Positions 1-64,000 of a stretch of 64,000 nt of DNA are shown in pieces. The stretch comes from an uncultured Mollicutes bacterium. GTDB lineage: Bacteria; Bacillota_I; Bacilli_A; ML615J-28; CAG-313. The number at the start of each line of letters is the position of its first letter. The stretch's first letter is position 1. The translations under genes and the position numbers were made by a program. The notes beneath the pieces were generated by a model, which was not told where the DNA came from, did not search any database, and saw nothing but the letters and a program-made list of their open reading frames with translations. The stretch lies in NCBI GenBank assembly GCA_900548675.1, contig URLJ01000001.1, positions 73,855 through 137,854 on the forward strand. The letters are read 5' to 3'.

Positions 1-140
1 ATATTACATTTAAAGCTGGAGATAGAATTGCACAAGGAGTGTTAAATATAGTACCAAGAGGGGTATTTAATCAAGTAGATGATATTTTAACTGTCGCAGG
101 TTCTAATAGACAAGGTGGATACGGCTCGTCAGGGCAATAA
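1..140 (+). CDS. dut: dUTPase, C-terminal fragment (5' end lies outside the window)
   Basis: Reading frame from position 3 translates to ...FKAGDRIAQGVLNIVPRGVFNQVDDILTVAGSNRQGGYGSSGQ*. This contains dUTPase motif IV (GDRIAQ) and motif V (R-G-x-x-G-F/Y-G-S-S/T-G). Stop codon at 138-140. Confidence 0.6.
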   Translation, partial: ITFKAGDRIAQGVLNIVPRGVFNQVDDILTVAGSNRQGGYGSSGQ

Positions 141-156
141 AAGTAGGAGGTTATCA

Positions 157-822
157 ATGAAAATAATAGAGCCATCAATAGAAGTACAAAACTTTAATGG
201 AGAACAAATAATGAAAAATATAGAACAAGCTTGTAGAACTTGTTATAGGTCAGAAGATAAGATTTCAAATGAAAGTTATAAAACTCTATTAAAAAATTGT
301 ATAACTCGTGGACACGAAAGTGTTATGGAACATGAAAAAATTACTGTAAGAATGGTTTGCGATATTGGAGTTTATAAAGATTTAACTAGACATAGAATTG
401 CATCATTTTCAATAGAAAGTACGAGATATTGCAATTACGGAAAAGATAAATTTGATAATGAAATTAAATTTATTAAACCTTGTAATATAGATGAAGATAG
501 TGATTTATATGTATTTTGGGAACATACAATGAGAAGAATAGAAATGAATTATCTTCATATGGCTGAACACGGAGCAACTCCAGACCAAATGAGAATGATA
601 TTACCACATTCAACTGCGGCAGAAGTGTGTATGACAGCTAATATTAGAGAATGGAGACATATATTAGATTTAAGAACTAAAAAAATGACACACCCCTCTA
701 TTAGACAAATTTTAATTCCGCTATTACTATTATTCAAAACTGAAATGCCAGAACTATTTGGGGATATAGAATATGACACAGATTTTGAAAAAGAAAAATA
801 TGCGACACTTACGGTGAAATAA
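157..822 (+). CDS. thyX: FAD-dependent thymidylate synthase ThyX
   Basis: RBS AGGAGG at 145-150 followed by ATG at 157. ThyX signature RHR-X7-S is present as TRHRIASFSIES. The track ORF 115..822 overlaps dut, so the internal ATG is preferred as the start. Confidence 0.6.
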   Translation: MKIIEPSIEVQNFNGEQIMKNIEQACRTCYRSEDKISNESYKTLLKNCITRGHESVMEHEKITVRMVCDIGVYKDLTRHRIASFSIESTRYCNYGKDKFDNEIKFIKPCNIDEDSDLYVFWEHTMRRIEMNYLHMAEHGATPDQMRMILPHSTAAEVCMTANIREWRHILDLRTKKMTHPSIRQILIPLLLLFKTEMPELFGDIEYDTDFEKEKYATLTVK

Positions 823-823
823 A

Positions 824-1573
824 ATGAGCAAAATTAAATATGAAGATATAAAAGATGCTGCCAGCTTTCATGGCTGGGAGCTTATAACGAAAGAATATGT
901 AAATTTACAAACTGAAATGGAATTTAAATGTCCTGAAGGTCATATTGTAAATTCAAATTGGAAAAAAGTGCGCGAAAATTTTCTATGCCCTATTTGCGAA
1001 CAAGCTAAACAACAATATGGTACAGTAGAAATAAAAAGTAAAACAAAAGGTAGTACAAGAGTGTTAGCTTTAGACCAAGCAACAAACGTAAGTGGTTGGT
1101 CAGTTTATGACAATAAACAATTAATAGCTTATGGGAAAATTAGTTTTACACAGTCTGATACTGTAGAAAGAATGAGCAAAATTCGTCAATGGTTAGTTAA
1201 TATGATAGAAAATTGGAAACCAGACAAAGTAGCTTTAGAAGACATACAATTACAAAAATTTGCAAATAAACACGGAAAAGAAGAAGGCGCAGTCACTACT
1301 TATAAAGTATTAGCGCAATTGCAAGGAACGTTAATGGTTACAATTTTTGAAAAAGGAATAATTCCAATAATCGTTCATACTGCAACTTGGCGCTCTCACT
1401 GTAAAATTGGTGCCAAATCAAGAAACGACCAAAAACGCGCAGCTCAATTATTAGTTCAAAAAAAATTTGAAAAAAATGTAACACAAGACGAAGCTGATGC
1501 AATTTGTATTGGTTTATATGTAACAGAAAAATATTTAAAAAATAACGAAATGATAGATTTCGATAGTTTATAA
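824..1573 (+). CDS. RuvC-like Holliday junction resolvase with N-terminal CxxC...CxxC zinc-ribbon
   Basis: LALDQATNVSGWSV matches the RuvC motif-I Asp. ALEDIQ and DEADAICIG match the later acidic catalytic residues. N-terminal CPEGH...CPIC. ATG starts 1 nt after the thyX stop. Confidence 0.45.
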   Translation: MSKIKYEDIKDAASFHGWELITKEYVNLQTEMEFKCPEGHIVNSNWKKVRENFLCPICEQAKQQYGTVEIKSKTKGSTRVLALDQATNVSGWSVYDNKQLIAYGKISFTQSDTVERMSKIRQWLVNMIENWKPDKVALEDIQLQKFANKHGKEEGAVTTYKVLAQLQGTLMVTIFEKGIIPIIVHTATWRSHCKIGAKSRNDQKRAAQLLVQKKFEKNVTQDEADAICIGLYVTEKYLKNNEMIDFDSL

Positions 1574-1584
1574 AGGAGAATTTT

Positions 1585-1971
1585 ATGGAAATTAGTTTAA
1601 GACAAGTGGAAGTATTAAATAACACAATACAAGAATTATTACCACTTAAATTAGAATTATCTTTAGCTTTTCAATTAGCTTCATTAGCAAGAGAAATTCA
1701 TGAAGCTTTTGATATGTTAAATACAGAAAGAACAAAAATAGTTACTAAATATGCTAAAAAAGATGACAATGGACAAATAGTAGTAGATAAAGAAAATAAC
1801 AATATGATAGAAATTCCTGATGAAGATGTGAAAAAAGTAGATGCAGAGTTAGATGAACTATTTGCAAGAAAAATAGAATTACAAAGCAATAAAATTCAAT
1901 TAGAGGCAATTAAAGATTTAGATTTAACAGTTGGACAAATTGAAGTTTTAGTGCCTTTTATAGAAAAATAA
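1585..1971 (+). CDS. hypothetical protein
   Basis: 128-aa ORF with RBS AAAGGAG upstream, followed by the bidirectional terminator at 1977-2010. Confidence 0.4.
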   Translation: MEISLRQVEVLNNTIQELLPLKLELSLAFQLASLAREIHEAFDMLNTERTKIVTKYAKKDDNGQIVVDKENNNMIEIPDEDVKKVDAELDELFARKIELQSNKIQLEAIKDLDLTVGQIEVLVPFIEK

Positions 1972-1976
1972 AAAAT

Positions 1977-2010
1977 AGGGAAGTCATTTGACTTCCCTTT
2001 ATTTTTTTTA
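1977..2010. terminator. bidirectional intrinsic terminator between convergent operons
   Basis: Stem AGGGAAGTC / GACTTCCCT (1977-1998) with T-runs on both sides. Confidence 0.6.
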
Positions 2011-2391
2011 TTCTTTATTTTCTTCAATAATTTCAGGTTCTTTTTCTTCTTCTATATCTTCATCAATTATTTCATAATTAATAACTTTTTTAGTTGTTAT
2101 AAACTTTTTATTAATTAAATTTTGGAACCATTCATATCCACCTGTTGCAGCCCATCCTAAAATTAAACCAATTGAAACTTGTTTAATAAAATCTGCCACA
2201 ATAAAAATTTCTGCTCCTGTTGCATAAATAATTCCTATTATTATAGCTCCTAAAATTGGTAACACAGTTGTTAAAAAATAATTTGGTAAAGTAGTAAATT
2301 TTTTAAACATTTCACCTAAAACTATTAATCCACCAACTATTAAAATATAATCGAATGGAATATATTCAAATACTAAATTAATTAAATCCAT
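2008..2391 (-). CDS. putative holin
   Basis: 127 aa with hydrophobic TM segments and a highly acidic C-terminus. Sits immediately downstream of the endolysin. RBS AAGGAGGA. Confidence 0.45.
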   Translation of the reverse strand: MDLINLVFEYIPFDYILIVGGLIVLGEMFKKFTTLPNYFLTTVLPILGAIIIGIIYATGAEIFIVADFIKQVSIGLILGWAATGGYEWFQNLINKKFITTKKVINYEIIDEDIEEEKEPEIIEENKE

Positions 2392-2405
2392 TAACTAAAT
2401 CCTCC

Positions 2406-3347
2406 TTAAACAACTTTTAAATATTGGCTAGAAACCCATTGATTTTCACCAATTTTTGACCAACCATCTTGTTCTTCTGTTACAGTTACAACTGTTCCAT
2501 TTTTTAAAGCTCCTACTTTTGTCCCCGCTGGTGCATTTCTAACATTTAATCCTTTAGCTGTATTAACTTTCATTTTTTTATTTGTTGTTGTAGAATGTGA
2601 TTTGCCTACTTCTGTTGTATAATCTAAACAAATCCACCCCATTCCAGATTTTAATTTACCCCAGTTGCCATTTGTTTCAACAATTGTATAAGTTCCTTTG
2701 TCTGTAATTTGTCCTGTAATTGCATATTGAGTTCCAGGTTTTTCTCTAATGTTTAAACAATTTGCAGTTACTTTTACTAAATAGCCTTCTACTGGCGCAG
2801 GAGCTGGTTCTGGTTGTGGCTCTGGTTGTGGCTGATTATTATCTAATCTTTCATTAACAATTCGAGCTAATTCCTCCATTTTACTTTTTAAGTATGGACC
2901 AGGACATGCTGTTGCCGCAAACATACTATGATATGTTAAACTTCCATTTGGTGTTCCGTCGAATTCTAATCTAAATCCGTATCTTCTACAAACGTCTTCT
3001 GCTAAATTAACTAATGAATTCCAAGCGGCTTCTGAAATAGACCAATTTCCACCAATTTCATTATTGGCAACTTCAACTGTAATTGCTTGTCTATCATTTA
3101 AAGCATTAGAAGATGTCCATCCTCTATAAGCTTCATCTACATATAAAGCTATTCTTCCATCTGTTCCTATTCCATAATTAGAACTTGCTCCTCTATTAGG
3201 ATTTTGAAATAATTTTCCACATTGTTCTACACTTAAATTACCAGCCATGTGATGAGGTGTAAATTTACATACTTTATAACCTTTTCTATCTGAATAGTTA
3301 TTAGAACTTGCAGGTACCACTACTGTAGCTAAATCAGATTTTATCAT
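2406..3347 (-). CDS. endolysin: N-acetylmuramoyl-L-alanine amidase (Amidase_2/PGRP-like) with two C-terminal SH3b domains
   Basis: N-terminal amidase-like region (FTPHHMAGN, zinc-ligand-like H/C pattern). PEPQPEPAP linker. Two repeated SH3b-like modules (GYLVKVTANCLNIREKPG..., AKGLNVRNAPAGTKVGALKNGTVV...). RBS GGAGGAAG. Confidence 0.65.
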   Translation of the reverse strand: MIKSDLATVVVPASSNNYSDRKGYKVCKFTPHHMAGNLSVEQCGKLFQNPNRGASSNYGIGTDGRIALYVDEAYRGWTSSNALNDRQAITVEVANNEIGGNWSISEAAWNSLVNLAEDVCRRYGFRLEFDGTPNGSLTYHSMFAATACPGPYLKSKMEELARIVNERLDNNQPQPEPQPEPAPAPVEGYLVKVTANCLNIREKPGTQYAITGQITDKGTYTIVETNGNWGKLKSGMGWICLDYTTEVGKSHSTTTNKKMKVNTAKGLNVRNAPAGTKVGALKNGTVVTVTEEQDGWSKIGENQWVSSQYLKVV

Positions 3348-3521
3348 TATTCTTCCTCCCCTCTATTATTTGATAATTCTTCTTCCATTTCTGGAGATAA
3401 ATAAATATCGTTTTCGTTCATTTTATTCCTCCTTGAAAAACTTATTAAAAGATATAAAATATCTTTTCTTCTTTTGTTAATGTATTATTTTCTTTTGTTT
3501 TATTCAAATTTTATAATCAAA

Positions 3522-4602
3522 TTAAGCCGTTCTTCTCCAAATATATACCGCATAATATGGTGGCATATTATTATGATTTCCTCCGTCGCACATGTAGCCA
3601 GTATTGCCTGAAACACTATGAGTATGGTCACCAACTGAACTTGCATATAAGTTACCATAGCTTGCGTTTACCCATTGATATGAATTTAAATTTAATATGC
3701 TTAATGAACCACTTTCATAAGAAACATTTAAATAACTTCCTGCGGCTCCACCATATCTAATTGTATGATAATGACTACCTCCTCCACCAGAAGTAATACT
3801 AACAGAGTGACGATGTGAAGGTATTTGCGCTGTGGTTAGAGTATGAAAATCTTCTCCACCTTTTGAACCTGCGCGCGCATTCCATGCTGTATTTTTAATT
3901 GAACCAAAATAGGTATCTGTATTTGCATCACAATTTCCTACTCCCAATAGAAATCTACCTTTAATTTGTTCCCACGTTCCACCAATTATATAAGTTGGAT
4001 TTGTATTACTAGTACTCATATAAATTGAACCAACTGGATAATGAGCTAATGCATCTCCTACATGTTGACAAGTACAAAGTACAGTAAAACCGCTCATATC
4101 AGAGACCATTGCTGTTCCCCAACCTGACCAAAGATTTTGATAACCATTAATACTCCAAGAAACATATACTTTATCAATATAAATTGTTGTATAACTCCAT
4201 TGCTGGCCTCCATTGGTAAATACTAAATAAACATAACCATCAGTCCCTGTTGCCCAATGTACATCTTTTACCATTGTTCGATTATCAATTTTACAAGTAC
4301 AATTATGATAAGCTGTATTTGTTCCATTATTACAAAAATAACAAGACGCTTCCCATTCAGTAACTCCACTATAATTAAAAAAATGTCCTTTTACTGTTAT
4401 CATAAAATTTTCATTTGATTGTTTTACATTTCCAACTTTTAATGCCAAATGTCCAGTTATACTAGGGTCTCTTGCAAACATATGACAATACAAATCAGAA
4501 AAAAATTCTGCTGTAGTTCCTACTATTTTATGGTCATTTGCGCTTCTTGGATAAAAATTATTTCCTCTTTCATCTTTTAAAGTTCCTGCATAATTTGCCA
4601 TA
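3522..4602 (-). CDS. tail fibre / receptor-binding-like protein
   Basis: Last gene of the tail-fibre run. Gly- and His-rich (GGGGSHYH). ATG (MANYAG) preferred as start; the track start is a TTG that lies inside an RBS-like AAAGGAGG. Confidence 0.3.
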
Positions 4603-4690
4603 TTTATTCTATTATTCAATTGTTGGAGGAAACAATTAAATAATTGTAACCTCCTTTTTCTCAAAAATTACTTTCATTTTAAATTTCCTC

Positions 4691-6607
4691 CTACCATGAT
4701 GATTCTACATTAAAGCCAGTCATTGGCATACCTGCTAATTGCGCAGCTCCTCCGGTTGATTCGTTATATAATCCTCCAAAACAAATCCCTTCATCTTTTT
4801 TTGCTGTAAATAAAAATTTACCAGAGGATACTGTTGTATTTTTTATTGCTCTTAAATTTGCATAACTACCACCTTCAGCGCAGAAAGCGTCGTTTATTTC
4901 AAAACGTGCATCATATTCAGTTCCTAATGTAAATTCAATTGCAGAGCCTGATGTTCCTTCTGATAATAATGGTAGGTTAGAACATCTAAAATTATTACCA
5001 TCAATTGTTAAAATACCAGAACCTAAATTATAACCTGTTTCATTAGAAGCTCCCTTTTCTTTTATCCAAACTTTCACATTTCTAATAGAATTTGCTACAG
5101 CTCCAAAATTACCATTCCAAAAAGTTCCTTCTAATGTTACGAAAGCAGATCTCCCTTCACCAGTGTTTCGAGTTATTGTTGCTACATTAATTTTAGGAAG
5201 GAAATAATCTAATAAATTAACTTCTGCAGTTCTACTCAAACCAAAATTTCTTGAATCGGTTGCGTAAATACTATAACTTTTTACAGTTACATTATTTATA
5301 GTGTGCGATGTTGCTACCGTACTAGTTTTACTTGCACTACCACCCAATGAAATATATTTATTAGTCGCATATGCTCTTGTTGTTAAAGGATTCGCTGGCG
5401 CACTTATTGTTAAACCGCTATAACCTTTAATCAAATTCAATTGTGATACATTGGTTGTTCCAGTTGCAGTATCAGAATATGATTTGGCCGCACCATTGCT
5501 CCATGAACCAGTTAAAGTTCCTATATAAGATTGAGTTTCTTTATAAGTGCATTCAGCTAATGCCGTAGGTCCACAATTTGCTTCTGATATTATTGCAACA
5601 ATTGGATAAACACTCCAAAAACTACCATAAAGACCTGTAGATTGAACAACAGCTTGTACTCCAGAAGTGGCACGTAAATCGCCATGTCCATTATATGGAG
5701 TAGTTACATTTGCATGCTCTTGGTATAATTGATTTTGTACAGTAGTATTAATAGTAAAAGTCCCTGTTTGGTCTTTCCCTTTCTTATCTCCATTAACAAC
5801 AGTCATGCCTCCAGAAGTACGTTCTAAATATGCTTTTGTCCCGCCATTGTCAGCAATTGTATAATTAGTAGTTACTGTTGCAGTTGAAGAGTTCCCTGAC
5901 CAGGCGCTCAAATAAAAATTATTTGCAGAAGCCATTCTTGCAATTTTAGATGTTGGAATTGTCCACCAAACTTCATTAAGTTGATTCGACACTGAACGTC
6001 GAATTTGCACTCCTAAACTATAATTTGTATTAGGATTTAAAGCTGACGTTCTAAAAGTGCCCGATGAAGCATTAATATCTCCTATAAAATTCCATCCATT
6101 ACCAACGCTCCACCAATGAGCATTACATGTAGCATCAGCAGTCCAATGTGCATCAATATAATCATAGTAGCCAGTCGAACCATATCCTGTAAAATTAGCT
6201 TTACGTGGCAAATTATCTAGATAAAAGGTTTTTGTACCTCCACTAACGTTAACTGCATAATCATACATTGCACCTTCAACATAGGCAGTAAAACTACCGT
6301 CTCCAGTGCTTGTATTATGATAAACAGTATAATCTCCTTCTGTAATATAAGTATCAGCATATACTTTTATATCAGATTCATTATAATATTTTTGCGCACC
6401 GTCAATTAATAACTTAATTTTTCTTCCCCAAATATAATTTCCGCTAGCAGACGAACTTCCTTTTATAGTTAATGTCCAATGAATTGTACTATAAGGAGTA
6501 TCACCATTGGCACTTCCAGTCCAATACCAGTAAAAATTTATATATCTTGAATTATTCCCGGAAGACGTTGTATAAGTGTTACTTGTAAGCGTTCCATTCG
6601 TAGCCAT
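4691..6607 (-). CDS. tail fibre-like protein (638 aa, Ser/Thr/Gly/Asn-rich)
   Basis: Composition and position within the distal tail gene run. Confidence 0.35.
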   Translation of the reverse strand: MATNGTLTSNTYTTSSGNNSRYINFYWYWTGSANGDTPYSTIHWTLTIKGSSSASGNYIWGRKIKLLIDGAQKYYNESDIKVYADTYITEGDYTVYHNTSTGDGSFTAYVEGAMYDYAVNVSGGTKTFYLDNLPRKANFTGYGSTGYYDYIDAHWTADATCNAHWWSVGNGWNFIGDINASSGTFRTSALNPNTNYSLGVQIRRSVSNQLNEVWWTIPTSKIARMASANNFYLSAWSGNSSTATVTTNYTIADNGGTKAYLERTSGGMTVVNGDKKGKDQTGTFTINTTVQNQLYQEHANVTTPYNGHGDLRATSGVQAVVQSTGLYGSFWSVYPIVAIISEANCGPTALAECTYKETQSYIGTLTGSWSNGAAKSYSDTATGTTNVSQLNLIKGYSGLTISAPANPLTTRAYATNKYISLGGSASKTSTVATSHTINNVTVKSYSIYATDSRNFGLSRTAEVNLLDYFLPKINVATITRNTGEGRSAFVTLEGTFWNGNFGAVANSIRNVKVWIKEKGASNETGYNLGSGILTIDGNNFRCSNLPLLSEGTSGSAIEFTLGTEYDARFEINDAFCAEGGSYANLRAIKNTTVSSGKFLFTAKKDEGICFGGLYNESTGGAAQLAGMPMTGFNVESSW

Positions 6608-6619
6608 TTGTTACCTCCT

Positions 6620-9600
6620 TTAGTAGAATAAAAAGTACCAATCGCCGCTTTCTGTTTGTAATTGTTTAAACACGAACGCGCCGTCTTCGCTTTTTGTTCT
6701 ATTACTAATTTTTAATTCGTCATAAATTATTGTTTTTTGTAATTGTGTTTCAGCACCAGAAATTTGAAAAACTGGATTATCCAAATCTGGTTCTTTTATT
6801 GTTTCACCCTCTACTGTTGTTGTTTCCTCTAATTGATATGCCGCAATTTGATTTTCATCAATAAACATCATATTTTGGTCTGATGAAATACTGAAACCCT
6901 TTTCATCCATTCTATATTTTTTAGAATAAGATTCATCTAAATTTTGTGTCCAATAAACACTTGTGCTATCATATTCAAGTTTTAAATCTGCAATTTCAAC
7001 ATTTCCTACAAAATTGCTTGATATTGTAGCTCCACAAATACCAATAATAACTCTAACAGTATCAATGTTAGAACTATTTGATGTATTATCATATAAATTA
7101 TTACTTAAATAATAACTTTTTGTAAAAGGATTGTAAACATAAATTTTGTTAGAACTTGAATTATAACAAATTGTAGTTTCAGCATCAGGCATAGAATTGG
7201 TTTTCGTTTGTGCGTCTGTTGTGCTTGTTGCTGTTTTAAAAGTTTCAATTGAGCGATTATAAGTTGCTGTCACAATTGTTTCTTCTAAAAGGGCGGCCGG
7301 TAATGTAACTAATCTACTATCTGATGCGCTAACAACTCCTTGAACCCCACTTGGACTTACTAAAACAATATTTGAGCCAGTTTGTGGTAAATAAGTTAAT
7401 TCTATTTGACCTTCTTCTGCGACTAAAGTTTCATTTACTTCTTTTGTTACGTGAGCTTCTGGTGTTGCTAAAGGCATTGTTTTATATATATAATCTTGTG
7501 TAAAACTTGCATTAATTTTTTTAATATTTGTTCCCTCGGCTGCCGCGTAGCAATTAATAGGTACATAATATGCATTTGTAATATATGGATTGGAACTACT
7601 TGATGTAAAACTTAATCCATTGGGTTGGTCTATTAAATGTTTATAAAAAACTAAACCAACAAAACAATTTCCTGCAGAAATATTTCCTTTTATTTTATAA
7701 GCCAATAATAAATTTTCTACATTTTCTTTTAAGTCTATTGGTGAACTTAAGATAAAGTCGTATTTAACTTCGTCTGTAGTTTTTGTACGAATTTGGAAAC
7801 TATTACCGCAGACAGTAGCTTTTCTTACTAAAGCTTCTTCATTATAATAAACATTTGAAAAATAATCTTCTTCTAAATTTTTATTTAACCAAAAATCTGC
7901 TTTAATAACTCCACTTGCAACTGCTGTTTTGTGTTGTTGCATAACGCTATTTTTTAATAAATTTACTCCTTTTGTTCTATCAAAAGAAATATCTAATGAC
8001 TCACCAGATAATAACATATTAGAAACAGTTTGTGTTAATGCTTGTGTTTTTTTTTCGTTCTCATCAACCAAAGATACTAAAGTAGTCGCTTGTTGACTAA
8101 CAACACCTAAATCTTCTTTCATTGTTTTTGTATCTGCTATTTCTTGTGCTAGTTTGTCATTAATTGCCGCAATATCATTATTTACTAAATCATTATATTT
8201 TCCAGTTAAATCTCCTTCTACTTGCGTAATTCTATCGTCTGTATCTTCTGGCGCAGGCGTCCAGTCTGTTGCTTGATTACCTTTTTCAATTTTAACTTTT
8301 TTATAAGTATTAACAACGCCATCAGAGCTTCGATAGCCAAGACGTATACCATAACAGTTTGCTGGAACTGTACAATAACCTACCAAACGAGAATATTCAG
8401 TTTTCACTGTTCCTGTTATCCATTGATAACTTGTGCGATTACCTCCTTCAACAGTAGGAAAAAATTCAATTAAACCAGTATTTCCAGTGTACTCGCTTTC
8501 ACCTTTTATATCAAAACTAATTGCCCATTGTTCTCCCGGTTCACATGCAATTAAATTAGTGCTGTTTGCCGTACCATTTAAAGCTTGGGTAAATTCTTTT
8601 AAGCTATCACGTGCGTAATTCCTTGCTCCGATTTGCAAATCATCAATACTATCGACAATACCAATTGTTAAAGTATCTAGCGCATTTGTCGTTCCTCCAG
8701 CCGCATACATTGTACATTTAACTAAATTAGTTGTTTTTGTTGGTGTATAAACTTTTGAACTTTCGTTCGCACTTGAAGTATATTTTGTTGTCCAAGAAGT
8801 TCCGTTTGAACTTTCTTGAATTATAAATCTTCCAGAATAAGCTGTTGATGTTGCACTTGTACCATCTCTATAATATGCACCAAAAGTAATTGTTGCTGGT
8901 GTTAAAGTTCCTTTCATAGAACGAGTAACTGTATTTGCGCTACTTGTTACCCAATAAGTTCTTGCAGTTGTACCATTTGTACCATTTCTACCTACACTAT
9001 AAGAAGTAGAAGTCGTATTATCTGTATAAGTAATTATTGTACGAGTCCATAAATATTGTCCCGCACTTACACTAGGTATTGATGTAACCCAGTCTCCAGT
9101 AGGAACTGTTGTTCCATTTGAAGAAACTTGATAAGTGATTGCAGTTGAACTAATACCTTTGCCTGCAGTACCTGTTTCACCCATTTTACCGATACTATAA
9201 GAAGTACTTGTTGTATTATCCGTATAGGTGATTATTGTTCTAGTCCATAAATATTGACCAGCACTTACGCTCGGTACAGTTAAACTCCATGTACCCGTTG
9301 GTGCGGTTGTTCCTGATGTTCCAACTTGATATGTTACAGTAGTTGAGCTAACACCTTTCCCTGCCGCTCCAGCAGAGCCCGTTGCACCAGTTTGCGCTTT
9401 GCTCCAGCTAAAAGTTTTATTAAATGTCTTTCCAACTACTGTAACTGGAATTGTTAAAACTCCATTATTCGCAATTGATGAAGTTAATGCAGTTGTTACA
9501 GCTACTGTAATTGAAGTATTTGTTTGTCCATTGTTATTAATTGTTGTTGTCATTCCAGCAGAGGGTTTCCCAGATATAGTACCAACTGTAGTTGCTACTT

Positions 9601-10081
9601 GTGTATTACCCTGATATCCATATACTTGAATCGTAACATTATTAGCAATAGCAGTATTATTTTTATCTGCGCGAAAAACATGTGATTCATTTGAAATAAC
9701 AACGTTGCATTCTTCATGAATTTCCGCAATTGTATATTGCGCACTTGCTTTTACCATTTCATCCCCTCCTCTATAAATTTTAAAAGTTTGTTGTTGCTCG
9801 TTGCTTAAACCATGAAATAGTAATATACGAGCATAAATATTTGTTTTTAATGTGACCGCAGCTGAATTACAACTTATACTTTCTCTATAAGTCCCATCGC
9901 TGTTATACACTCTTAGTCGCCATTCTGTAATTGTAGCGCCTTCAATTGTATAAGTGCCAGCAGGGAAGAAAATTAAATCTGAATAAATAGAATTAGGATA
10001 AGAGCTGCTGGTTTCAACAGCTCCTGTATTCAAATTTAAAAAGCCAGTGTGCCATATACCATTAAAATACTGTCTTCCCAT
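6620..10081 (-). CDS. large tail fibre/baseplate protein (1153 aa) with an internal ~62-aa tandem duplication
   Basis: Two near-identical segments (...PSVSAGQYLWTRTIITYTDNTTSTSYS...) encoded around 9010-9380. Ser/Thr-rich beta-type composition. Confidence 0.35.
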   Translation of the reverse strand: MGRQYFNGIWHTGFLNLNTGAVETSSSYPNSIYSDLIFFPAGTYTIEGATITEWRLRVYNSDGTYRESISCNSAAVTLKTNIYARILLFHGLSNEQQQTFKIYRGGDEMVKASAQYTIAEIHEECNVVISNESHVFRADKNNTAIANNVTIQVYGYQGNTQVATTVGTISGKPSAGMTTTINNNGQTNTSITVAVTTALTSSIANNGVLTIPVTVVGKTFNKTFSWSKAQTGATGSAGAAGKGVSSTTVTYQVGTSGTTAPTGTWSLTVPSVSAGQYLWTRTIITYTDNTTSTSYSIGKMGETGTAGKGISSTAITYQVSSNGTTVPTGDWVTSIPSVSAGQYLWTRTIITYTDNTTSTSYSVGRNGTNGTTARTYWVTSSANTVTRSMKGTLTPATITFGAYYRDGTSATSTAYSGRFIIQESSNGTSWTTKYTSSANESSKVYTPTKTTNLVKCTMYAAGGTTNALDTLTIGIVDSIDDLQIGARNYARDSLKEFTQALNGTANSTNLIACEPGEQWAISFDIKGESEYTGNTGLIEFFPTVEGGNRTSYQWITGTVKTEYSRLVGYCTVPANCYGIRLGYRSSDGVVNTYKKVKIEKGNQATDWTPAPEDTDDRITQVEGDLTGKYNDLVNNDIAAINDKLAQEIADTKTMKEDLGVVSQQATTLVSLVDENEKKTQALTQTVSNMLLSGESLDISFDRTKGVNLLKNSVMQQHKTAVASGVIKADFWLNKNLEEDYFSNVYYNEEALVRKATVCGNSFQIRTKTTDEVKYDFILSSPIDLKENVENLLLAYKIKGNISAGNCFVGLVFYKHLIDQPNGLSFTSSSSNPYITNAYYVPINCYAAAEGTNIKKINASFTQDYIYKTMPLATPEAHVTKEVNETLVAEEGQIELTYLPQTGSNIVLVSPSGVQGVVSASDSRLVTLPAALLEETIVTATYNRSIETFKTATSTTDAQTKTNSMPDAETTICYNSSSNKIYVYNPFTKSYYLSNNLYDNTSNSSNIDTVRVIIGICGATISSNFVGNVEIADLKLEYDSTSVYWTQNLDESYSKKYRMDEKGFSISSDQNMMFIDENQIAAYQLEETTTVEGETIKEPDLDNPVFQISGAETQLQKTIIYDELKISNRTKSEDGAFVFKQLQTESGDWYFLFY

Positions 10082-10093
10082 TTAAATCCTCCT

Positions 10094-11902
10094 TTACTCA
10101 ACTTCACAAATGAAAGTTGTTTTTGTGTCTACTTCCGCGTCACTTACATAAATAACTTTTCCAGTTTTAAATACGGCACCGTTATCTAATGCATCCCCTT
10201 CAGCATCTAATCGATACCAATTATATGTGTAATCTTGAGCCTCTGTCGCAGTTGCCCAAGTACTTCCATTATATTTCATTAAAGTTACTGTTTTAGCATT
10301 TGTATCTACTTTGTACCAAAGCGTTCCACTTGTTGGACTACTTGGCGCACTTACACTAATATCTGCTAATAAACCGTCTGTTTCATTTCCATTTGCAAAT
10401 AATCTACAAGTTAAAGTTGTATTTCCAATTCCGTTTTTGAAAATATTTCCACCTGTACTTTCAATTGTTGCAACCATCGAATCTGATTTATCTTCTAAAG
10501 TAATTACGTCTTGATAAGTTTGTGAATTATATGTCATTGTGCATCTATAAGTTGCTATGTTTGCAACTGAGCTACCATCAACAGATAAAGTCGCTGCAGT
10601 TCCAACTTGAGACCAAGAGCCAGAGGCATATTTTTCCCATTTGTATGTAGCTCCAGAGCTGATTGATGTCGCACCATCATAAGCTTGAGTAGCTAATGTT
10701 AATGTGCCACTTTGATTAATGAAAACTGTTCCATTTGGAGCATAAACTGTAAATACCACTGCATTTTCTCCATCTTGTCCCGCAGCCCCTGCTGCACCTT
10801 TAACAGCCTTTGACCAACTAAATGTTTTAGTAACTGTTTGGCCATTTGAAGTAATTACTAATGGAATTGTTCCACTATCTACATTTCCTAAAGTGGCTCC
10901 TTTTGTAATTGATAATGTTAAAGTAACTACATTATTAGAAGTTGCTTGAGTTGCTGTCATTCCGCTTGGTAAACCTGTTGGAGTTGTTAAAGTACAACTT
11001 GTAATTGCTGTTCCTTTATAAGCTGTAATTGGAATAGTAATTGTTGTGGCGGCTGAAATTGGATGATTTGTACTTGCGTCTGCAATAATAGATTGCGCTT
11101 CGTTGCCAATAATTACTGATAAACCTCCCGCGCCCGCAGCGCCATTTGTTCCTGCTTTACCATCATATAATTTACTAATTGAAATTATGTCGTAAACATC
11201 AGTATTTTCTGTTGATAGTTTAATTGTAGCAACATCGTCAACAAAAATTCCATGAGAAGGTTTAACATTTAAAGTCCCGCTTGTAATATTTGCATTATCA
11301 GATGTTGTTGGATAATCAACAAAATTCCCACTACTGTTTTTATATTGCCATCTAATTGTAGAAACACCTTGTATTTCTCCAGTTAAACTAATTGAATCTG
11401 GACCTATTAAAGTTTTATCTCCATTATATTTAAAAATTTGTGCCCCACTAATTGTAGCTAACCTTGCGCTTGAAGCATTTTTTACTAAAGAATAAGAAAT
11501 ATCAGCTTGCGCATAAACTGTTTGTCTTGTTTGTGGGTCAATATATTGTATATAACATATATAAGTAACTAATCCCGAATTTGAACTTGATAATACATTT
11601 GTATTAACAGTTAATTTTCCACCGCTTACAGTTTCTCCAGTTGTAAGAGATGCCTCTGCCCCAGAGCCATCTCTTCTTTTATAATTAATTGTTAAACCAG
11701 AGGCATTTAATTGCACTGCAGTTTGATTAAGGAAAATTGTAGGTTCAACTACTAAATTTGTAGTTGTCCAGTTAGGATTAAAAGCATTTGTATCTTGGTC
11801 TAAAATTTGTGTTTTTGGTAAATTTGATGTTAAATATACTGATAGTTGTCTGCTATCTGATAAATCAACAATCGTAATTTGACCTGAAGCTTTTATTGCC
11901 AT
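10094..11902 (-). CDS. tail/baseplate structural protein (602 aa)
   Basis: Position and composition. Repeated GAAG/TNGAAGAGG segments. Confidence 0.3.
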   Translation of the reverse strand: MAIKASGQITIVDLSDSRQLSVYLTSNLPKTQILDQDTNAFNPNWTTTNLVVEPTIFLNQTAVQLNASGLTINYKRRDGSGAEASLTTGETVSGGKLTVNTNVLSSSNSGLVTYICYIQYIDPQTRQTVYAQADISYSLVKNASSARLATISGAQIFKYNGDKTLIGPDSISLTGEIQGVSTIRWQYKNSSGNFVDYPTTSDNANITSGTLNVKPSHGIFVDDVATIKLSTENTDVYDIISISKLYDGKAGTNGAAGAGGLSVIIGNEAQSIIADASTNHPISAATTITIPITAYKGTAITSCTLTTPTGLPSGMTATQATSNNVVTLTLSITKGATLGNVDSGTIPLVITSNGQTVTKTFSWSKAVKGAAGAAGQDGENAVVFTVYAPNGTVFINQSGTLTLATQAYDGATSISSGATYKWEKYASGSWSQVGTAATLSVDGSSVANIATYRCTMTYNSQTYQDVITLEDKSDSMVATIESTGGNIFKNGIGNTTLTCRLFANGNETDGLLADISVSAPSSPTSGTLWYKVDTNAKTVTLMKYNGSTWATATEAQDYTYNWYRLDAEGDALDNGAVFKTGKVIYVSDAEVDTKTTFICEVE

Positions 11903-11915
11903 TTATATTCCTCCT

Positions 11916-14900
11916 TTACACTTGAATAGAACAGTTAAATGTTGCTTGCGAATCTACATCTGCTTGCGTTAAAGAAATTGTTGAACCCATGCCTAAATGT
12001 GATTGATTCCAAGCTTCATCTCCTTCTTCGTCTTTTGAAACTCTAGTCCAAATAAAAGCAGAAGGTGATAATGTATTAGTTATATCTTCCTGTCCTTTTC
12101 TTACAACTGCCGTTAAGACAGTGTCTATATTTCTATTTTTAAAAACATTTCCGTTTGATGAAAGAATAGTTATATTATAAGCTATTGTTCCATCTATTAT
12201 ATTATCTATTGTATCATTTTTACCTGCATAATTGATTTTAAAGCCTTCTTGAGATACTTCAAAAAAAGTATGCCCATTCTCATTTAGACCTCTAATACCA
12301 TATTTAATAACAGATTCGCCTTGTACGGTCTCTTCCCATTTACCTACCTGTACTCTTAAATTGCGGTCTTTTCCATTGATAGAAACCTCATTTGGCTGTA
12401 ATACCTCTAAACCATTTTCAGAAGTTAATCTTAAAGCACCTTCCTGTGCGTCTAAACTTAAACCGTTCCAAGCCAAACTTACTGCATCTCTATAAACTTT
12501 AAAACTTTCTGTATAAATATAATCATCAATAAAAAATGGTAATTTATCTAATTCTTCTATAGTTGTAGTTACATTTTCTCCAAAAGTTGCCGTTAAGTCA
12601 ATTAACATTGGCTGAGTTAATTTTAATTGCCAATTAGATTGAATTTCTGATAACATAGCAGAAACTTCATATAAATTTTGATTATTTGCTCCACTTAGCA
12701 TTCCACTAATTGTTATCATACCATCATTTATAAAATAACTTATTGTTTTTGAATAATTTTGTAAACCTGCAATTAATTGATGTTGAATATTTCCATCCAC
12801 ATTTTCTAAACCAATTGTCGCTCTATAATAATATTTATGTGTGCTATCAATATCAATTGTATGATGTGTAATATTTAAATTTCTACTACCTACGTTTTGA
12901 GTGCTTACAAGACAATTATAATTGCCAACTGACTCAATGTCAAGTGTTGCATTTTCATCTGTGCTCCATTGATTTGTATATGTGCCTAAAAAGTTAGGAT
13001 TTTGAATTAAATTACGGAATTGTGTACCTTCTTTGCGTTCTACTAATTGTCTAAATTGTAAACCATTTTGGTTGTATAGTACATAAGTATTAAAATCAGT
13101 TTGTTTATTTGCGTCTTCTCCATAGGCATAAATACCATTTTCATTCCATAAAAAACGCGGTTGTGAGCTATTCCAAATTTGGATTTGACGAGTATCTAAT
13201 TTACCAACGGTCATTTTACTTGCATTTATATAACTTGGTGTAATTGCTGTCTCCCATTTGTAATTACCATATTCATCATAACTATCTGCAATAAAAATAC
13301 CATTTGAAGTAATTCTCATTTTACCATAAACGCCATTTTCGTTCTTTTCTTTATTTGTTACTGTAATACCTGTTTCATCCCAAACTACATCATTAAATTC
13401 ACTTAATTTCAATTCAACTTTGTTTTGCATTAAAGTATCTTCTAATAAGTTTTTATTAATATTTCCTGTTGCATCGGTGATTGTAGTTGCATAATCATAA
13501 TAATCACCTTTATTTTGTAATTGAATTGTTGCCGCAGTAATTTTTTGGAATAAATCTTCAAACTTATCTTTAAAATTACTAATAGTAATTTCTGTATTTT
13601 GAGGCTCTAGCAAATTAAAAGACACTGAATTAATAAATCCTACTAATCCATAAAATCTTAATTCTTCATCGTAAATTGGAATACGCGTTCCTGCAACAGG
13701 TTTGAAATTGCTATAATCTTTAACAGGGTGTTCTAGTTGTGCTAAATTAGCAACTGAAATAGTATAAGTTACTTGAGGAATTGAAGATTCTTTCATTGTA
13801 TCTAAAGCATCGTTATAATAATATTTTGAAGTTACGTCATAATTACAATCTAAAATATAGCTAGAAAACGCGCTTTCTTGGTCAAAAGACATTAATGGTA
13901 CATTTGTAGTATATTGTAATTTAATTTTTGTATATACTTTACCATCAATTGTTTCTTTATAAGAATAATAATCAGTTCCATAAATTAAAGTATAAGTTGA
14001 ATGTGTTAATTCTAAAGTTTCGTCATTAATATAATTAACTCCACTTGTATTAGCAGTAACTATAATTGAAGATAAAATAACATCTTCATGGTCAATTGTC
14101 AAAATCTGTTCTAGTGGAGAATAATACATTCTCGCGCGATTACCTAAATCATCAATATAAGTTTGATTATTTAAATAACCTTCATATATATAATAATTTG
14201 TTCCACGTGCCTTCGCTCTAACATAAATTCTTGTATCTGCAGTTTGTGTAAATACAGTTCCATCTTCAGGCTCGTAGAAATTAATATAAATACCTCTATT
14301 TGTTAAACTATTCTCATCGGTATTTGTATAACCATATTCTACTGTATAATCCGTTCCTTGCGTTGCATGAGTTGGCCCTTTAACATAAACTTTAAAATTT
14401 TCGTCATACTCGCTATTAACAATACTGTTGTTCATAACTTCAATGCTTTCAATATCGATTATATCATATAAATAAACATCTCGTTGAACTCCGTCAACTT
14501 GAACTTGCCCTACAATTTCATTTGGTATTTTATAACACCAATTATCAGTTGTCCATTGTTGAGTAGGTAGTAACTGTTCTGTTGGTAATTCACTTGGAAC
14601 TACTTCAGTAAAAGTTTCAGTTTTATTCATATAGGTTGTATAACTAGTATCTTCCCAATAGCCCTCTCTTACAAAAGGAGCTAATAATGATTCGAATTCA
14701 GTTACAACCTCTTGTTTTTCTAATTGAGCTAAAAATAAATTTAGTTTTAATTGGTCAACTTCAATTTCCTTTTCATAAATTAAACCTGTTGTATCACCAT
14801 TATCACGCCCTCTTCCTAATCGCGCCAGTTCAATTGTAGCTTCTGTTACTTTTGCTAACCAATATTGTCTTAGTTTAATATAAAATTCTAATGGATAATA

Positions 14901-16505
14901 TTCTAAATCCATTCTAAACGCTGCATAATCTTGTGTGTTGCCAATTTTACCATTTACAATTGAAGCTTCTAAAATAGTTTCTGTAATAGGTTCTACTTTA
15001 TGAACTTTTAGTTGCAAATTACTAATTGTATCATTAGTATATAAAGTATCGTTTAAATCAGCAATATTATTAGGTTCTCTAAAAGTTGCGGCGTTAGGTA
15101 AGTATTTTACACCTGTTTCGCTGAAACGAATAATCGTATAACCCGCATCTTCATACAAATAAGCAATTCTATTCTCTTTCCATTGCGCACCTTTTGGAAT
15201 AAGTGCCATTTCTTCCATTGCTTTATTTGCTTGTTCTAAAGCGCTATCTCTTTGCGCCAAATAATATTCATATTGAGTTTTTAATTCAGTTAATTCTTCT
15301 TTTGCTTGATTTAATTGTTGAGAAGTTTGATTAATATATTTGTTTCTAAAACGCATATTTTGTTGGTAATCTTCAATTAAATCTTTTGTTCCCTCAATTG
15401 TGTGCTCTTCAATTGTAGGAGTAGCAAAATCAGTTACATGAAAAGTCATTGATAAATCAGGATTAATTAACTGTTTATTTTTTAAATCCGTATCTGTTCT
15501 TTCATCGCCTAAATACCAGCTGAAATCTAACAAATAGTTCTCTTTCATATAGTTTTTTTCATTATTTGCAATCGCTACAATTCCATTGTCTGTATTAGGA
15601 TTTGTTAGCGGCGTTACGTACATTTTTGTAACTATTTGCGAATCATCTACTTGACGAGAAATACTTTTTAAATTCTTTGTATATCTTACTGAAAATAAAG
15701 CATCTTCTGGAATATCATTTCTGAAAATAATTGTCTTACTTGTAACTTTCTTATTTTCATATGTAATTTTGTAGTCTGCCCAAACTTCAAAACTTTCACA
15801 TAAATCTTGTGTTAAATTCCAGCGATTTGATTTTTCAGCTTTGATAATTCTCTCTTTAATATCGTATTCATCTTTTTTAATTGGATTGTTATTATCGTCG
15901 TAATCTACAATTCTATCATTTTCGTAAAATTGATTACTTTGACGATTATCTTCAGCCATTTCTGTATCAACATCGTAATAGCTTTTAACTTCATAATTCC
16001 AATCTGTATTTTCCACAATCTTACTTGCCCAAAAATGAATATCAGAATCAGATACTCCTATTGGCTCTGAATCCGGGTCACTTGGGTCTACATTGTCAGG
16101 ATATATATAAAGAGTTTCTTCGCTAAAAGTTAAGTTGTAGCCAGTTTGGCCAAGTTCAAACTCAGCCAAACTCATACAATTTATATCAACCATCATTTGG
16201 TCACTTTCAGAATGAGATTCTGTATAATCTCTTAATACAAACTCTTCTATCTCTTCTCCTTTGCGCTCAACTCTTATTTTATATTGGTTAGTAATATATT
16301 GCCAACGAATATTATCTACATATTGATTAGTTTTAGTATCAAAATGTCTAAGTGGTAAACTTAAAGATAAGGTTTTCGCGCCGTTTGCATTTACAGTAAG
16401 AATAGGATTAGAACACTGTCCGATAAATTCTTTATCAGAACTGTAAAGTAAATCAATATATTCATCATCATGAGAATATAAAGAAATTTTTAAATCACTA
16501 TTCAT
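11916..16505 (-). CDS. large tail tip/baseplate protein (1529 aa), Tal-like position
   Basis: Second gene after the tape measure in transcription order. Size typical of tail-associated tip proteins. Confidence 0.35.
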   Translation of the reverse strand: MNSDLKISLYSHDDEYIDLLYSSDKEFIGQCSNPILTVNANGAKTLSLSLPLRHFDTKTNQYVDNIRWQYITNQYKIRVERKGEEIEEFVLRDYTESHSESDQMMVDINCMSLAEFELGQTGYNLTFSEETLYIYPDNVDPSDPDSEPIGVSDSDIHFWASKIVENTDWNYEVKSYYDVDTEMAEDNRQSNQFYENDRIVDYDDNNNPIKKDEYDIKERIIKAEKSNRWNLTQDLCESFEVWADYKITYENKKVTSKTIIFRNDIPEDALFSVRYTKNLKSISRQVDDSQIVTKMYVTPLTNPNTDNGIVAIANNEKNYMKENYLLDFSWYLGDERTDTDLKNKQLINPDLSMTFHVTDFATPTIEEHTIEGTKDLIEDYQQNMRFRNKYINQTSQQLNQAKEELTELKTQYEYYLAQRDSALEQANKAMEEMALIPKGAQWKENRIAYLYEDAGYTIIRFSETGVKYLPNAATFREPNNIADLNDTLYTNDTISNLQLKVHKVEPITETILEASIVNGKIGNTQDYAAFRMDLEYYPLEFYIKLRQYWLAKVTEATIELARLGRGRDNGDTTGLIYEKEIEVDQLKLNLFLAQLEKQEVVTEFESLLAPFVREGYWEDTSYTTYMNKTETFTEVVPSELPTEQLLPTQQWTTDNWCYKIPNEIVGQVQVDGVQRDVYLYDIIDIESIEVMNNSIVNSEYDENFKVYVKGPTHATQGTDYTVEYGYTNTDENSLTNRGIYINFYEPEDGTVFTQTADTRIYVRAKARGTNYYIYEGYLNNQTYIDDLGNRARMYYSPLEQILTIDHEDVILSSIIVTANTSGVNYINDETLELTHSTYTLIYGTDYYSYKETIDGKVYTKIKLQYTTNVPLMSFDQESAFSSYILDCNYDVTSKYYYNDALDTMKESSIPQVTYTISVANLAQLEHPVKDYSNFKPVAGTRIPIYDEELRFYGLVGFINSVSFNLLEPQNTEITISNFKDKFEDLFQKITAATIQLQNKGDYYDYATTITDATGNINKNLLEDTLMQNKVELKLSEFNDVVWDETGITVTNKEKNENGVYGKMRITSNGIFIADSYDEYGNYKWETAITPSYINASKMTVGKLDTRQIQIWNSSQPRFLWNENGIYAYGEDANKQTDFNTYVLYNQNGLQFRQLVERKEGTQFRNLIQNPNFLGTYTNQWSTDENATLDIESVGNYNCLVSTQNVGSRNLNITHHTIDIDSTHKYYYRATIGLENVDGNIQHQLIAGLQNYSKTISYFINDGMITISGMLSGANNQNLYEVSAMLSEIQSNWQLKLTQPMLIDLTATFGENVTTTIEELDKLPFFIDDYIYTESFKVYRDAVSLAWNGLSLDAQEGALRLTSENGLEVLQPNEVSINGKDRNLRVQVGKWEETVQGESVIKYGIRGLNENGHTFFEVSQEGFKINYAGKNDTIDNIIDGTIAYNITILSSNGNVFKNRNIDTVLTAVVRKGQEDITNTLSPSAFIWTRVSKDEEGDEAWNQSHLGMGSTISLTQADVDSQATFNCSIQV

Positions 16506-16520
16506 CTCCTTTTCCTCCTT

Positions 16521-19500
16521 TTATATATAAGTATGTTTCCAATCTACATACACATTTTTTAATCTATAATTTTGCGCGCTTGAAGCTACTGATAATTTGT
16601 TGAAAATAGTATTTTCAATTGCGCTATTACTTATCGCTGTTATAGATGTAGGAAAAGGTTTTAGATAGTCTACAAATTTGCAGTTAGCAAGTGAAAGGAA
16701 TGATTGTTCATCATTAAATTTGTTTAGACTAATTATTTTAGTTTTGTCTATTTTATGTTTAACATAAATTTCACAAAGCTCACTATCTATTTCAATTTGC
16801 CAATTGTCTAAATTGCCATCATAGATATCTAAGAAAGGTTTAAAATTAGCAAAGTTACTAATACTAATTAAAGACTCTTCGTTTAGTATTTGAATACCAT
16901 TATCGGTTAATTTGCAACTTTCAGTTTTTATTATTAATGGACTATTCTCGGTTGGAATAATTAAATCAAAAATTAAATTTAAGTTTGCGCGAGAAGTACC
17001 TGCATTATATAAATAAACTGGTCTATTTGTGCTAATTCCAGATTTTGTAGCGTCTCCTGTGTCTATGTCAAAATAAGATTTTTTATAAATATCATTATCA
17101 TGATAGAAACTTGAGTCATTTAATAGATTACTACAATTTACCATATAATCTATATAAATATTTTGTTGTGGAATATAAGTTAAAGCTAATTCTGCGTTAT
17201 CTACATAAATATTATTTATTCCAGTATATAAGTAAATATTTTTTAAAGCTTCTTCTTGTTCTTGAGTATATGGAATTACCTCTTCTTTTTCTAATTCGTA
17301 TTCTATCATTATTGGAGTGCCATTTTCATAACGTTCTTTAAATAAAGCTTGTAAACCTTCAATTGTTCTATTAGCAGCTGAAAAATATATATATTTATCT
17401 TCTCCCCATTGAGAAAAAGCCATATAATTATCTGAATTTACTACTTGATTTTGTGTTGTAGTTTCAAAACAATTGCTAAGTACATTAGATAAATTTCCTG
17501 TATAATCAAGCATATTTATTTTAATTTCGTTTAGCGCGGCTACTCTTTTTGACGATGTACACAATCTTGTTCCACTATCAATAGTTGTTATATATTCTTC
17601 GCCTGTAAAAATATATTGTCTTCTCGTATTGTGAATTCCATCTTCAGCCAAATAACTTCCTTCATATAATTTTTGTCCTTCAGAAAGAGGGAAAGTTACT
17701 GTTTGTGATTGATGGTCTACATATTCTGTCGCAGTTTTTCCTTGCTCTAATTGTATTTCTATTATTAAATTATCAAAACTAAAACCTGCAAGAGCATATA
17801 TAATTAATCTAGGACTATAGCCATCTTCGGTAATTTTAATAGTTGTTGATAATTCTTCATTTTTTAAATTTACCGATTGCAAACTCCAATTATCAACTGT
17901 ATCATTTTTAAAACTGGTATGCACTAATAAATAATCAGAAAAACTTCCTGAAACTTTTTTGCAAGACAAAGTGTAAAAATTATCTTTTTTATAATAAATA
18001 TCATTATTGCCTAATAAATCATAAGAAAAATTATTAGTTGCCGTACCATTTATTTTTATTCTATGTTCATCTAATATTTCTATAGTTATTCCATAAGCAG
18101 AAATAGTATGACCTTTATCATATCCAAATGGTATTAAATTTTTATTACAAATTTGAATATCTACTTTTTCTTCTGTATTCTGAATTTCACTAGGAATTTT
18201 AATACTTGGAATTGGTGTTAAATAATTATAATGTAATTTTACATTATCATTACCAATAATATTTGTTATATTTTGATATAGTGTTGAATTTTCTAAAGCG
18301 TCTAATTGAGCTATTAAAATTTCATCTGTAATTTCTTGATAAAACGGTTTTTCTAATGGATAAATTATATACATTGGATTTCCTATATTATATAATTCAA
18401 TTAGTTTAGCTTTAAAATTATCTGGATTATCATAATTTTCACATTTAAAGAAAACATTATTTCCAGTACCATACTTTTGTAATGCAAATTCATAATTTGT
18501 AAGTATATTATTAATTCCGCTTTGAACAGGATTATAAGTAAAATAATTAGAATATGCTTTACATTCAGCTTTAAAAGGATTGTCATTAAGTAAATTACCT
18601 ACGCTAAATAAATTTGTACCATAAGTATTTGCAAAATTTTCATTACCAGTAAATATATATTTATACCAATTTAATTTATAATACCATTTATTATTTCGTT
18701 TTACAATTGCATCTTTAATTATTTCATTGTCATATAATTCTCTATCTAAATAAATTGGATAGGTTTGTAATTGGTGGGGTTCGTAGTCGGTTTTTGTTTT
18801 TCTCTCTAATTGCACATCTGTTACTTCAACGTAACTATTTCCTTCTGTTACTGCTGTACCTGTACAATTACTCCAAAATCTTAAGATAATATATTTATAA
18901 TTAGATGTATTAAAACTTAATGATAATTCTCTTTGATTATTTTTAGTAATATCTACAATGCTTGAAGATATCTCTATCATGCTTGAAGTGTTCTCTTCAT
19001 CATTACCATAAACAGATATTCCCACTTTTGAAGTCGCAGCAACTGTTTCTAAAAACTTAGAAGATATAGTTAAGTCTTCATTAGGATATATATTTTCAAA
19101 TATGGAAGCACAATTTCCCCAAGTTCCAGTACTTATCATATCAAAACTATTTATTGCTCGATTTAAATATCTCGCAGCACTACCTTTTAATGTGAACACT
19201 GTTAAATCTGCTAAATTCTTATTACAAACCTCTACTTCAATACTACCTTGTCCATAAGGAGACCATGATGTTGCTTTTGTTCCTTTTTCTATTTTTATAC
19301 TATCTAATATTTCTTGTTCTGTTAAAGTATCATACTGTTGCGTATAATAATAAACACATAAATATTTATCGTTTTCACTACTTGTTATAGATAATTCGTC
19401 AACATCAGCATTTGATATACAATTAGTAAACACACTATCTTGAGATGGAACATTTTCACTAGTTCCAATAATAAATCTCTTACTGATGATTTTTGATATT

Positions 19501-20786
19501 GTATATGTTGTATTAGGTTTGCACTCTATATATATTGATTTTTGTATCGAAGCTTCCTTAAAAGTTTTACTTGATATATCAATAGACCCATTTAAAACAT
19601 TTGCATTATCTTTATCAAATTCATTAATATTACTTCCAACACCCTCAACAGGACTTTCAAATTCAAGGCTTGGCATTATTCCATATGGTTCGAATTCTGT
19701 AGTGTCTGTTATTCCATCGGCTACTAAAATACCAACTTTATAGTTTGTAAATGTTCCACCTTTTATTCCTACAACCACCCTTGTGTATGTTAAATTTGGG
19801 GCATAACTTACTATTGCACTACTTATAATCCCAGTAGCAACTATATTTGCCCAATTAACATAAGTATATATGTTAGGCTGATATGTATCACTACAACTTC
19901 CACCTAACTGGAATGCTTTTAATTTAGTTGTACTTGTTGTTGTGAATTCATTTGAAGTTAAATTAAATACACTTTCAGTTCCATTATTTGTTCCGTTAAA
20001 TGTCATTATTCCGTCTTTAATTTCTAATGTTATTCCATTACTACTAAATGTTTGATTTGGTAATTGTAATTTGTTATATCCTTTTCTAGTTTCCTGACTT
20101 GAATTACCTTCAATTATAAACTCATGTTCTTTTGTCGCATCCACATCATTCAAACTAATCATCTCACCTTCAACTGTCTCTCCTTCTTCCGCCGCTCTAG
20201 TTTCTTGACGACTAACTCCTTGAATACCAATTTCAGTTTCAACATTCATAGCATCATTAACACTAATTACACCATTTGTAGAATTAACCACTTCTGCTAA
20301 ATAATCATAATTCTCATCAAAACTTTGCCAATCACTGTATCCATAATTGTCAAAACAAACAAATTGAATATTAAACTCTCCTTTATAAATACCTTGTTTA
20401 AACTCAATTCCATTTACTACCTTAGTTTCTTCTAAAAAAGGCACAAAATTTAATTCTGGTTCACTATTTAAAGTAACCCAATAATATTTAAAAGGTTCCT
20501 CTTTAAAAGTTAACTTATCAATTTTAAAAGGATGTAACCATTCTTTTATTTGATTTAAAGTTTGCCCGTTAATATTATCAAAAGCAATATTAATATTAAA
20601 TACCTTTTCTCCTATTTGAGATTTCCATTTGTAAACCCCTACTTTACCTGCAACTGTCGTAGTATTAGGATTAACACTACCGTAAACAGGAGGAGAATAG
20701 CGGTCTCCTGAAGAAACCGCTATTAAATTAAATTCGCTTGCCCAATGGTCTCCGAATTTAAAATCTATAAAATCTCTATCCTCCAT
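16521..20786 (-). CDS. large distal tail protein (1421 aa), Dit-like position
   Basis: Immediately follows the tape measure gene (TMP stop 20789, this start 20786). Confidence 0.35.
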   Translation of the reverse strand: MEDRDFIDFKFGDHWASEFNLIAVSSGDRYSPPVYGSVNPNTTTVAGKVGVYKWKSQIGEKVFNINIAFDNINGQTLNQIKEWLHPFKIDKLTFKEEPFKYYWVTLNSEPELNFVPFLEETKVVNGIEFKQGIYKGEFNIQFVCFDNYGYSDWQSFDENYDYLAEVVNSTNGVISVNDAMNVETEIGIQGVSRQETRAAEEGETVEGEMISLNDVDATKEHEFIIEGNSSQETRKGYNKLQLPNQTFSSNGITLEIKDGIMTFNGTNNGTESVFNLTSNEFTTTSTTKLKAFQLGGSCSDTYQPNIYTYVNWANIVATGIISSAIVSYAPNLTYTRVVVGIKGGTFTNYKVGILVADGITDTTEFEPYGIMPSLEFESPVEGVGSNINEFDKDNANVLNGSIDISSKTFKEASIQKSIYIECKPNTTYTISKIISKRFIIGTSENVPSQDSVFTNCISNADVDELSITSSENDKYLCVYYYTQQYDTLTEQEILDSIKIEKGTKATSWSPYGQGSIEVEVCNKNLADLTVFTLKGSAARYLNRAINSFDMISTGTWGNCASIFENIYPNEDLTISSKFLETVAATSKVGISVYGNDEENTSSMIEISSSIVDITKNNQRELSLSFNTSNYKYIILRFWSNCTGTAVTEGNSYVEVTDVQLERKTKTDYEPHQLQTYPIYLDRELYDNEIIKDAIVKRNNKWYYKLNWYKYIFTGNENFANTYGTNLFSVGNLLNDNPFKAECKAYSNYFTYNPVQSGINNILTNYEFALQKYGTGNNVFFKCENYDNPDNFKAKLIELYNIGNPMYIIYPLEKPFYQEITDEILIAQLDALENSTLYQNITNIIGNDNVKLHYNYLTPIPSIKIPSEIQNTEEKVDIQICNKNLIPFGYDKGHTISAYGITIEILDEHRIKINGTATNNFSYDLLGNNDIYYKKDNFYTLSCKKVSGSFSDYLLVHTSFKNDTVDNWSLQSVNLKNEELSTTIKITEDGYSPRLIIYALAGFSFDNLIIEIQLEQGKTATEYVDHQSQTVTFPLSEGQKLYEGSYLAEDGIHNTRRQYIFTGEEYITTIDSGTRLCTSSKRVAALNEIKINMLDYTGNLSNVLSNCFETTTQNQVVNSDNYMAFSQWGEDKYIYFSAANRTIEGLQALFKERYENGTPIMIEYELEKEEVIPYTQEQEEALKNIYLYTGINNIYVDNAELALTYIPQQNIYIDYMVNCSNLLNDSSFYHDNDIYKKSYFDIDTGDATKSGISTNRPVYLYNAGTSRANLNLIFDLIIPTENSPLIIKTESCKLTDNGIQILNEESLISISNFANFKPFLDIYDGNLDNWQIEIDSELCEIYVKHKIDKTKIISLNKFNDEQSFLSLANCKFVDYLKPFPTSITAISNSAIENTIFNKLSVASSAQNYRLKNVYVDWKHTYI

Positions 20787-20788
20787 TT

Positions 20789-23700
20789 TTACCTCCTTCT
20801 ATTGATTTTCATATTGTTGCCGCTTGTTGCGTCTTTATAAATTGAATCTTTAACTGTTTTAACAACTTTATCAATTGAGTCTGTATCTGCAAGTTCTTTA
20901 ACATCTATTGTTAAATTTTCAATTGTAATATTGTCTCCTACACTTTTTTCTCTCGTATTAATAGAAGACACAATTGCTAAACTATTTTTTAAAGCTTCAA
21001 ATAATTGAGTTTGTTTCGCGTTTAAGAAAGCCTCTGGTTTACCAGCTTTACCATGCACCGCCGCAAGACCTGTATAATCTACGTATCCACCTTGGCTATA
21101 AGCTTTTAAATCAGATAAATTAAACCATCCAGTATACCCGCTTGAAAGTTTATGATAACGAACTAAAGCACGATTACCTAGAATTTTCAATACTGTATAA
21201 ATTGGGTCATTTGCATAATATTGCCCATAACCTGAGCCACCATTATAGCTACTATATATTCTCGCGCTTCCAGCGTTAACTCGAGAACCTACTGCAACCT
21301 GTCCTACAGAATCTCCTGTATCTACTGGAGTAGAAACTACTGGAGGAGGTGGTGGTTCTACCGGTTTCAATGTTGGCATTTGATAAATACCATTTTCATC
21401 TATTATTCCAGTATTATATCCGCCAGCTTCAGTCTTCCCAGTTAATTCATTTAAGTATTTAAATAAAGTCAACATTGTCGCTAAGAATTTTTCAGTACCT
21501 GTTTGTACTGCATCTGTAATTGCAGTAGCATTTGAAACAATTGAAGAAGGAATTTCTGAAATTGGCTCTGAAACAAAATTTTTAATATCTTGTCTTAAAT
21601 TAATGCTTTCAAATCCAATATCGTTACCTAATGTAGTATTTGCAGTTTTGATTGTATCGTTTAATTCTTCAAATTGTTTTTCTTGTGCTTGGTCACTTAA
21701 TTTACGATAATCTTCACTACTTGTTAAAATACCAATAATAGAAGCTGGCCCATTGGCAATGATGTTTAATACGTCTTGCCAATAAATACCGTTTTCATCT
21801 TTAAACGTCAATAAATTTTCCATTTGGGTAATTTGCATTTGTCTATCTTCTTCTCTTTGTTGTTGTTCTCTTGCAATTCTTTCCATTTCTAAATTAATTG
21901 CTTGGTCAGCTTGTGCTTGTAAACTTTGATTAATTTGCTCTTGTAAAGAAACAATTTCGGCATTATATTTTCCAGAATTATCTTGTTGTAAAACAGATAA
22001 TCTATTTTGCATTTGAGTTAAGTTTTGTTGGTCTTGAAGTCTTGAACGTGCGTCTCTTGCATCAGCAATTTTTTGTTGTAATTGAGAATAATACTCGTTA
22101 TCAAGCGCACTCATTTTATCATATTTTTCTTGTAAGTCTTCAATTTCTTTTTCATCCAATGCTATTAATTCTTCATATAATTGGTCTTTTAAATCTATAA
22201 TTGCATCACGTTTAGCTTCTTCCATTTCTTTAATTTGCTCTATATAATCATAAAATTTATCGTTCATTTCTTCAATTTGCTCATTTGAATCATAATATAA
22301 TTGATACAATTGTAACAAATCAGCTTTTTGACCTTCAGTTAAAGTGTCACTTTCTTCAATCGCCATTTTATTAATATAAGCTACTCCATCTACCATTTCA
22401 ACATATTGAGCATAATCTTTCATTAAAGTTTCTAATATTAATTGATTATTTTCTTTTAACTCGGCTAAAACAGCTTTTGAATGTTGTGCAACCGTTTCTA
22501 AATATTGGAATTGTTGTTCTAAATTACTTGAATCTACACCAAATAAATCATTTTCAGTGCCTAATGCTGCAATCTTATCTTCATAAATACCATAGAATTT
22601 ATTAAGTTCATCTGTTGCTTTTTCAAAAATTTCATCTATTGTAGAAATTCTTTCTTCAAGTAAATCTTTTAATGCTTCTCGCGCAGACATTAACTGTTCA
22701 TTTACTTCTTCTGTACTATCAACAATTTTTTGACTTGCTGCGGCAACTGCATTAACCCAAGTTACAATATCTTGCCAACTATAGCCTTGCTCTTCAAATT
22801 GTTTTCGGATTGCTGAGTCTTCCATTGCATCATTATTAACTAAATATTTATTTAATGTTTCATCCCAAGTTAATAGTGACTTAAATGCGCTTTTTTCTAT
22901 TATTTCGTTAAGGTCATTAAAATCTCCTTCTAATTCATTAACTCCTTTTTGCGCATTTAATAACATATCAGTTGTTGTTTTGATTTGGTCTGATAATAAT
23001 CCTAATTTTTCAATTGAGCCGAAACTCATTTCAACTTTATGTTCTGAAATACTATTTAAATATTCTAAACGTTCGCTAATGTCAGTAATTTTTTGTAAAA
23101 CTTTGTCATAAGCTGCATTTATATTTTCAACAATTGTTGCTTGAATATTGTATAATAAATTCTGATTTTCAAGCATTGTATTATATTCATTTTGATACTC
23201 TTCTAACAATTCTGAAAATGCTTCGTAACGTTTTTCTTCTTCTTCTGAATTTATGGCAAATTCTGTTTGTTTTACTTGAATAACGCCTTCGTCATTAAAA
23301 TATACCCATTCTTCATAGGTTGTTAACAACGCCTGTCTTAATGTTGCTAAATAATCAATTTCATCATCGATGTATCTGCCATATAGACTTGCTTGCTCTT
23401 TTAATAATTCATTTTCTTCTGCTAAATCTTTTATATAATAATTTTGAGTAGCATCAATTAAATTACGTTTTTCACGAATTTTATTAATTTTCTCTTCTAA
23501 TGCTTCAATTTGACGTAAATAATTATAAAAATGCTCTAATTTTTCAACCATGCTTTCATAAGCATCGTCACTTCCGCCACCTTTTGATGGTTCGTCTCCT
23601 GTAAATTTAGATAAATCCGCACCTTTCATAGATTCAATAAAATCTATTCTGCTATCATATTGTCCTACTAAAGCAGAAACAATTTCTTTTTGTTTTTGTA

Positions 23701-26700
23701 AATTTGCTAAATTTGATTCTAGTTGGCCTAATAAAGCTGTTTGTTCTTCTTGATTAAAAATATCGTTTTTATCTTTATCAAAATTAGCTAAACTATCTGA
23801 ATATTCCCAATCATTATTTTCTGATGTAATTCTTTCTGCTTCAGCTCTTAAGCTTAATAAGGCATCACCATTTCCATCTGCTACAGCTTGGTAATATTTA
23901 CCCCAAGCTTCAGCTACTGTGCTTAAATTACCTAATACAGTTTTTGACCATTGTGCTTGATTATATATGTCTGCGCCATATCCTTCCGTTAAAGCCTGTA
24001 CAGCCGTATCAAAAGAACTTGTAGTTGCTTTATTTGCCGCTTCAGAAATTTCAGAAGCTGCAATATCTGCCCCACCTTTGCTTTTAATAGCCTCAATCGC
24101 CGCGGCGGTTCCATCAATTTGAGCCTGAATATATGCTTCTTGTGTTTCGGCTTCAGCTTTTTTTGCTCTTAGGCTATTTTGGATATTAGTTAATTCTGCT
24201 TGAACTTGCATTTGTTGAATTGCCTGTAAAGATTGTAACGCTTCTCCGTTTGCTGTAATCATACCATTAGCTGCATCAAAACGTAATTTTAAATTATCAA
24301 TTGCATTAGCAAATTGTTGCACAGTATTTGTATTATGCGTTAAATCATATGAAGCAAGTGCATCCATATTAATATTGTCAAGTACTGCAGCAAGGTCCAT
24401 AAAAGTATCTAATGAAATTCCAGCATTTTCGTCAAATTCTTCAGTAATACTATTTAAAGTTCTTAAATCTGAAGAAATGCTATCAATTTCTTTTCCTAAA
24501 TCAGTAAAAGACCATGCTCGTGGTAATGTTAAATCATTAAAAGCTTCATCTCGAATTTTTTCCCATTGTTCTTTTAACTCTTTATCTGCATCTGAATCTC
24601 CCAATTCTGCAATTGCATTATTGGCATATTCTACAATAAAATTCGCACGAGATTGATTATTGTCTAAAGTTTCTAATCCCGCTTGTAGTTCTCCAAAACT
24701 ATTTGCATATCTTTCTGTTGCTTCAGCGCCTAAATTTTCAGTTTCATAAAGAGTTGCAACTGTACCCATATATTCTGCCGTCGTTGCTGACGTTGATTGC
24801 AGTATTTTTGCCATTTCTATACGAGCATTTAAAAGTTTTTCAGCTTCTGCATAAATTTTAGTTATTTCTAAAGGATTTATAAAACCATCTGTTCCTTCTA
24901 CTCCATGCTCTTTAGCATAATTCATTATAAAACCATTACGTTCTTTTAATAATAAATTGTAAGATTCAACTAAACTATCTAGCTCTTTAGCTTTTGTATC
25001 CCCTTCTTTAAAACGAAAAAGACTAGGTCCCCAATTACCATATTGAGTAGTTGCACCCTTTTTAACATATTCCATCAATTCATCTGCGTTATTGACACTA
25101 ATTTCTTCACCGTTATATTTTACTCCTACAAATGCGCTAATTGGATTATGTTTTGCTGTATTTTCATAATCTACAACTTTTTCTCTAATTTTTTGTTCCA
25201 AACCTGCTAATTGTGAATCAAATTTTTCTCCTGTCCAACTATCTTGTTCATCTTGAACTTTAGCATAAAAATCTAATAAAGGAGAATTATCAAAAACCGT
25301 CCCATTAATAGCATCTACTAATATTTTCCATTCTTCTGTAGTTAATCCTAACTCATCTCTAAATTTATTAAAGAAATTGTCTAATTCAACTTGTGCATTA
25401 CTAAAAGTTAAATTATCGCCTTGTTGTTGTAAACGATTGATTAACGTAGAAATTCTATCCCAATTATTACCTTTTTTTAAAGCGTTATTAATATTATCAC
25501 TAATTTCTCCAACAACATCTGTAACGTCTCCCGTATAAGCCAAAACATTGTTTTCTACATTAGTCATAATAGCAGTTTTTAAATTACTATTTAAATTATT
25601 AAACATATTAGCTGTTACGTTATCTGACGATTCAATTAAATCTTTATCTAAATCATTAATTAATGTTTTTAAAGTACCTTTATAATTATTTAAAAACTCA
25701 TTATAAAAGTCTTTTACATTGTTTGTATTACCAATTCCAGATAAAGCTTCGGTTAAAGTTTGTGTTTCAATTTCATCTAATTCTCGTTTTGAAGTTTCTA
25801 ATTTACTATTTAAATCATCTAACACTGAGTTTACTTCGCTAATATTAATTCGTAAATTGCCATAGGCGTCTGCAGTTGTTTCAATATTATAAGTATCTGC
25901 CATTTCTTGTATTGTAGAATTTAATTTTTCTTGTTCGGTTGTTGTTAAATATGCTTGCTGACTTAAACTTGTATAAGTACTTTTTAAATTTTCTAAATTG
26001 GTTGTTTGAGTCATTTGTTGGGAAACTTTTTCTACAGCTTCATTTAATTTAATTGCTGATTCGGTCAATCTTTTTTCTAAATTTTCTTCCCAATTTTCCA
26101 ATGTTGAAGTTATTTGTTTAAAAGCCGTTACACCACTAATAATAGCTCCCAAATAATTTCCACTAAGTGCCTGCCCAATAGCCATAACTCCAGTACCAGT
26201 TCCAGATACTAAGCTTCCTGCATTATCATCAAATTGAGAAATAGCTAAACCTGCACCACTAATTGCCATTCCCGCTGTTGTAACTTTTTGTGCCATTAAT
26301 TCTTTGCGTTGTTTATTTTGTTGTTTAATTAATTCACTTTCTTTTTCCGTTAATTTAGTTTGTTGCTCTTTTAATTTTTTAATTTGTTCTTCTAAAACAA
26401 TTTTTTCTTTTAAATTTTGTGTATTTTGCATAGAAGCAGTTAATTGTTGAATTTCAGTATTTACCATACCTTGAGCTTCTTGATTTTTTTGCAATGCAAT
26501 TTGAGTACCGTTAATTTTTTCTTTTTCTTTTCTATGTGTAATTTTATTCCAAGCAAAGTCTTGAACTTTTTTTAATTGGCCTCCCAATAGTGCAAATGCC
26601 GTTGACAATAAAGCCACTGGTTTTTGCCCTGTACTGATTAAATTTAACAATCGTGTTAAAACCGTTAATGTATCTTTAATAGTATCGCTAGAAGTTATAT

Positions 26701-28582
26701 TGGAAATAAATTCTTGCCAAGTAACACTTAATTGCTCAGCCTTAGATTCAACACTATCCATTGCTTTGGCATGCATTAATGCCTGCTGTCCCGCACTTTC
26801 TTGTGATTCGGTTGATAATTCAAGAACTCTATCCCAATTTTGCATTAACGTAATAAAACGAGATTGTTGACGAGTACCAGCAATAATAGTTCCTAAATAT
26901 GCCTGTGTATTTCTATCTAAAGAATTCCATTTTGGTCCTAATTCAGCAAATACTTCTTCTAAATCTCTTAATTCTCCATTAGCATCTCTTAACGCAATAC
27001 CAACTGATTCTAAAGCTGTTTCAACTTTATTTACATCTGTATCGCCATCTTCTGTTGTTCCTGATGTTTTAACTTGTTGCATACGAGACATAATTGTTTT
27101 CAATGAAGTACCTATATTTTCTGGAGCCTCACGAGTTGCTTCAACCATAGTAGCAATATATGCTAAATAATTATCCATCCCTATTCCGGCTTGATTAGCT
27201 TGTGCCGCAGCTTTAGAAAACGCTGTAGATAATTCATCAATATCAGCCGCAGATACTGCTGCTACCTTATTAAATTTATCTGCTACCAAAGATGCATCTT
27301 CCGCACTTAAACAATAACCATTAATAGCTGCAGTTAATTTATCAGCTGCGTCTACTGCATCAATGCCTGCAACTTTTGCAAATTCTGAAGTAACACGAGT
27401 CATTTCCATAACTTCTGCGGTATTTAAACCTTGTTGATAAAATAATACTGCGGAACGAGTAACATCGTCTAATGCCATACCTGTTTCTTTTGCCATTTTT
27501 ATAAAATCTGTTTTTAAACCATTAACTGCTTCAGATGATAAATTAGAAACTACATAAATTTCATTTAAAGCACTGTCTAAAGATTTATAAAAATCATATG
27601 CATCAGTTAACAATTGTTTAAAATAACTTGCAAAAGCCGAAGCCGATAATATGATTCCAAATTGTGATAAAATTTCATTTAAAGTAGTTTGAGTTTTTGC
27701 AAATTCTTCAGCTTCTCTTTGCCCTTTAATTAAAGCTTCTTCAAATTGGTCTCCCATTGAATCTGCAGCATTTATTGTTTGTTGTGTTTGTTGTTCTATT
27801 GCTTCAAATTGTTGTTTATCTTTTTCAAAATTTTCTGTACTATAAACTTGTAAATTAAGCTCGTCAATCATTTTAGTCGTAGTTATAATTGCATTATCAA
27901 CAGTGTTATCCCCAGTTAATGCCGCAGCTTCAGCATTTTTTGCAATAATATTATTTTGATGCTGTTCAATTTGTTGCAAATGCATAATCACATTTTTTAA
28001 TGCTTTATTATCTATTCCAGATGCTTGAAGAAAATTTTCTTGAGTTGGAGTAAGCTTTTGTTTATTTGTTTTACGTTGCTGTAAATCTAAAAGCATATTT
28101 TTATTTTTAGCATTATAACTTAAACCAGTTTCTGCTTCAAATTTTTCTGTGGCATTTTTTTTATATCTTTTAGATGTATTTTGTTCTTTACGCAATTTTT
28201 CCAATTGTTCTAATTGTTCTTTATAAGCTTTTAATTGTTTAATAGCCTTGGTATTATCACTACCTTTAAAAATGTTCGTTAATTGACTTTGTAAAGAAGT
28301 AATATTTTCTAAACTATCTTGAATTTGAGAATTTAATGTTTTAAAAATATTGGTATATTCTTTACTACTTAAACCAGGTTTATTTAAACGTTGACTCATT
28401 TTGTCTAAGTTTGTATAAACTTCTTTAAAACTTTTATTTAAAGAGGTACCAAATCCTTTAGTTAAACCACTGTCTAGTTTTAACGAAGAAGTTGATTTTT
28501 CAAGCTCTTTAACAAGATTTTTTGTGTTTGCAACAAAAGATACATCTATTTGCATATTGGCTTGAACATTCTTTTTACCCAT
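20789..28582 (-). CDS. tail tape measure protein (2597 aa)
   Basis: Very long protein rich in Q/E/K/L heptad-like coiled coil. Lies between the tail chaperone-sized genes and the distal tail genes. Pro-rich linker before a Gly-rich C-terminal globular domain. Confidence 0.65.
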   Translation of the reverse strand: MGKKNVQANMQIDVSFVANTKNLVKELEKSTSSLKLDSGLTKGFGTSLNKSFKEVYTNLDKMSQRLNKPGLSSKEYTNIFKTLNSQIQDSLENITSLQSQLTNIFKGSDNTKAIKQLKAYKEQLEQLEKLRKEQNTSKRYKKNATEKFEAETGLSYNAKNKNMLLDLQQRKTNKQKLTPTQENFLQASGIDNKALKNVIMHLQQIEQHQNNIIAKNAEAAALTGDNTVDNAIITTTKMIDELNLQVYSTENFEKDKQQFEAIEQQTQQTINAADSMGDQFEEALIKGQREAEEFAKTQTTLNEILSQFGIILSASAFASYFKQLLTDAYDFYKSLDSALNEIYVVSNLSSEAVNGLKTDFIKMAKETGMALDDVTRSAVLFYQQGLNTAEVMEMTRVTSEFAKVAGIDAVDAADKLTAAINGYCLSAEDASLVADKFNKVAAVSAADIDELSTAFSKAAAQANQAGIGMDNYLAYIATMVEATREAPENIGTSLKTIMSRMQQVKTSGTTEDGDTDVNKVETALESVGIALRDANGELRDLEEVFAELGPKWNSLDRNTQAYLGTIIAGTRQQSRFITLMQNWDRVLELSTESQESAGQQALMHAKAMDSVESKAEQLSVTWQEFISNITSSDTIKDTLTVLTRLLNLISTGQKPVALLSTAFALLGGQLKKVQDFAWNKITHRKEKEKINGTQIALQKNQEAQGMVNTEIQQLTASMQNTQNLKEKIVLEEQIKKLKEQQTKLTEKESELIKQQNKQRKELMAQKVTTAGMAISGAGLAISQFDDNAGSLVSGTGTGVMAIGQALSGNYLGAIISGVTAFKQITSTLENWEENLEKRLTESAIKLNEAVEKVSQQMTQTTNLENLKSTYTSLSQQAYLTTTEQEKLNSTIQEMADTYNIETTADAYGNLRINISEVNSVLDDLNSKLETSKRELDEIETQTLTEALSGIGNTNNVKDFYNEFLNNYKGTLKTLINDLDKDLIESSDNVTANMFNNLNSNLKTAIMTNVENNVLAYTGDVTDVVGEISDNINNALKKGNNWDRISTLINRLQQQGDNLTFSNAQVELDNFFNKFRDELGLTTEEWKILVDAINGTVFDNSPLLDFYAKVQDEQDSWTGEKFDSQLAGLEQKIREKVVDYENTAKHNPISAFVGVKYNGEEISVNNADELMEYVKKGATTQYGNWGPSLFRFKEGDTKAKELDSLVESYNLLLKERNGFIMNYAKEHGVEGTDGFINPLEITKIYAEAEKLLNARIEMAKILQSTSATTAEYMGTVATLYETENLGAEATERYANSFGELQAGLETLDNNQSRANFIVEYANNAIAELGDSDADKELKEQWEKIRDEAFNDLTLPRAWSFTDLGKEIDSISSDLRTLNSITEEFDENAGISLDTFMDLAAVLDNINMDALASYDLTHNTNTVQQFANAIDNLKLRFDAANGMITANGEALQSLQAIQQMQVQAELTNIQNSLRAKKAEAETQEAYIQAQIDGTAAAIEAIKSKGGADIAASEISEAANKATTSSFDTAVQALTEGYGADIYNQAQWSKTVLGNLSTVAEAWGKYYQAVADGNGDALLSLRAEAERITSENNDWEYSDSLANFDKDKNDIFNQEEQTALLGQLESNLANLQKQKEIVSALVGQYDSRIDFIESMKGADLSKFTGDEPSKGGGSDDAYESMVEKLEHFYNYLRQIEALEEKINKIREKRNLIDATQNYYIKDLAEENELLKEQASLYGRYIDDEIDYLATLRQALLTTYEEWVYFNDEGVIQVKQTEFAINSEEEEKRYEAFSELLEEYQNEYNTMLENQNLLYNIQATIVENINAAYDKVLQKITDISERLEYLNSISEHKVEMSFGSIEKLGLLSDQIKTTTDMLLNAQKGVNELEGDFNDLNEIIEKSAFKSLLTWDETLNKYLVNNDAMEDSAIRKQFEEQGYSWQDIVTWVNAVAAASQKIVDSTEEVNEQLMSAREALKDLLEERISTIDEIFEKATDELNKFYGIYEDKIAALGTENDLFGVDSSNLEQQFQYLETVAQHSKAVLAELKENNQLILETLMKDYAQYVEMVDGVAYINKMAIEESDTLTEGQKADLLQLYQLYYDSNEQIEEMNDKFYDYIEQIKEMEEAKRDAIIDLKDQLYEELIALDEKEIEDLQEKYDKMSALDNEYYSQLQQKIADARDARSRLQDQQNLTQMQNRLSVLQQDNSGKYNAEIVSLQEQINQSLQAQADQAINLEMERIAREQQQREEDRQMQITQMENLLTFKDENGIYWQDVLNIIANGPASIIGILTSSEDYRKLSDQAQEKQFEELNDTIKTANTTLGNDIGFESINLRQDIKNFVSEPISEIPSSIVSNATAITDAVQTGTEKFLATMLTLFKYLNELTGKTEAGGYNTGIIDENGIYQMPTLKPVEPPPPPVVSTPVDTGDSVGQVAVGSRVNAGSARIYSSYNGGSGYGQYYANDPIYTVLKILGNRALVRYHKLSSGYTGWFNLSDLKAYSQGGYVDYTGLAAVHGKAGKPEAFLNAKQTQLFEALKNSLAIVSSINTREKSVGDNITIENLTIDVKELADTDSIDKVVKTVKDSIYKDATSGNNMKINRRR

Positions 28583-28608
28583 TTTTACCTCCTTATTTAT
28601 TATTTACT

Positions 28609-29154
28609 CTATTCTTTTATTTCCTCTTCTTTCGTTTGGTTTATTACATTATTTTTTAAATTATCAGTAATTTTTGTTAATTGTTCTTGAAGTTTTTCTG
28701 TTCTATCTCGATAAGCTTGTTCAGCTATTTTTGCCGTACCATTTAAAACTTCTTTTTTATCTTCTATACCCATAGCTTCAATTGAAGTTAATAAAGCATC
28801 TAATATTCCCATAAATGAATGTTGTTTTTCATAAAGTTTTTGATAATAATCGCTAAAAATACGTTTAACGTTATTAAACATTGTTTCGTATTGACTCTCT
28901 TTTTCTATTAAATTTAAAAAGAAAGGCTCAATTTCTAACGCTACAATATTATTTAAATCTCTACCATCGTTGTTGCATTCTTGAATTAAATCTTCTTCAA
29001 TAATTGCATTAACTAAAGCAATCATTAAATAAATATCTTTTTCTGTTTCTAATGCTTCCTCCCTTCCACTCATAAGTGTAATAGCCTGTGTTAAAATATT
29101 GTGTTGTAATACTAATGATTTAGTATTTACATTCTCCTTTAAAGTTATTTTCAT
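28609..29154 (-). CDS. putative tail assembly chaperone (by position)
   Basis: 181 aa immediately upstream of the TMP. Confidence 0.3.
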   Translation of the reverse strand: MKITLKENVNTKSLVLQHNILTQAITLMSGREEALETEKDIYLMIALVNAIIEEDLIQECNNDGRDLNNIVALEIEPFFLNLIEKESQYETMFNNVKRIFSDYYQKLYEKQHSFMGILDALLTSIEAMGIEDKKEVLNGTAKIAEQAYRDRTEKLQEQLTKITDNLKNNVINQTKEEEIKE

Positions 29155-29166
29155 ATTATTCCTCCT

Positions 29167-30570
29167 TTAACTCTTATATGTAGTCAATCCTTTAGCTTGA
29201 CTAATTAATAAATTTAATTTAATTTCATTTACATAAATTTCATCGTAAGCTCGTTGTCCCATTTCGGTACCGACTTCTCTAACTTCTGGGCCATATGCTT
29301 CTGGTCTGCGCGCCGCAATACCTGCATTTATTTTAGCTTCGTGATAATATTCCTCATCTAAATCGGCCCTAGAAACAGCAGCTACATAAATTTTATTACC
29401 TTCATCTTTGATTAATTTTAATAATTTAGACATAGGTAATAAACCAATACCTTCAATTAAGAAAAAATCTACATTGTCATTAGCTGTAGTAATATCATTA
29501 ACTAATTGAACTCCAAACCACGCGGCCGCCAAACTTTTAACAATGTTTAAAAATTCAACAACTGGCTCAGATTTTTTAAAAGTTGTTTTATGCAATGCTT
29601 CATTGACTAAATTATAATAAAAATTATCTGTTGTTAATCCATCAGCAATTTCATTAACAGTGTTAGTAATAACACTATTACCTGTAACACTTCTTAAATC
29701 GCGTAAACGATTAACAAAAGTATTGAAATTAGTCCCATTGCCTCCTCCTTGTAGTGTAAATGCCAAATGCCCTGGGCTCGCAGCTTTTCTATTTACCGCT
29801 GAAAAATTAAAATCTTTTCCATTTTCTAAATGTACTGTTAAATGTGATTTTGCGCCCTTCCCACTTGTACTAAAATTCTTTAATACTTTTACATTTTTTA
29901 CATTGTCAAATTGAGTTAATAAATGACTTAAAGCATGTACCGTTGCTTGATTTTTCCACTGTGCAAATGCTTGTTCTGATAATTTGTATAATTCTTGATA
30001 TTCTAATTCTTTATCGTCTGTAAATGAATTAAAAACACTTAATAAATCACTTCGCACTGCCGATAATTGTGTTCCACCAGTATTAGCTGAAACTAAAATT
30101 TTATCAAAATTTTGAGAATAGTCAGCACCTAATTTTCGCATTTTTTGTTTCATTACTTTATCTAAACCTTCTTGTATTTGTTGGCCTTTAATCGTTCCAC
30201 TATTTTTAAATGCATCAAAATTATTTGCTCCTAAACCTGCAAGTGCGCCATCGCAAATCATTTGATAAAATTGTTCTAAATCATTTGTAACAAAATTACT
30301 AATTCCTTCATCTGTAAATAATTGTTGATTTAATTGTTTTAAACTCTTTACACCCAATTGTTTTAAAACTCCAGTTTCACGACGCGCTTGAATTGCAATA
30401 ATTTTATCGACCAAAGTGTTTATTTTTGCATAGCTAATAATTTCATCAAAGCCTACTTTTTGAGATTTAATAATTTGAAAACGCTCATAATCATTATGTA
30501 AATATCCTTCATCTACTAAATAATCACTTTGTCTTAAAGCAGACTTTGTAACTGAATTGTAATTTCCCAA
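29167..30570 (-). CDS. hypothetical tail-associated protein (467 aa)
   Basis: Position between the tail-tube paralogs and the chaperone-like gene. Intrinsic terminator upstream at 30583-30616. Confidence 0.3.
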   Translation of the reverse strand: MGNYNSVTKSALRQSDYLVDEGYLHNDYERFQIIKSQKVGFDEIISYAKINTLVDKIIAIQARRETGVLKQLGVKSLKQLNQQLFTDEGISNFVTNDLEQFYQMICDGALAGLGANNFDAFKNSGTIKGQQIQEGLDKVMKQKMRKLGADYSQNFDKILVSANTGGTQLSAVRSDLLSVFNSFTDDKELEYQELYKLSEQAFAQWKNQATVHALSHLLTQFDNVKNVKVLKNFSTSGKGAKSHLTVHLENGKDFNFSAVNRKAASPGHLAFTLQGGGNGTNFNTFVNRLRDLRSVTGNSVITNTVNEIADGLTTDNFYYNLVNEALHKTTFKKSEPVVEFLNIVKSLAAAWFGVQLVNDITTANDNVDFFLIEGIGLLPMSKLLKLIKDEGNKIYVAAVSRADLDEEYYHEAKINAGIAARRPEAYGPEVREVGTEMGQRAYDEIYVNEIKLNLLISQAKGLTTYKS

Positions 30571-30582
30571 AATATCACCTCA

Positions 30583-30616
30583 ATAAAAAAACGGGTTAGC
30601 GCAAAGGCTAACCCGT
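30583..30616 (-). terminator. intrinsic terminator
   Basis: Hairpin ACGGGTTAGC-gcaaa-GGCTAACCCGT followed, on the - strand, by a T7 run. Confidence 0.55.
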
Positions 30617-30628
30617 ATATTCTTTTCT

Positions 30629-31444
30629 TTAAATATCATTATCAATATCATCGCTCAATAAATACATTTTGCTTACAACCCATTGATTTTTCTCCTTTAT
30701 TGGTAAACCAATTACATTAAAGACCGAAATTGTCGGACTTGCCTTTTCTCCCATTACTATGTCTAAATTAGATGTAATTTTCATTTTTGGTATCTCAAAT
30801 AAAAACGTCTTATTTAGCCCAGTAACTTCATCTTTAAAATATGCTTTACCTTCTAAACAAAGAATTTCATCAATTTTTTCACTACCAATTATATAATTAG
30901 TATAAGCATTTATATATTCAAAATAATAATCAATAACGATTTGTTTATTATTGTATTGTTCTCCTACAATAATTTTTCTTCCATCAACTGTATAACTTCT
31001 TATTTCTTCTTCTGTAACTCCATCGTCATTTAAAGCATAAATGAATAATTTTTCAGTTAATGGTGCATACATTGCAGTAACATATCCGCCATAAACCGTT
31101 AAAATTTCTCTCTTTGGAACTTTCTTTATCATTTCTCCAGCTTCTCTTTCGAAAGCCCCAGCATTAGACAATATGCTAAAACTAGCTTTAGACAATACAC
31201 CTTCTGTCAATCTAAAACGAAAATCTCCAAAGTTTTCCCAAACAACGTGAGGATAGTTTCCATGTCCTCCACGTGCCATTATTAATTTTGTATTTTCTTG
31301 TAATTCACTAATTTGAATTTTTTCAAAATATAAGATTGGTTCTCCGGCTCTATAAAATTTTGTCCCAATAGTTGTATCTTTATAAGCTCTAATAACAACC
31401 GAGTTTAACTCTTTTAAACCAAAATATTGCTGTGTATTTTGCAT
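30629..31444 (-). CDS. major tail protein paralog
   Basis: N-terminus (QQYFGLKELNSV...ARGGHGN) parallels that of the 31510-32277 product (EQYGLKEVANV...ARGGWGN). Confidence 0.35.
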   Translation of the reverse strand: MQNTQQYFGLKELNSVVIRAYKDTTIGTKFYRAGEPILYFEKIQISELQENTKLIMARGGHGNYPHVVWENFGDFRFRLTEGVLSKASFSILSNAGAFEREAGEMIKKVPKREILTVYGGYVTAMYAPLTEKLFIYALNDDGVTEEEIRSYTVDGRKIIVGEQYNNKQIVIDYYFEYINAYTNYIIGSEKIDEILCLEGKAYFKDEVTGLNKTFLFEIPKMKITSNLDIVMGEKASPTISVFNVIGLPIKEKNQWVVSKMYLLSDDIDNDI

Positions 31445-31449
31445 AGTGT

Positions 31450-31496
31450 CCTCCTAAAAACAAAAAAGAGGGAATAGGATGACTCCTATTCCCTTC
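31450..31496 (-). terminator. strong intrinsic terminator after the tail tube gene
   Basis: 11-bp stem AGGGAATAGGA/TCCTATTCCCT, followed on the - strand by TTTTTTGTTTTT. Confidence 0.6.
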
Positions 31497-31509
31497 ATTT
31501 TATTTTAAC

Positions 31510-32277
31510 CTACATAGAAACTGTTGGCATATTATATTTAATCATTTTAAACATAGCACCGTTGTCGTCTCTTAAAACTCTTAATGGTAAATTAAATGTA
31601 GCTGGGTCACCTTCAGCTTCCATTGTGAATGTTACTTCAGATTGGATTTTAGCTTTTTCGATTACGAATTGGAATGGTTCGTCTTCCCCAGTTTCTTTAC
31701 TTCTTACGATTGTATCTCCAACTACTCTATATGTTCCACCGAATTTACCAGCGTCTATAGTAATTGTTAAAGCACTTCCGTTTGTTCCGTCAACTTCTGT
31801 TTTGTAGAATACTCTAATTAATTTTCCTTCATCAGCTGCTTCTCCAACTGTGATTTCAGCTGCTGCTGCAACTCTTACGTATTCTCCATTAGCTTCATCT
31901 AAGTAGCTTACAGATGTTCCTGCTTTTGGAGCATAAGATAATTTTACTTTACCAGTAGCATCGATTGTTAATTCTTCGTTAATATCGATTGTAGCTTTAG
32001 ATTCTGCAGATGCAACGTCAATTCCAGCTCCCATTATTGTTCTTAATGATGCAGCTGAGAATAAAGCATCTTCTAATGTTACATTAACTTCTTTGTTATA
32101 ATCCCAAGAAATTAATGCTGGGTTACCCCATCCACCTCTAGCTTCTACGTTTTCAGCTGTTGTTTCAATTGTAGATACTTTTAATGTGTCTAAAAATAAA
32201 ACTGGCATTCCTGTTTTTATATCATAAAAAGTAACGTTTGCAACTTCTTTTAAACCATATTGTTCAAAAATGTTCAT
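31510..32277 (-). CDS. major tail (tube) protein
   Basis: 255 aa followed by a strong terminator, the usual pattern for a highly expressed major tail protein. Paralogous to the next gene. Confidence 0.4.
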   Translation of the reverse strand: MNIFEQYGLKEVANVTFYDIKTGMPVLFLDTLKVSTIETTAENVEARGGWGNPALISWDYNKEVNVTLEDALFSAASLRTIMGAGIDVASAESKATIDINEELTIDATGKVKLSYAPKAGTSVSYLDEANGEYVRVAAAAEITVGEAADEGKLIRVFYKTEVDGTNGSALTITIDAGKFGGTYRVVGDTIVRSKETGEDEPFQFVIEKAKIQSEVTFTMEAEGDPATFNLPLRVLRDDNGAMFKMIKYNMPTVSM

Positions 32278-32290
32278 TTATTTTCCTCCT

Positions 32291-33049
32291 TTATGATTTT
32301 TCATTATTTATTGGTCTTAACCAATGTTTTAATTCGACCTTTTTAGGGTCTGCGCCTGCTAATAGTGATTGTCGAGAACTTTCAAATTCTTCAATCATTT
32401 GCATACGCTTAAATTGGTCGTTAAATGCATAATAGGTTAAATCCCATACATTTAGTGCATTTAAACCATTGCCTTTGGCCGCAAGTGAAGCAACCAAATC
32501 TACAAAAGATAAGTTAGAGTTAGAATTTTTCTTTTCTCTAATTTTTCTTCCTTCTTTAAGCTTTTTAATAATCTGCTCAGCCTTACTGTTAGCTGGATTA
32601 TTCATTTTTTCTTCAGCGCTTTCTTTATGCACCACATTTTGCGCGGCAACTATGGCACAAATTGTATTAAAATCTTCTTCCATTATTAGACGTTCTTCAC
32701 GAATATCTCCTAGGACTATAGCCTCATTACCTACAAGAATCGTAATATTTTCTTCATGCAAAAAGAATTTAAAAGCTTTTTGTAAATTATTAAAATATTG
32801 CTTATCTTCATGAGCATTTATTAAAGTAAATTGAAAAGGAGTAACTTGTACTTCCATTTTTTGCTCTTTTAAAAAATCGTCAATATCTTCTTTTTCTAAT
32901 GTAAAAAAACTAAGATAACTGTAAAAGTTTTTTGCGCCAATTTCTGCAATTTCTCTTACTGTTACTGGATAGACTTTACATATATTTTTAATTTCTGTTG
33001 GAATGCCAACAAAAAATTGTTCGGGATTAATTAAATTCTGTATGTCCAT
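32291..33049 (-). CDS. hypothetical virion/assembly protein
   Basis: ORF in the structural operon. Confidence 0.3.
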   Translation of the reverse strand: MDIQNLINPEQFFVGIPTEIKNICKVYPVTVREIAEIGAKNFYSYLSFFTLEKEDIDDFLKEQKMEVQVTPFQFTLINAHEDKQYFNNLQKAFKFFLHEENITILVGNEAIVLGDIREERLIMEEDFNTICAIVAAQNVVHKESAEEKMNNPANSKAEQIIKKLKEGRKIREKKNSNSNLSFVDLVASLAAKGNGLNALNVWDLTYYAFNDQFKRMQMIEEFESSRQSLLAGADPKKVELKHWLRPINNEKS

Positions 33050-33536
33050 ACTTTAACGAATATCCTGATAAATATGGAGATACTACCAAACGATTTGAAC
33101 TTATAAAAGATAAATTGCCAATACCAGCCAATTTCTTTTCATTAAATTCTTTATCAATCTCATTCATCATTAAATAAGGTCTTAAAGATTTTCCGTTTAC
33201 TACCCATCTATCCATTGGGCATAAAACATCAAAACGTACAGTAGCAATTTTAAAATCCGCATTTTGAGGGTCTACTATATATTTATCTAATAAAATAATA
33301 ATATAGCAATTCTTGTCTTGGTCCTCGTCTGGAATTTTTGGTGTGATTAATATATTTTTATGCAACATTTTATCTATTTCATCTTGAGGAATATCAGGAT
33401 GAGATAATGGGTCACGATCGGTATATTTTATTAACTTTAATAAATTTTGATTTTGTAATAATTTATTAACGATTTTAAAAATATCTTCCCCCATTACTTC
33501 AAATCGTCTTTGAGTGCCTATTTTTGTCTCAGCCAT
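33027..33536 (-). CDS. hypothetical head-tail joining protein
   Basis: ORF in the structural operon. Overlaps the downstream gene by 23 nt. Confidence 0.3.
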   Translation of the reverse strand: MAETKIGTQRRFEVMGEDIFKIVNKLLQNQNLLKLIKYTDRDPLSHPDIPQDEIDKMLHKNILITPKIPDEDQDKNCYIIILLDKYIVDPQNADFKIATVRFDVLCPMDRWVVNGKSLRPYLMMNEIDKEFNEKKLAGIGNLSFISSNRLVVSPYLSGYSLKYGHTEFN

Positions 33537-33544
33537 AATTCACC

Positions 33545-34762
33545 TCACATCCATAAACTTGTTACATTAACTGTTTTTGTTATAATAGAACCATCTTCAA
33601 AAGTACATTCTATCATAATTGAACCAGTTTTATTTTCTGTATTTGCTGTAATAGTTACTGACGAACTACTAACCTCATACGATTGCAATACTTCATCTAT
33701 ATCAGTTATAGTAAATGTTGCCGCACTAGGTTCTTCAACACCATTAATAACTTTCACGGCTGAAAGAACTTTTGTTCTACCCCATTTGATACTAGAATCA
33801 CCTTGTATAGTGTAATAATAGTTATCTTGAGATTCTGCGCCAATTGTAATTACTAATTCCTTATAAACTTCATTATTTTCTTCCATACAAACTCTTAACT
33901 TAACTTTTCCTTCTTTATTGCAAGTAAGTTTTAAGTTTTCATCAATTGAAACTAAATTTTTGCCTTGAATTATCTCAACAAAAATTGCATCTGAATATTT
34001 GTTACCGTTTAAGAAAATTTCTCCATTAATTTGATACTCATCTCCTACACCCAAATTAACTTCAGTTGCGCCAATTTCAACATCAAATTTATTTAAATCA
34101 ACAATATTAGCAATATTGTTGTCCAAATCATCATTATATAAATCTTTCTTATCTTCTGTTAAAGATAAGTAAATAATATTTTTTACACTAATATAATCGC
34201 TTTCTACTACAAACCATGCAGTTTCATCAACTAAGAATTTTTGTCCTAGTTGAATATCTCTACGAGAAGTAATAATTTCCATATATTTATTTGGCTGCGG
34301 TGTAATCATATTGTTCCAAGTTCTAAAATTAGCTTTAACTTTATCATCGTTTTGAGCAACCAAATAACAAGGTACTTCTTGAAGTATACCATATTGATTA
34401 ACCCATTTGATATTATGTCTACATTCAAGACCTTCAAACTTATCATAGGCATTAATTGTATCCACAGTTTTTCTTATCATCAACCAAACGGTATTATCCC
34501 AATATAAAAAGTCTCCTATTCTTATCCCATCTTCAATTGCGCATAAAAAATATCTTCTTGTAAGAGTATCACTTTCTTTACTCTCAATTGTGGCAACTCT
34601 AGTTTGTGTACCAGTTACCTTATTAATATTAACTTCTATTGCGTTTGGTGAACTTTGTAGGAAATATTTAAAATCATGGCGCGCTTGTGCTTGAACGAGA
34701 TTTTTAAATCCCTTACCATGATTTTTCCCTCTTTTTTCAAATACTTGATAATAATCAGTCAT
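33545..34762 (-). CDS. structural protein with C-terminal Ig-like repeats
   Basis: C-terminal beta-rich repeats of a kind common in head or tail decoration proteins. Confidence 0.3.
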   Translation of the reverse strand: MTDYYQVFEKRGKNHGKGFKNLVQAQARHDFKYFLQSSPNAIEVNINKVTGTQTRVATIESKESDTLTRRYFLCAIEDGIRIGDFLYWDNTVWLMIRKTVDTINAYDKFEGLECRHNIKWVNQYGILQEVPCYLVAQNDDKVKANFRTWNNMITPQPNKYMEIITSRRDIQLGQKFLVDETAWFVVESDYISVKNIIYLSLTEDKKDLYNDDLDNNIANIVDLNKFDVEIGATEVNLGVGDEYQINGEIFLNGNKYSDAIFVEIIQGKNLVSIDENLKLTCNKEGKVKLRVCMEENNEVYKELVITIGAESQDNYYYTIQGDSSIKWGRTKVLSAVKVINGVEEPSAATFTITDIDEVLQSYEVSSSSVTITANTENKTGSIMIECTFEDGSIITKTVNVTSLWM

Positions 34763-35067
34763 TAGTCCATACTATCATAGATACTTGAGATTAAATTCAT
34801 ACATTCAAAAATAGTTTTTCTAAAGTATGAAAATCTTAAATATCTTAAAGAGCTAATTTTTGCGCGCAATGTATAATAATTAATTGACGCAAGCTCATCT
34901 TCTAAACCAATTAGTTCAATTTCAATAGTACCAAGAAACTTTTCCCATTCACCACGTTTCTCACGTTCGCCTAAAAGTCCATATAATTTATCTTTAAGCT
35001 TATCTCCATAAGCTACTTTAAAAACTTTATTATCCACTATTTTCCTCCTCCTGCTAGCTGTGACCAA
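34762..35067 (-). CDS. hypothetical protein
   Basis: ORF whose start/stop overlaps its neighbour, suggesting translational coupling. Confidence 0.3.
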   Translation of the reverse strand: MVTASRRRKIVDNKVFKVAYGDKLKDKLYGLLGEREKRGEWEKFLGTIEIELIGLEDELASINYYTLRAKISSLRYLRFSYFRKTIFECMNLISSIYDSMD

Positions 35068-35489
35068 TTGAAAGGAGAGTGATTTTGCATACGACTATAA
35101 ACATTTGTCATATTTAAAACTTCTCTATTTGATAACTCAACTAAATTAATTAGTTTGGCCATATGATTAGCTTGAGATAGGAATTCAAAATCTTTAGTAT
35201 GATATTGTTGTTGAATTACTCTCCAAGTTGCTAAACATCTCTTTAACCATTCATTCTTCATTAACACAGCTAAAAATTGTATTTCTCCTTGACCTAATTC
35301 TTCAACAAAGCATTCTGACTCTTCATCATACTCTAAACTTATTTTTGGAAACATAAAACGTGCGATAGCCATTTTCATTAATTCAAACCAATCTCTTTTC
35401 AAATCAGCTAAATCAGTTGTTAATGACCACTCATCTTGTTCTATTCTTCCAAGAAAAGCTTCATTTACCACTTTGAATGGAGTGCCCAT
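35037..35489 (-). CDS. hypothetical head-tail connector-region protein
   Basis: ORF in the structural operon. Confidence 0.3.
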   Translation of the reverse strand: MGTPFKVVNEAFLGRIEQDEWSLTTDLADLKRDWFELMKMAIARFMFPKISLEYDEESECFVEELGQGEIQFLAVLMKNEWLKRCLATWRVIQQQYHTKDFEFLSQANHMAKLINLVELSNREVLNMTNVYSRMQNHSPFNWSQLAGGGK

Positions 35490-35505
35490 TTTACACCTCC
35501 ATTAA

Positions 35506-35979
35506 TTATTGGTCATTGTTTTTAACTAAAGTAATAATATCTACTCCTAATACATCTTTTATAATTTTTTGTTTATTATAATCTACATTTTTTAATGTAT
35601 AAGCTGTACTAATTAATGTTTCGATACTTCCAGGTCTTAAAGAACGAACTTTATTTTCAAAAACTGTTAAATCAGTTTCATCTACTAGTAATCTTCTTGC
35701 ATCTGCTACTGAAAATGGTACAACCATATCTCCGCCTTCGTATTCTAAACCAACTAGTTTACGATGGTCTGGATTAACAATTCCTAAATAACCTTGAACA
35801 AATAAATTGTATGTTCCTTGGTCATATATAGCCTCTTGTAATTCATCAGCTGGGATAGGAATTTGTTGACCTTGTCTTTTCCATTCTCTTCTAACGTGTC
35901 TAGCTTCGCAATTGTACACTACTGAACCTGGTACTAAGCTTTCAACAACCACTCTAATTTTTCTTAAATCTTCTTCCAT
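35506..35979 (-). CDS. hypothetical head-completion protein
   Basis: RBS AAAGGAGGAA sits 6 nt before the internal ATG (MEEDLRK). The track ORF extends further to 36030. Confidence 0.3.
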   Translation of the reverse strand: MEEDLRKIRVVVESLVPGSVVYNCEARHVRREWKRQGQQIPIPADELQEAIYDQGTYNLFVQGYLGIVNPDHRKLVGLEYEGGDMVVPFSVADARRLLVDETDLTVFENKVRSLRPGSIETLISTAYTLKNVDYNKQKIIKDVLGVDIITLVKNNDQ

Positions 35980-36059
35980 TTTGTTTCCTCCTTTAAACTC
36001 ATTCGCGTGTGGGCTCGGCGCCCACCGCAAACCTATTTTGAACTATTCTCAAATTCAAA

Positions 36060-37070
36060 TTACATACTTAAAACATCTTCAGAAATTGAAGTGTCTTTAT
36101 AAATTCCCCAGTTGTTGTAATATAACATTCCTACACCATATTTTTTGTAGAATTGCATTTCTAATGACCAGTCTTTATTTACCCAATCATTCATTTGTAA
36201 TTCTCCTTCTAATACGATTTTAACAACTTTTTCTTTTCCTGCTGGCATAACGAAAGCGTATGCTGGGTCATAAGCCCATTTTAAGTTAGCTTCTGTTTCT
36301 GTAGCCATAGGTAATACTACTACTGGTGTTCCATGATAGATACCAATATAACCTTGTGTTCTTACTTCCATTTTGTCTGTATCATTTAAATAAGTTCCTT
36401 TAACTTCATTGTCAATGTTTCTAGCAAATAATGGTGTACAGAAGATTATAGCGTTATCTCCATATGATTTAACAACAGATATTAATCTATCCATTCCTAA
36501 TTTATCGAATCCATTAGCTGTAACTTTATTAGCTGAAGGCATTTTTACTGATGTATAAGCAGCTATTAATTGTTCATAAACAGCTTTATATATAGCATCT
36601 TCTAATCCTTCCATAATAATGTCAACTAAATCAGCCATATCATCTAAACCATCTAAATATCTTTCCCAGTCGATGATTGCAGCTGCACCAACAGCTTGTG
36701 TTGTGATTTCGATAGTTTCGCTATCTAATCTGAAAGCTTCATATGTACCAGCTGGTGATACTTTTGTTATGAAACTTTTAGCTCTTTGTTTTCCAAGTCT
36801 TTTCTTGAATGTTGCTTTATTTCCTTGTCCAACTTGTTGTACTTCAGCAAATTGTCCCATTATATCAATTACTCTTGTAGGGATTATTTCATCTGCTGTT
36901 TGTTGGATTAATTCAAATAAATCCCATTTATTTTTTTGATAATCTTTCATTGAACCAGCTAATTTTCTGATTTCTTCTCTTAAAGCGAATTCAGAATCTT
37001 CTCTAGTAAAGTTTGCAACTGCTTTACCTGTAGCTGCAGCCAATGCTAATTCTCTTAAATTTTTATCCAT
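36060..37070 (-). CDS. major capsid protein (putative, HK97-fold size class)
   Basis: 336 aa. Lies downstream of the portal and scaffold-like genes and is followed by a GC hairpin at 36008-36030. Confidence 0.45.
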   Translation of the reverse strand: MDKNLRELALAAATGKAVANFTREDSEFALREEIRKLAGSMKDYQKNKWDLFELIQQTADEIIPTRVIDIMGQFAEVQQVGQGNKATFKKRLGKQRAKSFITKVSPAGTYEAFRLDSETIEITTQAVGAAAIIDWERYLDGLDDMADLVDIIMEGLEDAIYKAVYEQLIAAYTSVKMPSANKVTANGFDKLGMDRLISVVKSYGDNAIIFCTPLFARNIDNEVKGTYLNDTDKMEVRTQGYIGIYHGTPVVVLPMATETEANLKWAYDPAYAFVMPAGKEKVVKIVLEGELQMNDWVNKDWSLEMQFYKKYGVGMLYYNNWGIYKDTSISEDVLSM

Positions 37071-37099
37071 TATTGTTTCCTCCTTTAAAAATTAACTGA

Positions 37100-37657
37100 C
37101 TAGTCAGCTTTGATTACTGCAAATTTAATTCCAGCGTCTCCGTTTGGTATTGTTGTAACTTTAACAACTTTTAATACTACTTTTCCTGTTGGAGCTGTTT
37201 TTGTTAATTCAATGCATCCTTTGAATCCAGCAACTTCACATGGTTTTCCATAAACTGCTGTTCCAGCTTCTACTGTTGCAGCGATTGCATCAACATCAGC
37301 AAATACTGCGTTGTCATATACTACTGTAGAAGTAGTGAATCTATCATTAACTTCTAATTTACCTAATCTTGGCATATATCCATATTCAGGTGATAAGTAA
37401 TGTTGGTCTAAACCAACTACGTTTACATCATATTCTTTTTCTGCGCTATCTAAAATCATTATAGCGTCAGCGCTTGTAGATGGATATTCAATTACACCTT
37501 TAGCGTAATTAACTCCTAATAACATCCCGTTTTCAGCTTTTGTAACTGATTCATCTAATGGATACATAGCCATTATGTTTCCTGTTCTTGGGTATGTTAC
37601 AGCATTTTTTTCTAAAACACCGTTAGCGTTAGCTACTAATCTTGTATTAACTGTCAT
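37100..37657 (-). CDS. head protein (decoration or scaffold-associated?)
   Basis: Position between the scaffold-like gene and the capsid gene. Confidence 0.25.
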   Translation of the reverse strand: MTVNTRLVANANGVLEKNAVTYPRTGNIMAMYPLDESVTKAENGMLLGVNYAKGVIEYPSTSADAIMILDSAEKEYDVNVVGLDQHYLSPEYGYMPRLGKLEVNDRFTTSTVVYDNAVFADVDAIAATVEAGTAVYGKPCEVAGFKGCIELTKTAPTGKVVLKVVKVTTIPNGDAGIKFAVIKAD

Positions 37658-37673
37658 TTTGTTTCCTCCTTAA

Positions 37674-38978
37674 CTATTTTTTAACATATTGAGCTACTAT
37701 TGCAGCCGCACCTGTTAAACTATCTTTGTGGTTATTAACCAAACTGTATTGTGATGTTTCATCTTCTAATTCTTCGTTGCTTTCTTTATCTAATATGCAA
37801 ATTGCAATATCTTTTTTAAGTTCAACTGCAGAATCATAAGAATCCATTTTAGATTTAAAGCTTTCAATTTCTTCTTCTGTTAATTTGTTAGAATAAGAAT
37901 TTAAAACAGTTTCTTTTTCTTCTTTAATTTTTTGAGCTTTATAAGATTTTAAACCTTCTAATTCTTCTTTTAAACTAGCGATTTCTTCATCTTTTTTAGC
38001 TAATTCAGCATTTAAGTCAACTTCAGGTTCTTCTTCAGACTCTTCTTCTTCAGATTCTTCGTCTTCTTCTTCACCTTCTTCTTCGTCAGACTCTTCATCA
38101 GATTCTTCTTCTGGTTCTTCTGAACCTTCTGTTTCTTCTTCTTCAGATTCTTCCTCAGATTGTTCCTCAGAAGCAGCTCCTTCTTCAACTTCTTCTTCAG
38201 GTTTAGCTTCTGCCGCACCATCTTCTAATTCATTGTTTGCAGGAACTTCTTTTTCTTGTTCTTCTTCAGGAGTGATAGTAGACTCTAAAGCATCTTTGTT
38301 TTCTTCTTCCATTTCTTGACCTCCTGTTGATTTTTTGTCTACGCCGTCTAATGTATTATATAAACTGAACATTTCTACTAACTCTTTACTAAATTCAGCT
38401 TTTTTATCAGCTTTATTGTTTAATTCATAGAAAGATGACCCTTCAAAACAAGGTTCATATTCTTCTCCTAAAACACATAAACCAAAAAATTCTGCATTTG
38501 TAAATTGATAATAGAATTCATCATCTTGTTCAACCCATTCACCTTCAATAGTGTTTGGATTTAATTCCATTGAATGACTTTTACCAACTATCCTTGAGGC
38601 TATAGGATAGCGCCCAGTCCATAAGATTATATCTGTGCAGGCATATGTTCTATATACTCCATCTGGGTCTAAATTCATTTCCCAGCTAAAGTTCATTGTT
38701 TCTGGCACAAATCCATAGGCTTTTAATTCTTCAGGAGCCCATGGTGAATGTCCTTCAAAATCATCTTTTTCTCCTTGAAAATTTCCAACAATTGGAGTTC
38801 CAGGTAAAGAAGCGATTAATTTCTCAGCGATTTCTTCAGTAATATATGAACCATTTCTGTTAAGTCCTTTATAAAATATTTTTAATCTTGCTTTTGAAAA
38901 AGCAGAATTATTCAATGGAGTTAAGTTTCCATAGACTGTCGCAACAAAATTTGTTGGAGTAGATTTATTATTTGACAT
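37674..38978 (-). CDS. scaffolding-like protein with an extremely acidic Glu/Asp-rich region and a C-terminal coiled coil; possible protease fusion
   Basis: EEEESEEE-type low-complexity stretch and LKEELEGLK coiled coil. RBS TAGGAGGAAG before ATG (MSNNKSTP). The track start at 39098 overlaps the portal gene. Confidence 0.3.
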   Translation of the reverse strand: MSNNKSTPTNFVATVYGNLTPLNNSAFSKARLKIFYKGLNRNGSYITEEIAEKLIASLPGTPIVGNFQGEKDDFEGHSPWAPEELKAYGFVPETMNFSWEMNLDPDGVYRTYACTDIILWTGRYPIASRIVGKSHSMELNPNTIEGEWVEQDDEFYYQFTNAEFFGLCVLGEEYEPCFEGSSFYELNNKADKKAEFSKELVEMFSLYNTLDGVDKKSTGGQEMEEENKDALESTITPEEEQEKEVPANNELEDGAAEAKPEEEVEEGAASEEQSEEESEEEETEGSEEPEEESDEESDEEEGEEEDEESEEEESEEEPEVDLNAELAKKDEEIASLKEELEGLKSYKAQKIKEEKETVLNSYSNKLTEEEIESFKSKMDSYDSAVELKKDIAICILDKESNEELEDETSQYSLVNNHKDSLTGAAAIVAQYVKK

Positions 38979-38988
38979 ATTCTTCCTC

Positions 38989-40563
38989 CTATTTAGACTC
39001 TTCGTTCTGACGAGTCTTATCTGATTTTTCCTTGTCTTTCTTCTCCGGCGCACCACCATTATCAGATTTAAGAGTGTTGCCCTCTCCTTCTTTTCCACTT
39101 GTCGTGTGAGAAGATTGTAGTGGTACCATTCGAGATGCTAAATCTAAGAACTCATTTTCAAGAGTTATTAAATTCAATAAGTTACTTTGTTTTATACCTG
39201 ATGCAATTCCGGCTAATATTTTACTATAACCATATTGAGCACCTTTCAAATATAAATCAAACATTTCCTCTCGATTATAATGTGTTATTGGTAATATAGT
39301 AACTTCAAAAAAAATCTTTTTGTCAGCAAATTTTTTGTTAACGTGATATGTTAAAAATGCATCAAACATTTTTGCTATATCTAATACTAATGCCATGTCT
39401 ACTTTTTGAGAATATTCTAATGCGGTTGTTCCATCTGAAGCAAATAAGTTTTTACTTACTCCGGCTTCATTATAAACTGAACGTTCCATTTTTTCTAGAT
39501 TATCTCTATTAGCTTGTTTACTATCTTGTAATTCTAACATTTCAACTTCCGCAAAAGTGGTTAAAACATCAACGTCAGGATTGTTTTTTAACATTTTTAC
39601 AACTGCTTTATGTATTTCTAACGCTTCGTCAGTTGTAAACAATAATTCTCCGTTATCATCCATTGGAATTTTTTGCAATAAAATTTTCTTTAATTCTTGT
39701 TTGTCTAAAGCTTTTTCTATTCCTTTGTAATCATTTAAATCTTCAATAGCTTTAATTGTACTTGCGAATAAAGGTTTTGTATCTTTATAATAAAACACAA
39801 TTCCTAAATTATCTGGTATAAGCATCCATCTACTATTTAATTTTTTATTTTTTAAATAAGTTTTACCGTTTGATGCTCTATCAGTAATCTCATTAAAATA
39901 TTTATAATATTCGTTTCTTACAATTTTAGGATAAAGTTTTAATTCATCAACGTTAGTCATTACTTCTCTTCCTTTTAATACTATAAAATAATTTAAATCA
40001 AATTCCAATACAGGTAAATCATTCATAGATTTGTATCTGCTACGACAATAAGTTGGGTCTAAATCTTGGAAAATAAATTTTCCATTTGAGCATTCTTTAA
40101 AAAATCCATAATATGCACCATCTACTAATACAGATGCCACAATTCTAGATAATTCTTTTTCAAGATGTAAGTCATCAATAAAATAACATGCGTCATTTAA
40201 AACTTTAATTGTTTTAGTTTTGTCTCCATCTTTTCCTGCTTTAATTTTTGGTGTTACTAACACATCATAAGTTAACATAGTAGCTAAATAGATGATTAAA
40301 CGTCTATAAAGGCCACTAATGTCCCAATATAAACGAGAAAGTGTTCTTAATTCTGTTTCGTTTCCGCGCTGTAAAATATCTTCAATTTCTTCTGATGTTT
40401 TTCTAACATTAAATCTTTGTTTTTTGTTAGTTCCATTGTAATAAGTATTTAAGCTTTCTGCCGCAATGTCTTCAAGAGCTTTTTTAAAAGTAGTAAAGTC
40501 TCTTTTACCTGCTACGACTACCGCATTTTCTGGCGCAGATTTTTGTGTTTTTTCTTCGTTCAA
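38989..40563 (-). CDS. portal protein (putative)
   Basis: 524 aa immediately downstream of the terminase large subunit. TTG start abuts the terL stop (TAATTG), with RBS GAGGAGGTG 8 nt upstream. Confidence 0.45.
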   Translation of the reverse strand: MNEEKTQKSAPENAVVVAGKRDFTTFKKALEDIAAESLNTYYNGTNKKQRFNVRKTSEEIEDILQRGNETELRTLSRLYWDISGLYRRLIIYLATMLTYDVLVTPKIKAGKDGDKTKTIKVLNDACYFIDDLHLEKELSRIVASVLVDGAYYGFFKECSNGKFIFQDLDPTYCRSRYKSMNDLPVLEFDLNYFIVLKGREVMTNVDELKLYPKIVRNEYYKYFNEITDRASNGKTYLKNKKLNSRWMLIPDNLGIVFYYKDTKPLFASTIKAIEDLNDYKGIEKALDKQELKKILLQKIPMDDNGELLFTTDEALEIHKAVVKMLKNNPDVDVLTTFAEVEMLELQDSKQANRDNLEKMERSVYNEAGVSKNLFASDGTTALEYSQKVDMALVLDIAKMFDAFLTYHVNKKFADKKIFFEVTILPITHYNREEMFDLYLKGAQYGYSKILAGIASGIKQSNLLNLITLENEFLDLASRMVPLQSSHTTSGKEGEGNTLKSDNGGAPEKKDKEKSDKTRQNEESK

Positions 40564-42345
40564 TTATTTTCCACCTCCTCTTGATGAAAATAACATAAAT
40601 TGTTTTAAATCTCTTTTTTGCCTAGATTTTCGTTTCATATATTGCATTTCATGTTCTTTAATTCTATATAAACCATATTCAAAAGCTGAAAATTTATCCT
40701 TACTCATACCTGTATTAATACGTTCTAAAGTTAAATTATTTTGATTAATATTCCCATCTTTAATACGCATATTTAAAATTTCTTCAATTAAAATTCCTTG
40801 TAAAGTATAAGGGCGTAATTTTCTAATTCTCATTTCAATCGGCATTTTCATTCCTTTTTCAGTTGCTAACAATCTATCTTTAGCATCTTGCTCTCTAATT
40901 AAGAAATGAACTTTTCCACTAACCAGTTCAGAAAAACAAGTACTGTTAATAACTCCTTGATTAGTTGCTCCTGCTTTCATTACATAAATTAATTTTTGAC
41001 AATCTCTAGGCTGTTTTTGTAAATAATCTTCATCGTTAAAAGAGCCATAAGGCGGATAAACTTGTTTAGTTAAATCGTGTCTACTATATTGTATCATATA
41101 GTCCATTAAACCAACACCCAAACCATTACCGTCTATTACAACCTCTTTAGGTTGATATGCTACAATCATTTCTTTAATTCTTGCAGCTTGATGTTCAAAG
41201 TGTAGTTTTTCTGGTAAAACTTCTAAATTAACCAATTTTTTAGTAAATCCGTTTTCGTGCGCTAAAACTTTAAACACACAAATCGTGGTTTCCGCGCAAA
41301 GTCTGGCTACATCTATACTTAAGATGTAAAATTGTTCAGTATTATATCCAAGTTTTTGCGCATTATTCTTTGCTTTAAATTCTGTATTAACAACAACTCT
41401 ATGTCTTACAAGTGTGTCGAAGTTAATCCAGCTATCAGATGAACCTCCGGTCCATATTGACATATACTCACGAGCAAAATCGTCTTCTTTAAACGTCCCA
41501 CTCATTTTTAATTCAGATACATATGTCTTAGGTATAAGTCCTGCCATTACAGGAATCCTATAATCACAGCCCCATACAAAAGCTTGACTCGCATCAATTA
41601 CCGAATTTACCATTAATTCTTTCATTCTTTCATATGCATATGAATTTTTACTTCCCGCAGATGAAATATAAATTTGAGCTTGATGCGGTTCATTGTTATT
41701 AAGTTCTCCATTAACAGTTCTTCTATTAACGTTCATCAGTGGTAATACAACTGAGTTAAGCATGTCTCCGTCATGGTCACGAACTTCGTCTATAATTCCT
41801 GCGTGTCTACGACCACCACGTTGTGCATCTTGTGCAGCAACTATATCAAATACAGAACCGTTACGAAAAACTATACGTACTAAAGTGGCTTGAAAGTTTT
41901 TACTAATAACTTCCTTTTCTAGAATTGGGAATAAGTCCCACAATTCTGTTAATTTTTCCATTGCAATTTTAGTACCTTGTTCTTTACCTGGCGCACAAAT
42001 AAACACTTTTGAACGAGGTAAGAATATACATCTTAAATACAAAGCTAAAATTGATAAGAATGATTTGGCGAACGCTCTAGGCGCCGTACAATAATGATAA
42101 CGATATCTCATGCAAGCGCGCAAGAATATTCTTTGATATGGGAATAATTTAAAGTTTGAGTCTTTAGGTGTAATCATATCAACAAATAAATCTGGGTAAG
42201 CAGTAAAGAAATTAACATACCAAGTATATAAATCATAATTCTTATCAATACGGTCTTCGGTTAAAATAACACCTTTGTCAATTTTAATACCTTCGCGTGT
42301 ATCTTCTTTGTCTACTACAATTTCTTTAGTCAGTTGAATAGCCAT
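40564..42345 (-). CDS. terL: terminase large subunit
   Basis: Deviant Walker A (TAPRAFAKS), Walker B (AGIIDEV), and a C-terminal RNaseH-like nuclease segment (VIDGNGLGVGLMD). 593 aa. Confidence 0.55.
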   Translation of the reverse strand: MAIQLTKEIVVDKEDTREGIKIDKGVILTEDRIDKNYDLYTWYVNFFTAYPDLFVDMITPKDSNFKLFPYQRIFLRACMRYRYHYCTAPRAFAKSFLSILALYLRCIFLPRSKVFICAPGKEQGTKIAMEKLTELWDLFPILEKEVISKNFQATLVRIVFRNGSVFDIVAAQDAQRGGRRHAGIIDEVRDHDGDMLNSVVLPLMNVNRRTVNGELNNNEPHQAQIYISSAGSKNSYAYERMKELMVNSVIDASQAFVWGCDYRIPVMAGLIPKTYVSELKMSGTFKEDDFAREYMSIWTGGSSDSWINFDTLVRHRVVVNTEFKAKNNAQKLGYNTEQFYILSIDVARLCAETTICVFKVLAHENGFTKKLVNLEVLPEKLHFEHQAARIKEMIVAYQPKEVVIDGNGLGVGLMDYMIQYSRHDLTKQVYPPYGSFNDEDYLQKQPRDCQKLIYVMKAGATNQGVINSTCFSELVSGKVHFLIREQDAKDRLLATEKGMKMPIEMRIRKLRPYTLQGILIEEILNMRIKDGNINQNNLTLERINTGMSKDKFSAFEYGLYRIKEHEMQYMKRKSRQKRDLKQFMLFSSRGGGK

Positions 42346-43364
42346 TAATCATCCACCTCGAATTCTTCATTTAATTCATCTGCTAATTCATCATCAATTG
42401 TCACACCATTATATTTCTCATCTTCAAAATTATCATCTTCTTCAATTCTATTCATTTGTTGAATTTGTTCTAACTTATTATTAAGCTCTTCCGCAATGTT
42501 GGTTTCTCCAATAACAATACGTTTTGTATATTTTTGAAGGTTTTGCATAACCTTATCAATCTCATCTCTTGGCGCCCAATCGTAAAATTTATTTTTATAA
42601 CCACGTTTTTCAAGGAACGCGCATAATTCACCAATTGATTCGAAATCTCCAACATTCTTTGCAGTTTTTGGAGTAAAATCGGCAGCTTTAGCAAGTTGGT
42701 CATATGCTCCAATAAGAGCTTTAACTTCAGTTCCAGTTTTGTTATATCCTTCTTCCTCTTTCCAAATTGCTTTCTCAATTTGATAAGATAACATACACAT
42801 TTTTCGCGCGTTATCTCGTTGAATAGCAGTTGTAATAGATTGAGTTTTATCAATTTCATTATACATATTTTCAAAATATAATAATTGTTCTTGAGTAAAA
42901 TCTCTTCCCCATTTTTCTTGCAAGTCTTTAAAATCTTCTTGACTTAAAAGTTTAATACGAGAACGAGTTTCATTATTTTGAATAATCATATCCCACTCGC
43001 GCTGAACTTCTTTCCAATTAATAGTTTCATAAATTTTACCCCAGTTTTGAGTTGCATACAACTTGAATGCACCTTGACCATTGCTATCAGCAAGTGTCAT
43101 CCAAACATTTGGGTCGAATGGTAAATCCGCATACTGACAAAACTTATCGGCTTTCTCAATATCATGACAATCTCCAAAATATTTATCTAAACACTCATTA
43201 CAAATATCAATATAACCGTCTGGAAAGAACCAAGAAGTACTGGCTAAATAACCATCTTGTCTGCGGTATTCACCACATTTACGGCAATTCTTGCCGACAA
43301 TTCGTGTTGCTTTTAAAGGTTCTACTCTATTACTATTATCACTAATCAAATCTTTAAAATCCAT
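42345..43364 (-). CDS. hypothetical protein with CxxC...CxxC zinc-ribbon (terminase small subunit candidate)
   Basis: Translationally coupled upstream of terL. Confidence 0.25.
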   Translation of the reverse strand: MDFKDLISDNSNRVEPLKATRIVGKNCRKCGEYRRQDGYLASTSWFFPDGYIDICNECLDKYFGDCHDIEKADKFCQYADLPFDPNVWMTLADSNGQGAFKLYATQNWGKIYETINWKEVQREWDMIIQNNETRSRIKLLSQEDFKDLQEKWGRDFTQEQLLYFENMYNEIDKTQSITTAIQRDNARKMCMLSYQIEKAIWKEEEGYNKTGTEVKALIGAYDQLAKAADFTPKTAKNVGDFESIGELCAFLEKRGYKNKFYDWAPRDEIDKVMQNLQKYTKRIVIGETNIAEELNNKLEQIQQMNRIEEDDNFEDEKYNGVTIDDELADELNEEFEVDD

Positions 43365-44644
43365 TATTTAGTCCCCTCCTTAGCTTTCTTTTCTTTCCTT
43401 TTCTCTCTATCACAAATCTTACATCTGGCGGCAAGGCCATCTCGTGAGTTTTGTTTCTGCGTAAAATTACGAATATCACGTAATAAGGTTTTCCCGCAAG
43501 TTGAACAAACTTTAAACTTTGATGGGTCATTTCTAGCTTCCCATGCATCTCGCGCCAACTGAGCAGTCTTTGCAATTTGGCCGCAAATCATTTTGGTATA
43601 AATTGTGCTAATATAGTTGTCACTATAATTTAAACCAAATTTTTGTTGTAATTCTTCTCTAATATATTCGTTTGTTGTTTTGTCAATTTTCCTAATTAAA
43701 ATATAACGACGAGCTTCACTTAAGTCAGCTTGGTCAATATAGTCCTCAAGTTCCCAAACTAAATACTTAAGGTCAGAATTCAGTTGCTCATAAGTTAACT
43801 GTTTAAGCTCTCCATAAAATTCTAAAAACCAATACACATGTGTCGGATTAGTAAAGTCAATATAATTCTTACTAACCTCAACCCATTCCCAACCATCAAT
43901 GCCGTTTCGTAGTTGTTCGGCAAGTTCCTCTTGCTCATTCGCATACCATGTTTCCCCAAAATGCTTACGGTAATGGTCTGCGCGCCAACTTTTATAACAC
44001 CAATCTGTGTAAAGGTCTTTTACATAACCCGTATCAGATGTATAAACAAATGGCACAGCACTACTAAAACTGAATTTTGCGCGAAGAGGTTCAACGTATG
44101 CGTCCTTAAGCGCAAATTGTTCTTGTCTAAGTTGAATTAGTAAGTGATTTTTCTTATAAAACTCAAGTCCAAGTTTTTGTTTCTCCTTAAGTTCCTTAAC
44201 TCTAGCAGCCAAAGGGTCAATAATGTCCCATAAGCCTCTCATACCAGGAATTTTAGCGTCAGGTCCGTCAGGGTTACGACTAATTGTCGGTTTAACTTTT
44301 TTGTAACAGTTGCGTTGGACAGGCTTAAACTGGGTTTCGTTTGTTAAGGGGTCTTCCAGTAGGGCGTCTAACGACTCAGCTTTCTTACGTTGGTAAGCGC
44401 TGTGAGCTTGCTCAATTTGAATTTCTTTAGTCTGGCAAAAGTTTTTGTCAGTTTTAGGGTCTTTGCCGTAAAGTATAAAGTTAGCAATTTTTTCTAAGTC
44501 AGCTTGAACAGACGGACTATCATAATTGGCTTCGTAGTAGTTGGCGGCGGAACCATTATTTTCTGAAAAAAGGTCGGAAACTTGGTTGGCACGGTCAACG
44601 TTCGAATAAAGGTTATAGTCTAAGTTTTTACTAATTAAGTCCAT
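43364..44644 (-). CDS. hypothetical protein with C-terminal zinc-ribbon; first gene of the leftward late operon
   Basis: 426 aa ending CSTCGK...CKICDREKRK. Confidence 0.25.
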   Translation of the reverse strand: MDLISKNLDYNLYSNVDRANQVSDLFSENNGSAANYYEANYDSPSVQADLEKIANFILYGKDPKTDKNFCQTKEIQIEQAHSAYQRKKAESLDALLEDPLTNETQFKPVQRNCYKKVKPTISRNPDGPDAKIPGMRGLWDIIDPLAARVKELKEKQKLGLEFYKKNHLLIQLRQEQFALKDAYVEPLRAKFSFSSAVPFVYTSDTGYVKDLYTDWCYKSWRADHYRKHFGETWYANEQEELAEQLRNGIDGWEWVEVSKNYIDFTNPTHVYWFLEFYGELKQLTYEQLNSDLKYLVWELEDYIDQADLSEARRYILIRKIDKTTNEYIREELQQKFGLNYSDNYISTIYTKMICGQIAKTAQLARDAWEARNDPSKFKVCSTCGKTLLRDIRNFTQKQNSRDGLAARCKICDREKRKEKKAKEGTK

Positions 44645-45081
44645 AGGCTGTCATATTCTCCTTTATAAATTTATATTGTGTCATAGTTGTGTCTCCTTTT
44701 AAGTTTAGTAGACAAGTAATTGTCTATAATTAAAGTATAAGGGAAAGTTGACGAAAAGTCAAGTAGGGGAGTTAGTATTAAAATAAGTGTAATTTCTGAA
44801 AAAAATTTTGGTCGGTAGGTGTAATTTTTAAAATAAAAATTAGTCAGTAGGTGTAATTTCCAGGTGACCCCGATACAATTTTGTCAAAAAGTAAAAGTCC
44901 CAAAACCCTTCCCCCAGTAGGATTTGCGGGCTCGCCTTTGCACCCCTTGTCAGAAAGACAACCGTTTGTCTGAGGTATAGCGTTTGTCAGAAAGTCAAAA
45001 AAAAGTTTGTCAAAAAAACAACTTTGTAATAATTTTGTAATATTGTAATATAAATGTAATGTAAATGTAATGTAAATGTTC

Positions 45082-45110
45082 TTGTATTTTCGACAGTTTT
45101 CGCATATAAT
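45082..45110 (+). promoter_or_regulatory. sigma-70/SigA-type promoter (TTGTAT-N17-TATAAT) preceded by TGTAAT x6 tandem repeats
   Basis: -35 at 45082-45087 and -10 at 45105-45110, in the divergent region. Confidence 0.4.
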
Positions 45111-45365
45111 AACATCATCAGGAGAAGGAAGGCGAAGGACTGAACCAAAAAGACAAAATATAATTATGTAAACCGTTCAGGTATTATGTAAACTATAAAT
45201 AAAATATGGCGTTTTGTCAAAAGGTCAAAAGGAGCTGGGTTTTGGTCGAAAAAGCTGGACTTCACCAGATGCAAAAAATTTAAAATTTTTTTCAAAAAAA
45301 AGCAGGAATTTTAAATTTTTTATAGAATATTATAATATAAAGATATGAAAGGAAGGAAGAAAAAA

Positions 45366-45860
45366 ATGGACGAAAAACAACTTTTTTTAGGAATAAGTAA
45401 AGAAAAATGGCTTGAATTATTCGAAGGGCTAGGAGGTTGCAACTGCTACGAGTTGTACTTTATATTTAAACATAATCTATATAAAATCGAATTGAAAGAA
45501 CTAGAGAACGATATAGTAAAAGTAGGAAGAGAAAGCAGTTCAAAAGGAGGACACTTAAAACTTAGACTTTATGTAAACAGTGCAAAGAAGCAACAATGGA
45601 TAATCAGCAACAAAGCAAAAAAAATTATGTCAGAAGAGAAAATGATAACATCAGCTAAAGAATTAAATTTAAACAAAGGGCAATTTTGTGAATACCTTTC
45701 AGCCAAAGCTAGAAAACAAGAATACACCCTAGATAATGTAAGATTTGACAAAGCTGGAGACGTAAACTTAAAAAGAAAAAAGATACAAGTAAAATTCGAG
45801 AACGCAAGTCTAACACAATTAAGAACAATAGCAAAGGTTGCTAAGCTAAACTTAGCTTAG
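45366..45860 (+). CDS. hypothetical early protein
   Basis: RBS GAAAGGAAGGAAG before ATG 45366. The upstream ATG at 45345 has no RBS. Confidence 0.4.
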   Translation: MDEKQLFLGISKEKWLELFEGLGGCNCYELYFIFKHNLYKIELKELENDIVKVGRESSSKGGHLKLRLYVNSAKKQQWIISNKAKKIMSEEKMITSAKELNLNKGQFCEYLSAKARKQEYTLDNVRFDKAGDVNLKRKKIQVKFENASLTQLRTIAKVAKLNLA

Positions 45861-45911
45861 TACCTTGCAAATATGATATAAAATAAATAAATAAAAAGGA
45901 GCTGTATTATT

Positions 45912-46094
45912 ATGAAAAAATTATTAGGTATGTTATTAGGAAGTATATTATTAGGAAGTGTTTTAATGTTAATATTAGGAGCTATAAACTGGTTCATTGA
46001 CTGGGCTACTATGGACGAAGGAAGGTTTATCCTATCAATGATAATCATAGGATATGTAGTTGTTAAAATGATAAAAAGAGAGCTAGAACTATAA
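45912..46094 (+). CDS. small hydrophobic membrane protein (60 aa)
   Basis: RBS AAAGGAG. Two predicted TM helices. Confidence 0.4.
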   Translation: MKKLLGMLLGSILLGSVLMLILGAINWFIDWATMDEGRFILSMIIIGYVVVKMIKRELEL

Positions 46095-46102
46095 CTAGCT
46101 CT

Positions 46103-46137
46103 TTATGTAAACCGCTTCTCGCGGCAAGTTTACATAA
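46103..46137. repeat. gene-terminal inverted-repeat element, family member A (TTATGTAAAC-GC core-GTTTACATAA)
   Basis: Arms at 46103-46112 and 46128-46137 flank CCGCTTCTCGCGG. Confidence 0.6.
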
Positions 46138-46225
46138 ATACTTTACTAAATTAATGAATTAATTAGTAGACTTATAAGTTTACATAATAACTTTACAAAT
46201 AAATAAATTATTTTTGTATAAACTA

Positions 46226-46254
46226 TTGACTTCTGGATAAAATAATGATATAAT
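46226..46254 (+). promoter_or_regulatory. consensus early promoter TTGACT-N17-TATAAT
   Basis: -35 at 46226-46231 and -10 at 46249-46254. One of roughly 38 near-identical promoters in 45-61 kb. Confidence 0.55.
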
Positions 46255-46281
46255 ATAAGAGTAGAAAGGAAAGGGATAAAT

Positions 46282-46473
46282 ATGGCAAATAAATTTATTA
46301 ATCATTTTACAGTTGCAGAATTGGAAATAATAAATTGGTACTTAAAACAAGCCCAAGAACAAGAAAGTAAAAGACTAAATGAAATGGGAGAAATAGCAAA
46401 AAAGAGATATATTGACTTAAGGTTTATAATTGTTAAAAACAAAAACTTAATTAAAAAATACAAAAAAGTTTAG
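46282..46473 (+). CDS. hypothetical small protein (63 aa)
   Basis: RBS AAAGGAAAGGG before ATG. Confidence 0.35.
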   Translation: MANKFINHFTVAELEIINWYLKQAQEQESKRLNEMGEIAKKRYIDLRFIIVKNKNLIKKYKKV

Positions 46474-46754
46474 CAAAATGCTAAACTTAATATAAAACAA
46501 TTATAATGGCATTTATTTACAAAGTAATTTTATTTTTCAATTTTATTTTAATTTTAATTTTGATTTTGATTTTATTTTGATTAACCCCAGCCCCTAAAAT
46601 AGAATTGCTTTAACCCCTATTTTGATTATAACCCCAAAATAATTTTAAAAAAATGTATAAAAACACTTGACAAAGGTTATAATATATAGTATAATATATA
46701 TATAATAAATAAGACAGATGATAAAGTCTTTAAAACATAGAAGGAGAGATGTTT

Positions 46755-47108
46755 ATGGAAAAATTAACAATTGCAAAGAAAAATGAAATTTTAAGAGAAA
46801 GAGCATTTGATATGCTAATTAAGGAAGGTTTACTAAATGACAAACTATTTAAGGTTGCAGGTTCAAAATTTATGGTAAATGTTGAATTTGAAGGAGAACA
46901 AGTTCCAGTAAGAATTGATTTTGTAGTTCCAAAAATTGACCCAGAAGATACTTGTCAATTTGCAGAAGATTTTGCAGAACTTTATGAACAAGAACAAGAA
47001 GGAAAAAGAATTGCAAAAGAAGAAAAACAAAAAGCAAAAGAAAAGAAAATTGCAAGAGATAAAGCATTAAGAGAGAAAAAGAAAAAAGAAAAAGAAGAAG
47101 GACAATAG
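46755..47108 (+). CDS. hypothetical protein, paralog family A (lysine-rich C-terminal tail)
   Basis: RBS AAGGAGAG 6 nt before ATG 46755. Paralogous to the 49575-49946 product (shared L-x-AK-E, VRIDxVVPK, AEDxxxL, K-rich tail). Confidence 0.45.
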   Translation: MEKLTIAKKNEILRERAFDMLIKEGLLNDKLFKVAGSKFMVNVEFEGEQVPVRIDFVVPKIDPEDTCQFAEDFAELYEQEQEGKRIAKEEKQKAKEKKIARDKALREKKKKEKEEGQ

Positions 47109-47120
47109 TCCTTCTTTTTT
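47091..47120 (+). terminator. intrinsic terminator
   Basis: GAAGGAC-aata-GTCCTTC followed by T7. Confidence 0.5.
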
Positions 47121-47138
47121 TATTTTATTGTAAAGATA

Positions 47139-47200
47139 TTATGTAAACCTTTATGTAAAGGTATTATGTTAACCGCTTCCGGCGCCCGAAGTTTACATAA
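47139..47200. repeat. gene-terminal inverted-repeat element B (three left-arm copies, GC core CCGGCGCCCG, right arm GTTTACATAA)
   Basis: Left arms TTATGTAAAC at 47139 and 47151 and TTATGTTAAC at 47165. Right arm at 47191-47200. Confidence 0.55.
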
Positions 47201-47313
47201 CAACTTACAAATAATTTAAAAATATTTTAATTTTTTTTGCATATTTTACTTGACATTTGGAAATAATTATAGTATAATATAATTACAAAAGGGAAAGGTA
47301 AAAGGTGGTTAAT

Positions 47314-47790
47314 ATGAAAAAAATATTTTTAGATTTAGATGGAACATTAGCAAAATTTAATGTAAGAAATGCTTTACAAAGATTTGATAAAGAAATTGGC
47401 TTTTTTGCAAAACTTGGAGCATATAAAGGAATTGAAACAATAAACGAATTAGCAAAAAATGGAAATGTATATATAATTTCAGCAAGTCCAAACACACAAG
47501 CAGATTTTGACAAAATAGTTTGGATAGAAAAATATTTAAACAATATACCAAAAGCAAATAGGCTAATTTGTAGAGTTGGAGAAAACAAAGCAGAATATTT
47601 AAAAACAAAAGGAATACAAATTGACAAAAATTGTTATTTGTTAGATGATTACACAAAAAACTTAACAGAATGGGAAACAGTTGGAGGAGTAGGCATTAAA
47701 AGAATTACAAAATGTGCTGATAATTCAACAAAAAAATGGTTAGGTTTAGAATTAAAAGATTTATGTAAACTAAGCGAAGTTTTGGCTTAG
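47314..47790 (+). CDS. HAD-superfamily 5'(3')-deoxyribonucleotidase-like protein (paralog 1)
   Basis: HAD motif I DLDGTL at the N-terminus. Later DD and K motifs. Paralogous to the 60875-61378 product. Confidence 0.5.
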   Translation: MKKIFLDLDGTLAKFNVRNALQRFDKEIGFFAKLGAYKGIETINELAKNGNVYIISASPNTQADFDKIVWIEKYLNNIPKANRLICRVGENKAEYLKTKGIQIDKNCYLLDDYTKNLTEWETVGGVGIKRITKCADNSTKKWLGLELKDLCKLSEVLA

Positions 47791-47825
47791 TTTTTCTTTT
47801 TGACAACCCGCTTCTGGTAAAGTTA

Positions 47826-47865
47826 TTATGTTAACTTGGCGCGCCGTCCAAAAAGGTTTACATAA
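47826..47865. repeat. gene-terminal inverted-repeat element C
   Basis: TTATGTTAAC (47826-47835)...GGCGCGCC...GTTTACATAA (47856-47865). Confidence 0.6.
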
Positions 47866-47958
47866 TATGTTGCAAATAAATTAAAAAATTTTTGCATAAA
47901 CTATTGACAAAAGGGAATAATAGTAGTATAATTAATACAACAAAGGGGGAATATAAAA

Positions 47959-48273
47959 ATGAAATTTATAAATATGATAAGAGAAATTATGCAAATGGAT
48001 ATTGAAAAAGGATTTAAAAGAAAAATGTTATTTTTGGGTTGTTTAGAGGCAATTTTAGGAGCTTATAAACTATTAATAAAATTACCAGTATATTTTTTTG
48101 GTTTACCTTTTAATATTTTACACAAAATTGGTGAATTTGTTGCTGATGGTTGTATGAATATAATGTGGGCTATTGATGAGTTACCAGATGTCAAATTGGC
48201 TAAAAAAGAAGACAAAGATATATTAGTTCAAAAATTAAAAGAAAAATATAATAGAAAAGTATTGACAAAATAA
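47959..48273 (+). CDS. hypothetical protein with hydrophobic segment
   Basis: RBS AAAGGGGGAA. 104 aa. Confidence 0.4.
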   Translation: MKFINMIREIMQMDIEKGFKRKMLFLGCLEAILGAYKLLIKLPVYFFGLPFNILHKIGEFVADGCMNIMWAIDELPDVKLAKKEDKDILVQKLKEKYNRKVLTK

Positions 48274-48322
48274 AATGTATATGTTATAATATAATTAAGT
48301 TAAGAGAAGGGAAGAGATTAAA

Positions 48323-49021
48323 ATGAAAATTGATAAAAGAAAAAAATATTTAATGGTGTTAGATGTTGAAACTGCAAACTCAAATGTAGAAAAAGGTGCA
48401 AAAAACGATGGTTTAGTTTATGATTTAGGACTAACAGTAATTGATAAAAAAGGACAAATTTACGAAAAGAAAAGTTTTGCAATAAAAGAAATTTTTGACT
48501 GGTCTGAGCTTATGTCAACTGCTTATTATAAAAATAAATTACCAAAATATTATGAGAAATTAAAAAACAAAACAATGGAAAAAGTAAGTATTTGGACTGC
48601 ACGAAAAATAGTTAAAAATTTAATAGAAAAATATAATATAACAGAAGTTTATGCTTTTAATGCTTTATTTGATTATACAACATTAAATAACACAGTTAGA
48701 TATTTAAGTGGTTCAGGTTGTAGATGGTTTTTCCCTTATGGTACAAAAATATGTGATATTTGGCACATTGCTTGTCAAGTGTTAGGAACACAAAAAACTT
48801 TCCAATGGGAAAATGTTAGAAATGCAAAAGGAAATCTAATAACAAACGCAGAACGAATGTTTGGTTATATAGACCAAAATGAAGATTTTGAAGAAGAACA
48901 CACAGGACTTGCAGATACACTAATTGAGGGGCAAATACTTGTTCGTTGTTTTAATAATCATAAATCAATTGATAAAAAAATCAATAGAAGTTGTTGGAGA
49001 ATACCACAAAAAGTTGCTTAG
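48323..49021 (+). CDS. DEDDh 3'-5' exonuclease (DnaQ-like), paralog 1
   Basis: Exo I LDVETAN, Exo II YAFNALFD, Exo III HTGLADT. Paralogous to the 57683-58447 product. Confidence 0.55.
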   Translation: MKIDKRKKYLMVLDVETANSNVEKGAKNDGLVYDLGLTVIDKKGQIYEKKSFAIKEIFDWSELMSTAYYKNKLPKYYEKLKNKTMEKVSIWTARKIVKNLIEKYNITEVYAFNALFDYTTLNNTVRYLSGSGCRWFFPYGTKICDIWHIACQVLGTQKTFQWENVRNAKGNLITNAERMFGYIDQNEDFEEEHTGLADTLIEGQILVRCFNNHKSIDKKINRSCWRIPQKVA

Positions 49022-49049
49022 GCAACTTTTTCTTTTTGACAAAATAATA

Positions 49050-49116
49050 TTATGTTAACTTATCCCGCCGGCGCGAAAACGAACAAATGTTTGGTGTAAC
49101 CTTCAGGTTTACATAA
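49050..49116. repeat. gene-terminal inverted-repeat element D, enclosing a Cheo-box-like site
   Basis: TTATGTTAAC (49050-49059)...CCGCCGGCG...CGAACAAATGTTTG...GTTTACATAA (49107-49116). Confidence 0.6.
49080..49093. promoter_or_regulatory. LexA Cheo-box-like site CGAACAAATGTTTG
   Basis: GAAC-N4-GTTT matches the Gram-positive SOS box CGAACRNRYGTTCG with one mismatch. Confidence 0.4.
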
Positions 49117-49224
49117 TAACTTACAAATAATTGTCAAAAAGAATTTTAAAAAATTTTGTATATTCTCTTGACTTTTGCATATAATAGTAGTATAATAAAT
49201 ATATAAAGAAAAGGGGATGATAAT

Positions 49225-49362
49225 ATGAATGAAATAATTAATAGGTTAGTTGAAAATGCAATACAAAAATATGGATTTGAACACAAAAAGACAATAGCAA
49301 TTGTAAAAAATGCTGAAAACTTAAAAGAAAAATATGAGTTAGGAATTTTAAAAATTTGTTAA
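49225..49362 (+). CDS. small hypothetical protein (45 aa)
   Basis: RBS AAAGGGGATGA before ATG 49225, behind its own TTGACT-N17-TATAAT promoter at 49167-49196. Not in the ORF track because it is under 60 aa. Confidence 0.3.
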   Translation: MNEIINRLVENAIQKYGFEHKKTIAIVKNAENLKEKYELGILKIC

Positions 49363-49574
49363 AAAACTATTGACAAGATAAACAAAGTATGTTATAATAT
49401 AAGTACAGTAAGAAAAGAAGTCAAGACAAAATAAAAATAAAAAGTTTTAAAAAAGTCTTGACAAACACAATAAAGTATGTTATAATAAATACATAAAGAG
49501 AAGTAAAAAATCTTGAAAATTCTCTGAAAAGATTTATAAAAAAATTAAAATTTGAAAGGATTAGGTGATGTTTT

Positions 49575-49946
49575 ATGGCAAAATTAACAGTAGCAAAAAT
49601 CAATGAAATGGCAAGAGGAGTTGCAATGGAGGAAATAGCAAAAAATGGCTTAGTAAACTTCCTACAAATAGAAGGAACTAAATTTGCAAAAGATTTTGAA
49701 TTTGAAACAGAAGAAGGCAAAATGACAAAAACTGTAAGAATTGATGTAGTTGTTCCAAAATTAGAAGAAGGGGAAAATGCTGAATTTCTAGCAGAAGATT
49801 ACCAATTAAGACTAAAAGAAAAAAAAGAAAATGCTAAAGCAAAAGCAGAAGCAAAGGCTAAAAAAATTGCAAGAGATGAAAAAAGAAGAGCAGAAAAAAA
49901 GGCAAATGAAACAAACCCAGTAATTAAGAGAACTATAAAAGAATAG
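49575..49946 (+). CDS. hypothetical protein, paralog family A (second copy)
   Basis: Shares MxKLTxAK, VRIDVVVPK and AEDY motifs and a K-rich tail with the 46755-47108 product. Confidence 0.45.
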   Translation: MAKLTVAKINEMARGVAMEEIAKNGLVNFLQIEGTKFAKDFEFETEEGKMTKTVRIDVVVPKLEEGENAEFLAEDYQLRLKEKKENAKAKAEAKAKKIARDEKRRAEKKANETNPVIKRTIKE

Positions 49947-49949
49947 TCA

Positions 49950-49978
49950 AAAGGGCAAAATGCCCTTTTGTTTTTTGT
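49950..49978 (+). terminator. intrinsic terminator
   Basis: AAAGGGCAAAATGCCCTTT followed by TGTTTTTTGTTT. Confidence 0.55.
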
Positions 49979-49990
49979 TTGGTAAAGATA

Positions 49991-50035
49991 TTATGTAAAC
50001 CAAACATTTGTTCAGGCCGGCACAAGTTTACATAA
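49991..50035. repeat. gene-terminal inverted-repeat element E, enclosing a Cheo-box-like site
   Basis: TTATGTAAAC (49991-50000)...CAAACATTTGTTCAG...GGCCGGC...GTTTACATAA (50026-50035). Confidence 0.6.
50001..50015. promoter_or_regulatory. LexA Cheo-box-like site (reverse complement CTGAACAAATGTTTG)
   Basis: GAAC-N4-GTTT. Confidence 0.4.
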
Positions 50036-50127
50036 AATTCCAAAAATTTTTTAATAAAATTAGTATAAACTATTGACATTTGCACATAATAGTAGTATAA
50101 TATAAATATAGAAGGGGAGTTGATAAT

Positions 50128-50562
50128 ATGAAAAATAAAAAACTTATGGAGGCTAAAAAGTTAATTAAATCAATAGATAATGATATTCAAATCATTGTAG
50201 AAAGACACAAATATACAAGAGGGTTAACCTGTGAACCAACAGAAAAAAGAATTTATTTAGGTTTTAGGGCTACAAAAATTGAAAACCAAACATTCATAGA
50301 TTTAGTTAATGAATTAGAACCTAATTTCTTCCAGAAGTACAAAGTTAGTTTATGGCTATTAAGTGTATTACACGAAATAGGACACATTCAAACCCACGAT
50401 GAAGAACTTGAAGACGATTACAATTTTTGTGTTGATTTTCTTAATGAGTTGAAATTAAACAATGAAATTACAGAAAAAGAACAAAACGAATATTATGTAA
50501 GGTTAGACTTAGAACAAATGGCAACACAATGGGCAATAGATTATGTAAAGAAGGCATTTTAG
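50128..50562 (+). CDS. putative zinc metallopeptidase (HExxH; ImmA/IrrE- or SprT-like)
   Basis: HEIGH motif inside LLSVLHEIGHIQTHDEE, with a downstream Glu. 144 aa. Confidence 0.4.
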   Translation: MKNKKLMEAKKLIKSIDNDIQIIVERHKYTRGLTCEPTEKRIYLGFRATKIENQTFIDLVNELEPNFFQKYKVSLWLLSVLHEIGHIQTHDEELEDDYNFCVDFLNELKLNNEITEKEQNEYYVRLDLEQMATQWAIDYVKKAF

Positions 50563-50591
50563 CCTTCTTTTTTTATACCATAATTACCATT

Positions 50592-50627
50592 TTATGTAAA
50601 CTTGGCTTGCCGGCGCGGTTTACATAA
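50592..50627. repeat. gene-terminal inverted-repeat element F
   Basis: TTATGTAAAC (50592-50601)...GCCGGCGCG...GTTTACATAA (50618-50627). A degenerate Cheo-like CAAACATTTGTTTG follows at 50649-50662. Confidence 0.55.
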
Positions 50628-50689
50628 CAACTTTACATAATGCCGCACCAAACATTTGTTTGTCAAATTTCAACTCTTTATTGCCGGCA

Positions 50690-50835
50690 CGCTCGCAGCC
50701 TACTGTCAAATTTCTACCACCCTCGCCGCCTCCTAAGGAGCTGCAAAGGAGCTGGGAGCTGCGTTGTCAAATTTTCGCCAGGAGCTGCGTTCAACCTCCC
50801 AGGTTTACATAATATGTTTACAGGAGCTGCAAAGC
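50690..50835 (+). repeat. GC-rich GGAGCTGC repeat island with TGTCAAATTT x3
   Basis: (A/C)AGGAGCTGC occurs 5 times and TGTCAAATTT(C) 3 times. The track ORF 50640-50852 is judged a spurious product of these repeats. Confidence 0.5.
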
Positions 50836-50906
50836 CAACGTTTGACTTTTAGTACAAATTCATGTATAATTATATTATAGAAAAAATAAAGAAAGGGTTG
50901 ATTTAA

Positions 50907-51212
50907 ATGGGTAATAGAGATAGAATAATTAGATGGGACGACGAAAACAATGCACACAGATATTTTGTTAATGGCAGATTAGTAGGATGTGGATATGACT
51001 TTTTAGAAGTATTCGAGAAAGCTGCACCATTCTTACACATTGGCAGAGAAATAGTAACTCGTCAAGTTTGTCTTTGTGATATTGACAGCGACTTATCAGA
51101 TACAAAAACAGGTATGATAGTAGATTTCTTAAACGAAGCTAAAAGATTAACAGAATTTCAAGAAAAAGCATTATACGAATTTGACTTCACATCTTTGTTA
51201 GAATTGATATAA
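50907..51212 (+). CDS. hypothetical protein (101 aa)
   Basis: RBS AAAGGGTTGA. Promoter at 50845-50875. Confidence 0.4.
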   Translation: MGNRDRIIRWDDENNAHRYFVNGRLVGCGYDFLEVFEKAAPFLHIGREIVTRQVCLCDIDSDLSDTKTGMIVDFLNEAKRLTEFQEKALYEFDFTSLLELI

Positions 51213-51219
51213 CGCACAT

Positions 51220-51248
51220 TTGACTTTTAGTTAAAAGTGTTATATAAT
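51220..51248 (+). promoter_or_regulatory. promoter of the tRNA/ncRNA operon (TTGACT-N17-TATAAT)
   Basis: -35 at 51220-51225 and -10 at 51243-51248. Confidence 0.55.
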
Positions 51249-51280
51249 ATTATTATAGAAAATAAATAATATTTTCTTAG

Positions 51281-51612
51281 CGATGAAAACCACCGTATCA
51301 GTGGCTAGTCGCACACAAATCCTTAGGTCAGTAATTAAGCGCAGTCATGATGGGCTTAGTGAAGGATAAGGTTGACTGTTAGTGAACGAGGACTATCAAG
51401 TTATCAGTAGGAAGAAACTGTTCCCAGGTTGTTGGAATCGGGGTGAGAGAACCAACCAGACCGAAACTGAAAGAGGCTCCGCACCTATGCGTTAAATGGC
51501 GATAGCAGAGATTAGTTATCTGCGAGTAAGAGACATATTATTTAATTAGTGCACACTCTCTTGCGTGCGGGGTTTGTATCATTTAGAACTATAGTCGCCC
51601 CGCAATTTATAT
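51281..51612 (+). ncRNA. structured RNA with group-I-intron-like core motifs (R-like GAACGAGGACTATCA, S-like AGAACTATAGTCGCC); no exons recognised
   Basis: P7-like pairing between GACTA (51392-51396) and TAGTC (51592-51596). Many nested hairpins. Lies between the promoter and tRNA-Leu(TAG). No ORF. Confidence 0.3.
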
Positions 51613-51689
51613 GCATTAGTATGCAAACTGGCAAAGCAGCTGGTCTTAGAAACCAGTGTATGAAAGTTCGACTCTTTCCTAATGCACCA
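51613..51689 (+). tRNA. tRNA with anticodon TAG (Leu by codon table) but class-I architecture (5-nt variable loop)
   Basis: Acceptor GCATTAG/CTAATGC, A73, CCA encoded. Anticodon stem CTGGT/ACCAG around loop CTTAGAA. T-arm GAAAG-TTCGACT-CTTTC. Confidence 0.6.
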
Positions 51690-51757
51690 AATTATGGTTT
51701 GCGAGGCACCCATCGGTGAGAGCTGCACATCTCACATGAGAAAACCTCGGTGCATAT

Positions 51758-51844
51758 GCACCTTTGGCGGAATAGGCAGACGCGTGGGACTTAAAATCCC
51801 ATGGACGAGAGTCCGTCCCAGTTCGATTCTGGGAAGGTGCACCA
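51758..51844 (+). tRNA. tRNA-Leu(TAA), class II with long variable arm
   Basis: Acceptor GCACCTT/AAGGTGC. Anticodon stem TGGGA/TCCCA around loop CTTAAAA. Variable arm TGGACGAGAGTCCGT. T-arm CCCAG-TTCGATT-CTGGG. CCA encoded. Confidence 0.7.
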
Positions 51845-52002
51845 GCAGGGCGAACCCGTAACGTCCCTTTGCAAATAGAATATCGGGTGGTGTGGATAAG
51901 CGAAGCTACAATGCTCAATAATAGTAGTTCTTGTTATTTATTTTTTCGTATACCATTTGGGTATACAGAACGCGCGGCGTCGCAAGCGACAGCCGTTTAT
52001 AT

Positions 52003-52089
52003 GGGTCTTTGGGTGAGCTGGCTAAAACCGCCAGACTGTAAATCTGGTCTCTTCGGAGTACCCTGGTTCGAATCCAGGAGGGCCCACCA
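52003..52089 (+). tRNA. tRNA-Tyr(GTA) with long variable arm
   Basis: Anticodon stem CCAGA/TCTGG around loop CTGTAAA. Variable stem CTC-TTCG-GAG. T-arm CCTGG-TTCGAAT-CCAGG. Acceptor GGGTCTT/AGGGCCC. CCA encoded. Confidence 0.65.
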
Positions 52090-52095
52090 TTATAT

Positions 52096-52171
52096 TCGCG
52101 GGTGGTGTAATTGGTAACACGACGGACTTTGACTCCGTAGAGTGTTGGTTCGAGACCAGCCCCGCGAGCCA
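52096..52171 (+). tRNA. tRNA-Gln(TTG)
   Basis: U1-A72 acceptor TCGCGGG/CCCGCGA. D-stem GTGT/ACAC. Anticodon stem ACGGA/TCCGT around loop CTTTGAC. T-arm GTTGG-TTCGAGA-CCAGC. G73 then CCA. Confidence 0.65.
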
Positions 52172-52254
52172 CAGCTACGCAAGTAGCGAAACACACCCCT
52201 TTCTTTTGTAGGTCAGCTGTCTCGTGTAGACCTGACAGCTGGCTAATTTCAAAT

Positions 52255-52283
52255 TTGACTTTTAGTGTGAATTTTGATATAAT
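52255..52283 (+). promoter_or_regulatory. internal promoter TTGACT-N17-TATAAT upstream of tRNA-Val
   Basis: -35 at 52255-52260 and -10 at 52278-52283. Confidence 0.5.
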
Positions 52284-52306
52284 ATTATTATAGTAAAAGT
52301 AAATAT

Positions 52307-52382
52307 AGTCCGTTAGCTCAGCTGGTAGAGCATCGCCCTTACAAGGCGGAGGTCGTTGGTTCGAACCCAACACGGACTACCA
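52307..52382 (+). tRNA. tRNA-Val(TAC)
   Basis: Acceptor AGTCCGT/ACGGACT. D-arm GCTC-AGCTGGTA-GAGC. Anticodon loop CTTACAA. T-arm GTTGG-TTCGAAC-CCAAC. CCA encoded. Confidence 0.7.
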
Positions 52383-52550
52383 TTCGAGGATAACTAACTG
52401 GTCTCACCTCTTTAAAAATGAGAACTCTGCTGCGGAGCGCGTACCATCGCAGGGACAAATAAATTAGGCGGAGCAATGCCCTAAATGCTCTGAACAAATA
52501 TGGGCACTTATATAGCGGGGTGGAGCAGTTGGCAGCTCGCCAGGCTCATA

Positions 52551-53111
52551 GAAAATTGTGGCTCCATGTAGAAATACATAGATGAACTGTGGATGAATTC
52601 AGAGGAGGCTAAGTCTTTTGGAAAAGAAAATTATAGGTTATGATGATGTATATACAATAGATACTAATGGTATTGTATATAGAAATGGTAAACCAATGTC
52701 CCCAAGGGATAATGGTATAGGTTATCAGCAAATAGGATTGCGTTTAAATCGCAGACGATACAATGTTTATATTCACAGATTGGTTTGGGAAACTTTTAAA
52801 GGAGATATACCAAATGGATATGAGATTAACCATATAGACCATAATAAACATAATAATAACTTAGATAATTTAGAGTTAGTATCTCACTCTACCAATTTAA
52901 AAAAATCAGTAGAAAGATATGGATACTATGGTTCTATGAATAGACCAAAAGATATGCGAACTTTGAGCCAAGCCGAAGATACATCTTCGGAAGGTGCAGA
53001 GACTACTGGAGAGGTATAGTCCTCTTAATAACCAGTTTAAGTATCCACTACCTAAGTCGTAAGATATGGTAAAGACATAGTCCACTCTATAATGAAAATT
53101 ATAGGTAAGTA
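52551..53111 (+). mobile_element. group-I-like intron carrying an HNH homing endonuclease ORF
   Basis: R-like TTCAGAGGAGGCTAAGTC (52598-52615) and S-like AAAGACATAGTCC (53071-53083) could pair to form P7 (GGCTA/TAGTC). The ORF lies between them, and its RBS GAGGAGG (52602-52608) is embedded in the R element. Confidence 0.45.
52618..53019 (+). CDS. intron-encoded HNH homing endonuclease (TTG start)
   Basis: Layout typical of phage HNH homing endonucleases (HNH_3/NUMOD-like): conserved YIHRLVW, then EINHIDHNKHNNNLDNLELVSHSTN. RBS 9 nt upstream of the TTG start. Confidence 0.55.
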   Translation: MEKKIIGYDDVYTIDTNGIVYRNGKPMSPRDNGIGYQQIGLRLNRRRYNVYIHRLVWETFKGDIPNGYEINHIDHNKHNNNLDNLELVSHSTNLKKSVERYGYYGSMNRPKDMRTLSQAEDTSSEGAETTGEV

Positions 53112-53177
53112 AACCCGAAGGTCGTAGGTTCAAATCCTACTCCCGCAACCAATAGAAGATCATAGAGGTTGGTAAAA

Positions 53178-53459
53178 ATGGCAATTATCTATTATATAGA
53201 CAACAAAGCAAACTGGAAAGGATATGTTGGTTGTTCTAAAACTCCACTATCTCATAGATGGGGGAAACATAAATATTTATTAAGGCATAACCTACATTCT
53301 AACAAGGAACTGCAAGATGACTGGAATAAATATGGAGAGCACAGCTTTAGTGCTTTTGTTATAGAAACCTGCCCAGATAGTAAGATGCTAGAGAGAGAAA
53401 AGTATCATATAAACAGATTACAAACAAATGTCAGAGGGGTTGGGTACAACCAGAAGTAA
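53178..53459 (+). CDS. GIY-YIG endonuclease, catalytic-domain-only (93 aa)
   Basis: IYYIDNKANWKGYVGCS...R...KH...E...N is the classic GIY-YIG motif set. Starts 27 nt after the tRNA-Met 3' exon. No DNA-binding extension. Confidence 0.5.
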   Translation: MAIIYYIDNKANWKGYVGCSKTPLSHRWGKHKYLLRHNLHSNKELQDDWNKYGEHSFSAFVIETCPDSKMLEREKYHINRLQTNVRGVGYNQK

Positions 53460-53748
53460 CTGATTTTTAAGAGGGATAGTTTGGTGGGCACCTCACCATT
53501 AAGAGCTGGTGCTGAATTGGACAACTATTATTTGCTACCAATTATTTGAAAAAAGTTTTAAAAAAGACTTGATTCAAGGTAGCAACATAGTTTATAATAT
53601 AAATGTAAAATGAAAAAGGAAAAATAAAAAAGACTTCTAATCCTTTACCATTTAGCGTAATAGCTCTGGTTTATTAGAAGCAAAAAATATTTATTTTAGA
53701 AAGGGTATCCAATTGGCTGCTATAAGGTTGGATATTAGGGTGAAAATT

Positions 53749-54000
53749 ATGGCTAAAGAAAGATTTAATGTAATGGGAAAAGAACTTACTGCAAATGAAA
53801 AAGCAGTATATGAATTCGTAAGGGACAACGGAGTAGTTGATTACAAGATGGTTGCTGAAAAACTAAATATCAGTCCAAAGAGTGCATCAAGCACACTAGC
53901 AAGACTAGAAGCAACTCATTCACTATTAAAGAAAAATGCTCCAAAAGTTGCTACAACTTATGAAGTAGAAGCTGAAGCTGACGAAGTTGAAGCTGAATAG
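53749..54000 (+). CDS. small winged-helix-like protein, family W paralog 1
   Basis: MAKERFNVMGKELTANEKAVYEFV...SPKSASSTLARLEATHSLLKK aligns with four other copies. Acidic C-terminus. Confidence 0.4.
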   Translation: MAKERFNVMGKELTANEKAVYEFVRDNGVVDYKMVAEKLNISPKSASSTLARLEATHSLLKKNAPKVATTYEVEAEADEVEAE

Positions 54001-54002
54001 TA

Positions 54003-54040
54003 ATAGGAGTATCGGCTTAGCCGAGCTCCTATAATATATT
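54003..54040 (+). terminator. hairpin terminator (weak T-tract)
   Basis: ATAGGAG-TATCGGCTTAGCCGA-GCTCCTAT. Confidence 0.35.
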
Positions 54041-54366
54041 AAGGTTTTTATTCTTCACAATATAAAAGGGGTTGCTTGTGGTTGCCCCAACCAAAAACAT
54101 AAGTGGTGGTAGGTTTGCTCGTTAGGGGCTGCGAGGGTAAATAAAGAACAGCAGAACTGGTTGCATAATACGAGTGGCAAGGCAAGAGCCTTGTCTTTTT
54201 TTTATTTTTTAATTTTAGACTTGACAAACGGTACTTGCATATGATAAAAAAACTTTTTTATTTTTTTTTGCAAAAAAGACTTGACGAGATCCCTTAAAAT
54301 GAATTATAATTATTATAATGGGAGTGATATATATAAAAAAAAAGAAAAATTTACGGAGATGATATT

Positions 54367-54858
54367 ATGTGGAAATCGTATGATGATATATATGAGATAA
54401 GCACTGGTGGTAAGATAAGAAATAAGAAAAGTCCTGATAAGATATTAAAGACATATGTTAATAATTGTGGATATGAGAAATTCAAGGGCCACAATGTACA
54501 TCAGTATGTACATAGAATGGTAGCGGAGACATTCATACCTAATCCATCTGGTAAAGAACAAGTGAACCATAAAAATGGGGATAAGCTGGATAACAGGGCA
54601 GAAAATCTTGAATGGGTAACTCGTAGTGAGAACGTATCTCACGCTTATAAGTGCCTAGGAAGAAAACGTAGTTACTGTGGTTCAAAAGGACATAATGCTA
54701 AAAAGGTATATCAGTATTCATTAGAAGGTCAGCTCCTTACTACCTATAATTCGGTGGGTGCAGCTGCAGAAGCTGTCGGAGGTGCAAGTCCTAACATCAG
54801 CAGATGTTGCAATGGGCATATTAAAACATACAAAAACTTTGTATGGAAAAATGAATAA
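54367..54858 (+). CDS. HNH homing endonuclease (free-standing)
   Basis: YVHRMVAETF and NHKNGDKLDNRAENLEWVTRSEN follow the same pattern as the intron-encoded HNH. Own promoter TTGACG...TATAAT at about 54287-54320. Confidence 0.5.
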   Translation: MWKSYDDIYEISTGGKIRNKKSPDKILKTYVNNCGYEKFKGHNVHQYVHRMVAETFIPNPSGKEQVNHKNGDKLDNRAENLEWVTRSENVSHAYKCLGRKRSYCGSKGHNAKKVYQYSLEGQLLTTYNSVGAAAEAVGGASPNISRCCNGHIKTYKNFVWKNE

Positions 54859-54913
54859 AAATACTTGACTTGTCCTTCCTTAAAGATTTATGATATAATG
54901 GGAGAGTATTATT

Positions 54914-54927
54914 AAAAAAAAAAAAAA
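54914..54927 (+). repeat. A14 homopolymer at the 5' end of an ORF-less transcript
   Basis: 14 consecutive A immediately after TATAATGGGAGAG. Confidence 0.7.
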
Positions 54928-55345
54928 TAGATCCCAGCTCCCTTAGCCTGATCCAGCTCCAAATCCCAGCTCCCACCTAAGGGGTTAGCTATGAGGGCGC
55001 AGCTCCAGATTGCTACCAGGGGATAGGTGGCAATGAATTATTTCCTGGGAAATATTTGCTAGCAAAAAATGGGTAGACTCCCCCCTCCCCTTCTTCTGGC
55101 AGTTAGATCTCATTACACGGCTCGGGTCTAACTATCGCCCACATAATTAATTTTTCTTTTCCTCCTTTCTTTATAATATAATTATACATCTTTCAGCTCC
55201 CAATAGTCAAGTATTTTTTGAAAAATTTTAGCAGCTCCCATTGCCCCCCACCTTCCAGCTCCCATAGCGCAGCTCCGGTAGGTAAAGCGCAGCTCCCACC
55301 CAGCTCCCAATAGGTGGCAATGCCAGCTCCCTGCTACCAAATTAT
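54928..55345 (+). repeat. CCAGCTCC(C) / ATAGGTGGCAA repeat island (the minus strand reads GGGAGCTGG)
   Basis: At least 10 copies of CAGCTCC and 3 copies of ATAGGTGGCAA in two blocks (54928-55010 and 55193-55345). Promoter-driven with no credible ORF; the track ORF 55182-55433 (-) is judged a spurious product of these repeats. Confidence 0.5.
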
Positions 55346-55492
55346 AGGTGGCAACACCTGATCTGATCCACCTTGACCGGATCTCTTGCCCTTGGGATAA
55401 TTTTTGCAATAAATTTTTAAAAAAGACTTGCATTTTACTCCATAATTTGATATAATTATATTGTAAATAAAAAAGAAAGGAAGAGTGGTAAA

Positions 55493-55672
55493 ATGAAACA
55501 AAAACTAATTAAAAAATTGCACGATCTAATGCTACAAATAATTACTTGTAATGATGCTGAACTTGACAAGATAGGAATTGAACTTGCCGAAATAGAAAAA
55601 CAATTAATTAATTGGCAAGAAAAAAATCTCAAAAAAAATAAAAAAATACTTGACTTTAAGGACAAGATGTAG
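55493..55672 (+). CDS. small hypothetical protein (59 aa)
   Basis: RBS AAAGGAAGAGTGG before ATG 55493. Its 3' end overlaps the next promoter. Confidence 0.35.
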   Translation: MKQKLIKKLHDLMLQIITCNDAELDKIGIELAEIEKQLINWQEKNLKKNKKILDFKDKM

Positions 55673-55740
55673 TATAATTAATATATCAAATGAAGAAATA
55701 AAAGAAAAGTAAAAAAAGTTAAAAAAATTAAAAAAAACAC

Positions 55741-55769
55741 TTGACTTTTAAATCTGAATTTGATATAAT
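55741..55769 (+). promoter_or_regulatory. consensus promoter TTGACT-N17-TATAAT
   Basis: -35 at 55741-55746 and -10 at 55764-55769. Confidence 0.55.
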
Positions 55770-55833
55770 ATATATGTAAATAAAAAAAGAAAGGGCATTA
55801 ACAAATTAGTCGGTTAATGTAATGGTGATTAAA

Positions 55834-56079
55834 ATGGCTAAAACAAAAGAATTATTTAATGTTAGAGGAGTAAACTTAACTGCTCACGAAAAAAATGTTT
55901 ACGACAAAGTAAAGGAATTAGGCACTGTTGACTACAACCAAGTAGCAACTGCTTGTAATGTATCTACTAAGTCTGCTATTGCAACATTAGCAAGATTAGA
56001 AAAAACTCACGGTTTATTAAGAAAAAATGAACCAGTAAAAGTAACTACTTATGAAGTTGCTGATGTAGAGGGCGAATAG
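55834..56079 (+). CDS. small winged-helix-like protein, family W paralog 2
   Basis: MAKTKELFNVRGVNLTAHEKNVYDKV...STKSAIATLARLEKTHGLLRKNEPVKVTTYEV. Confidence 0.45.
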   Translation: MAKTKELFNVRGVNLTAHEKNVYDKVKELGTVDYNQVATACNVSTKSAIATLARLEKTHGLLRKNEPVKVTTYEVADVEGE

Positions 56080-56092
56080 TCCTCTTTTTTTA
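56063..56092 (+). terminator. intrinsic terminator
   Basis: AGAGG-gcgaatagt-CCTCT followed by T7. Confidence 0.5.
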
Positions 56093-56104
56093 TTTACTGT
56101 AAAG

Positions 56105-56118
56105 CGAACAAATGTTTG
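56105..56118. promoter_or_regulatory. LexA Cheo-box-like site CGAACAAATGTTTG
   Basis: GAAC-N4-GTTT, 8 nt upstream of a TTGACA. Confidence 0.4.
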
Positions 56119-56207
56119 TCAAATACTTGACAAAAAATTTTTTTATTTTTTTTATTAAAAATACTTGACTTTGTGGGGGAAAGTGTGATATAATTAAAGG
56201 GGAAGTA

Positions 56208-56227
56208 TTTTTTTTTTTTTTTTTTTT
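56208..56227 (+). repeat. T20 homopolymer
   Basis: 20 consecutive T directly downstream of promoter 56170-56198, at the 5' end of an ORF-less GC-rich transcript. Confidence 0.7.
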
Positions 56228-56271
56228 AGTAGCTTCGCAGCTGCCACAGCAGCAGCTCAGCTCCCAGCTCC

Positions 56272-56291
56272 GACACACCCGGGTGCGTTGT
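56272..56291 (+). repeat. conserved 21-nt motif copy 1 (GACACACCCGGGTGCGTTGT)
   Basis: Member of the 7-copy family with consensus TGATACGCCCGGNTGAGTTGTA. Confidence 0.5.
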
Positions 56292-56352
56292 TGCCCCCCG
56301 TTAGGGGGTAAGGGGCTAGGTGGTTGCCCCTGGGTTGGGTTAACCCAAGATC

Positions 56353-56374
56353 TGATACGCCCGGTTGAGTTGTA
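56353..56374 (+). repeat. conserved 21-nt motif copy 2 (TGATACGCCCGGTTGAGTTGTA), flanked by AGATCT and preceded by the GGGTTAACCC palindrome
   Basis: Direct sequence match. Confidence 0.55.
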
Positions 56375-56403
56375 AGATCTTTTTGATCCGGGAGAGGATC
56401 TCA

Positions 56404-56425
56404 CGATACGCCCGGATGAGTTGTC
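56404..56425 (+). repeat. conserved 21-nt motif copy 3 (CGATACGCCCGGATGAGTTGTC)
   Basis: Direct sequence match. Confidence 0.55.
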
Positions 56426-56535
56426 TTTCATTATTATAATATAAAAAAACTTGAAAAACTTTTATAAAAATGCTTGACTTCTTTTTCTTTATTTGGTATA
56501 ATTAAGATGTAATAAAGAAAGGAAAGGTGTTAAAA

Positions 56536-56727
56536 ATGACTGAAACACAAGAATTGATTTTAAATAAGTTAGGGGAATTATGTAGAATTTATCCACAACA
56601 AAGATTAGGACAAATAATCTATAATTATATTTTAAGGTATTGTCCTAATAACGATTGTTTCTTTATAGAAGATACTAAACTTTTAGAATTATTAGAAACA
56701 ATTACAAAAGAAATTGAAGAAAAGTAA
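56536..56727 (+). CDS. hypothetical small protein (63 aa)
   Basis: RBS AGGAAAGGTG before ATG 56536. Promoter at 56473-56503. Confidence 0.4.
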   Translation: MTETQELILNKLGELCRIYPQQRLGQIIYNYILRYCPNNDCFFIEDTKLLELLETITKEIEEK

Positions 56728-56797
56728 AAAAAATACTTGACTTTAATTTCTACCTATGATATAATTAAGATGTAATAAAGAAAGGAAAGTGATAAAA

Positions 56798-56920
56798 ATG
56801 GCAATGACACCTGCAAAAAGACATCAAATAAGAGCAAAGCAAGAGGCAATGCAAAAAGCAAGAAAAGAGGAAAGACTTGGACTTGCTAAAAAAACAGCAA
56901 AGAAAAAGGGAAGAAAATAA
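56798..56920 (+). CDS. small basic protein (40 aa, Lys/Arg-rich)
   Basis: RBS AAAGGAAAGTG before ATG. Own promoter. Followed by the hairpin GGGAAGAAA-ataa-TTTCTTCCC. Confidence 0.35.
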   Translation: MAMTPAKRHQIRAKQEAMQKARKEERLGLAKKTAKKKGRK

Positions 56921-56964
56921 TTTCTTCCCCCCTCAAAAAAAATTAAAAAAAGTTAAAAAAGGTA

Positions 56965-56993
56965 TTGACATTTGACCTAATAAATGTTATAAT
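56965..56993 (+). promoter_or_regulatory. consensus promoter TTGACA-N17-TATAAT
   Basis: -35 at 56965-56970 and -10 at 56988-56993. Confidence 0.55.
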
Positions 56994-57045
56994 TAATATG
57001 TAAATGAGAGATAGCCACTCTCAAAAAGAAAGGAAAGTGATAAAA

Positions 57046-57291
57046 ATGGCAAAAACTAAAGAAACTTTTAATGTAAGAGGTGTAGAACTAACTGCACACG
57101 AAAAAAATGTTTATGAAAAGGTTGTAGAACTTGGAAAAGTTGACTATAATCAAATTGCTACAAGTTGTAATGTAAGTCCTAAAAGTGCGATAGCAACACT
57201 TGCTAGACTTGAAAAAACACACGGACTTCTAAAGAAAAATGAACCTGTAAAGGTTACAACTTACGAAATCGCCGAAGATATAGAGGACTAG
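57046..57291 (+). CDS. small winged-helix-like protein, family W paralog 3
   Basis: MAKTKETFNVRGVELTAHEKNVYEKV...SPKSAIATLARLEKTHGLLKKNEPVKVTTYEI. Confidence 0.45.
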   Translation: MAKTKETFNVRGVELTAHEKNVYEKVVELGKVDYNQIATSCNVSPKSAIATLARLEKTHGLLKKNEPVKVTTYEIAEDIED

Positions 57292-57308
57292 AAACCTCTA
57301 TATTTTTT
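57270..57308 (+). terminator. intrinsic terminator
   Basis: TATAGAGG-actagaaa-CCTCTATA followed by T7. Confidence 0.5.
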
Positions 57309-57320
57309 TATGTTCTAATA

Positions 57321-57334
57321 CGAACAAATGTTCG
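57321..57334. promoter_or_regulatory. LexA Cheo-box, perfect match CGAACAAATGTTCG
   Basis: Exact fit to the Gram-positive SOS box consensus CGAAC-N4-GTTCG. Confidence 0.5.
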
Positions 57335-57465
57335 CTTTTGGCCCCCCCAAAAAAAATTAAAAAAATTACAAAAAACTATTGACTTTCACTTGCATTTTTG
57401 CTATAATTATGTTAGAGGTGGAGGAGAGCCCCTTATAAAAAAGATCTTCCTTTAGATCATCTGAT

Positions 57466-57487
57466 GATACGCCCGGATCAGTTGTAT
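57466..57487 (+). repeat. conserved 21-nt motif copy 4 (TGATACGCCCGGATCAGTTGTA)
   Basis: Sits in an ORF-less unit behind promoter 57383-57412, preceded by the AGATCT...AGATC inverted repeat. Confidence 0.55.
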
Positions 57488-57682
57488 GGGTTGGGATGCT
57501 CCCAAAAAAATTAAAAAAAATATAAAAAAAGTATTGACTTTTGATTTGGTCTATGATATACTTAATATGTAATCAAGGAAAGACACCAAAGAAAAAAAAT
57601 AAAAAAAATTATAAAAAAGTGTTGACACTGATTAGAAAGTATGTTATAATAAATATGTAATTAAGAAAGGAAAGTGAATTAA

Positions 57683-58447
57683 ATGGAAACAAAAGGTTAT
57701 CCACAAAAACAAAAAAATATCAATGTTAGAAAGGTTAAAAATGTTTTAGGAATTGATACTGAAACTATAATGGACTTACAAAATGCAATGCCATTTGATA
57801 TCGGTTATGTTGTTTACAATAACAAAGAAGATAAAATCGAAAAACAAGGAACTTATCTTGTTAGAAAGTTTGTAAATAATAAATACATTATTTTATCAAG
57901 TTGGAGTGCTAACAAGTACGAAAGATATTATAAACCACTTTTAAACACTAAAACAAAAGATGTTAAAGTTGAAAGTGTAGAAAAAATAGCAAAAGAATTT
58001 GCTAAAATAATTAAAAAATATGATATCAAATATATGTTTGCACACAATGGACAATTTGATTATCAAGCACTTAAAAGATTATTTGAAGATGTTGGAGTTA
58101 AAAACCCTTTTGAAAATCTTGATATAATTGATACAATGATGTTAAGTTATAAAACTATTACAACTACAAAAGAATATGAAAACTTTTGTAAAGAAAATAA
58201 AAACATCACAAAATTACAAGATAAAAAAGTTGTTAGTCGTTTTATTACTGATAGTAATAGAGTAAGACAAACTGCCGAAAGTATCTTCGCATTTATAGAT
58301 AAAAATATTGATTTTGAAGAAAATCACACAGGACTTGAAGATATAAAAATTGAATTAGAAATCTTTAAGTATTGCAAGGGTAAAAAAGCAATTTTCCCTA
58401 TCAATACACAACCAACTTGGCGTGATTTTGCAAAATTAGAAAGTTAA
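57683..58447 (+). CDS. DEDDh 3'-5' exonuclease (DnaQ-like), paralog 2
   Basis: Exo I GIDTETI, Exo II HNGQFDY, Exo III HTGLEDI. Confidence 0.5.
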   Translation: METKGYPQKQKNINVRKVKNVLGIDTETIMDLQNAMPFDIGYVVYNNKEDKIEKQGTYLVRKFVNNKYIILSSWSANKYERYYKPLLNTKTKDVKVESVEKIAKEFAKIIKKYDIKYMFAHNGQFDYQALKRLFEDVGVKNPFENLDIIDTMMLSYKTITTTKEYENFCKENKNITKLQDKKVVSRFITDSNRVRQTAESIFAFIDKNIDFEENHTGLEDIKIELEIFKYCKGKKAIFPINTQPTWRDFAKLES

Positions 58448-58585
58448 AAAAACTTTCTTTTTTTTGTAAAAAAGTATTGACTTTATACCAAAACAATGCT
58501 ATAATTATAATGGGGGTGGATGATGATGATATATATAACAACGCCGCCTGGCGTGTCATAAACGTCCCCCTTGGGTTAACCCAAA

Positions 58586-58607
58586 TGATACACCTGGATG
58601 AGTTGTA
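58586..58607 (+). repeat. conserved 21-nt motif copy 5 (TGATACACCTGGATGAGTTGTA), preceded by the TTGGGTTAACCCAA palindrome
   Basis: Sits in an ORF-less unit behind promoter 58477-58505, whose transcript starts ATAATGGGGGTGG. Confidence 0.55.
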
Positions 58608-58745
58608 GACAAAAGCCTAGAATAAAAAAGTTAAAAAAGTTTTAAAAAACTATTGACAATGACCTAATACTATGCTATAATATATATGTAAGATAAAGAA
58701 AGATATATCTTACAAATGATTATTTAAGAAAGGAAAGTGATACAA

Positions 58746-58976
58746 ATGAATAATCAAAAAACTAAAAAAAGAGTATTAAAGAAAGGTGTTGAAAAGGTAT
58801 TCAGTACAATTGTTGCTATTTGGTTTTTTTGGATAATGACTACAATTGACACAATAGACAACCCATTTAATGAAATTAAAAGTTATTTAATCATTACTGG
58901 AATATTAACAATACTTGCCTTATTTAGTTTCATAATGCTAATGAAATACTCTAATTTATTTGAAGATGCCGACTAG
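58746..58976 (+). CDS. small membrane protein (two TM helices)
   Basis: RBS AAAGGAAAGTG. Hydrophobic segments FFWIMTTI and ITGILTILALFSFIML. Confidence 0.4.
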   Translation: MNNQKTKKRVLKKGVEKVFSTIVAIWFFWIMTTIDTIDNPFNEIKSYLIITGILTILALFSFIMLMKYSNLFEDAD

Positions 58977-59119
58977 TGCATCTTTTTTTATTATTGCATC
59001 AGGTATAAAAAAAATAAAAAAAAATTGCAAAAAAGTATTGACTTTTGTTTCACAAAATGATATAATTATAATGGGAGAGAATAATAATAATATAAAAAAA
59101 GATCTAGGGGTGGATCTGA

Positions 59120-59141
59120 TGACACGCGTGGGTGAGTTGTA
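59120..59141 (+). repeat. conserved 21-nt motif copy 6 (TGACACGCGTGGGTGAGTTGTA)
   Basis: ORF-less unit behind promoter 59036-59064. Preceded by AGATCTAGGGGTGGATCT. Confidence 0.55.
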
Positions 59142-59238
59142 AGAAAGTTAAAAAAAATTAAAAAACTTTTAAAAAAGTATTGACTTTAATCTAATAAAGT
59201 GGTATACTTAATATGTAATCAAGAAAGGAATGAAAAAA

Positions 59239-59601
59239 ATGAATTATAGAAACTTTAAAATTGAAATGGAAGAAAAGGACTTAAAGAAAACAAACTTAAT
59301 CTATAAATGGTTAATAACTATGAAAGATGGAAAAGTTGCTACTTATGTTGGAATATCAACAAGACCACTTGATGAAAGAACAAAAGAACACATAAGAGAT
59401 AAAAGAACATATTTTGATAAGTTCTTAACTGAAAATGAAAACAATATCAAAAGTATTAAAATTGAGGTTGTAAAAGAGTTAAAAAGAAACTTTAAAGATA
59501 TGAAAACACAACTTGAAAAAAGAGAAACTAAACTTATAATAAAAGATAAGTTAGAAAATGCTTTTAATCTTAATAGTAAAATTGATAAAAGATTTGCATA
59601 A
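59239..59601 (+). CDS. GIY-YIG-like endonuclease (divergent)
   Basis: LIYKWLITMKDGKVATYVGIS...R...EH fits the GIY...YIG...R...H/E spacing loosely. Confidence 0.3.
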   Translation: MNYRNFKIEMEEKDLKKTNLIYKWLITMKDGKVATYVGISTRPLDERTKEHIRDKRTYFDKFLTENENNIKSIKIEVVKELKRNFKDMKTQLEKRETKLIIKDKLENAFNLNSKIDKRFA

Positions 59602-59780
59602 AAAGTATTGACTTTTAAAAAGATATTTGATATAATAATATTGTCAATAGGAAATGAACTTAATAAAAAAAATTAAAAAAGTTAAAAAAACTATTGACAA
59701 TATCAATTATATTTGATATAATAAATATGTAAATAAGAAAAGAACTTATTTACAAGTAGCAAAGAAAGGAAAGTGATATT

Positions 59781-60026
59781 ATGGCTACAAAAAAAGAATT
59801 ATTTAATGTAAAGGGTGTTGAAATGACAGCACACGAAAAAATGGTTTTTGATAAGGTTGTTGAACTTGCAAGACCAGTAAGTTATAAGGAAATTGCAAAA
59901 GAGTGCAACATTAGTGAAAAAAGTGCTTGTGCTACACTTGCAAGATTAAATGCTACAAAGGGAGTTTTGAAGAAAAACGAACCTATCAAAGTTACAACTT
60001 ATGAAATAAATGAAGATATCGATTAA
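59781..60026 (+). CDS. small winged-helix-like protein, family W paralog 4
   Basis: MATKKELFNVKGVEMTAHEKMVFDKV...SEKSACATLARLNATKGVLKKNEPIKVTTYEI. Confidence 0.45.
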   Translation: MATKKELFNVKGVEMTAHEKMVFDKVVELARPVSYKEIAKECNISEKSACATLARLNATKGVLKKNEPIKVTTYEINEDID

Positions 60027-60040
60027 GATATCTTTTTTTT
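60008..60040 (+). terminator. intrinsic terminator
   Basis: AAGATATC-gattaa-GATATCTT followed by T9. Confidence 0.5.
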
Positions 60041-60251
60041 TAGTGCAAAAAAAAATTAAAAAAATTTGCAAAAAAGTATTGACTTTATACTTAAAGAGTG
60101 ATATAATTATAATGGGGGAGAATAATAATATATAAAAAAAACGATCTACTTTTGGATCACAAAAAAATGAAAAAACTTTAAAAAAAATATTGACTTTATA
60201 CCATTTATTTGGTATAATATATATGTAAGATAAAGAAAGGAATGATTAAAA

Positions 60252-60464
60252 ATGAAAAAGAAAAGAGTGTTAAAAAGTTGGGTTAAGGAAACATTATTAT
60301 TTATTGCTTGTGGTATTGCTTTATTTGGTTGTTTCAAGTTATTACAATTACAAGACCAACACGAATACAATAAAGCAATTGAAAGATGTGGAAGTGTTGA
60401 AAACCTAAACACACACTACACACAACAAGGCGACAAATACTACACTTGCAAGGTTGAAAAATAA
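60252..60464 (+). CDS. small secreted/membrane protein with N-terminal signal-like segment and a conserved Cys pair
   Basis: MKKKRVLKSWVKETLLFIACGIALFGC... resembles a signal peptide; a lipoprotein reading is uncertain. Confidence 0.35.
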   Translation: MKKKRVLKSWVKETLLFIACGIALFGCFKLLQLQDQHEYNKAIERCGSVENLNTHYTQQGDKYYTCKVEK

Positions 60465-60571
60465 CCTTGTAAGTGATAGAAAAAAAACTTAAAAAAGTTT
60501 TAAAAAAGTGTTGACTTTATACCAATAGTATGATATACTATATATGTAATCAAGGAAAGGAAAGTGATAAA

Positions 60572-60841
60572 ATGATTACTAGAAACCATAAAAACATTAT
60601 GAAATATGCAAACATAATGACAAACATTAAAGATATTGCAAAAGCAACTAAACAAACTGAAAGTCAAGTTGAAAGTGCAATAATCACACTTGCAAGAAAA
60701 GACTTAATGACAAAGTCAAAAGCAAAAGAACTTTTGAAAGACAAGAAGTCAGTTAAGTTCATAGACTTGCCATTTGGAAGTAGACTTGCAAAACCACTTC
60801 CAGTATCAACTGAAAAAGTAAAGACTATTTATTGCAAATAG
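60572..60841 (+). CDS. winged-helix-like protein, distant family W member (paralog 5)
   Basis: ATKQTESQVESAIITLARKDL parallels the (S/T)xKSAIATLARLEK core. Own promoter at 60512-60540. Confidence 0.35.
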   Translation: MITRNHKNIMKYANIMTNIKDIAKATKQTESQVESAIITLARKDLMTKSKAKELLKDKKSVKFIDLPFGSRLAKPLPVSTEKVKTIYCK

Positions 60842-60874
60842 TCTTTACAAAAAAAATGAAAGGAATTGATTAAA

Positions 60875-61378
60875 ATGAGAAAAGCCGATAACCTACCTAT
60901 TAAATGGGTGTTAGATATGGACGACACACTAGCACACTTTCACGAACAAAAAAACGCACTTGAAAGATTTGCTACTGAAAAAAACTTCTTTAATATTTTG
61001 AAACCTAGTAAAATGACAAAGTTTATCAAACAACTTGTTGAACGCAACGAACTTGACGCAAAAGATATTTTTATTGTTAGTGCTTCACCTAATGAACAAG
61101 CCGACAAAGATAAACTACAATGGATTGAAAGACACTTGCCTGAAATACCAAAAAGTAACATTATGTTTACAAGACTTGGAGAAAATAAAGCCGAATTGTT
61201 TATCAATAAATACCACTTATCAAAAGATGACTTCAAGTATTTTATGCTAATTGATGACTACACAAAAAACCTTATTGAGTGGAAAAACTTTGGTGGAATT
61301 GCTAAAAAGTACATCAATGAATACAACAACACAACAAAGAACTATCTTAACTACAACATCAGTACAATAGTATTATAA
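60875..61378 (+). CDS. HAD-superfamily 5'(3')-deoxyribonucleotidase-like protein (paralog 2)
   Basis: DMDDTLAHF (HAD motif I). Collinear with the 47314-47790 product (ISASPN, WIEKYL/WIERHL, GENKAE, LLDDYTKNL/LIDDYTKNL). Confidence 0.5.
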   Translation: MRKADNLPIKWVLDMDDTLAHFHEQKNALERFATEKNFFNILKPSKMTKFIKQLVERNELDAKDIFIVSASPNEQADKDKLQWIERHLPEIPKSNIMFTRLGENKAELFINKYHLSKDDFKYFMLIDDYTKNLIEWKNFGGIAKKYINEYNNTTKNYLNYNISTIVL

Positions 61379-61391
61379 ATGATAAATCAAA

Positions 61392-61417
61392 AGACTAATA
61401 ACAAAGTCTTTTTTATT
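61392..61417 (+). terminator. intrinsic terminator
   Basis: AAGACT-aataaca-AAGTCTT followed by T6. Confidence 0.5.
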
Positions 61418-61428
61418 ATAATAACTAT

Positions 61429-61500
61429 AACACAAACAACACAAACACAAACACAAAGTCAAACACAAACAACACAAAGTCAAAGACAAAGTCAAACCAA
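61429..61500 (+). repeat. CA-rich microsatellite-like tract (ACACAAAC / ACAAAGTCAA units)
   Basis: Generates the low-complexity TQTQSQ track ORF 61379-61579, judged non-coding. Confidence 0.5.
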
Positions 61501-61733
61501 AATACTTAAAACACTATCTGTACCACCTAGCATAGCACGATACGAACAAAACGGAACAAAAAGACCAATTATATTATAAAGATAAAACACGCCTAAAAAC
61601 GCCCTTAAAATGCGTCTAGTGGTGTATTAAAAAAATAGGGTTGGATCGATAGGAAATAAAAAAAGACTTTTAGAAATTAAAAAGTCTTTTGCTACAAACT
61701 TATGTTTGCTATTTCTTGCAAGTTGCCAAACAC

Positions 61734-61747
61734 CGAACAAGTGTTTG
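61734..61747. promoter_or_regulatory. LexA Cheo-box-like site CGAACAAGTGTTTG
   Basis: GAAC-N4-GTTT. Confidence 0.4.
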
Positions 61748-61790
61748 AGTCTTAGCATTCTAATCCCGAGAGTGCCAACATAAACACGAA

Positions 61791-61805
61791 CGAACAAGCG
61801 TTCAG
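61791..61805. promoter_or_regulatory. LexA Cheo-box-like site CGAACAAGCGTTCAG
   Basis: GAAC-N4-GTTC with both half-sites perfect. Confidence 0.45.
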
Positions 61806-61829
61806 CTGAAGGGGGGATATGTTTAGTAA

Positions 61830-61850
61830 TGATACGCCTGGGTGCGTTGT
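61830..61850 (+). repeat. conserved 21-nt motif copy 7 (TGATACGCCTGGGTGCGTTGT)
   Basis: Direct sequence match. Confidence 0.5.
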
Positions 61851-61865
61851 TATGGGTGCATGCGT

Positions 61866-61980
61866 CCTATACGAAATCACATATTCAATTTTCTGTACCT
61901 ATACGAAATCACTTACTCAATTTCTGCTAGTTCACTCACTCAATTTCTCATTCCCGAAATCACTTACCCAGTTTCTACTT
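61866..61980. repeat. four iteron-like direct repeats (~30-bp period; core ATCACTTACTCAATTTCT)
   Basis: CCTATACGAAATCACATATTCAATTTTCTG, CCTATACGAAATCACTTACTCAATTTCTG, TTCACTCACTCAATTTCTC, CGAAATCACTTACCCAGTTTCTAC. Confidence 0.6.
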
Positions 61981-62259
61981 CTCGGGCTCTCCCTTTAGTA
62001 TTTTCAGAATACTTTCCTCTCTGTGTATAGCTATGTTACATTTTTCGTAAGCGCCTTGGCTATCATTTTCACAAAAAGTAATTCCTCTTTCAAGTTCATG
62101 AACTGCTTTCGCTATTATATCTTTCAATTCTTGGTTTTGTCTAGTCAAAATTCTTACTTTTCTTTCCAAGTCTTCTATTTTTTCATTTATTTGATAACCG
62201 CTAGCTACATCTCCATCAGGACTTGTGACTAAACATCCAGATTCATAATCATAAAACAT
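61975..62259 (-). CDS. hypothetical protein with coiled-coil segment
   Basis: 94-aa ORF. Last gene of the leftward operon. Confidence 0.35.
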   Translation of the reverse strand: MFYDYESGCLVTSPDGDVASGYQINEKIEDLERKVRILTRQNQELKDIIAKAVHELERGITFCENDSQGAYEKCNIAIHREESILKILKGEPEK

Positions 62260-62649
62260 TTAATCCACCAATCCGTAATCTTTTAATATTTTTACTAATT
62301 CCTGTCCAATTGCACGTTGCATTGGGTCGGGACTGCTTTTTAATTCATTTGCCTTATGCACCATTCCATCAATTTTGTCTTTTTGCATAAAATATCTACC
62401 ATAGTCGCCAGTCATATCGTTAAGCGGTGCGATTGGAATTCGTTTTTCTTTTGAAACAAGAAAAAGTGCCCTGTCATCAGCTTCTAGAGTTAGTTTCTCA
62501 TTTGGCTCGATTGCAAAATCTTCAACTCTGCCGCCAATAGTCTCTATCTTAACACTAACATTAACTTTGTAACTAGTAGTGGTAAAATCCATTGCTTGCC
62601 AATTATGAGTGTCGAAGTTTACATAAGTTGTATTAAATCCATTATTCAT
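62260..62649 (-). CDS. hypothetical protein
   Basis: 129-aa ORF translationally coupled to its neighbours. Confidence 0.35.
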   Translation of the reverse strand: MNNGFNTTYVNFDTHNWQAMDFTTTSYKVNVSVKIETIGGRVEDFAIEPNEKLTLEADDRALFLVSKEKRIPIAPLNDMTGDYGRYFMQKDKIDGMVHKANELKSSPDPMQRAIGQELVKILKDYGLVD

Positions 62650-63328
62650 TTAAGTCCTCCTCAAAAAATTTTTTTAGCCTTTCTTGGCACATACGCTCGA
62701 TTGGGTCGTTTGTTTCTTTCGTAATAAAATTAAAAAGTTTTCGGCAAAAATCATTACCATAAAGCCCAAGCATTTGCGTTGGTGTTGCAATTACACGTTT
62801 GTACCAACCTCCAGAATATTTTTCTATATATTCAATTCCATTTGGCGTAATACTAAGCTCGCCCGAATTTTGTATCACATAGTCATTAAGGTTATTTGTC
62901 ACATAAAACTGGTGTTCATCTTTTAGGTCGCATGCGGCAATAGATTTTCTTGGAACAACTTTAATTACAGGACTTGAGCTAAATATCGTAAGGACGTCAC
63001 TGTTTTGGACATTATCAATTGTGCCCATATAATCACGTACAGCGAAACCATTATAAGTACGCATTATAAGGCCACCTGCTCTATAAATATTGTTCATATA
63101 TCTAGCTAAACGGCATTCGTCTTTGTTATAGCAAAAAACAGGGATAGCACGCCATGGATTTTCATTAGTGATAAACAAAAAGTTGTCGGCATCCAAAATA
63201 CTAAATACAGGGTGATGGTAAGGAAATCCTTCACGATAGAATTTTTCTATGTCTTCTGGCGTTGATACGTCTGCCCATTTTTGCAATTCTATTAGGGCGT
63301 TGCGGATTTGATAGTCCAAACTAATCAC
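62642..63328 (-). CDS. hypothetical protein (228 aa)
   Basis: Long ORF overlapping its neighbours by 8 nt on each side. Confidence 0.35.
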   Translation of the reverse strand: MISLDYQIRNALIELQKWADVSTPEDIEKFYREGFPYHHPVFSILDADNFLFITNENPWRAIPVFCYNKDECRLARYMNNIYRAGGLIMRTYNGFAVRDYMGTIDNVQNSDVLTIFSSSPVIKVVPRKSIAACDLKDEHQFYVTNNLNDYVIQNSGELSITPNGIEYIEKYSGGWYKRVIATPTQMLGLYGNDFCRKLFNFITKETNDPIERMCQERLKKFFEEDLNE

Positions 63329-63665
63329 CTTGCTTTCCGGCTGCCATTGTGCGGATTTTGTCTAGTCCCCACATATGCTTCATAAACTCAATAATACACC
63401 AATTAACTTCAGTAATTTGGGCATCGGGTTTGTCTTTTTTATAATTAGCCCATATGTTGCATAAGCCCAAACTATATACAAGCAAATCATATAGCGTGTC
63501 TGTGTCATTTGAATAAACATATGTATTTTGGTCAAATGCCTTACATTTTTCGGCAAGGTCAAACACTTCATTGACCGTAAGCTCGGGTTTGTCTGTATCT
63601 ATTTTACCGATTAGGTCTTGCATAAGGGCATCTAATTCTATTTTAAGAGTTTCTCTTACTTTCAT
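63321..63665 (-). CDS. hypothetical protein (114 aa)
   Basis: RBS AAGGAGG upstream. Confidence 0.35.
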   Translation of the reverse strand: MKVRETLKIELDALMQDLIGKIDTDKPELTVNEVFDLAEKCKAFDQNTYVYSNDTDTLYDLLVYSLGLCNIWANYKKDKPDAQITEVNWCIIEFMKHMWGLDKIRTMAAGKQGD

Positions 63666-63689
63666 AACATAAACCTCCTTAGCTTTTTA

Positions 63690-63724
63690 AGAAAAAAACC
63701 TGCAAATTTTTATTCTTCTGCAGG
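63690..63724 (-). terminator. intrinsic terminator / attenuator
   Basis: CCTGCA-aatttttattcttc-TGCAGG followed, on the - strand, by T7. Confidence 0.45.
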
Positions 63725-63943
63725 CTTTTCTACTTTGGCATTTTTAGAGTCGAATTCGGCTTTAAAAACGGGATCTAATAAGCAAAGTAAATTTGCATAA
63801 GAATTAGCATAGCCGCTTTCAAATCCATTTTGGAAATTATCATAAGGACTAGCTTCCACATCTTCTTTTGTGAATAAGTCATTATCACTAATGTTTTCAC
63901 GAAGATAATTTGCTAAGTCTTTTAAGTTTTCTATTTTTTCCAT
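63710..63943 (-). CDS. hypothetical small acidic protein (77 aa)
   Basis: ORF with RBS GGAGTGAAG upstream. Confidence 0.3.
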   Translation of the reverse strand: MEKIENLKDLANYLRENISDNDLFTKEDVEASPYDNFQNGFESGYANSYANLLCLLDPVFKAEFDSKNAKVEKPAEE

Positions 63944-64000
63944 TTCTTCACTCCCTGTTAGTTAAGACTAACACCAATTATTGCATATCTATATCCTAAA

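Follow-up and report, generated by a model that had tools for sequence, protein, structure and literature searches.

The 64,000-nt stretch of DNA analysed here (the window) carries two cassettes of DEDDh exonuclease and HAD nucleotidase genes, and sequence comparison with related contigs indicates that it is probably a chimeric metagenomic contig. A first-pass annotation had described a quasi-duplicated host-takeover region of one phage. Instead, the cassettes belong to two gut phage lineages (A and B), whose sequences adjoin here at a mobile intron. What looked like a duplicated early region is therefore probably an assembly artefact, and the two copies probably do not reside within one real genome. 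The "paralogues" are most likely early genes, orthologous or exchangeable, from two phages rather than duplicates within one genome.

Two cassettes with homologous enzymes

All ORFs named in the first-pass annotation were present on the + strand, and its HAD 5'-nucleotidase and DEDDh exonuclease assignments were borne out by Pfam NT5C, phrog_20187 and invariant motifs. Cassette A encodes HADa (47305..47790) and ExoA (48323..49021), and cassette B encodes ExoB (57683..58447) and HADb (60866..61378). In pairwise BLASTP, HADa and HADb are 42% identical over 155 aa (E = 4e-36), ExoA and ExoB are 28% identical over 221 aa (E = 1e-18), and two K-rich proteins (copy 1, 46749..47108; copy 2, 49575..49946; both + strand) are 40% identical (E = 1e-14). 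The similarity between the cassettes is homology far beyond chance. The identity of about 30-40% estimated by eye was roughly right, as was the statement that no recent duplication is involved.

HADa and HADb score 30.5 and 37.6 bits against Pfam NT5C (PF06941), above the gathering score of 24.8, and the HAD motifs DxDxT, SAS, K and DD are unchanged across 10 homologues, as expected of the NT5C family. Members of this family include the human cytosolic and mitochondrial 5'(3')-deoxyribonucleotidases and YorS of the SPbeta prophage. The window proteins differ from the family in being short (158-170 aa). A phmmer search with HADb, the copy searched, gave no match among solved structures.

ExoA (E = 6e-51) and ExoB both match phrog_20187. 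The full DEDDh motif set of DnaQ-like 3'-5' exonucleases is present, and residues D25, E27, N122, D126, H215 and D220 are unchanged across 18 homologues. The Pfam RNase_T match of ExoB is marginal (24.5 bits versus a cutoff of 24), and ExoA has no Pfam match. A structure model of ExoB (pLDDT 89) gave oligoribonuclease, 3'hExo/ERI1, the DinG exonuclease domain and RNase T as best Foldseek matches; DEDDh exonuclease structures matched it with probability 1.0 and target-normalised TM of 0.6-0.7. A profile built from the window family matches the PolC exonuclease domain and RNase T. The family differs from known DEDDh exonucleases in about 70 additional residues and is 9-18% identical to any solved structure.

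Gene order in cassette A is K-rich, HAD, 104 aa, Exo, K-rich, and in cassette B it is Exo, 79 aa, GIY-like, winged-helix, 70 aa, 103 aa, HAD. The halves have just two protein families in common. The K-rich pair is restricted to the A half, and four winged-helix paralogues (53713-54000, 55822-56079, 57004-57291 and 59781-60026, + strand) are restricted to the B half. Cassettes A and B are not a duplicated module: their genes run in different orders, they have no more than the two families in common, and the halves use different cis-elements. The HAD and Exo homologous pairs of the two modules proposed earlier stand, but the modules are not collinear.

Lineage-specific surroundings of the cassettes

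The left part of the window (1-52550) is of lineage-A type. Its packaging and capsid block (36060..44644, - strand) has 96.7% nucleotide identity to lineage-A contig L017 and encodes proteins of 336, 185, 474, 524, 593, 339 and 426 aa, of which the 593-aa protein (40564-42345) is terminase-like and the 339-aa protein has YonG_N. Identity to the lineage-B counterparts (375, 330 and 588 aa) is only 26-34% for the 426-, 339- and 593-aa proteins. For the rest of the block the B counterparts are 521, 448, 173 and 338 aa, with the same gene order and similar sizes; the 336-aa protein (36060-37070) is matched by position alone to the 338-aa YonB-domain protein. In GenBank TPA records the B-type 588-aa protein is called large terminase, and the 338-aa one major capsid protein.

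The lineage-A early island (45345..51212, + strand) is 100% identical to L039 and L035. In a promoter scan, each small ORF has its own TTGACA-17-TATAAT promoter, and TTATGTAAAC/GTTTACATAA inverted repeats lie between genes. There are 33 GTTTACATAA matches versus 14.7 expected, and the exact matches concentrate at 45.1-50.8 kb; the motif is kept in lineage-A loci L001-L009 and absent from lineage-B loci L010 and L011. Both K-rich copies are also found in L007, a lineage-A relative, which shares the order of the following tRNA cluster (Leu, Leu, Tyr, Gln, Val; 51613..52382, + strand; ARAGORN, Rfam).

The lineage-B early island (53454..61420, + strand) has 97-100% nucleotide identity to L013-L016 and L023-L027. 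Its promoters consist of A-tract UP elements and TTGACT-17-TGnTATAAT, and it contains an HNH gene (54367-54858, + strand) and repeat families D1, D2, D4, D7 and D12. CAGCTCC repeats and a 20-nt hairpin motif occupy its non-coding GC-rich stretches and are also found in B loci L010 and L011. The early-region character proposed at first agrees with at least 30 sigma-70 promoters of near-consensus sequence, every one of them on the + strand. After cassette B, a block on the - strand (61975..63943; 94, 129, 228, 114 and 77 aa) is 96.9-100% identical in nucleotides to pure B contigs. In every B contig read that far (L013-L016, L028-L032, L041-L050), the B-type 375-aa, YonG and terminase-to-capsid genes come within about 1.3 kb after this 62-64-kb block.

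Within the stretches fetched, only cassette A was found in lineage-A contigs (L001-L009, L017, L035, L039, L051-L056) and only cassette B in lineage-B contigs (L010, L011, L013-L016, L023-L032, L042-L050), which include ten contigs of 76-130 kb from different cohorts. Both cassettes within 10 kb were not found in any lineage-A or lineage-B relative in the stretches read. Orthologues elsewhere share 58-100% identity with the window copies, versus 28-42% between the partners in the window: ExoA and HADa share 73-87% and 62-85% with lineage-A orthologues, and ExoB and HADb 63-100% and 58-100% with lineage-B orthologues. Among the 120 matches listed of 918 ExoA homologues found, identity is 75-100%.

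The initiator tRNA intron and the origin of the join

The switch between lineages lies in an initiator-type tRNA-Met gene on the + strand. Its 5' half (52514..52550; anticodon-stem strand CCAGG) is of lineage-A type, matching the halves in L035 and L039 exactly and closely resembling the intact genes of L017 and L007. Its 3' half (53112..53151; CCCGA) is of lineage-B type, with 100% identity to the corresponding part of the intact L023 and L025 tRNA. Together they leave C27·A43 and A29·C41 unpaired, two mismatches in a 5-bp anticodon stem. Between them, in the anticodon loop, lies a 562-nt group-I-like intron (52551..53112, + strand) with an HNH homing-endonuclease ORF (52618-53019, + strand; 133 aa). 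Its ends are set to within 1 nt by intron-less alleles in L007, L017, L023 and L025, and they are where A-type similarity stops (52550) and B-type similarity begins (53112). The intron DNA is 98-100% identical across lineages, and an identical HNH protein is encoded in several phage lineages, in 175 blocks of the collection. Directly after the tRNA is a free-standing GIY-YIG endonuclease gene (53169..53459, + strand; PF01541); this slot is variable, being empty in L014 and L016 and holding another insert in L013, and the exact GIY-YIG protein is present in pure lineage-B contigs.

Group I introns interrupt the anticodon loops of bacterial tRNAs such as cyanobacterial tRNA-fMet and tRNA-Leu(UAA) and Azoarcus tRNA-Ile. 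The window intron is likewise inserted in an anticodon loop, here of an initiator tRNA, and the Rfam alignment includes the conserved group I core elements. It differs in residing in phage genomes, in carrying an HNH ORF and in its Rfam RF00028 score (40.8 bits, E = 5.7e-9), which is below the gathering cutoff of 50. Compared with the intron-less alleles, its final inserted base is A, whereas the canonical base is G.

Our preferred explanation is that bases 1-52550 would come from a lineage-A phage whose early island has HADa and then ExoA, and that the sequence from about 53112 to 64000 would come from a lineage-B phage whose island runs from ExoB to HADb. Both phages would carry the initiator-tRNA gene in the early island, with the intron shared by several co-occurring lineages. 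As the intron is 98-100% identical in these lineages, an assembler could enter it from phage A and leave it into phage B. Confinement of the cassettes to separate lineages argues for this, as do cis-elements that travel with lineage (GTTTACATAA with A; CAGCTCC and the 20-nt motif with B) and the switch at the ends of a cross-lineage repeat flanked by mismatched exons. L035 equals the A side with 0 differences and then continues into an A-type 3' exon and A-type downstream genes; cassette B was not found in it. L023 and L024 equal the B side at 100% over 6.8 kb and have an intact B-type tRNA; cassette A was not found in their 10 kb upstream. L039, 100% identical to the window, stops 4 nt into the 3' exon, where A and B exons diverge, and L026 opens with the final 43 nt of the intron and runs on as B. 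All five other intron-bearing contigs read across both junctions, in three contexts, have complementary exon halves. Inter-genome chimeric contigs in short-read viromes and metagenomes are the subject of two benchmarks (PMC3901335, PMC5610896). As in such contigs, a near-identical repeat longer than the k-mer is shared by two co-occurring related genomes, and the switch lies inside the repeat, where other assemblies break. Unlike in typical cases, the repeat is a mobile group-I-like intron in a phage tRNA gene, so the same structure could also come from real homing-associated recombination.

A real hybrid phage is accordingly an alternative, which we consider unlikely, and it is as this minority reading that the earlier suggestion of "acquisition of two versions" survives. 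The intron HNH endonuclease would have cut an intron-less initiator-tRNA gene during co-infection, and crossover repair would have linked the left portion of a lineage-A genome with the right portion of a lineage-B early region. The resulting phage would carry two diverged exonuclease/nucleotidase cassettes along with two sets of early regulatory elements. The crossover would lie exactly at a homing-endonuclease intron. The intron/B-exon 3' junction shares only 14 nt with any other allele and must therefore be real DNA, so homing or recombination into a B phage did happen; the B-type 5' exon that a chimera predicts beside the intron was not seen among the 23 longest intron-bearing contigs read. 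At least two contigs that are not identical have the A-to-B join: the window and ENA NODE_71_length_144592 (L022/L034), the only ones with an A 5' exon and a B 3' exon. NODE_71, read except for its last 11.9 kb, is 144.6 kb long, comparable with the 139-143 kb of some lineage-A genomes. However, it shows no difference from the window across 10,494 nt of A but 12 across 9,910 nt of B (p about 1.7e-4); the window has the B alleles of L023 and L025, and 8 of the 12 NODE_71 variants are those of L028. One and the same A strain is therefore joined to two B strains. Both sides are matched at 99.9-100% identity by non-hybrid genomes of the same cohorts, contigs of other assemblies end at the intron edges, and the hybrid tRNA has a mismatched anticodon stem.

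Homing endonuclease genes do border real genetic exchange between phages, and in ICP1 an HNH gene likewise lies exactly where similarity switches between lineages (PMC10448857). The segments exchanged there belong to one shared architecture, whereas the two sides of the window differ in layout and the packaging proteins of its lineages are just 26-34% identical. With the island and capsid block laid out differently, a single crossover would leave two terminase/capsid sets and lose one arm of each parent. Because the A set lies at 36-44.6 kb and B-type genes lie beyond the 62-64-kb block, a molecule continuing as B contigs do would have a second, diverged packaging/capsid set. The longest contig recorded is 180,928 nt both for the exact A-type proteins downstream in L035 and for the exact proteins of the B-type capsid/terminase block; this is probably a single contig with both sets, and another likely A+B co-assembly.

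The old duplication first proposed, a tandem or segmental event in one genome followed by divergence and gene shuffling, is highly improbable. In its favour, the similarity between the paralogues is significant, they share a strand within one early region, and within-lineage paralogy is real for the K-rich (two) and winged-helix (four) proteins. But collinearity is absent, the cis-elements differ between the halves, and the lineage distribution contradicts it: in the stretches read, none of the relatives in lineages A and B carries the two cassettes together, and each copy has much closer orthologues in other phages. The boundary, moreover, is a mobile intron, and a parent with 100% identity exists for each of its sides.

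A mobile exonuclease and nucleotidase pair

Gene-level swapping between lineages A and B is real. In L041 an ExoA-type gene occupies the ExoB slot of a B genome, and L012 combines HADa-type and ExoB-type genes; both favour the hybrid phage. In L057, of another lineage, one island holds two exonuclease paralogues, 27% identical and 3.8 kb apart, which makes two copies per genome not implausible in this group.

The first-pass annotation had drawn a parallel to T5 dmp, which is functional at most. The T5 pre-early region is likewise early, transcribed by host polymerase and equipped with a (deoxy)nucleotide phosphatase, many strong promoters and small ORFs; its deoxynucleoside-5'-monophosphatase Dmp accompanies an A1-dependent breakdown of host DNA. 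Similarity between Dmp and the window HADs is not significant (E = 0.64), Dmp has neither the NT5C match nor any other Pfam hit, and the DLDGT motif is the sole common feature. The window further differs in that no terminal repeat was seen at its cassettes and the nuclease partner is a DEDDh exonuclease. A functional analogue of DEDDh exonucleases is DexA of T4.

The mobile pair of DEDDh exonuclease and NT5C nucleotidase in early regions is real. Host RNA polymerase would transcribe each cassette from strong sigma-70 promoters directly after infection; the DEDDh enzyme may then trim nucleic acid from 3' ends down to mononucleotides, and the NT5C-type phosphatase may dephosphorylate (deoxy)nucleoside monophosphates. 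The outcome would be host nucleic-acid disposal or control of the nucleotide pool, as with Dmp in T5 or DexA in T4.

Predicted products of the early cassettes

The plus-strand island of the window at 45.3-61.6 kb sits amid blocks of minus-strand genes and carries two cassettes, each with an exonuclease and a nucleotidase of the HAD type. Cassette A consists of HADa (47305-47790) and ExoA (48323-49021), and cassette B consists of ExoB (57683-58447) and HADb (60866-61378). The first-pass annotation had called the corresponding genes paralogues of about 30-40% identity by eye, and they do align significantly, with identities of 42% for the HAD pair (E 4e-36), 28% for ExoA and ExoB (E 1e-18), and 40% for two K-rich proteins encoded at 46749-47108 and 49575-49946 (E 1e-14). 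On these alignments, the homology of the pairs is confirmed. HADa and HADb score 30.5 and 37.6 bits, respectively, against the Pfam NT5C profile (PF06941, gathering score 24.8), and also match phrog_2643 (5'-3' deoxyribonucleotidase). Their catalytic motifs I-IV (D7, D9, T11, S56-A57-S58, K92, and D111-D112) are invariant in ten sequences. Profile and motifs place both proteins in the NT5C 5'(3')-deoxyribonucleotidase family of the HAD superfamily, and dNMP phosphatase activity is predicted.

ExoA and ExoB are both members of phrog_20187. None of the DEDDh residues varies among 18 homologues, namely D25 and E27 of Exo I (DxE), N122 and D126 of Exo II (NxxxD), and H215 and D220 of Exo III (HxxxxD). 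The AlphaFold model of ExoB (pLDDT 89.2) has an RNase H-like DnaQ fold, and Foldseek matched it to Orn (oligoribonuclease), RNase T, ERI1/3'hExo, and the exonuclease domain of DinG with probability 1.0 and E-values down to 4e-5. The nearest folds belong mostly to RNA-acting enzymes, at 9-18% identity. A single-sequence search of the PDB gave no match for HADb and no meaningful one for ExoB. The combination of an early DEDDh exonuclease with an NT5C-type nucleotidase suggests that nucleic acid is degraded to mononucleotides, which are then dephosphorylated. Such a cassette would serve host nucleic-acid disposal or nucleotide-pool control. The linkage of the two genes is common but not obligatory, as one related locus (L015) is without the HAD gene and three others (L053, L057, and L058) are without an NT5C-type match.

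A parallel with the dmp gene of phage T5, also drawn in the first-pass annotation, found no support in sequence or profile comparison. T5 Dmp and the window HADs gave a BLASTP E-value of 0.64 and have the DLDGT motif alone in common, and with a threshold of E 0.01, T5 Dmp had no Pfam match. Any analogy between T5 Dmp and the HADs is at most one of function. There was no sign of a terminal repeat within the window. A reading of T5 Dmp as an HD-domain enzyme was rejected, given the DLDGT motif and the lack of a Pfam match.

Two phage lineages and the apparent duplication

Homologues of the two cassettes fall into two gut phage lineages, A and B. ExoA has 918 homologues. In the lineage-A contigs read, HADa adjoins ExoA and the GTTTACATAA motif is present; neither ExoB nor HADb was found in the fetched stretches of L001-L009, L017, and L051-L056. 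Lineage-B contigs were collected from ExoB homologues and by look-ups of neighbouring proteins (L010, L011, L013-L016, L023-L032, and L042-L050). They keep the gene order of the right half of the window (winged-helix copies, ExoB, GIY-like, winged-helix, 70 aa, 103 aa, HADb) as well as its motifs, and cassette A was not found within 10 kb in any of them. Pfam YonB, YonD, and YonG domains indicate that both lineages are SPbeta-like, and the proteins of their terminase blocks are only 26-34% identical. Megablast and tblastn against the INPHARED phages gave no useful annotated close relative.

The first-pass annotation had described the early region as quasi-duplicated, and this description was not supported. 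The cassettes are not collinear: A reads K-rich, HAD, 104 aa, Exo, K-rich, and B reads Exo, 79 aa, GIY-like, winged-helix, 70 aa, 103 aa, HAD. Only two protein families are common to both halves; the K-rich pair belongs to the left half alone, and the winged-helix protein, in four copies, to the right half alone. Lineage-A loci carry cassette A only and lineage-B loci carry cassette B only. Both occur together only in the window and in NODE_71 (ENA contig NODE_71_length_144592), which has the same A-to-B join. Identity between the partners in the window is 28-42%, compared to 58-100% with their orthologues in other phages. None of the marks of a module duplication within one genome was seen, whether collinearity, co-presence in relatives, or copies that are mutually closest or comparably close. 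Quasi-duplication of the early region within a single phage most likely does not reflect a real feature.

The cassette is a mosaic across phages. An ExoA-type gene (58%) occupies the ExoB slot of a lineage-B genome (L041, 15479-16204), HADa-type and ExoB-type genes are combined in L012 (8766-10744), and the order is Exo then HAD in L051, L052, and L056. These loci show real swapping of single genes between the lineages. In L057 (IMG/VR 3300045988_176702, 5513-10759), two exonuclease genes with 27% identity lie 3.8 kb apart with a PF12710 HAD gene between them. Another HAD protein, PF18143 (HAD_SAK_2, the HAD domain of 'Swiss Army Knife' RNA repair proteins), is encoded at 1723-2220 in L023 and L024. 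These two contigs show what truly lies upstream in the early island of lineage B, where tRNA-Thr, tRNA-Ala, and tRNA-Gln are encoded as well.

Promoters, repeats and small features of the early islands

At least 30 near-consensus sigma-70 promoters were found, including eleven perfect ones. Every one is oriented rightwards, which fits an early region read by the host polymerase. In the lineage-A early island (45164-50812), each gap between genes contains TTATGTAAAC ... GTTTACATAA inverted repeats around short cores rich in GC. These repeats are kept in all lineage-A relatives L001-L009, with 8-20 copies per locus, and look like candidate operators for a dimeric regulator. The right half is marked by A-tract UP elements, CAGCTCC repeats, and a 20-nt motif, GAYACRCSYGGNTSMGTTGT. 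Eight copies of this motif, versus none expected, lie within 56272-61850 (at 56272, 56354, 56405, 57466, 58538 on the minus strand, 58587, 59121, and 61831), and it also occurs at 121-234 of the lineage-B contig L010. The copies at 56405, 57466, 58587, and 59121 precede a -35 box by 40-50 nt. A hairpin is possible (RUGAY-A-CRC-loop-GYG-A-GUUGU), with some compensating changes. Rfam gave no match to the motif, which could be bound by a protein, perhaps by the four winged-helix paralogues, or act as an RNA element.

The winged-helix proteins (81-95 aa, Fe_dep_repress/TrmB-like) are encoded at 53713-54000, 55822-56079, 57004-57291, and 59781-60026, and possibly also at 60530-60841. They are 52-86% identical to one another, have one promoter each, and three or four copies are retained in all lineage-B relatives. 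Unlike the Exo and HAD pairs, they represent true within-genome paralogy.

CAGCTCC occurs 28 times in the window versus 2.3 expected. It is concentrated in ORF-less, GC-rich stretches downstream of strong promoters, with repeats at 54935-55330 and 56258-56271 (plus strand) and 50737-50829 (minus strand). The diverged lineage-B loci L010 and L011 have it too. The non-coding GC-rich stretches of the B half had no Rfam match and their folding z-scores were weak and inconsistent (-3.0 to +1.1), and an assignment to known RNAs was rejected. Six strong promoters, at 54894, 56194, 57407, 58505, 59066, and 60107, are not followed by any ORF of at least 50 aa. At four of the six (54894, 58505, 59066, and 60107), the -10 box runs directly into ATGGGRG. 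The promoters are followed by non-coding sequence of 45-230 nt up to the A-tract of the next promoter. Candidate products are short RNAs made early in infection, or leaderless mini-ORFs of the type MGENNNI*.

Two further features flank the tRNA genes. A non-coding stretch of about 350 nt at 51262-51612, with its own promoter at 51220-51248, lies ahead of the tRNA cluster. A core of about 160 nt is strongly conserved with L007 (8622-9008) and the flanks are diverged; the stretch had no Rfam match and is a possible structured RNA. Directly 3' of the tRNA is a variable slot bounded by ATAGAAGATCA and ACTGATTTTTAAG (53151-53472 in the window, 5698-6046 in L013). The slot is occupied by a GIY-YIG gene in the window and by direct repeats of about 33 nt with a small ORF in L013, and is empty in L014 and L016.

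The tRNA intron and the A/B switch

The initiator-type tRNA-Met gene at 52514-53151 carries a 562-nt group-I-like intron in its anticodon loop (52551-53112), with an HNH ORF at 52618-53019. Intron-less alleles of this tRNA are present in both lineages. Removal of the 562 nt restores the 7-nt anticodon loop CTCATAA in all contexts. The Rfam group I model (RF00028) aligned at the conserved P3, P7, and P9 with an E-value of 5.7e-9 and 40.8 bits, which is below the gathering score of 50. Canonical group I introns follow a U at the end of the 5' exon and have G as their own last base. By comparison with the intron-less alleles, U36 can be the final exon base here, and the last inserted base is A (GGTAAGTA directly before AACCC). 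The same HNH protein, without a single difference, was found at this tRNA position in several distinct phage lineages (175 collection blocks), and its DNA there is 98-100% identical. The HNH protein had no close relative in IMG/VR, and searches for the exact 5' exon/intron junction found none in IMG/VR, JGI metagenome contigs, or GTDB genomes.

The similarity of the window to lineage A ends at 52550 (95-97% with L017; 100% with L035 and L039) and that to lineage B begins at 53112 (99.9-100% with L023-L027). Both positions coincide with the ends of the intron, which was seen adjoining A upstream sequence in L035 and L039 and B downstream sequence in L026. L035 has the window's A side with 0 differences, then the intron, an A-type exon, and A-type genes, among them those for 110-aa and 122-aa proteins and a metallophosphatase; cassette B is absent. 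L023 and L024 are pure B, matching the window's B side at 100% over 6.8 kb, with an intact B-type tRNA and unrelated upstream genes. L039, 100% identical to the window, stops four bases into the 3' exon, at the point where the A and B exons diverge, and L026 starts 43 nt before the intron end and continues as B. Unjoined parents exist, and other assemblies break at the repeat, as expected of a chimera. Five other contigs with the intron were followed through both of its junctions (three contexts), and each has complementary exon halves. An A-type 5' half (CCAGG) together with a B-type 3' half (CCCGA) was seen in the window and NODE_71 alone, and their hybrid tRNA has two mismatches in the five-pair anticodon stem. 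The two contigs differ at 0 of 10,494 positions on the A side and at 12 of 9,910 on the B side (p about 1.7e-4). The window's B alleles are those of L023 and L025, and 8 of the 12 NODE_71 variants are those of L028. The NODE_71 header gives a coverage of about 6x, and its counterpart of the window's 228-aa protein has one residue different (V to I). On its right-hand side, NODE_71 was read to 11.9 kb from the end, and a look-up with the 77-aa protein gave other B contigs only. In every B contig read that far, B-type terminase-to-capsid genes follow within about 1.3 kb of the 62-64 kb block. These B-type genes code for a 375-aa protein, YonG, a 588-aa terminase, proteins of 521 and 448 aa, and a 338-aa capsid protein. 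A B-type continuation would put two diverged packaging sets in one molecule, because the A set is already present at 36-44.6 kb. These observations lead us to regard the window as probably a chimeric contig, joined at the intron, which both lineages would then share.

The rival explanation, true recombination driven by the homing endonuclease, is one that we consider unlikely. The junction of the intron with the B exon must have a physical counterpart, as it has only 14 nt in common with any other allele; at some time, therefore, a B-type gene did acquire the intron. If the window is chimeric, a B-type intron-bearing allele would be predicted, with the B 5' exon TCGGGCTCATA adjoining GAAAATTGTGG. 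Neither a B-type 5' exon beside the intron nor a complete allele of this kind was found among the 23 longest intron-bearing contigs read, a point against the chimera. Homing-endonuclease genes mark the borders of true genetic exchange in other phages (PMC10448857). The gene-level swapping in L041, L012, L051, L052, and L056 and the two exonuclease genes of L057 also count towards a real recombinant. In the recombinant scenario, which seems improbable to us, the homing-endonuclease intron in the initiator tRNA would have driven a genome-scale crossover between the two lineages, giving a viable hybrid with two diverged cassettes and two different sets of early promoters and operators.

The longest contig with exact matches to the A-type downstream proteins of L035, and the longest with exact B-type capsid/terminase-block proteins, are both 180,928 nt. 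They are probably one contig with both sets, a further co-assembly. Over-length contigs of 180,928, 194,747, and 210,798 nt carry lineage-B capsid or terminase proteins. The argument that 144.6 kb is too long for one genome was dropped, as lineage A includes some genomes of 139-143 kb.

A real hybrid would be a clear example of homing-endonuclease-driven recombination between distant phages, whose packaging proteins are only 26-34% identical. Should the contig be chimeric, its 'duplicated host-takeover region' ought to be left out of phage biology; the window, NODE_71, and probably the 180.9-kb contig then show how a mobile intron that co-occurring phages have in common corrupts the genome catalogues of uncultivated phages. 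A highly mobile intron in the initiator-tRNA genes of these phages remains a real but modest finding. The pairing of a DEDDh exonuclease with an NT5C nucleotidase, which recurs in the early regions of very common SPbeta-like gut phages with variable gene order and with parts exchanged between lineages, is another.

Follow-up and report, generated by a model that had tools for sequence, protein, structure and literature searches.

The early region of this SPbeta-like phage, whose host is a gut Firmicute and probably a member of the Clostridia, raises the question of what the inverted-repeat elements are that recur between its transcription units. Within the window, i.e. the whole 64-kb stretch of DNA analyzed, the box TTATGTWAAC was found 20 times compared to 1.1 expected occurrences, and 19 of these boxes are located at 45164-50812. 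The sole box outside the early region (62617..62626, minus strand) lies within an ORF. Otherwise, only some 6 kb of the 64-kb window (about 6 kb in the early region) contain boxes. The complete arrangement TTATGTWAAC-N10-40-GTTTACATAA, for which no occurrence is expected, exists at 46103, 47164, 47826, 49991 and 50592; the element at 49050 has a spacer of 47 bp. Since the box region is identical (100%) in two independent assemblies, it is not an assembly artefact.

The initial annotation had described six composite elements with GC-rich cores. All of them were recovered, and each has a terminator on one side and the following consensus promoter on the other. Element 1 (46103..46187) abuts a hairpin (46079-46102) and is composed of a left box (46103-46112), the core CGCTTCTCGCGGCAA and two right boxes (46128-46137 and 46178-46187). 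Element 2 (47139..47200) possesses the triplicated left arm noticed before, with boxes at 47139, 47151 (with TTATGTAAAG) and 47164, followed by the core CGCTTCCGGCGCCCGAA and one right box (47191-47200). In element 3 (47761..47865), the core TTGGCGCGCCGTCCAAAAAG is enclosed by a left (47826-47835) and a right box (47856-47865), and an outlying left box (47761-47770) lies within the 3′ end of an NT5C-like gene. The 47-bp core of element 4 (49050..49116), flanked by boxes at 49050-49059 and 49107-49116, contains the motif CCGGCGC (49068), while element 5 (49991..50035) has a left box, a core with GGCCGGCAC and a right box at 50026-50035. Element 6 (50541..50662 with the neighboring boxes included) consists of a left box (50592-50601), the core TTGGCTTGCCGGCGCG and two right boxes (50618-50627 and 50631-50640); the 3′ end of the gene additionally holds a degenerate left box at 50541. 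The partial copies mentioned in the annotation are two direct left-type boxes (45164-45173 and 45184-45193), which precede the first early gene, and a solo right box (50803..50812) separated by 29 bp from the -35 hexamer that follows at 50842. Degenerate boxes (TAATGTAAAT) were additionally detected at 45057-45066 and 45068-45077. The three Cheo-like (LexA-like) boxes thought to reside in the loops are real, but only two of them belong to cores, CGAACAAATGTTTG (49080-49093) to that of element 4 and CAAACATTTGTTCA (50001-50014) to that of element 5, whereas the third (50649-50662) is positioned directly past element 6.

Elements of this phage carry one to three exact boxes on the left and one or two on the right side, compared to up to four per side in relatives. 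Boxes in tandem follow each other at 12-13 bp; across the clade, the most frequent spacings are 13 bp (16 cases) and 12 bp (4 cases), and in the podoviruses 14-15 bp. The left and right arrays are opposed to each other across a spacer of 15-47 bp whose GC content (0.48-0.76) exceeds the local value of approximately 0.27. The core motif is lineage-specific (CCGGCGC in this phage), and the cores of separate elements are mutually unrelated. Solo boxes and direct-only arrays also occur. A conserved sequence, AACTTACAAATAA, was stated to follow each element; it was found after four of the six and is a degenerate additional box copy at a spacing of 13-14 bp.

The order of the parts is terminator, boxes, core, boxes and consensus promoter. 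Canonical intrinsic terminators precede four elements by 18-22 bp, at 47090-47121 (plus strand) before element 2 and, equivalently, at 49008-49031, 49948-49970 and 50547-50570. Element 1 is followed by a consensus sigma-A-type promoter (46226..46254, plus strand) whose -35 hexamer is 38 bp away from the end of the right box. Equivalent promoters were identified at 47250-47278 (49 bp), 47904-47932 (38 bp), 49168-49196 (51 bp), 50073-50101 (37 bp) and 50842-50870 (29 bp). Overall, distances from right box to -35 cluster at 27-29, 36-42 and 49-51 bp. No promoter directly follows element 6, and four strong promoters of the region (46667, 48262, 49370 and 49458) are devoid of boxes. The assumed placement at the boundaries of promoter-gene-terminator cassettes is correct, but not the count of six consecutive cassettes each ending in an element, because the early region comprises 10 ORFs in about seven transcription units, of which one (46282-46473) terminates without any element.

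Comparison with dif sequences revealed that the 10-bp arm TTATGT(A/T)AAC is the XerD-binding arm of dif, an identity that the initial annotation had not recognized. Every box matches the arm TTATGT(A/T)AA(A/C)(T) exactly. Both the conserved right arm of dif and the box read TTATGT(A/T)AAC(T/C), and the box consensus reaches, like dif, a T at -1 and a C followed by T/C after AAA. The dif site of B. subtilis has the sequence ACTTCCTAGAA-TATATA-TTATGTAAACT, many dif sites end with TTATGTAAAC or TTATGTTAAC, and the conserved right half-site of dif is preferred by RipX (XerD). A conserved XerC arm was not found in 258 boxes (at most 0.33 bit at positions -18 to -8), nor is there a partner arm at 6-8 bp from a box, the neighboring TTGTAA being only 4-5 bp away. 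The opposed arms face each other outward-end to outward-end at a distance of 15-47 bp, without the 6-bp (up to about 12-bp) central region of a dif site. In the absence of a XerC arm and a 6-bp central region, the boxes represent arrays of XerD half-sites rather than recombination sites, and each element is, judged by its sequence, a pair of opposed arrays of predicted XerD-binding half-sites. Clusters of half-sites that have no usable XerC partner imply that XerD is used for something other than recombination.

Related uncultured phages contain these boxes as well; their cassette order is shuffled and the terminator-boxes-core-boxes-promoter grammar is retained. While the order is g4-g5-g6-g7...g10 in this phage, it is g7-g5...g10-like in the relatives L024 and L068 and different again in L030. 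Unrelated phi29-like podoviruses of 15 kb, in which no homologues of the window's 11 early-region proteins (g1-g11) were found, harbor identical boxes in their terminal repeats, upstream of early promoters. Sites for host factors lie close by, namely LexA boxes in this phage and two perfect parS sites embedded among the boxes of the relative L028. On the bacterial side, 63 Oscillospiraceae-like xerD loci from gut metagenomes were analyzed, encoding XerD proteins 52-81% identical to the Pusillibacter protein. In 51 of them, the 1.2 kb preceding xerD contain one to five boxes, corresponding to a density of 1.56 per kb compared to 0.03 per kb in the remainder of these loci. These boxes are arranged in tandem with a spacing of 13-14 bp and, in most loci, precede the promoter-like site of the operon and are oriented towards it.

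Exact copies of the XerD half-site suggest that the phage makes use of host XerD on its early genes, for control or insulation. In the best reading of the sequence data, to which we give an even chance, the elements serve host XerD as operators or boundaries acting on early promoters and are accompanied by LexA boxes. Host XerD would bind the boxes without recombining them, and the bound protein would block the gap that separates the terminator of an early unit from the promoter behind it. Boxes on the promoter side, whose centers lie near -70, -79 or -91, are oriented like the tandem boxes preceding the host xerD operon and have a similar distance, so that XerD occupancy would be expected to set the activity of the early promoters. 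Occupancy would probably limit this activity, a direction of effect that we infer, and would insulate neighboring units from each other. LexA boxes in or beside three elements would add SOS control; the earlier idea of LexA binding is plausible for this separate motif, not for the arm. LexA-controlled phages such as GIL01 have boxes for the host repressor in their early control regions, whereas the LexA boxes of the phage studied here accompany the repeated arm and are not identical with it. A further parallel is phi29, where 0A boxes for host Spo0A and parS sites for Spo0J are located near early promoters and both DNA ends (PMC2731898). As the XerD boxes would do in the phage studied here, these phi29 sites bring early transcription under the control of host proteins concerned with the chromosome or the cell state, but the proteins are a response regulator and ParB instead of a recombinase, and the array geometry is different.

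Left-side boxes face away from any promoter and hence the symmetry of the elements and their GC-rich core are not explained by simple promoter control. It is possible that the cores bind a second, lineage-specific protein of the phage or the host. Moreover, the intergenic modules are paralogous, so that constant box-to-promoter distances may reflect common descent and not selection. The box-free strong promoters and the lack of a promoter directly behind element 6 also speak against the operator reading. More tentatively, uncultured gut Firmicute phages, SPbeta-like siphoviruses as well as phi29-like podoviruses, may have copied the operator of the host xerD operon and may employ XerD, the chromosome-dimer recombinase, to regulate transcription of their early genes and to shape the architecture of these genes and of their genome ends. 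On the other hand, what lies upstream of xerD could also be a gene-linked site resembling dif or XDS instead of an operator.

Arrays of XerD sites might instead recruit the protein mainly to unload or block DNA-translocating machines of the host (Smc-ScpAB, FtsK/SpoIIIE-type pumps) on phage DNA, with transcription not being their target, which we consider unlikely. According to the descriptions of Karaboja et al. 2021 in PMC11840125 and PMC12322038, Smc-ScpAB is unloaded at XerD-only dif-like sites (XDS) of the B. subtilis terminus, and a boundary arises where an XDS array is placed ectopically. The phage sites share the 10-11 bp recognition sequence of the XerD arm of dif (TTATGTAAACT) and resemble XDS, as far as these descriptions go, in being clustered and lacking a usable XerC partner. 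Opposed arrays could stop traffic from both sides, the parS pair of L028 would permit SMC loading through ParB, and in two Bacilli MAGs both arms bracket a Noc-binding-site consensus adjoining parS. However, parS was not found in the 64-kb window, and the boxes are not spread along it. Unlike XDS as described there, they occupy a phage early region, in opposed arrays around a GC-rich spacer between terminators and promoters. This fixed position upstream of promoters, together with the parallel to the xerD operon, argues for a role of the XerD boxes in transcription.

Sites of a phage regulator are usually clustered among the early genes and keep fixed distances to early promoters, as the boxes do, and tyrosine-recombinase genes adjoin box clusters in the contigs L112, L069, L195 and L149. 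An early regulator or a Xer-like protein encoded by the phage could therefore use the boxes as operators, and convergence or mimicry would account for their similarity to the XerD arm. This is improbable, since the boxes are shared with the podoviruses, which have no homologues of the early proteins and no recombinase detectable by tblastn with a XerD query (L006 was additionally scanned ORF by ORF), and since they also precede bacterial xerD operons. Furthermore, the early proteins of the window are ORFans, and no Phage_integrase domain was found in the 29 distinct window ORFs scanned with Pfam, which included all ORFs of at least 170 aa except the large structural proteins and the terminase (PHROGs only). 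Since the window covers only part of the genome, a Xer-like protein of the phage may nevertheless be encoded elsewhere.

The annotation had suggested, as one option, that the elements could mark recombination junctions. In its Xer-mediated form, inversely oriented XerD sites would be crossovers that move or invert promoter-gene-terminator cassettes, as in the pdif (dif) modules of Acinetobacter plasmids (PMC13141974, PMC10132070). In both systems, Xer-type sites in inverse orientation flank the gene modules, with the dif-central side facing the cassette in this phage, but the plasmids contain complete XerC-6 bp-XerD sites and the phage only paired XerD half-sites with a spacer. Besides the different cassette orders, a 93-97% identical relative deviates in box copy number, in the core of element 2 and by a 50-bp indel between two right boxes. 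Yet the breakpoints mapped with this relative are at start codons, promoters and terminators, none at boxes. Although the g5 and g7 cassettes occur in different orders, their homology blocks end at promoter and terminator, and in L068 both are joined across 30 bp without any box. Together with the missing XerC and partner arms, this makes Xer-mediated cassette exchange quite improbable. The expected cassette variation among relatives thus exists along with a conserved element grammar, but not with mappable breaks at the boxes. Homologous recombination between conserved promoter and terminator sequences explains the shuffling, as for PeSLs of T4-type phages, small early ORFs each with a conserved promoter and stem-loop (PMC2839356, PMC4122927), whose order and content are likewise shuffled between relatives with breakpoints in regulatory sequences. 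The cassettes described here, shuffling small ORFs with an early promoter and stem-loop, resemble PeSLs, the XerD-box elements do not; PeSLs have neither XerD boxes nor GC-rich cores, and the phage is a siphovirus of Firmicutes.

Kinship with REP or attC elements was not upheld, as the arms correspond to the half of dif bound by XerD and neither an integron integrase nor a RAYT-type gene was found among the scanned ORFs. For integron attC, no tyrosine recombinase was present in these ORFs, and arm sequence, not structure, is conserved without covariation. REP/BIME was rejected on account of the arm being identical to the XerD site, the unrelated cores and the lack of a transposase among the scanned ORFs.

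Pairing of the arms as an RNA or DNA hairpin for termination, RNA processing or mRNA stabilization is very improbable. The elements are at gene ends and five of six regions fold better than shuffled sequences (z -2.5 to -5.3), but these scores include the true upstream terminators, which, and not the elements, were detected by the terminator scan. The elements lack a T-run, their cores have folding energies from 0 to -22 kcal/mol, and many boxes are solo or direct-only. At the variable box position of 42 distinct convergent elements, 24 pairs can form and 18 are mismatched (A:A or T:T), compared to 26.6 pairable ones predicted by independence; the arms are conserved and do not covary, which argues against a hairpin function. 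At gathering score, the only Rfam families in 44000-53000 are tRNAs. The view that the elements are not plain terminators was therefore right, and of the options initially offered a protein-binding site is the best supported. Finally, insertion of miniature inverted-repeat mobile elements between genes is barely credible, for despite terminal inverted repeats and a multi-copy 57-bp palindromic repeat with the same arms in one Lachnospiraceae MAG, the elements measure only 35-67 bp, have mutually unrelated cores, variable box numbers per side and no direct target duplications, and their boxes are at fixed positions relative to promoters.

The known roles of XerD are recombination and, in Bacillus, the unloading of SMC. 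In the literature searched, arrays of XerD half-sites are not described before phage early promoters and at genome ends, nor upstream of xerD operons of gut Clostridia. If the copying of the xerD operator by gut phages is true, it would reveal an autoregulatory, non-recombinational role of XerD in Clostridia. Should XerD bind the boxes, phages would have hijacked a new kind of host factor, XerD would act as a gene regulator, and the boxes would provide a simple sequence signature linking uncultured gut phages to Firmicute hosts of the XerCD type.

The 10-bp box TTATGT(A/T)AAC, which the initial annotation had described as the repeated arm of cassette-terminal inverted repeats, occurs 20 times in the window compared to 1.1 expected copies, and 19 of these boxes lie within positions 45164 to 50812. 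The inverted composite, in which left and right boxes in opposed orientation enclose a GC-rich core, did not occur at all in shuffled sequences, and all six elements of this kind were recovered (46103, 47139-47164, 47826, 49050, 49991 and 50592; elements 1 to 6). The AACTTACAAATAA motif and the left-hand TTGTAAAG turned out to be degenerate extra box copies at a spacing of 12 to 14 bp. The early region is 100% identical between independent assemblies. Canonical terminators precede four of the six elements by 18 to 22 bp, element 1 directly adjoins a hairpin, and the -35 of the next promoter is located 37 to 51 bp beyond the end of five elements. For the solo right box at 50803, the distance from its end to the -35 of another promoter is 29 bp. 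Within the clade, the spacing of tandem boxes is 13 bp in 16 cases and 12 bp in 4. An opposed partner lies within 100 bp for only half of the boxes, and arrays of direct boxes alone also occur. The box-to-promoter gaps of the phages cluster at 27-29, 36-42 and 49-51 bp, which suggests helical phasing; common ancestry of the intergenic modules is an alternative source of the pattern.

The window derives from a large siphovirus with approximately 30% GC. Its structural module extends leftward from 44.6 kb and encodes a 2597-aa tape-measure protein, a large terminase and a sigma-like protein, with SPbeta-type Yon and Yom domains in genes of this module. Rightward from 45.3 kb, there are ten small ORFs, almost all without known relatives, with perfect or near-perfect TTGACA-17-TATAAT promoters and canonical terminators at their ends. 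Because of these host-type promoters alone, the region is named early, an assignment that is thus putative. Its paralogous proteins of 119 and 123 aa (46749-47108 and 49575-49946), each in a separate cassette, are about 40% identical and have Lys/Glu-rich tails. Two NT5C-like nucleotidase genes (47305-47790 and 60866-61378), an AT-rich tandem repeat (period 12 bp) in the gap that separates the third early gene from the promoter after it (46527-46576), five tRNA genes (51613-52382) and an HNH-NUMOD homing-type endonuclease (54367-54858) were also detected. No isolated phage has a terminase more than 45% identical to the large terminase of the window, a megablast search of GenBank phages gave no match to the region, and a synthetic box array yielded weak partial BLAST matches in isolated phages, none covering 80% of the query. 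The clade is uncultured. A search with the sigma-like protein retrieved one close relative only, and no record matched the ThyX protein at the left edge of the window. One close relative is contained in a Clostridia MAG bin. The host is a Firmicute with Cheo-type LexA boxes, probably one of the Clostridia.

To our knowledge, the box fits none of the CcpA (cre), TnrA, PhoP and DnaA sites, nor promoters of sporulation sigma factors. A literature search with the 10-mer led to dif. The sequence TTATGTAAAC(T) is the XerD-binding arm of dif, the B. subtilis site reads ACTTCCTAGAA-TATATA-TTATGTAAACT, and many bacterial dif sites terminate in TTATGTAAAC or TTATGTTAAC. RipX (XerD) prefers the right half-site, the half of dif that is conserved. 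Among 258 boxes from 16 loci, the consensus extends in a dif-like manner, with T before and C followed by T or C after, and the expected XerC-arm positions carry almost zero information. Because these positions are uninformative and opposed boxes meet by their outer ends (15-47 bp apart), the elements are, judged by their sequence, to be regarded as arrays of putative XerD half-sites and not as recombination sites. The best-supported reading is that host XerD may act on them as a non-recombining operator or boundary protein.

The same box is also found at the gene for its presumed ligand. In Pusillibacter faecalis, tandem boxes lie about 240 bp upstream of the xerD-containing operon (locus L254, 2514-2537). 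Sixty-three gut Oscillospiraceae-like xerD loci from metagenomes (within L256-L335), each with at least 600 bp of upstream sequence, were examined. In 51 of them, the 1.2 kb preceding xerD contain 1 to 5 boxes. The density in this interval is 1.56 boxes per kb, whereas the remainder of these loci has 0.03 per kb, and the boxes follow each other in tandem at 13-14 bp. Most loci have them upstream of the promoter-like site of the operon and pointing toward it, and some have a further box just downstream of this site. This layout is the same as that of the right boxes ahead of the phage early promoters and suggests that XerD autoregulates its operon. In the literature searched, neither XerD autoregulation nor XerD boxes, whether ahead of xerD or in the early regions of phages, are described. 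In a plasmid collection, tandem boxes occurred almost only in Firmicute replicons (5 of 6 matches).

A family of phi29-like podoviruses of 14-15 kb (L006, L022, L026, L042, L044, L065, L095 and L015) likewise carries boxes within its inverted terminal repeats. These phages possess a protein-primed polymerase along with structural genes typical of the phi29 type, and no homologues of the window's 11 early-region proteins. In each terminal repeat there are 1 to 3 boxes at 20-75 bp from the end; an inverted box or, in some members, a LexA box comes next, and an early promoter follows. Seven viral contigs of about 50% GC (L071, L097, L107, L111, L114, L121 and L125) contain 6 to 7 boxes within approximately 310 bp, and in five of these contigs every box points the same way; the 10-mer is the same, the layout unlike that of the window.

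The main rival explanation starts from the XerD-only sites (XDS) of the B. subtilis terminus, for which two reports (PMC11840125, PMC12322038) describe a role of XerD in SMC unloading; XerD arrays on the phage would likewise unload SMC. Some weight is added to it by the early region of the related 144-kb phage L028, in which two perfect parS sites TGTTTCACGTGAAACA (3192-3207 and 5310-5325) and a copy with a single mismatch at position 371 lie among XerD boxes. Within the window itself, neither parS nor DnaA boxes are enriched. In bacteria, the inverted box pair is common among gut Clostridia MAGs, and its standout contexts are beside true dif, beside a DnaA-box cluster and around a Noc-binding-site consensus near parS. 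In the first layout, which spans diverse bacteria (L179, L184, L220, L241, L247, L168, L198 and others), a short hairpin and then another XerD arm in inverted orientation come after the chromosomal dif. In the second, a conserved Clostridia intergenic site TTATGTAAAC-N20-GTTTACATAA between a sigma-70-like gene and yceD adjoins a DnaA box pair (L166, L194, L226, L137, L155 and L233). In the third, found in two Bacilli MAGs between gyrA and dnaX, XerD arms flank the Noc-binding-site consensus ATTTCCCGGGAAAT (L222, 4082-4125; L238, 3555-3598) and parS follows within about 40 bp. One Lachnospiraceae MAG contains, on 7 contigs, 8 copies of a palindromic 57-bp repeat that has the core AAATATGACAATGGGGACAGTCCCCATTGTCATATTT and terminal XerD arms (L135, L151, L171, L187, L204, L210 and L213).

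Xer-driven exchange of cassettes, for which the elements had been proposed as junctions, is less likely. Viral-contig pattern scans revealed the succession of terminator, left boxes, core, right boxes and promoter in numerous uncultured, AT-rich contigs with lengths of 70-145 kb. Homologues of the window's early genes are present at nine loci on seven or eight contigs. Among these relatives, units of promoter, gene and terminator form the homology blocks. Shuffling is real, since the window order g4-g5-g6-g7-g8-g9-g10 is replaced by a g7-g5...g10-like order in three contigs (L024, L068 and L050) and by another order in L030. However, in a relative with 93-97% identity, which differs by an additional gene of 84 aa and a substituted exonuclease-like gene, the breakpoints are at a start codon, a promoter and a terminator and none is at a box. 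Boxes and cores themselves differ in this phage (one arm is degenerate, two right boxes are separated by a 50-bp indel, and the core of element 2 is altered, 10 of its 17 bases matching by eye in either orientation). With breakpoints off the boxes, the process looks like recombination at the promoter-stem-loop (PeSL) cassettes of T4-like phages (PMC2839356, PMC4122927) and not like Xer crossover. On a larger scale, the 131-kb relative L255 shares positions 53472-64000 at 97% identity in inverted orientation, and the shared arm directly adjoins a sigma-like and terminase module unlike that of the window. The arrangement represents a large mosaic or inversion, and its junction contains no boxes.

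A phage-encoded protein binding the boxes is likewise less likely. No tyrosine recombinase was found among the scanned ORFs of the window, which represents only part of the genome. The same applies to a function as RNA hairpin. As initially stated, the elements are not simply terminators, given that they contain no T-runs and four of them follow canonical terminators. The arms do not covary either, the variable position being pairable in 24 and mismatched in 18 of 42 distinct opposed elements where independence predicts 26.6 pairable, and no Rfam family matched. The hairpin or terminator reading was therefore rejected. A MITE nature of the elements is less likely as well.

The cores average 53% GC against a background of 30%, and their predicted folding energies extend from zero to -22 kcal/mol. 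The idea of one structure shared by all cores was rejected, since core hairpins are strong and GC-rich in some relatives and weak in the window. Core motifs are lineage-specific: CCGGCGC occurs four times in the window (0.41 expected), three times in cores and always on the plus strand, while in L030 a box is found no more than 60 bp away from 7 of 8 copies of ACGGTG. Promoter control alone does not account for the left boxes or the GC-rich cores, and a second, lineage-specific protein possibly binds the latter. Beside the elements, three Chi-like GAAGCGG copies (46112, 47173 and 47808) share one orientation on the minus strand; this S. aureus Chi sequence, which contains the B. subtilis Chi AGCGG, is only marginally significant in overall window count. 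The motif TTGTCAAA, one mismatch from the Spo0A box TGTCGAA, is modestly enriched (15 versus 7.6 expected) and clusters on both flanks of the early cassette block (44881-45221 and 50660-50771). Past element 6, a GC-richer non-coding stretch (50730-50830) contains GGAGCTGC iterons, at the position of which a close relative has ACAGCTG iterons; this stretch could be an origin or another protein-binding array.

Cheo-type LexA boxes were indeed present at 49080, 50001 and 50649, with further ones rightward at 56105, 57321 (a perfect copy), 61734 and 61791, and the window contains 18 matches with up to two mismatches compared to 7.6 expected. Host protein sites on a phage genome have a precedent in phi29, which carries Spo0A boxes near early promoters and both DNA ends, plus parS sites (PMC2731898). 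From sequence identity and comparative context, the most plausible reading is that host XerD binds the box arrays without recombining them. The bound protein would then control or delimit the early transcription units of these phages in the role of an operator or boundary protein, and the LexA boxes may provide a second host input.

Follow-up and report, generated by a model that had tools for sequence, protein, structure and literature searches.

The window (the whole 64,000-nt stretch analysed) contains a phage early region, defined here as 44650-61975, in which the spacers between gene cassettes carry short palindromic sites resembling LexA operators. All seven of the LexA (Cheo-box)-like sites listed in the preliminary description were recovered, at 57321, 49080, 56105, 61734, 61791, 50001 and 50649, and an eighth non-coding box was found at 61695, giving a total of 8 boxes in the early region. 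These boxes and the features discussed with them are listed below, with scores in bits from the C. difficile LexA matrix introduced later in the text.

49080-49093, no strand: box CGAACAAATGTTTG, 15.8 bits
50001-50014, no strand: box CAAACATTTGTTCA (reverse complement TGAACAAATGTTTG), 11.9 bits
50649-50662, no strand: box CAAACATTTGTTTG, both half-sites AAAC, 13.0 bits
56105-56118, no strand: box CGAACAAATGTTTG, 16.1 bits
57321-57334, no strand: perfect box CGAACAAATGTTCG, 18.1 bits, above every training operator
61695-61708, no strand: the eighth box, CAAACTTATGTTTG, 13.5 bits
61734-61747, no strand: box CGAACAAGTGTTTG in the promoter-less terminal cluster, 13.3 bits
61791-61804, no strand: box CGAACAAGCGTTCA (CGAACAAGCGTTCG in close relatives)
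61752-61778, no strand: CIRCE-like inverted repeat TTAGCATTC-N9-GAGTGCCAA, 16/18 to the HrcA operator consensus
48850-48863, no strand: box-like match AGAACGAATGTTTG within the exonuclease-like ORF 48323-49021, 14.3 bits
50128-50562, plus strand: HExxH gene, 144 aa, with an invariant HEIGH motif; named in the preliminary description, with a hypothetical part in the system
57046-57291, plus strand: winged-helix gene, candidate binder, one of four paralogs of 81-83 aa
53749-54000, 55834-56079 and 59781-60026: the other winged-helix paralogs, 81-83 aa

The match at 48850 is probably incidental; position 58276, paralogous to it through repeat D16, is not box-like. The boxes themselves fall into several placement classes: about 10 nt past terminators, upstream of a phased A-tract, in TTATGTAAAC/GTTTACATAA inverted repeats, and in a promoter-less cluster at 61.7 kb. 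Thus, boxes 56105 and 57321 lie 13 and 11 nt past the terminators of winged-helix genes 55834-56079 and 57046-57291, with their centres at about -89 and -86 from promoters 56165-56194 and 57379-57407, which drive a GC-rich non-coding transcript and a short non-coding transcript, respectively. Arms of an inverted repeat, TTATGTTAAC at 49050-49059 and GTTTACATAA at 49107-49116, flank box 49080, and the estimated start of promoter 49168-49196 follows ~116 nt downstream of the box centre. Box 50001 abuts arm TTATGTAAAC (49991-50000), with arm GTTTACATAA at 50026-50035; ~100 nt separate this box from the downstream start of the HExxH-gene promoter. Just before box 50649 there is an inverted-repeat element and after it a GC-rich non-coding stretch; a weak minus-strand promoter-like match overlapping this box is not conserved in relatives. 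The terminal cluster begins with box 61695, directly after the last early terminator (61664-61692), and continues with box 61734, whose counterpart in the related locus L012 is CGAACAACTGTTCG, and box 61791, which is followed 3' by GGGGGG-N-GTTTAGTAAT and then by a copy of a 20-nt motif at 61819-61850.

Across the window, box centres either preceded the estimated start of the nearest strong promoter by ~86-222 nt or fell in a spacer lacking a promoter, and boxes upstream of the next promoter's A-tract were centred at about -65 to -120. No window box overlapped a strong -35 or -10, and none overlapped or adjoined the -35, -10 or start of a promoter that it could regulate as a LexA operator, bearing out the earlier impression that the sites mark cassette boundaries rather than cover -10/-35 boxes. 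In relatives, some boxes were located at +20 to +25 downstream of promoters. The placement of the boxes is atypical for LexA repression and, since nearly all boxes lie outside core promoters, a classic promoter-occluding operator role is unlikely.

To quantify the excess of sites, matches to the consensus CGAAC-N4-GTTCG were counted and compared with 300 dinucleotide-preserving shuffles. Within 44650-61975, 5 sites with at most one mismatch were observed versus 0.04 expected, a count reached in 0/300 shuffles, and allowing two mismatches gave 13 sites versus 1.55 expected; the window outside this region held 1 site (0.15 expected). Scoring against a LexA matrix, a check proposed when the sites were first described, also revealed enrichment: a matrix built from 11 C. 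difficile LexA operators tested by SPR (PMC4234289, Table 2) returned 7 matches of at least 12 bits versus 0.58 expected (200 shuffles gave 4 at most), and outside the early region the window showed no surplus of matches. On this scale, the boxes scored 11.4-18.1 bits and the best of the window 15.8-18.1 bits, compared to 16.2 bits for the lexA and recA operators. The 13-mer GAACAAATGTTTG is common to boxes 49080 and 56105 and to the C. difficile lexA and recA operators, whose LexA binding was the most stable in SPR (PMC4234289). When 16 Firmicute regulator consensus motifs were tested, LexA and CIRCE alone stood out.

We also analyzed 60 unique sites from the window and its relatives. Invariance of the GAAC/GTTY core among them follows from the rule by which sites were selected, and mismatches were found at position 13 (C in 31, T in 29). 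At positions 6 and 9, which were not used in selection, A was present in 54/60 and T in 47/60 sites, giving the spacer that LexA prefers, with R at position 6, Y at position 9 and an A/T-rich centre (CGAACRNRYGTTYG). The unselected positions thus agree with the Gram-positive LexA consensus, and the mismatches concentrate at its known tolerated position, GTTY. Strand bias was absent, and 36/67 sites pair one GAAC with one AAAC half in an uncompensated manner; the lack of both strand bias and compensatory change argues for a protein site rather than an RNA hairpin. Together, these sequence features identify the sites as predicted 14-bp dimer-binding operators of the Gram-positive LexA type (CGAACA-NN-TGTTYG).

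The early regions of related uncultured phages each have 2-14 boxes, reaching 14 in 12 kb in L002, and boxes were found in two phage lineages whose structural proteins are 26-34% identical and between which early modules have been exchanged. In footprint comparisons, the box was conserved as strongly as the -35/-10 hexamers, while flanks and spacing varied, and substitutions among close relatives were confined to positions 2, 13, 14 or the spacer. In our reading, selection maintains the boxes as modular components of the spacers that separate early cassettes. The clade consists of ~100-145 kb SPbeta/E3-like siphophages whose hosts are probably low-GC gut Clostridia, and endolysin relatives, a MAG labelled Clostridium sp. 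and sigma-A type promoters point to a host that is probably a Clostridium-like Firmicute. Clostridial LexA uses the same motif as the boxes (PMC4234289). The motif was nearly missing from control phage DNA, with 1 site in the 141 kb of Geobacillus virus E3 (~30% GC) and 9 in 1.28 Mb across 80 unrelated phage loci. Virus E3 is without box enrichment, although Geobacillus LexA should recognize this motif too. The enrichment is lineage-specific, which would also fit a lineage-specific phage protein as the binder.

The second regulator motif to stand out, the CIRCE-like element, sits between boxes 61734 and 61791 in the promoter-less cluster. A search allowing up to 3 mismatches gave 1 CIRCE match versus 0.02 expected, and no CIRCE-like elements were found in ~1.4 Mb of control loci. 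In diverged relatives, including L013 and L014 (three by one count), such elements abut boxes and carry different N9 spacers. As for the HExxH gene, its product has an HExxH zinc-binding motif, within an LHEIGH stretch that is invariant in 7 homologues. Its suggested likeness to ImmA/IrrE-type proteases was not supported: no Pfam Peptidase_M78 match was obtained with 7 members even at E up to 5, and the best fold matches of the predicted model, which is of low confidence (pLDDT 64), were selecase (E = 0.07) and IrrE/PprI (E = 0.4-0.7), with TM <=0.34 and none significant. Nor was an ImmR-type HTH repressor gene found beside it, as ORFs 49575-49946, 50640-50852 and 50907-51212 had no HTH family match.

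We then weighed what the boxes might be. Short degenerate motifs are common at 30% GC, and two-mismatch matches are expected in such DNA; however, natural phage DNA of this composition holds ~1 site/140 kb, and the sites are conserved in relatives. Chance matching in AT-rich DNA is refuted by the shuffles, the matrix scores and the natural controls, and its probability is close to nil. A second possibility, which we regard as improbable, is that the boxes are unbound and form palindromic cassette-boundary modules that aid early-cassette shuffling, their LexA-like sequence being inherited by duplication; promoter-stem-loop cassettes of T4-type phages and attC-like hairpins are analogues. Indeed, the boundary spacers in which the boxes lie are composite, combining TTATGTAAAC/GTTTACATAA arms with GC-rich palindromes, the early region is a mosaic with many paralogous cassettes and homing-endonuclease genes, and a duplicated unit of gene, terminator and box (repeats D4/D8) explains part of the positional conservation. 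Selection, however, acts on the sequence rather than on pairing, half-site differences being uncompensated at most sites, and the informative positions and tolerated variants are exactly those of LexA operators. Moreover, several unrelated box contexts exist, including those downstream of promoters in relatives, which fits an independent protein-binding module.

Regarding the binder, the preliminary description had proposed either recruitment of host LexA or a phage repressor with a LexA-like half-site. Motif, matrix and conservation sustain the LexA-type operators on which both proposals depend. A phage-encoded protein, either the winged-helix paralogs or another early protein, is a possible but doubtful candidate for the real ligand, with the boxes serving as stoperator-like or shut-off sites; conceivably, such a protein could also take the place of LexA on host SOS boxes, as a substitute that cannot be cleaved. 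Box enrichment is clade-specific and absent from E3, and the winged-helix family is equally clade-specific, with 79 proteins in a large protein database, all of 45-117 aa. The recognition helix (K46, S47, T51, A53, R54, L55) is nearly invariant among the paralogs, boxes directly follow winged-helix gene terminators (two in the window, and also in L013, L014, L017 and L018), phage GIL01 offers the precedent of a DNA-binding truncated LexA homologue, and early-module exchange between the two lineages leaves room for a shared phage-encoded binder. Against this, Pfam gives only generic wHTH families for the winged-helix proteins, a profile search of the PDB points to MarR (E = 0.006), Foldseek places Lrp, MarR and MntR at the top and T. 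maritima LexA at rank 21 (E = 0.21), and tblastn with LexA yielded no significant match; the homology to the LexA N-terminal DNA-binding domain that characterizes GIL01 gp6 was not seen in the paralogs. Lineage-B contigs, including those of 118 kb and 144 kb, carry boxes, but no winged-helix family member was detected in them. Nor would a phage-specific operator have to reproduce that of the host at every one of its 12 informative positions, and a phage binder leaves the CIRCE-like element unexplained. It is unlikely, too, that the boxes are operator decoys, with arrays of top-affinity LexA boxes and the CIRCE-like HrcA site in their promoter-less spacer titrating host stress repressors, or that the winged-helix paralogs act as uncleavable LexA substitutes, in which case they would recognize these boxes in both the phage and the host genome. 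Decoys of this kind, multiplying as the phage genome replicates, would induce the SOS and chaperone regulons in cells with undamaged DNA, to the advantage of the phage.

The best explanation, to which we assign a probability of roughly 0.55, is that host LexA binds the boxes, which would act both as boundary elements and by drawing on LexA. Host LexA is favoured since boxes occur in two lineages and the candidate winged-helix family in only one, and since a second host-type operator, the CIRCE-like element, lies among the boxes. We infer that host LexA dimers would occupy the boxes as soon as phage DNA enters the cell. Bound LexA could then serve as a boundary, stopping read-through and damping promoters dependent on upstream DNA until LexA is removed. 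During genome replication, many high-affinity boxes may draw LexA off host operators, which would couple early phage transcription to the host SOS state, and the adjacent CIRCE-like element may act in the same way on HrcA. A boundary roadblock or a LexA sink seems likelier than promoter occlusion, and both consequences are speculative. If host LexA does bind, the phage would have a novel means of sensing the host stress state, or of manipulating it by titration, and the boxes would provide a simple sequence marker for assigning hosts of uncultured gut phages.

The C. difficile lexA, recA and uvrB operators (Firmicute SOS/Cheo boxes) share the same 14-bp palindrome and the tolerated GTTT variant (PMC4234289). 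These chromosomal operators precede their target genes, 30-91 nt before the CDS of lexA, recA, ruvC and uvrB (PMC4234289), whereas the phage boxes lie past terminators, a long way upstream of promoters, or in arrays lacking a promoter. LexA sites have precedent in SPbeta-like and other Gram-positive phages: GIL01 uses host LexA directly, through dinBoxes with gp7 and gp6 (PMC4551915, PMC6182141), and LexA sites occur in SPbeta yorB and phi106 aimX (bioRxiv 10.1101/2021.09.20.460909). In GIL01, tandem boxes lie within P3 and a set in P1 (PMC4551915, PMC6182141), and phi106 has one in the aimX locus (bioRxiv 10.1101/2021.09.20.460909); in contrast to these one to three boxes in a key promoter region, there are 8 here, mostly off promoters. 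Neither a homologue of gp7 or gp6 nor a lysogeny module was found in the window, and the ORFs tested there yielded no integrase, repressor or antirepressor. Nor does any box lie over a strong promoter, unlike in a LexA-governed lysis/lysogeny switch of the GIL01, phi106 or coliphage 186 type, where the box controls the promoter of a switch gene (an antirepressor or early lytic promoter) in a temperate phage.

In having many scattered copies away from promoters, the boxes resemble the stoperators of mycobacteriophage L5/cluster A, whose many operator copies in short intergenic spacers are thought to stop run-through transcription. A stoperator, however, is asymmetric and orientation-dependent and binds the repressor that the phage itself encodes, whereas the boxes are palindromic, without orientation bias, and correspond to an operator of the host. 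In phage T5, boxes for a host protein (DnaA) lie among repeats of the first-injected region, and the likeness to T5 and to T4-type cassettes lies in a densely promoted early region with small cassettes and repeated regulatory modules at their boundaries; T5, however, involves a different host protein and phage group, and there is no sign here of an injection stop. Known phage LexA boxes are single switches over key promoters of temperate phages. The arrangement here differs, with many top-scoring operators in two lineages, at cassette boundaries and in promoter-less arrays, together with one CIRCE-like partner, and it probably serves to recruit or soak up LexA in a manner not described before.

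All seven of the 14-bp LexA-type sites listed in the preliminary description (hereafter boxes, resembling CGAAC-N4-GTTCG and named by start coordinate) are present in the early region of the phage (44650-61975, plus strand), to which we added one non-coding box and one match inside an ORF, as well as a second type of operator-like element:

49080 and 56105: boxes with the shared sequence CGAACAAATGTTTG
50001: box, CAAACATTTGTTCA
50649: box, CAAACATTTGTTTG
57321: box, CGAACAAATGTTCG
61734: box, CGAACAAGTGTTTG
61791: box, CGAACAAGCGTTCA
61695: added box, non-coding, CAAACTTATGTTTG
48850: added box-like match, in-ORF
61752-61778: CIRCE-like element, TTAGCATTC-N9-GAGTGCCAA, between two boxes; 0.02 expected

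Allowing up to one mismatch to CGAAC-N4-GTTCG, the early region holds 5 sites versus 0.04 in shuffles, and with up to two mismatches 13 versus 1.55, expected counts being those of 300 dinucleotide-preserving shuffles; the remaining 44.6 kb upstream yields 1 site versus 0.15 at up to one mismatch. We also scanned with a LexA matrix derived from 11 operator sequences of ten targets bound at high affinity by C. difficile LexA (SPR; PMC4234289, Table 2, Figure 3B). This comparison, proposed in the preliminary description, gave 7 early-region matches of ≥12 bits versus 0.58 expected (maximum 4 in 200 shuffles) and 4 of ≥14 bits versus 0.12 expected, with no significant excess in the rest of the window; since early-region matches exceed expectation, the suggested LexA likeness holds. 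Natural DNA gave few sites: one in 141 kb of ~30% GC DNA from Geobacillus virus E3, whose terminase (45% identity) makes it the nearest isolate, and 9 in 1.28 Mb from 80 unrelated phage loci. A chance origin of the boxes thereby becomes extremely improbable. An exact inverted 5-mer scan, run as an unbiased discovery test, was uninformative, its output being dominated by A/T runs.

Pooled over the window and related uncultured phage loci, 60 unique sites were strongly biased at positions outside the selection rule (A6 in 54/60, T9 in 47/60), had nearly all their mismatches at position 13 (C 31, T 29), and showed no conserved extension into the flanks. The bias at A6 and T9 and the variation at position 13 therefore define the box motif as CGAACA-NN-TGTTYG, i.e., the Gram-positive LexA consensus, which is CGAACRNRYGTTYC, with CGAACATATGTTCG as its B. 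subtilis form. Boxes 49080 and 56105 have the 13-mer GAACAAATGTTTG in common with the C. difficile lexA (AGGAACAAATGTTTGC) and recA (GAGAACAAATGTTTGT) operators, and the window's boxes score 11.4-18.1 bits against the matrix versus 16.2 for those two operators. These two C. difficile operators, together with that of uvrB, are reported to show the slowest LexA dissociation (PMC4234289). Among 67 unique C[GA]AAC-N4-GTT[CT]G sites, 36 combine one GAAC with one AAAC half-site, 20 are perfect, and 11 carry two AAAC half-sites, while the two box orientations are equally frequent on the transcribed strand. Because half-site pairs are mixed and orientations equal, selection acts on two half-sites that are read independently, in the manner of a protein dimer, rather than on base pairing. 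A role of the palindromes as RNA hairpins was ruled out by the equal orientations and by uncompensated half-site differences.

Four placement contexts recur in the window and its relatives. In the first, a box lies ~10-14 nt past a terminator and just upstream of the next promoter's A-tract, its centre about -65 to -90 relative to the estimated start (set 7 nt past the -10 hexamer, with 1-2 nt uncertainty in box distances); this is the setting of boxes 56105 and 57321, and the promoters behind them lead to GC-rich non-coding transcripts. In the second, boxes sit within or abut TTATGTAAAC...GTTTACATAA inverted repeats at cassette boundaries of the 45-51 kb module (49080, 50001, 50649), and in one relative, L002, such inverted-repeat spacers are filled by arrays of 3-6 boxes. 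The third, seen in relatives only, places a box +20 to +25 downstream of 'TATAATTATAATGGGAG' promoters, and the fourth is a promoter-less cluster closing the early region (61695, 61734, 61791), kept in all relatives of lineage A, one of two groups (A and B) of related phages. Across ten aligned terminator-box-promoter regions, the box is conserved like the -35/-10 hexamers, with variable flanks and box-to-promoter distance, and between close relatives in-box substitutions are confined to positions 2, 13, 14 or the spacer. Antisense promoters over boxes 50649 and 56105 (TTGACA fused to the box) were discarded, the adjoining sequence differing in relatives, as was a small ORF past the terminal cluster (61819-61998) considered as a LexA-controlled gene, which has lost its start codon in three relatives (L011, L014, L017).

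The boundary repeats themselves have 17 arm copies in the window, TTATGT(A/T)AAC ... GTTTACATAA, at each cassette boundary from 45.1 to 50.8 kb, and surround a GC-rich palindrome (GCCGGC, GGCGCGCC; e.g., 46105-46140, 47139-47200, 47822-47870, 49050-49116, 49991-50035, 50593-50627); their arms are also plentiful in L001-L006 and L016, and they might act as attC-like or hairpin boundary elements. Many early promoters have in common a conserved initial transcribed sequence, TATAAT-N3-4-ATATGTAA-N-AAG (e.g., 55741-55790, 56965-57010, 57622-57665, 58653-58700, 59694-59740), which resembles the TTATGTAAAC arms and is a possible shared operator or leader element. Around the terminal box cluster, low-complexity ACAAACACAAAC-type repeats (61430-61500) precede and three to four iteron-like direct repeats of ~30 nt (CTATACGAAATCAC..TCAATTTCT; 61866-61975) follow, which might point to an origin-like region or to one related to packaging.

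The window belongs to a large SPbeta/E3-type siphophage: its terminase is of the kind that phage records label YonF, and relatives have a YonG_N domain. Its long structural operon (minus strand, 2-44.6 kb) ends in an Amidase_2 + SH3_3 endolysin, and a sigma-like protein is also present. The early region runs rightward from 44.65 kb on the plus strand, with ~25 near-consensus sigma-A type promoters, many having an extended -10 and phased A-tracts, as well as intrinsic terminators, five tRNAs, homing-endonuclease genes and many small paralogous cassettes. Boxes occur in all related uncultured contigs (IMG/VR, ENA, Logan), at 2 to 14 per 12-20 kb early region. The window is mosaic, 70-77% identical to lineage B (L016) over 30.6-49.9 kb and 95-98% identical to lineage A (L009, L104) over 53472-64000. 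Both lineages bear boxes. Comparing the window's sigma-like, YonG, terminase, portal and capsid proteins with their lineage-A counterparts gives identities of just 26-34%. From endolysin relatives, a MAG-binned terminase, promoter type and 30% GC, we infer a Clostridium-like Firmicute host: the endolysin relatives were found among Faecalibacterium, Ruminococcus and Acutalibacter phages, and a genome-contig scan returned solely a phage contig, binned in a MAG labelled 'uncultured Clostridium sp.', whose terminase is 84% identical. Megablast against an isolate phage collection gave only two short (~40 nt) tRNA-region matches, to Roseobacter phages.

Nearest relatives change abruptly at 53472, from L016 (1-53.4 kb) to L009/L104 (53.5-64 kb), whose contigs carry a different structural operon directly right of the shared part. 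This breakpoint, either natural mosaicism or an assembly chimera, adjoins ORF 53169-53459 (GIY-YIG-like by eye) and lies between two ORFs that are HNH-like by eye (52618-53019, 54367-54858). Exonuclease-like (48323-49021 and 57683-58447, the second matching RNase_T marginally) and NT5C-type 5'-nucleotidase (47305-47790 and 60866-61378) paralog pairs have one copy per mosaic half; a further pair encodes ~120 aa proteins without assigned role (46749-47108 and 49575-49946). An initiator-type tRNA at 52516-53150, uncalled by ARAGORN, is split in its anticodon loop (5' half ...GGAGCAGTTGGCAGCTCGCCAGGCTCAT, 3' half AAACCCGAAGGTCGTAGGTTCAAATCCTACTCCCGCAACCA) by a ~570 nt insert. The group I intron model RF00028 hits this insert with a score under its gathering cutoff (40.8 bits, E = 1.5e-7, 52853-53104), and ORF 52618-53019, the product of which has an HNH-like motif by eye, overlaps the insert.

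Several non-coding elements accompany these genes. A motif of 20 nt, TGAYACRCSYGGRTGMGTTGT, occurs on the plus strand in every case (16-nt core starts 56275, 56357, 56408, 57469, 58590, 59124, 61834), at the 3' end of the GC-rich non-coding RNAs transcribed from strong promoters (56165, 57379, 58477, 59038). It is kept in lineage-A relatives, where it can flank boxes (L017 9479-9573), and might serve in RNA processing, in termination, or as a promoter recognized by a phage RNA polymerase. Its identity as a known RNA was rejected: Rfam gave no match, and no covarying stem was visible by eye. GC-rich non-coding stretches at 50700-50800, 54930-55340 and 56230-56270, one with a strong minus-strand promoter (55210-55181), hold dense CAGCTCC / GGAGCTG repeats, the latter resembling ribosome-binding sites, and are possible non-coding RNAs. 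Another ~350 nt of GC-rich non-coding DNA (51255-51610), between promoter 51220-51248 and the tRNA cluster that follows, had no counterpart in Rfam and is a possible structured RNA. The divergent control region between late operon and early region (44700-45340) contains many TTTGTCAAAA / GTCAGAAAG / GGTCAAAAGG repeats, with 7 instances in the early region, versus 2.1 expected, of a pattern that differs from the Spo0A consensus by one mismatch; the control region also holds TGTAATGTAAATG tandem repeats.

What, then, binds the boxes? No LexA homologue was found encoded in the window or the related loci examined. In a screen with the consensus motifs of 16 Firmicute regulators, strong excess was seen for LexA and CIRCE only; in L013 and L014, CIRCE-like repeats with different N9 spacers abut boxes, and none occurs in ~1.4 Mb of control DNA. 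With LexA-type boxes and a CIRCE-like element adjoining, two different host-type stress operators side by side favour host repressors over a phage protein merely LexA-like in specificity, and we put the probability that host LexA binds the boxes with functional consequence at roughly 55%. Stoperator-like binding by a phage-encoded protein is a possible but distinctly weaker reading. Its candidate is a clade-specific winged-helix family of 81-83 aa, with four paralogs in the window (53749-54000, 55834-56079, 57046-57291, 59781-60026), two of them followed by boxes. Homology of these proteins to the LexA DNA-binding domain, suggestive in a by-eye alignment, was rejected, as Pfam, PDB profile search, tblastn and Foldseek show a generic winged helix only: Pfam reports generic winged helices, the profile search a weak MarR match, and the predicted fold (pLDDT 80) resembles Lrp, MarR and MntR, with LexA at rank 21 (E = 0.21). 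In a pattern-based profile scan, which may miss divergent members, the family appeared in the viral collection on lineage-A contigs only, with no member in the box-bearing 118 kb and 144 kb lineage-B contigs. That the boxes are purely structural or recombinational modules, as their siting in boundary repeats might suggest, seems unlikely beside the selection on independently read half-sites.

Given the box positions, simple promoter occlusion by the window's boxes appears unlikely. Host LexA, if bound, would instead act at cassette boundaries, blocking transcription that continues past the preceding terminator and hindering the next A-tract-dependent promoter's use of upstream DNA. Relief might come from LexA cleavage, expected if the early exonuclease-like and nucleotidase-like phage proteins attack host DNA, or from replicating phage genomes out-titrating LexA. 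Titration by the boxes is speculative, with some support from the promoter-less arrays and the CIRCE-like partner.

An HExxH gene lying among the boxes (ORF 50128-50562) had been likened to ImmA/IrrE-type repressor-cleaving proteases, a likeness that found no support: the ORF has neither Peptidase_M78 nor another significant Pfam/PHROG match, there is no HTH repressor gene among its neighbours, and the best folds for its low-confidence model (pLDDT 64), selecase (E = 0.07) and IrrE/PprI (E = 0.4-0.7), are non-significant. LHEIGH is invariant in seven known homologues, and the product may be a small zincin; a link to the boxes is unsupported.

LexA sites in phages are already well known, CTX-phi and coliphage 186 being among the examples. 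They have also been described in GIL01, with gp7 and the truncated LexA homologue gp6 (PMC4551915, PMC6182141), and in SPbeta yorB and phi106 aimX (bioRxiv 10.1101/2021.09.20.460909). GIL01 and phi106 have one to three boxes at the decisive promoter's region, whereas the present phage has many boxes matching top-affinity operators, mostly off promoters, as boundary or array elements, and conserved in two lineages. The closest architectural analogue is the stoperators of mycobacteriophage L5, although that system uses the phage's own repressor.
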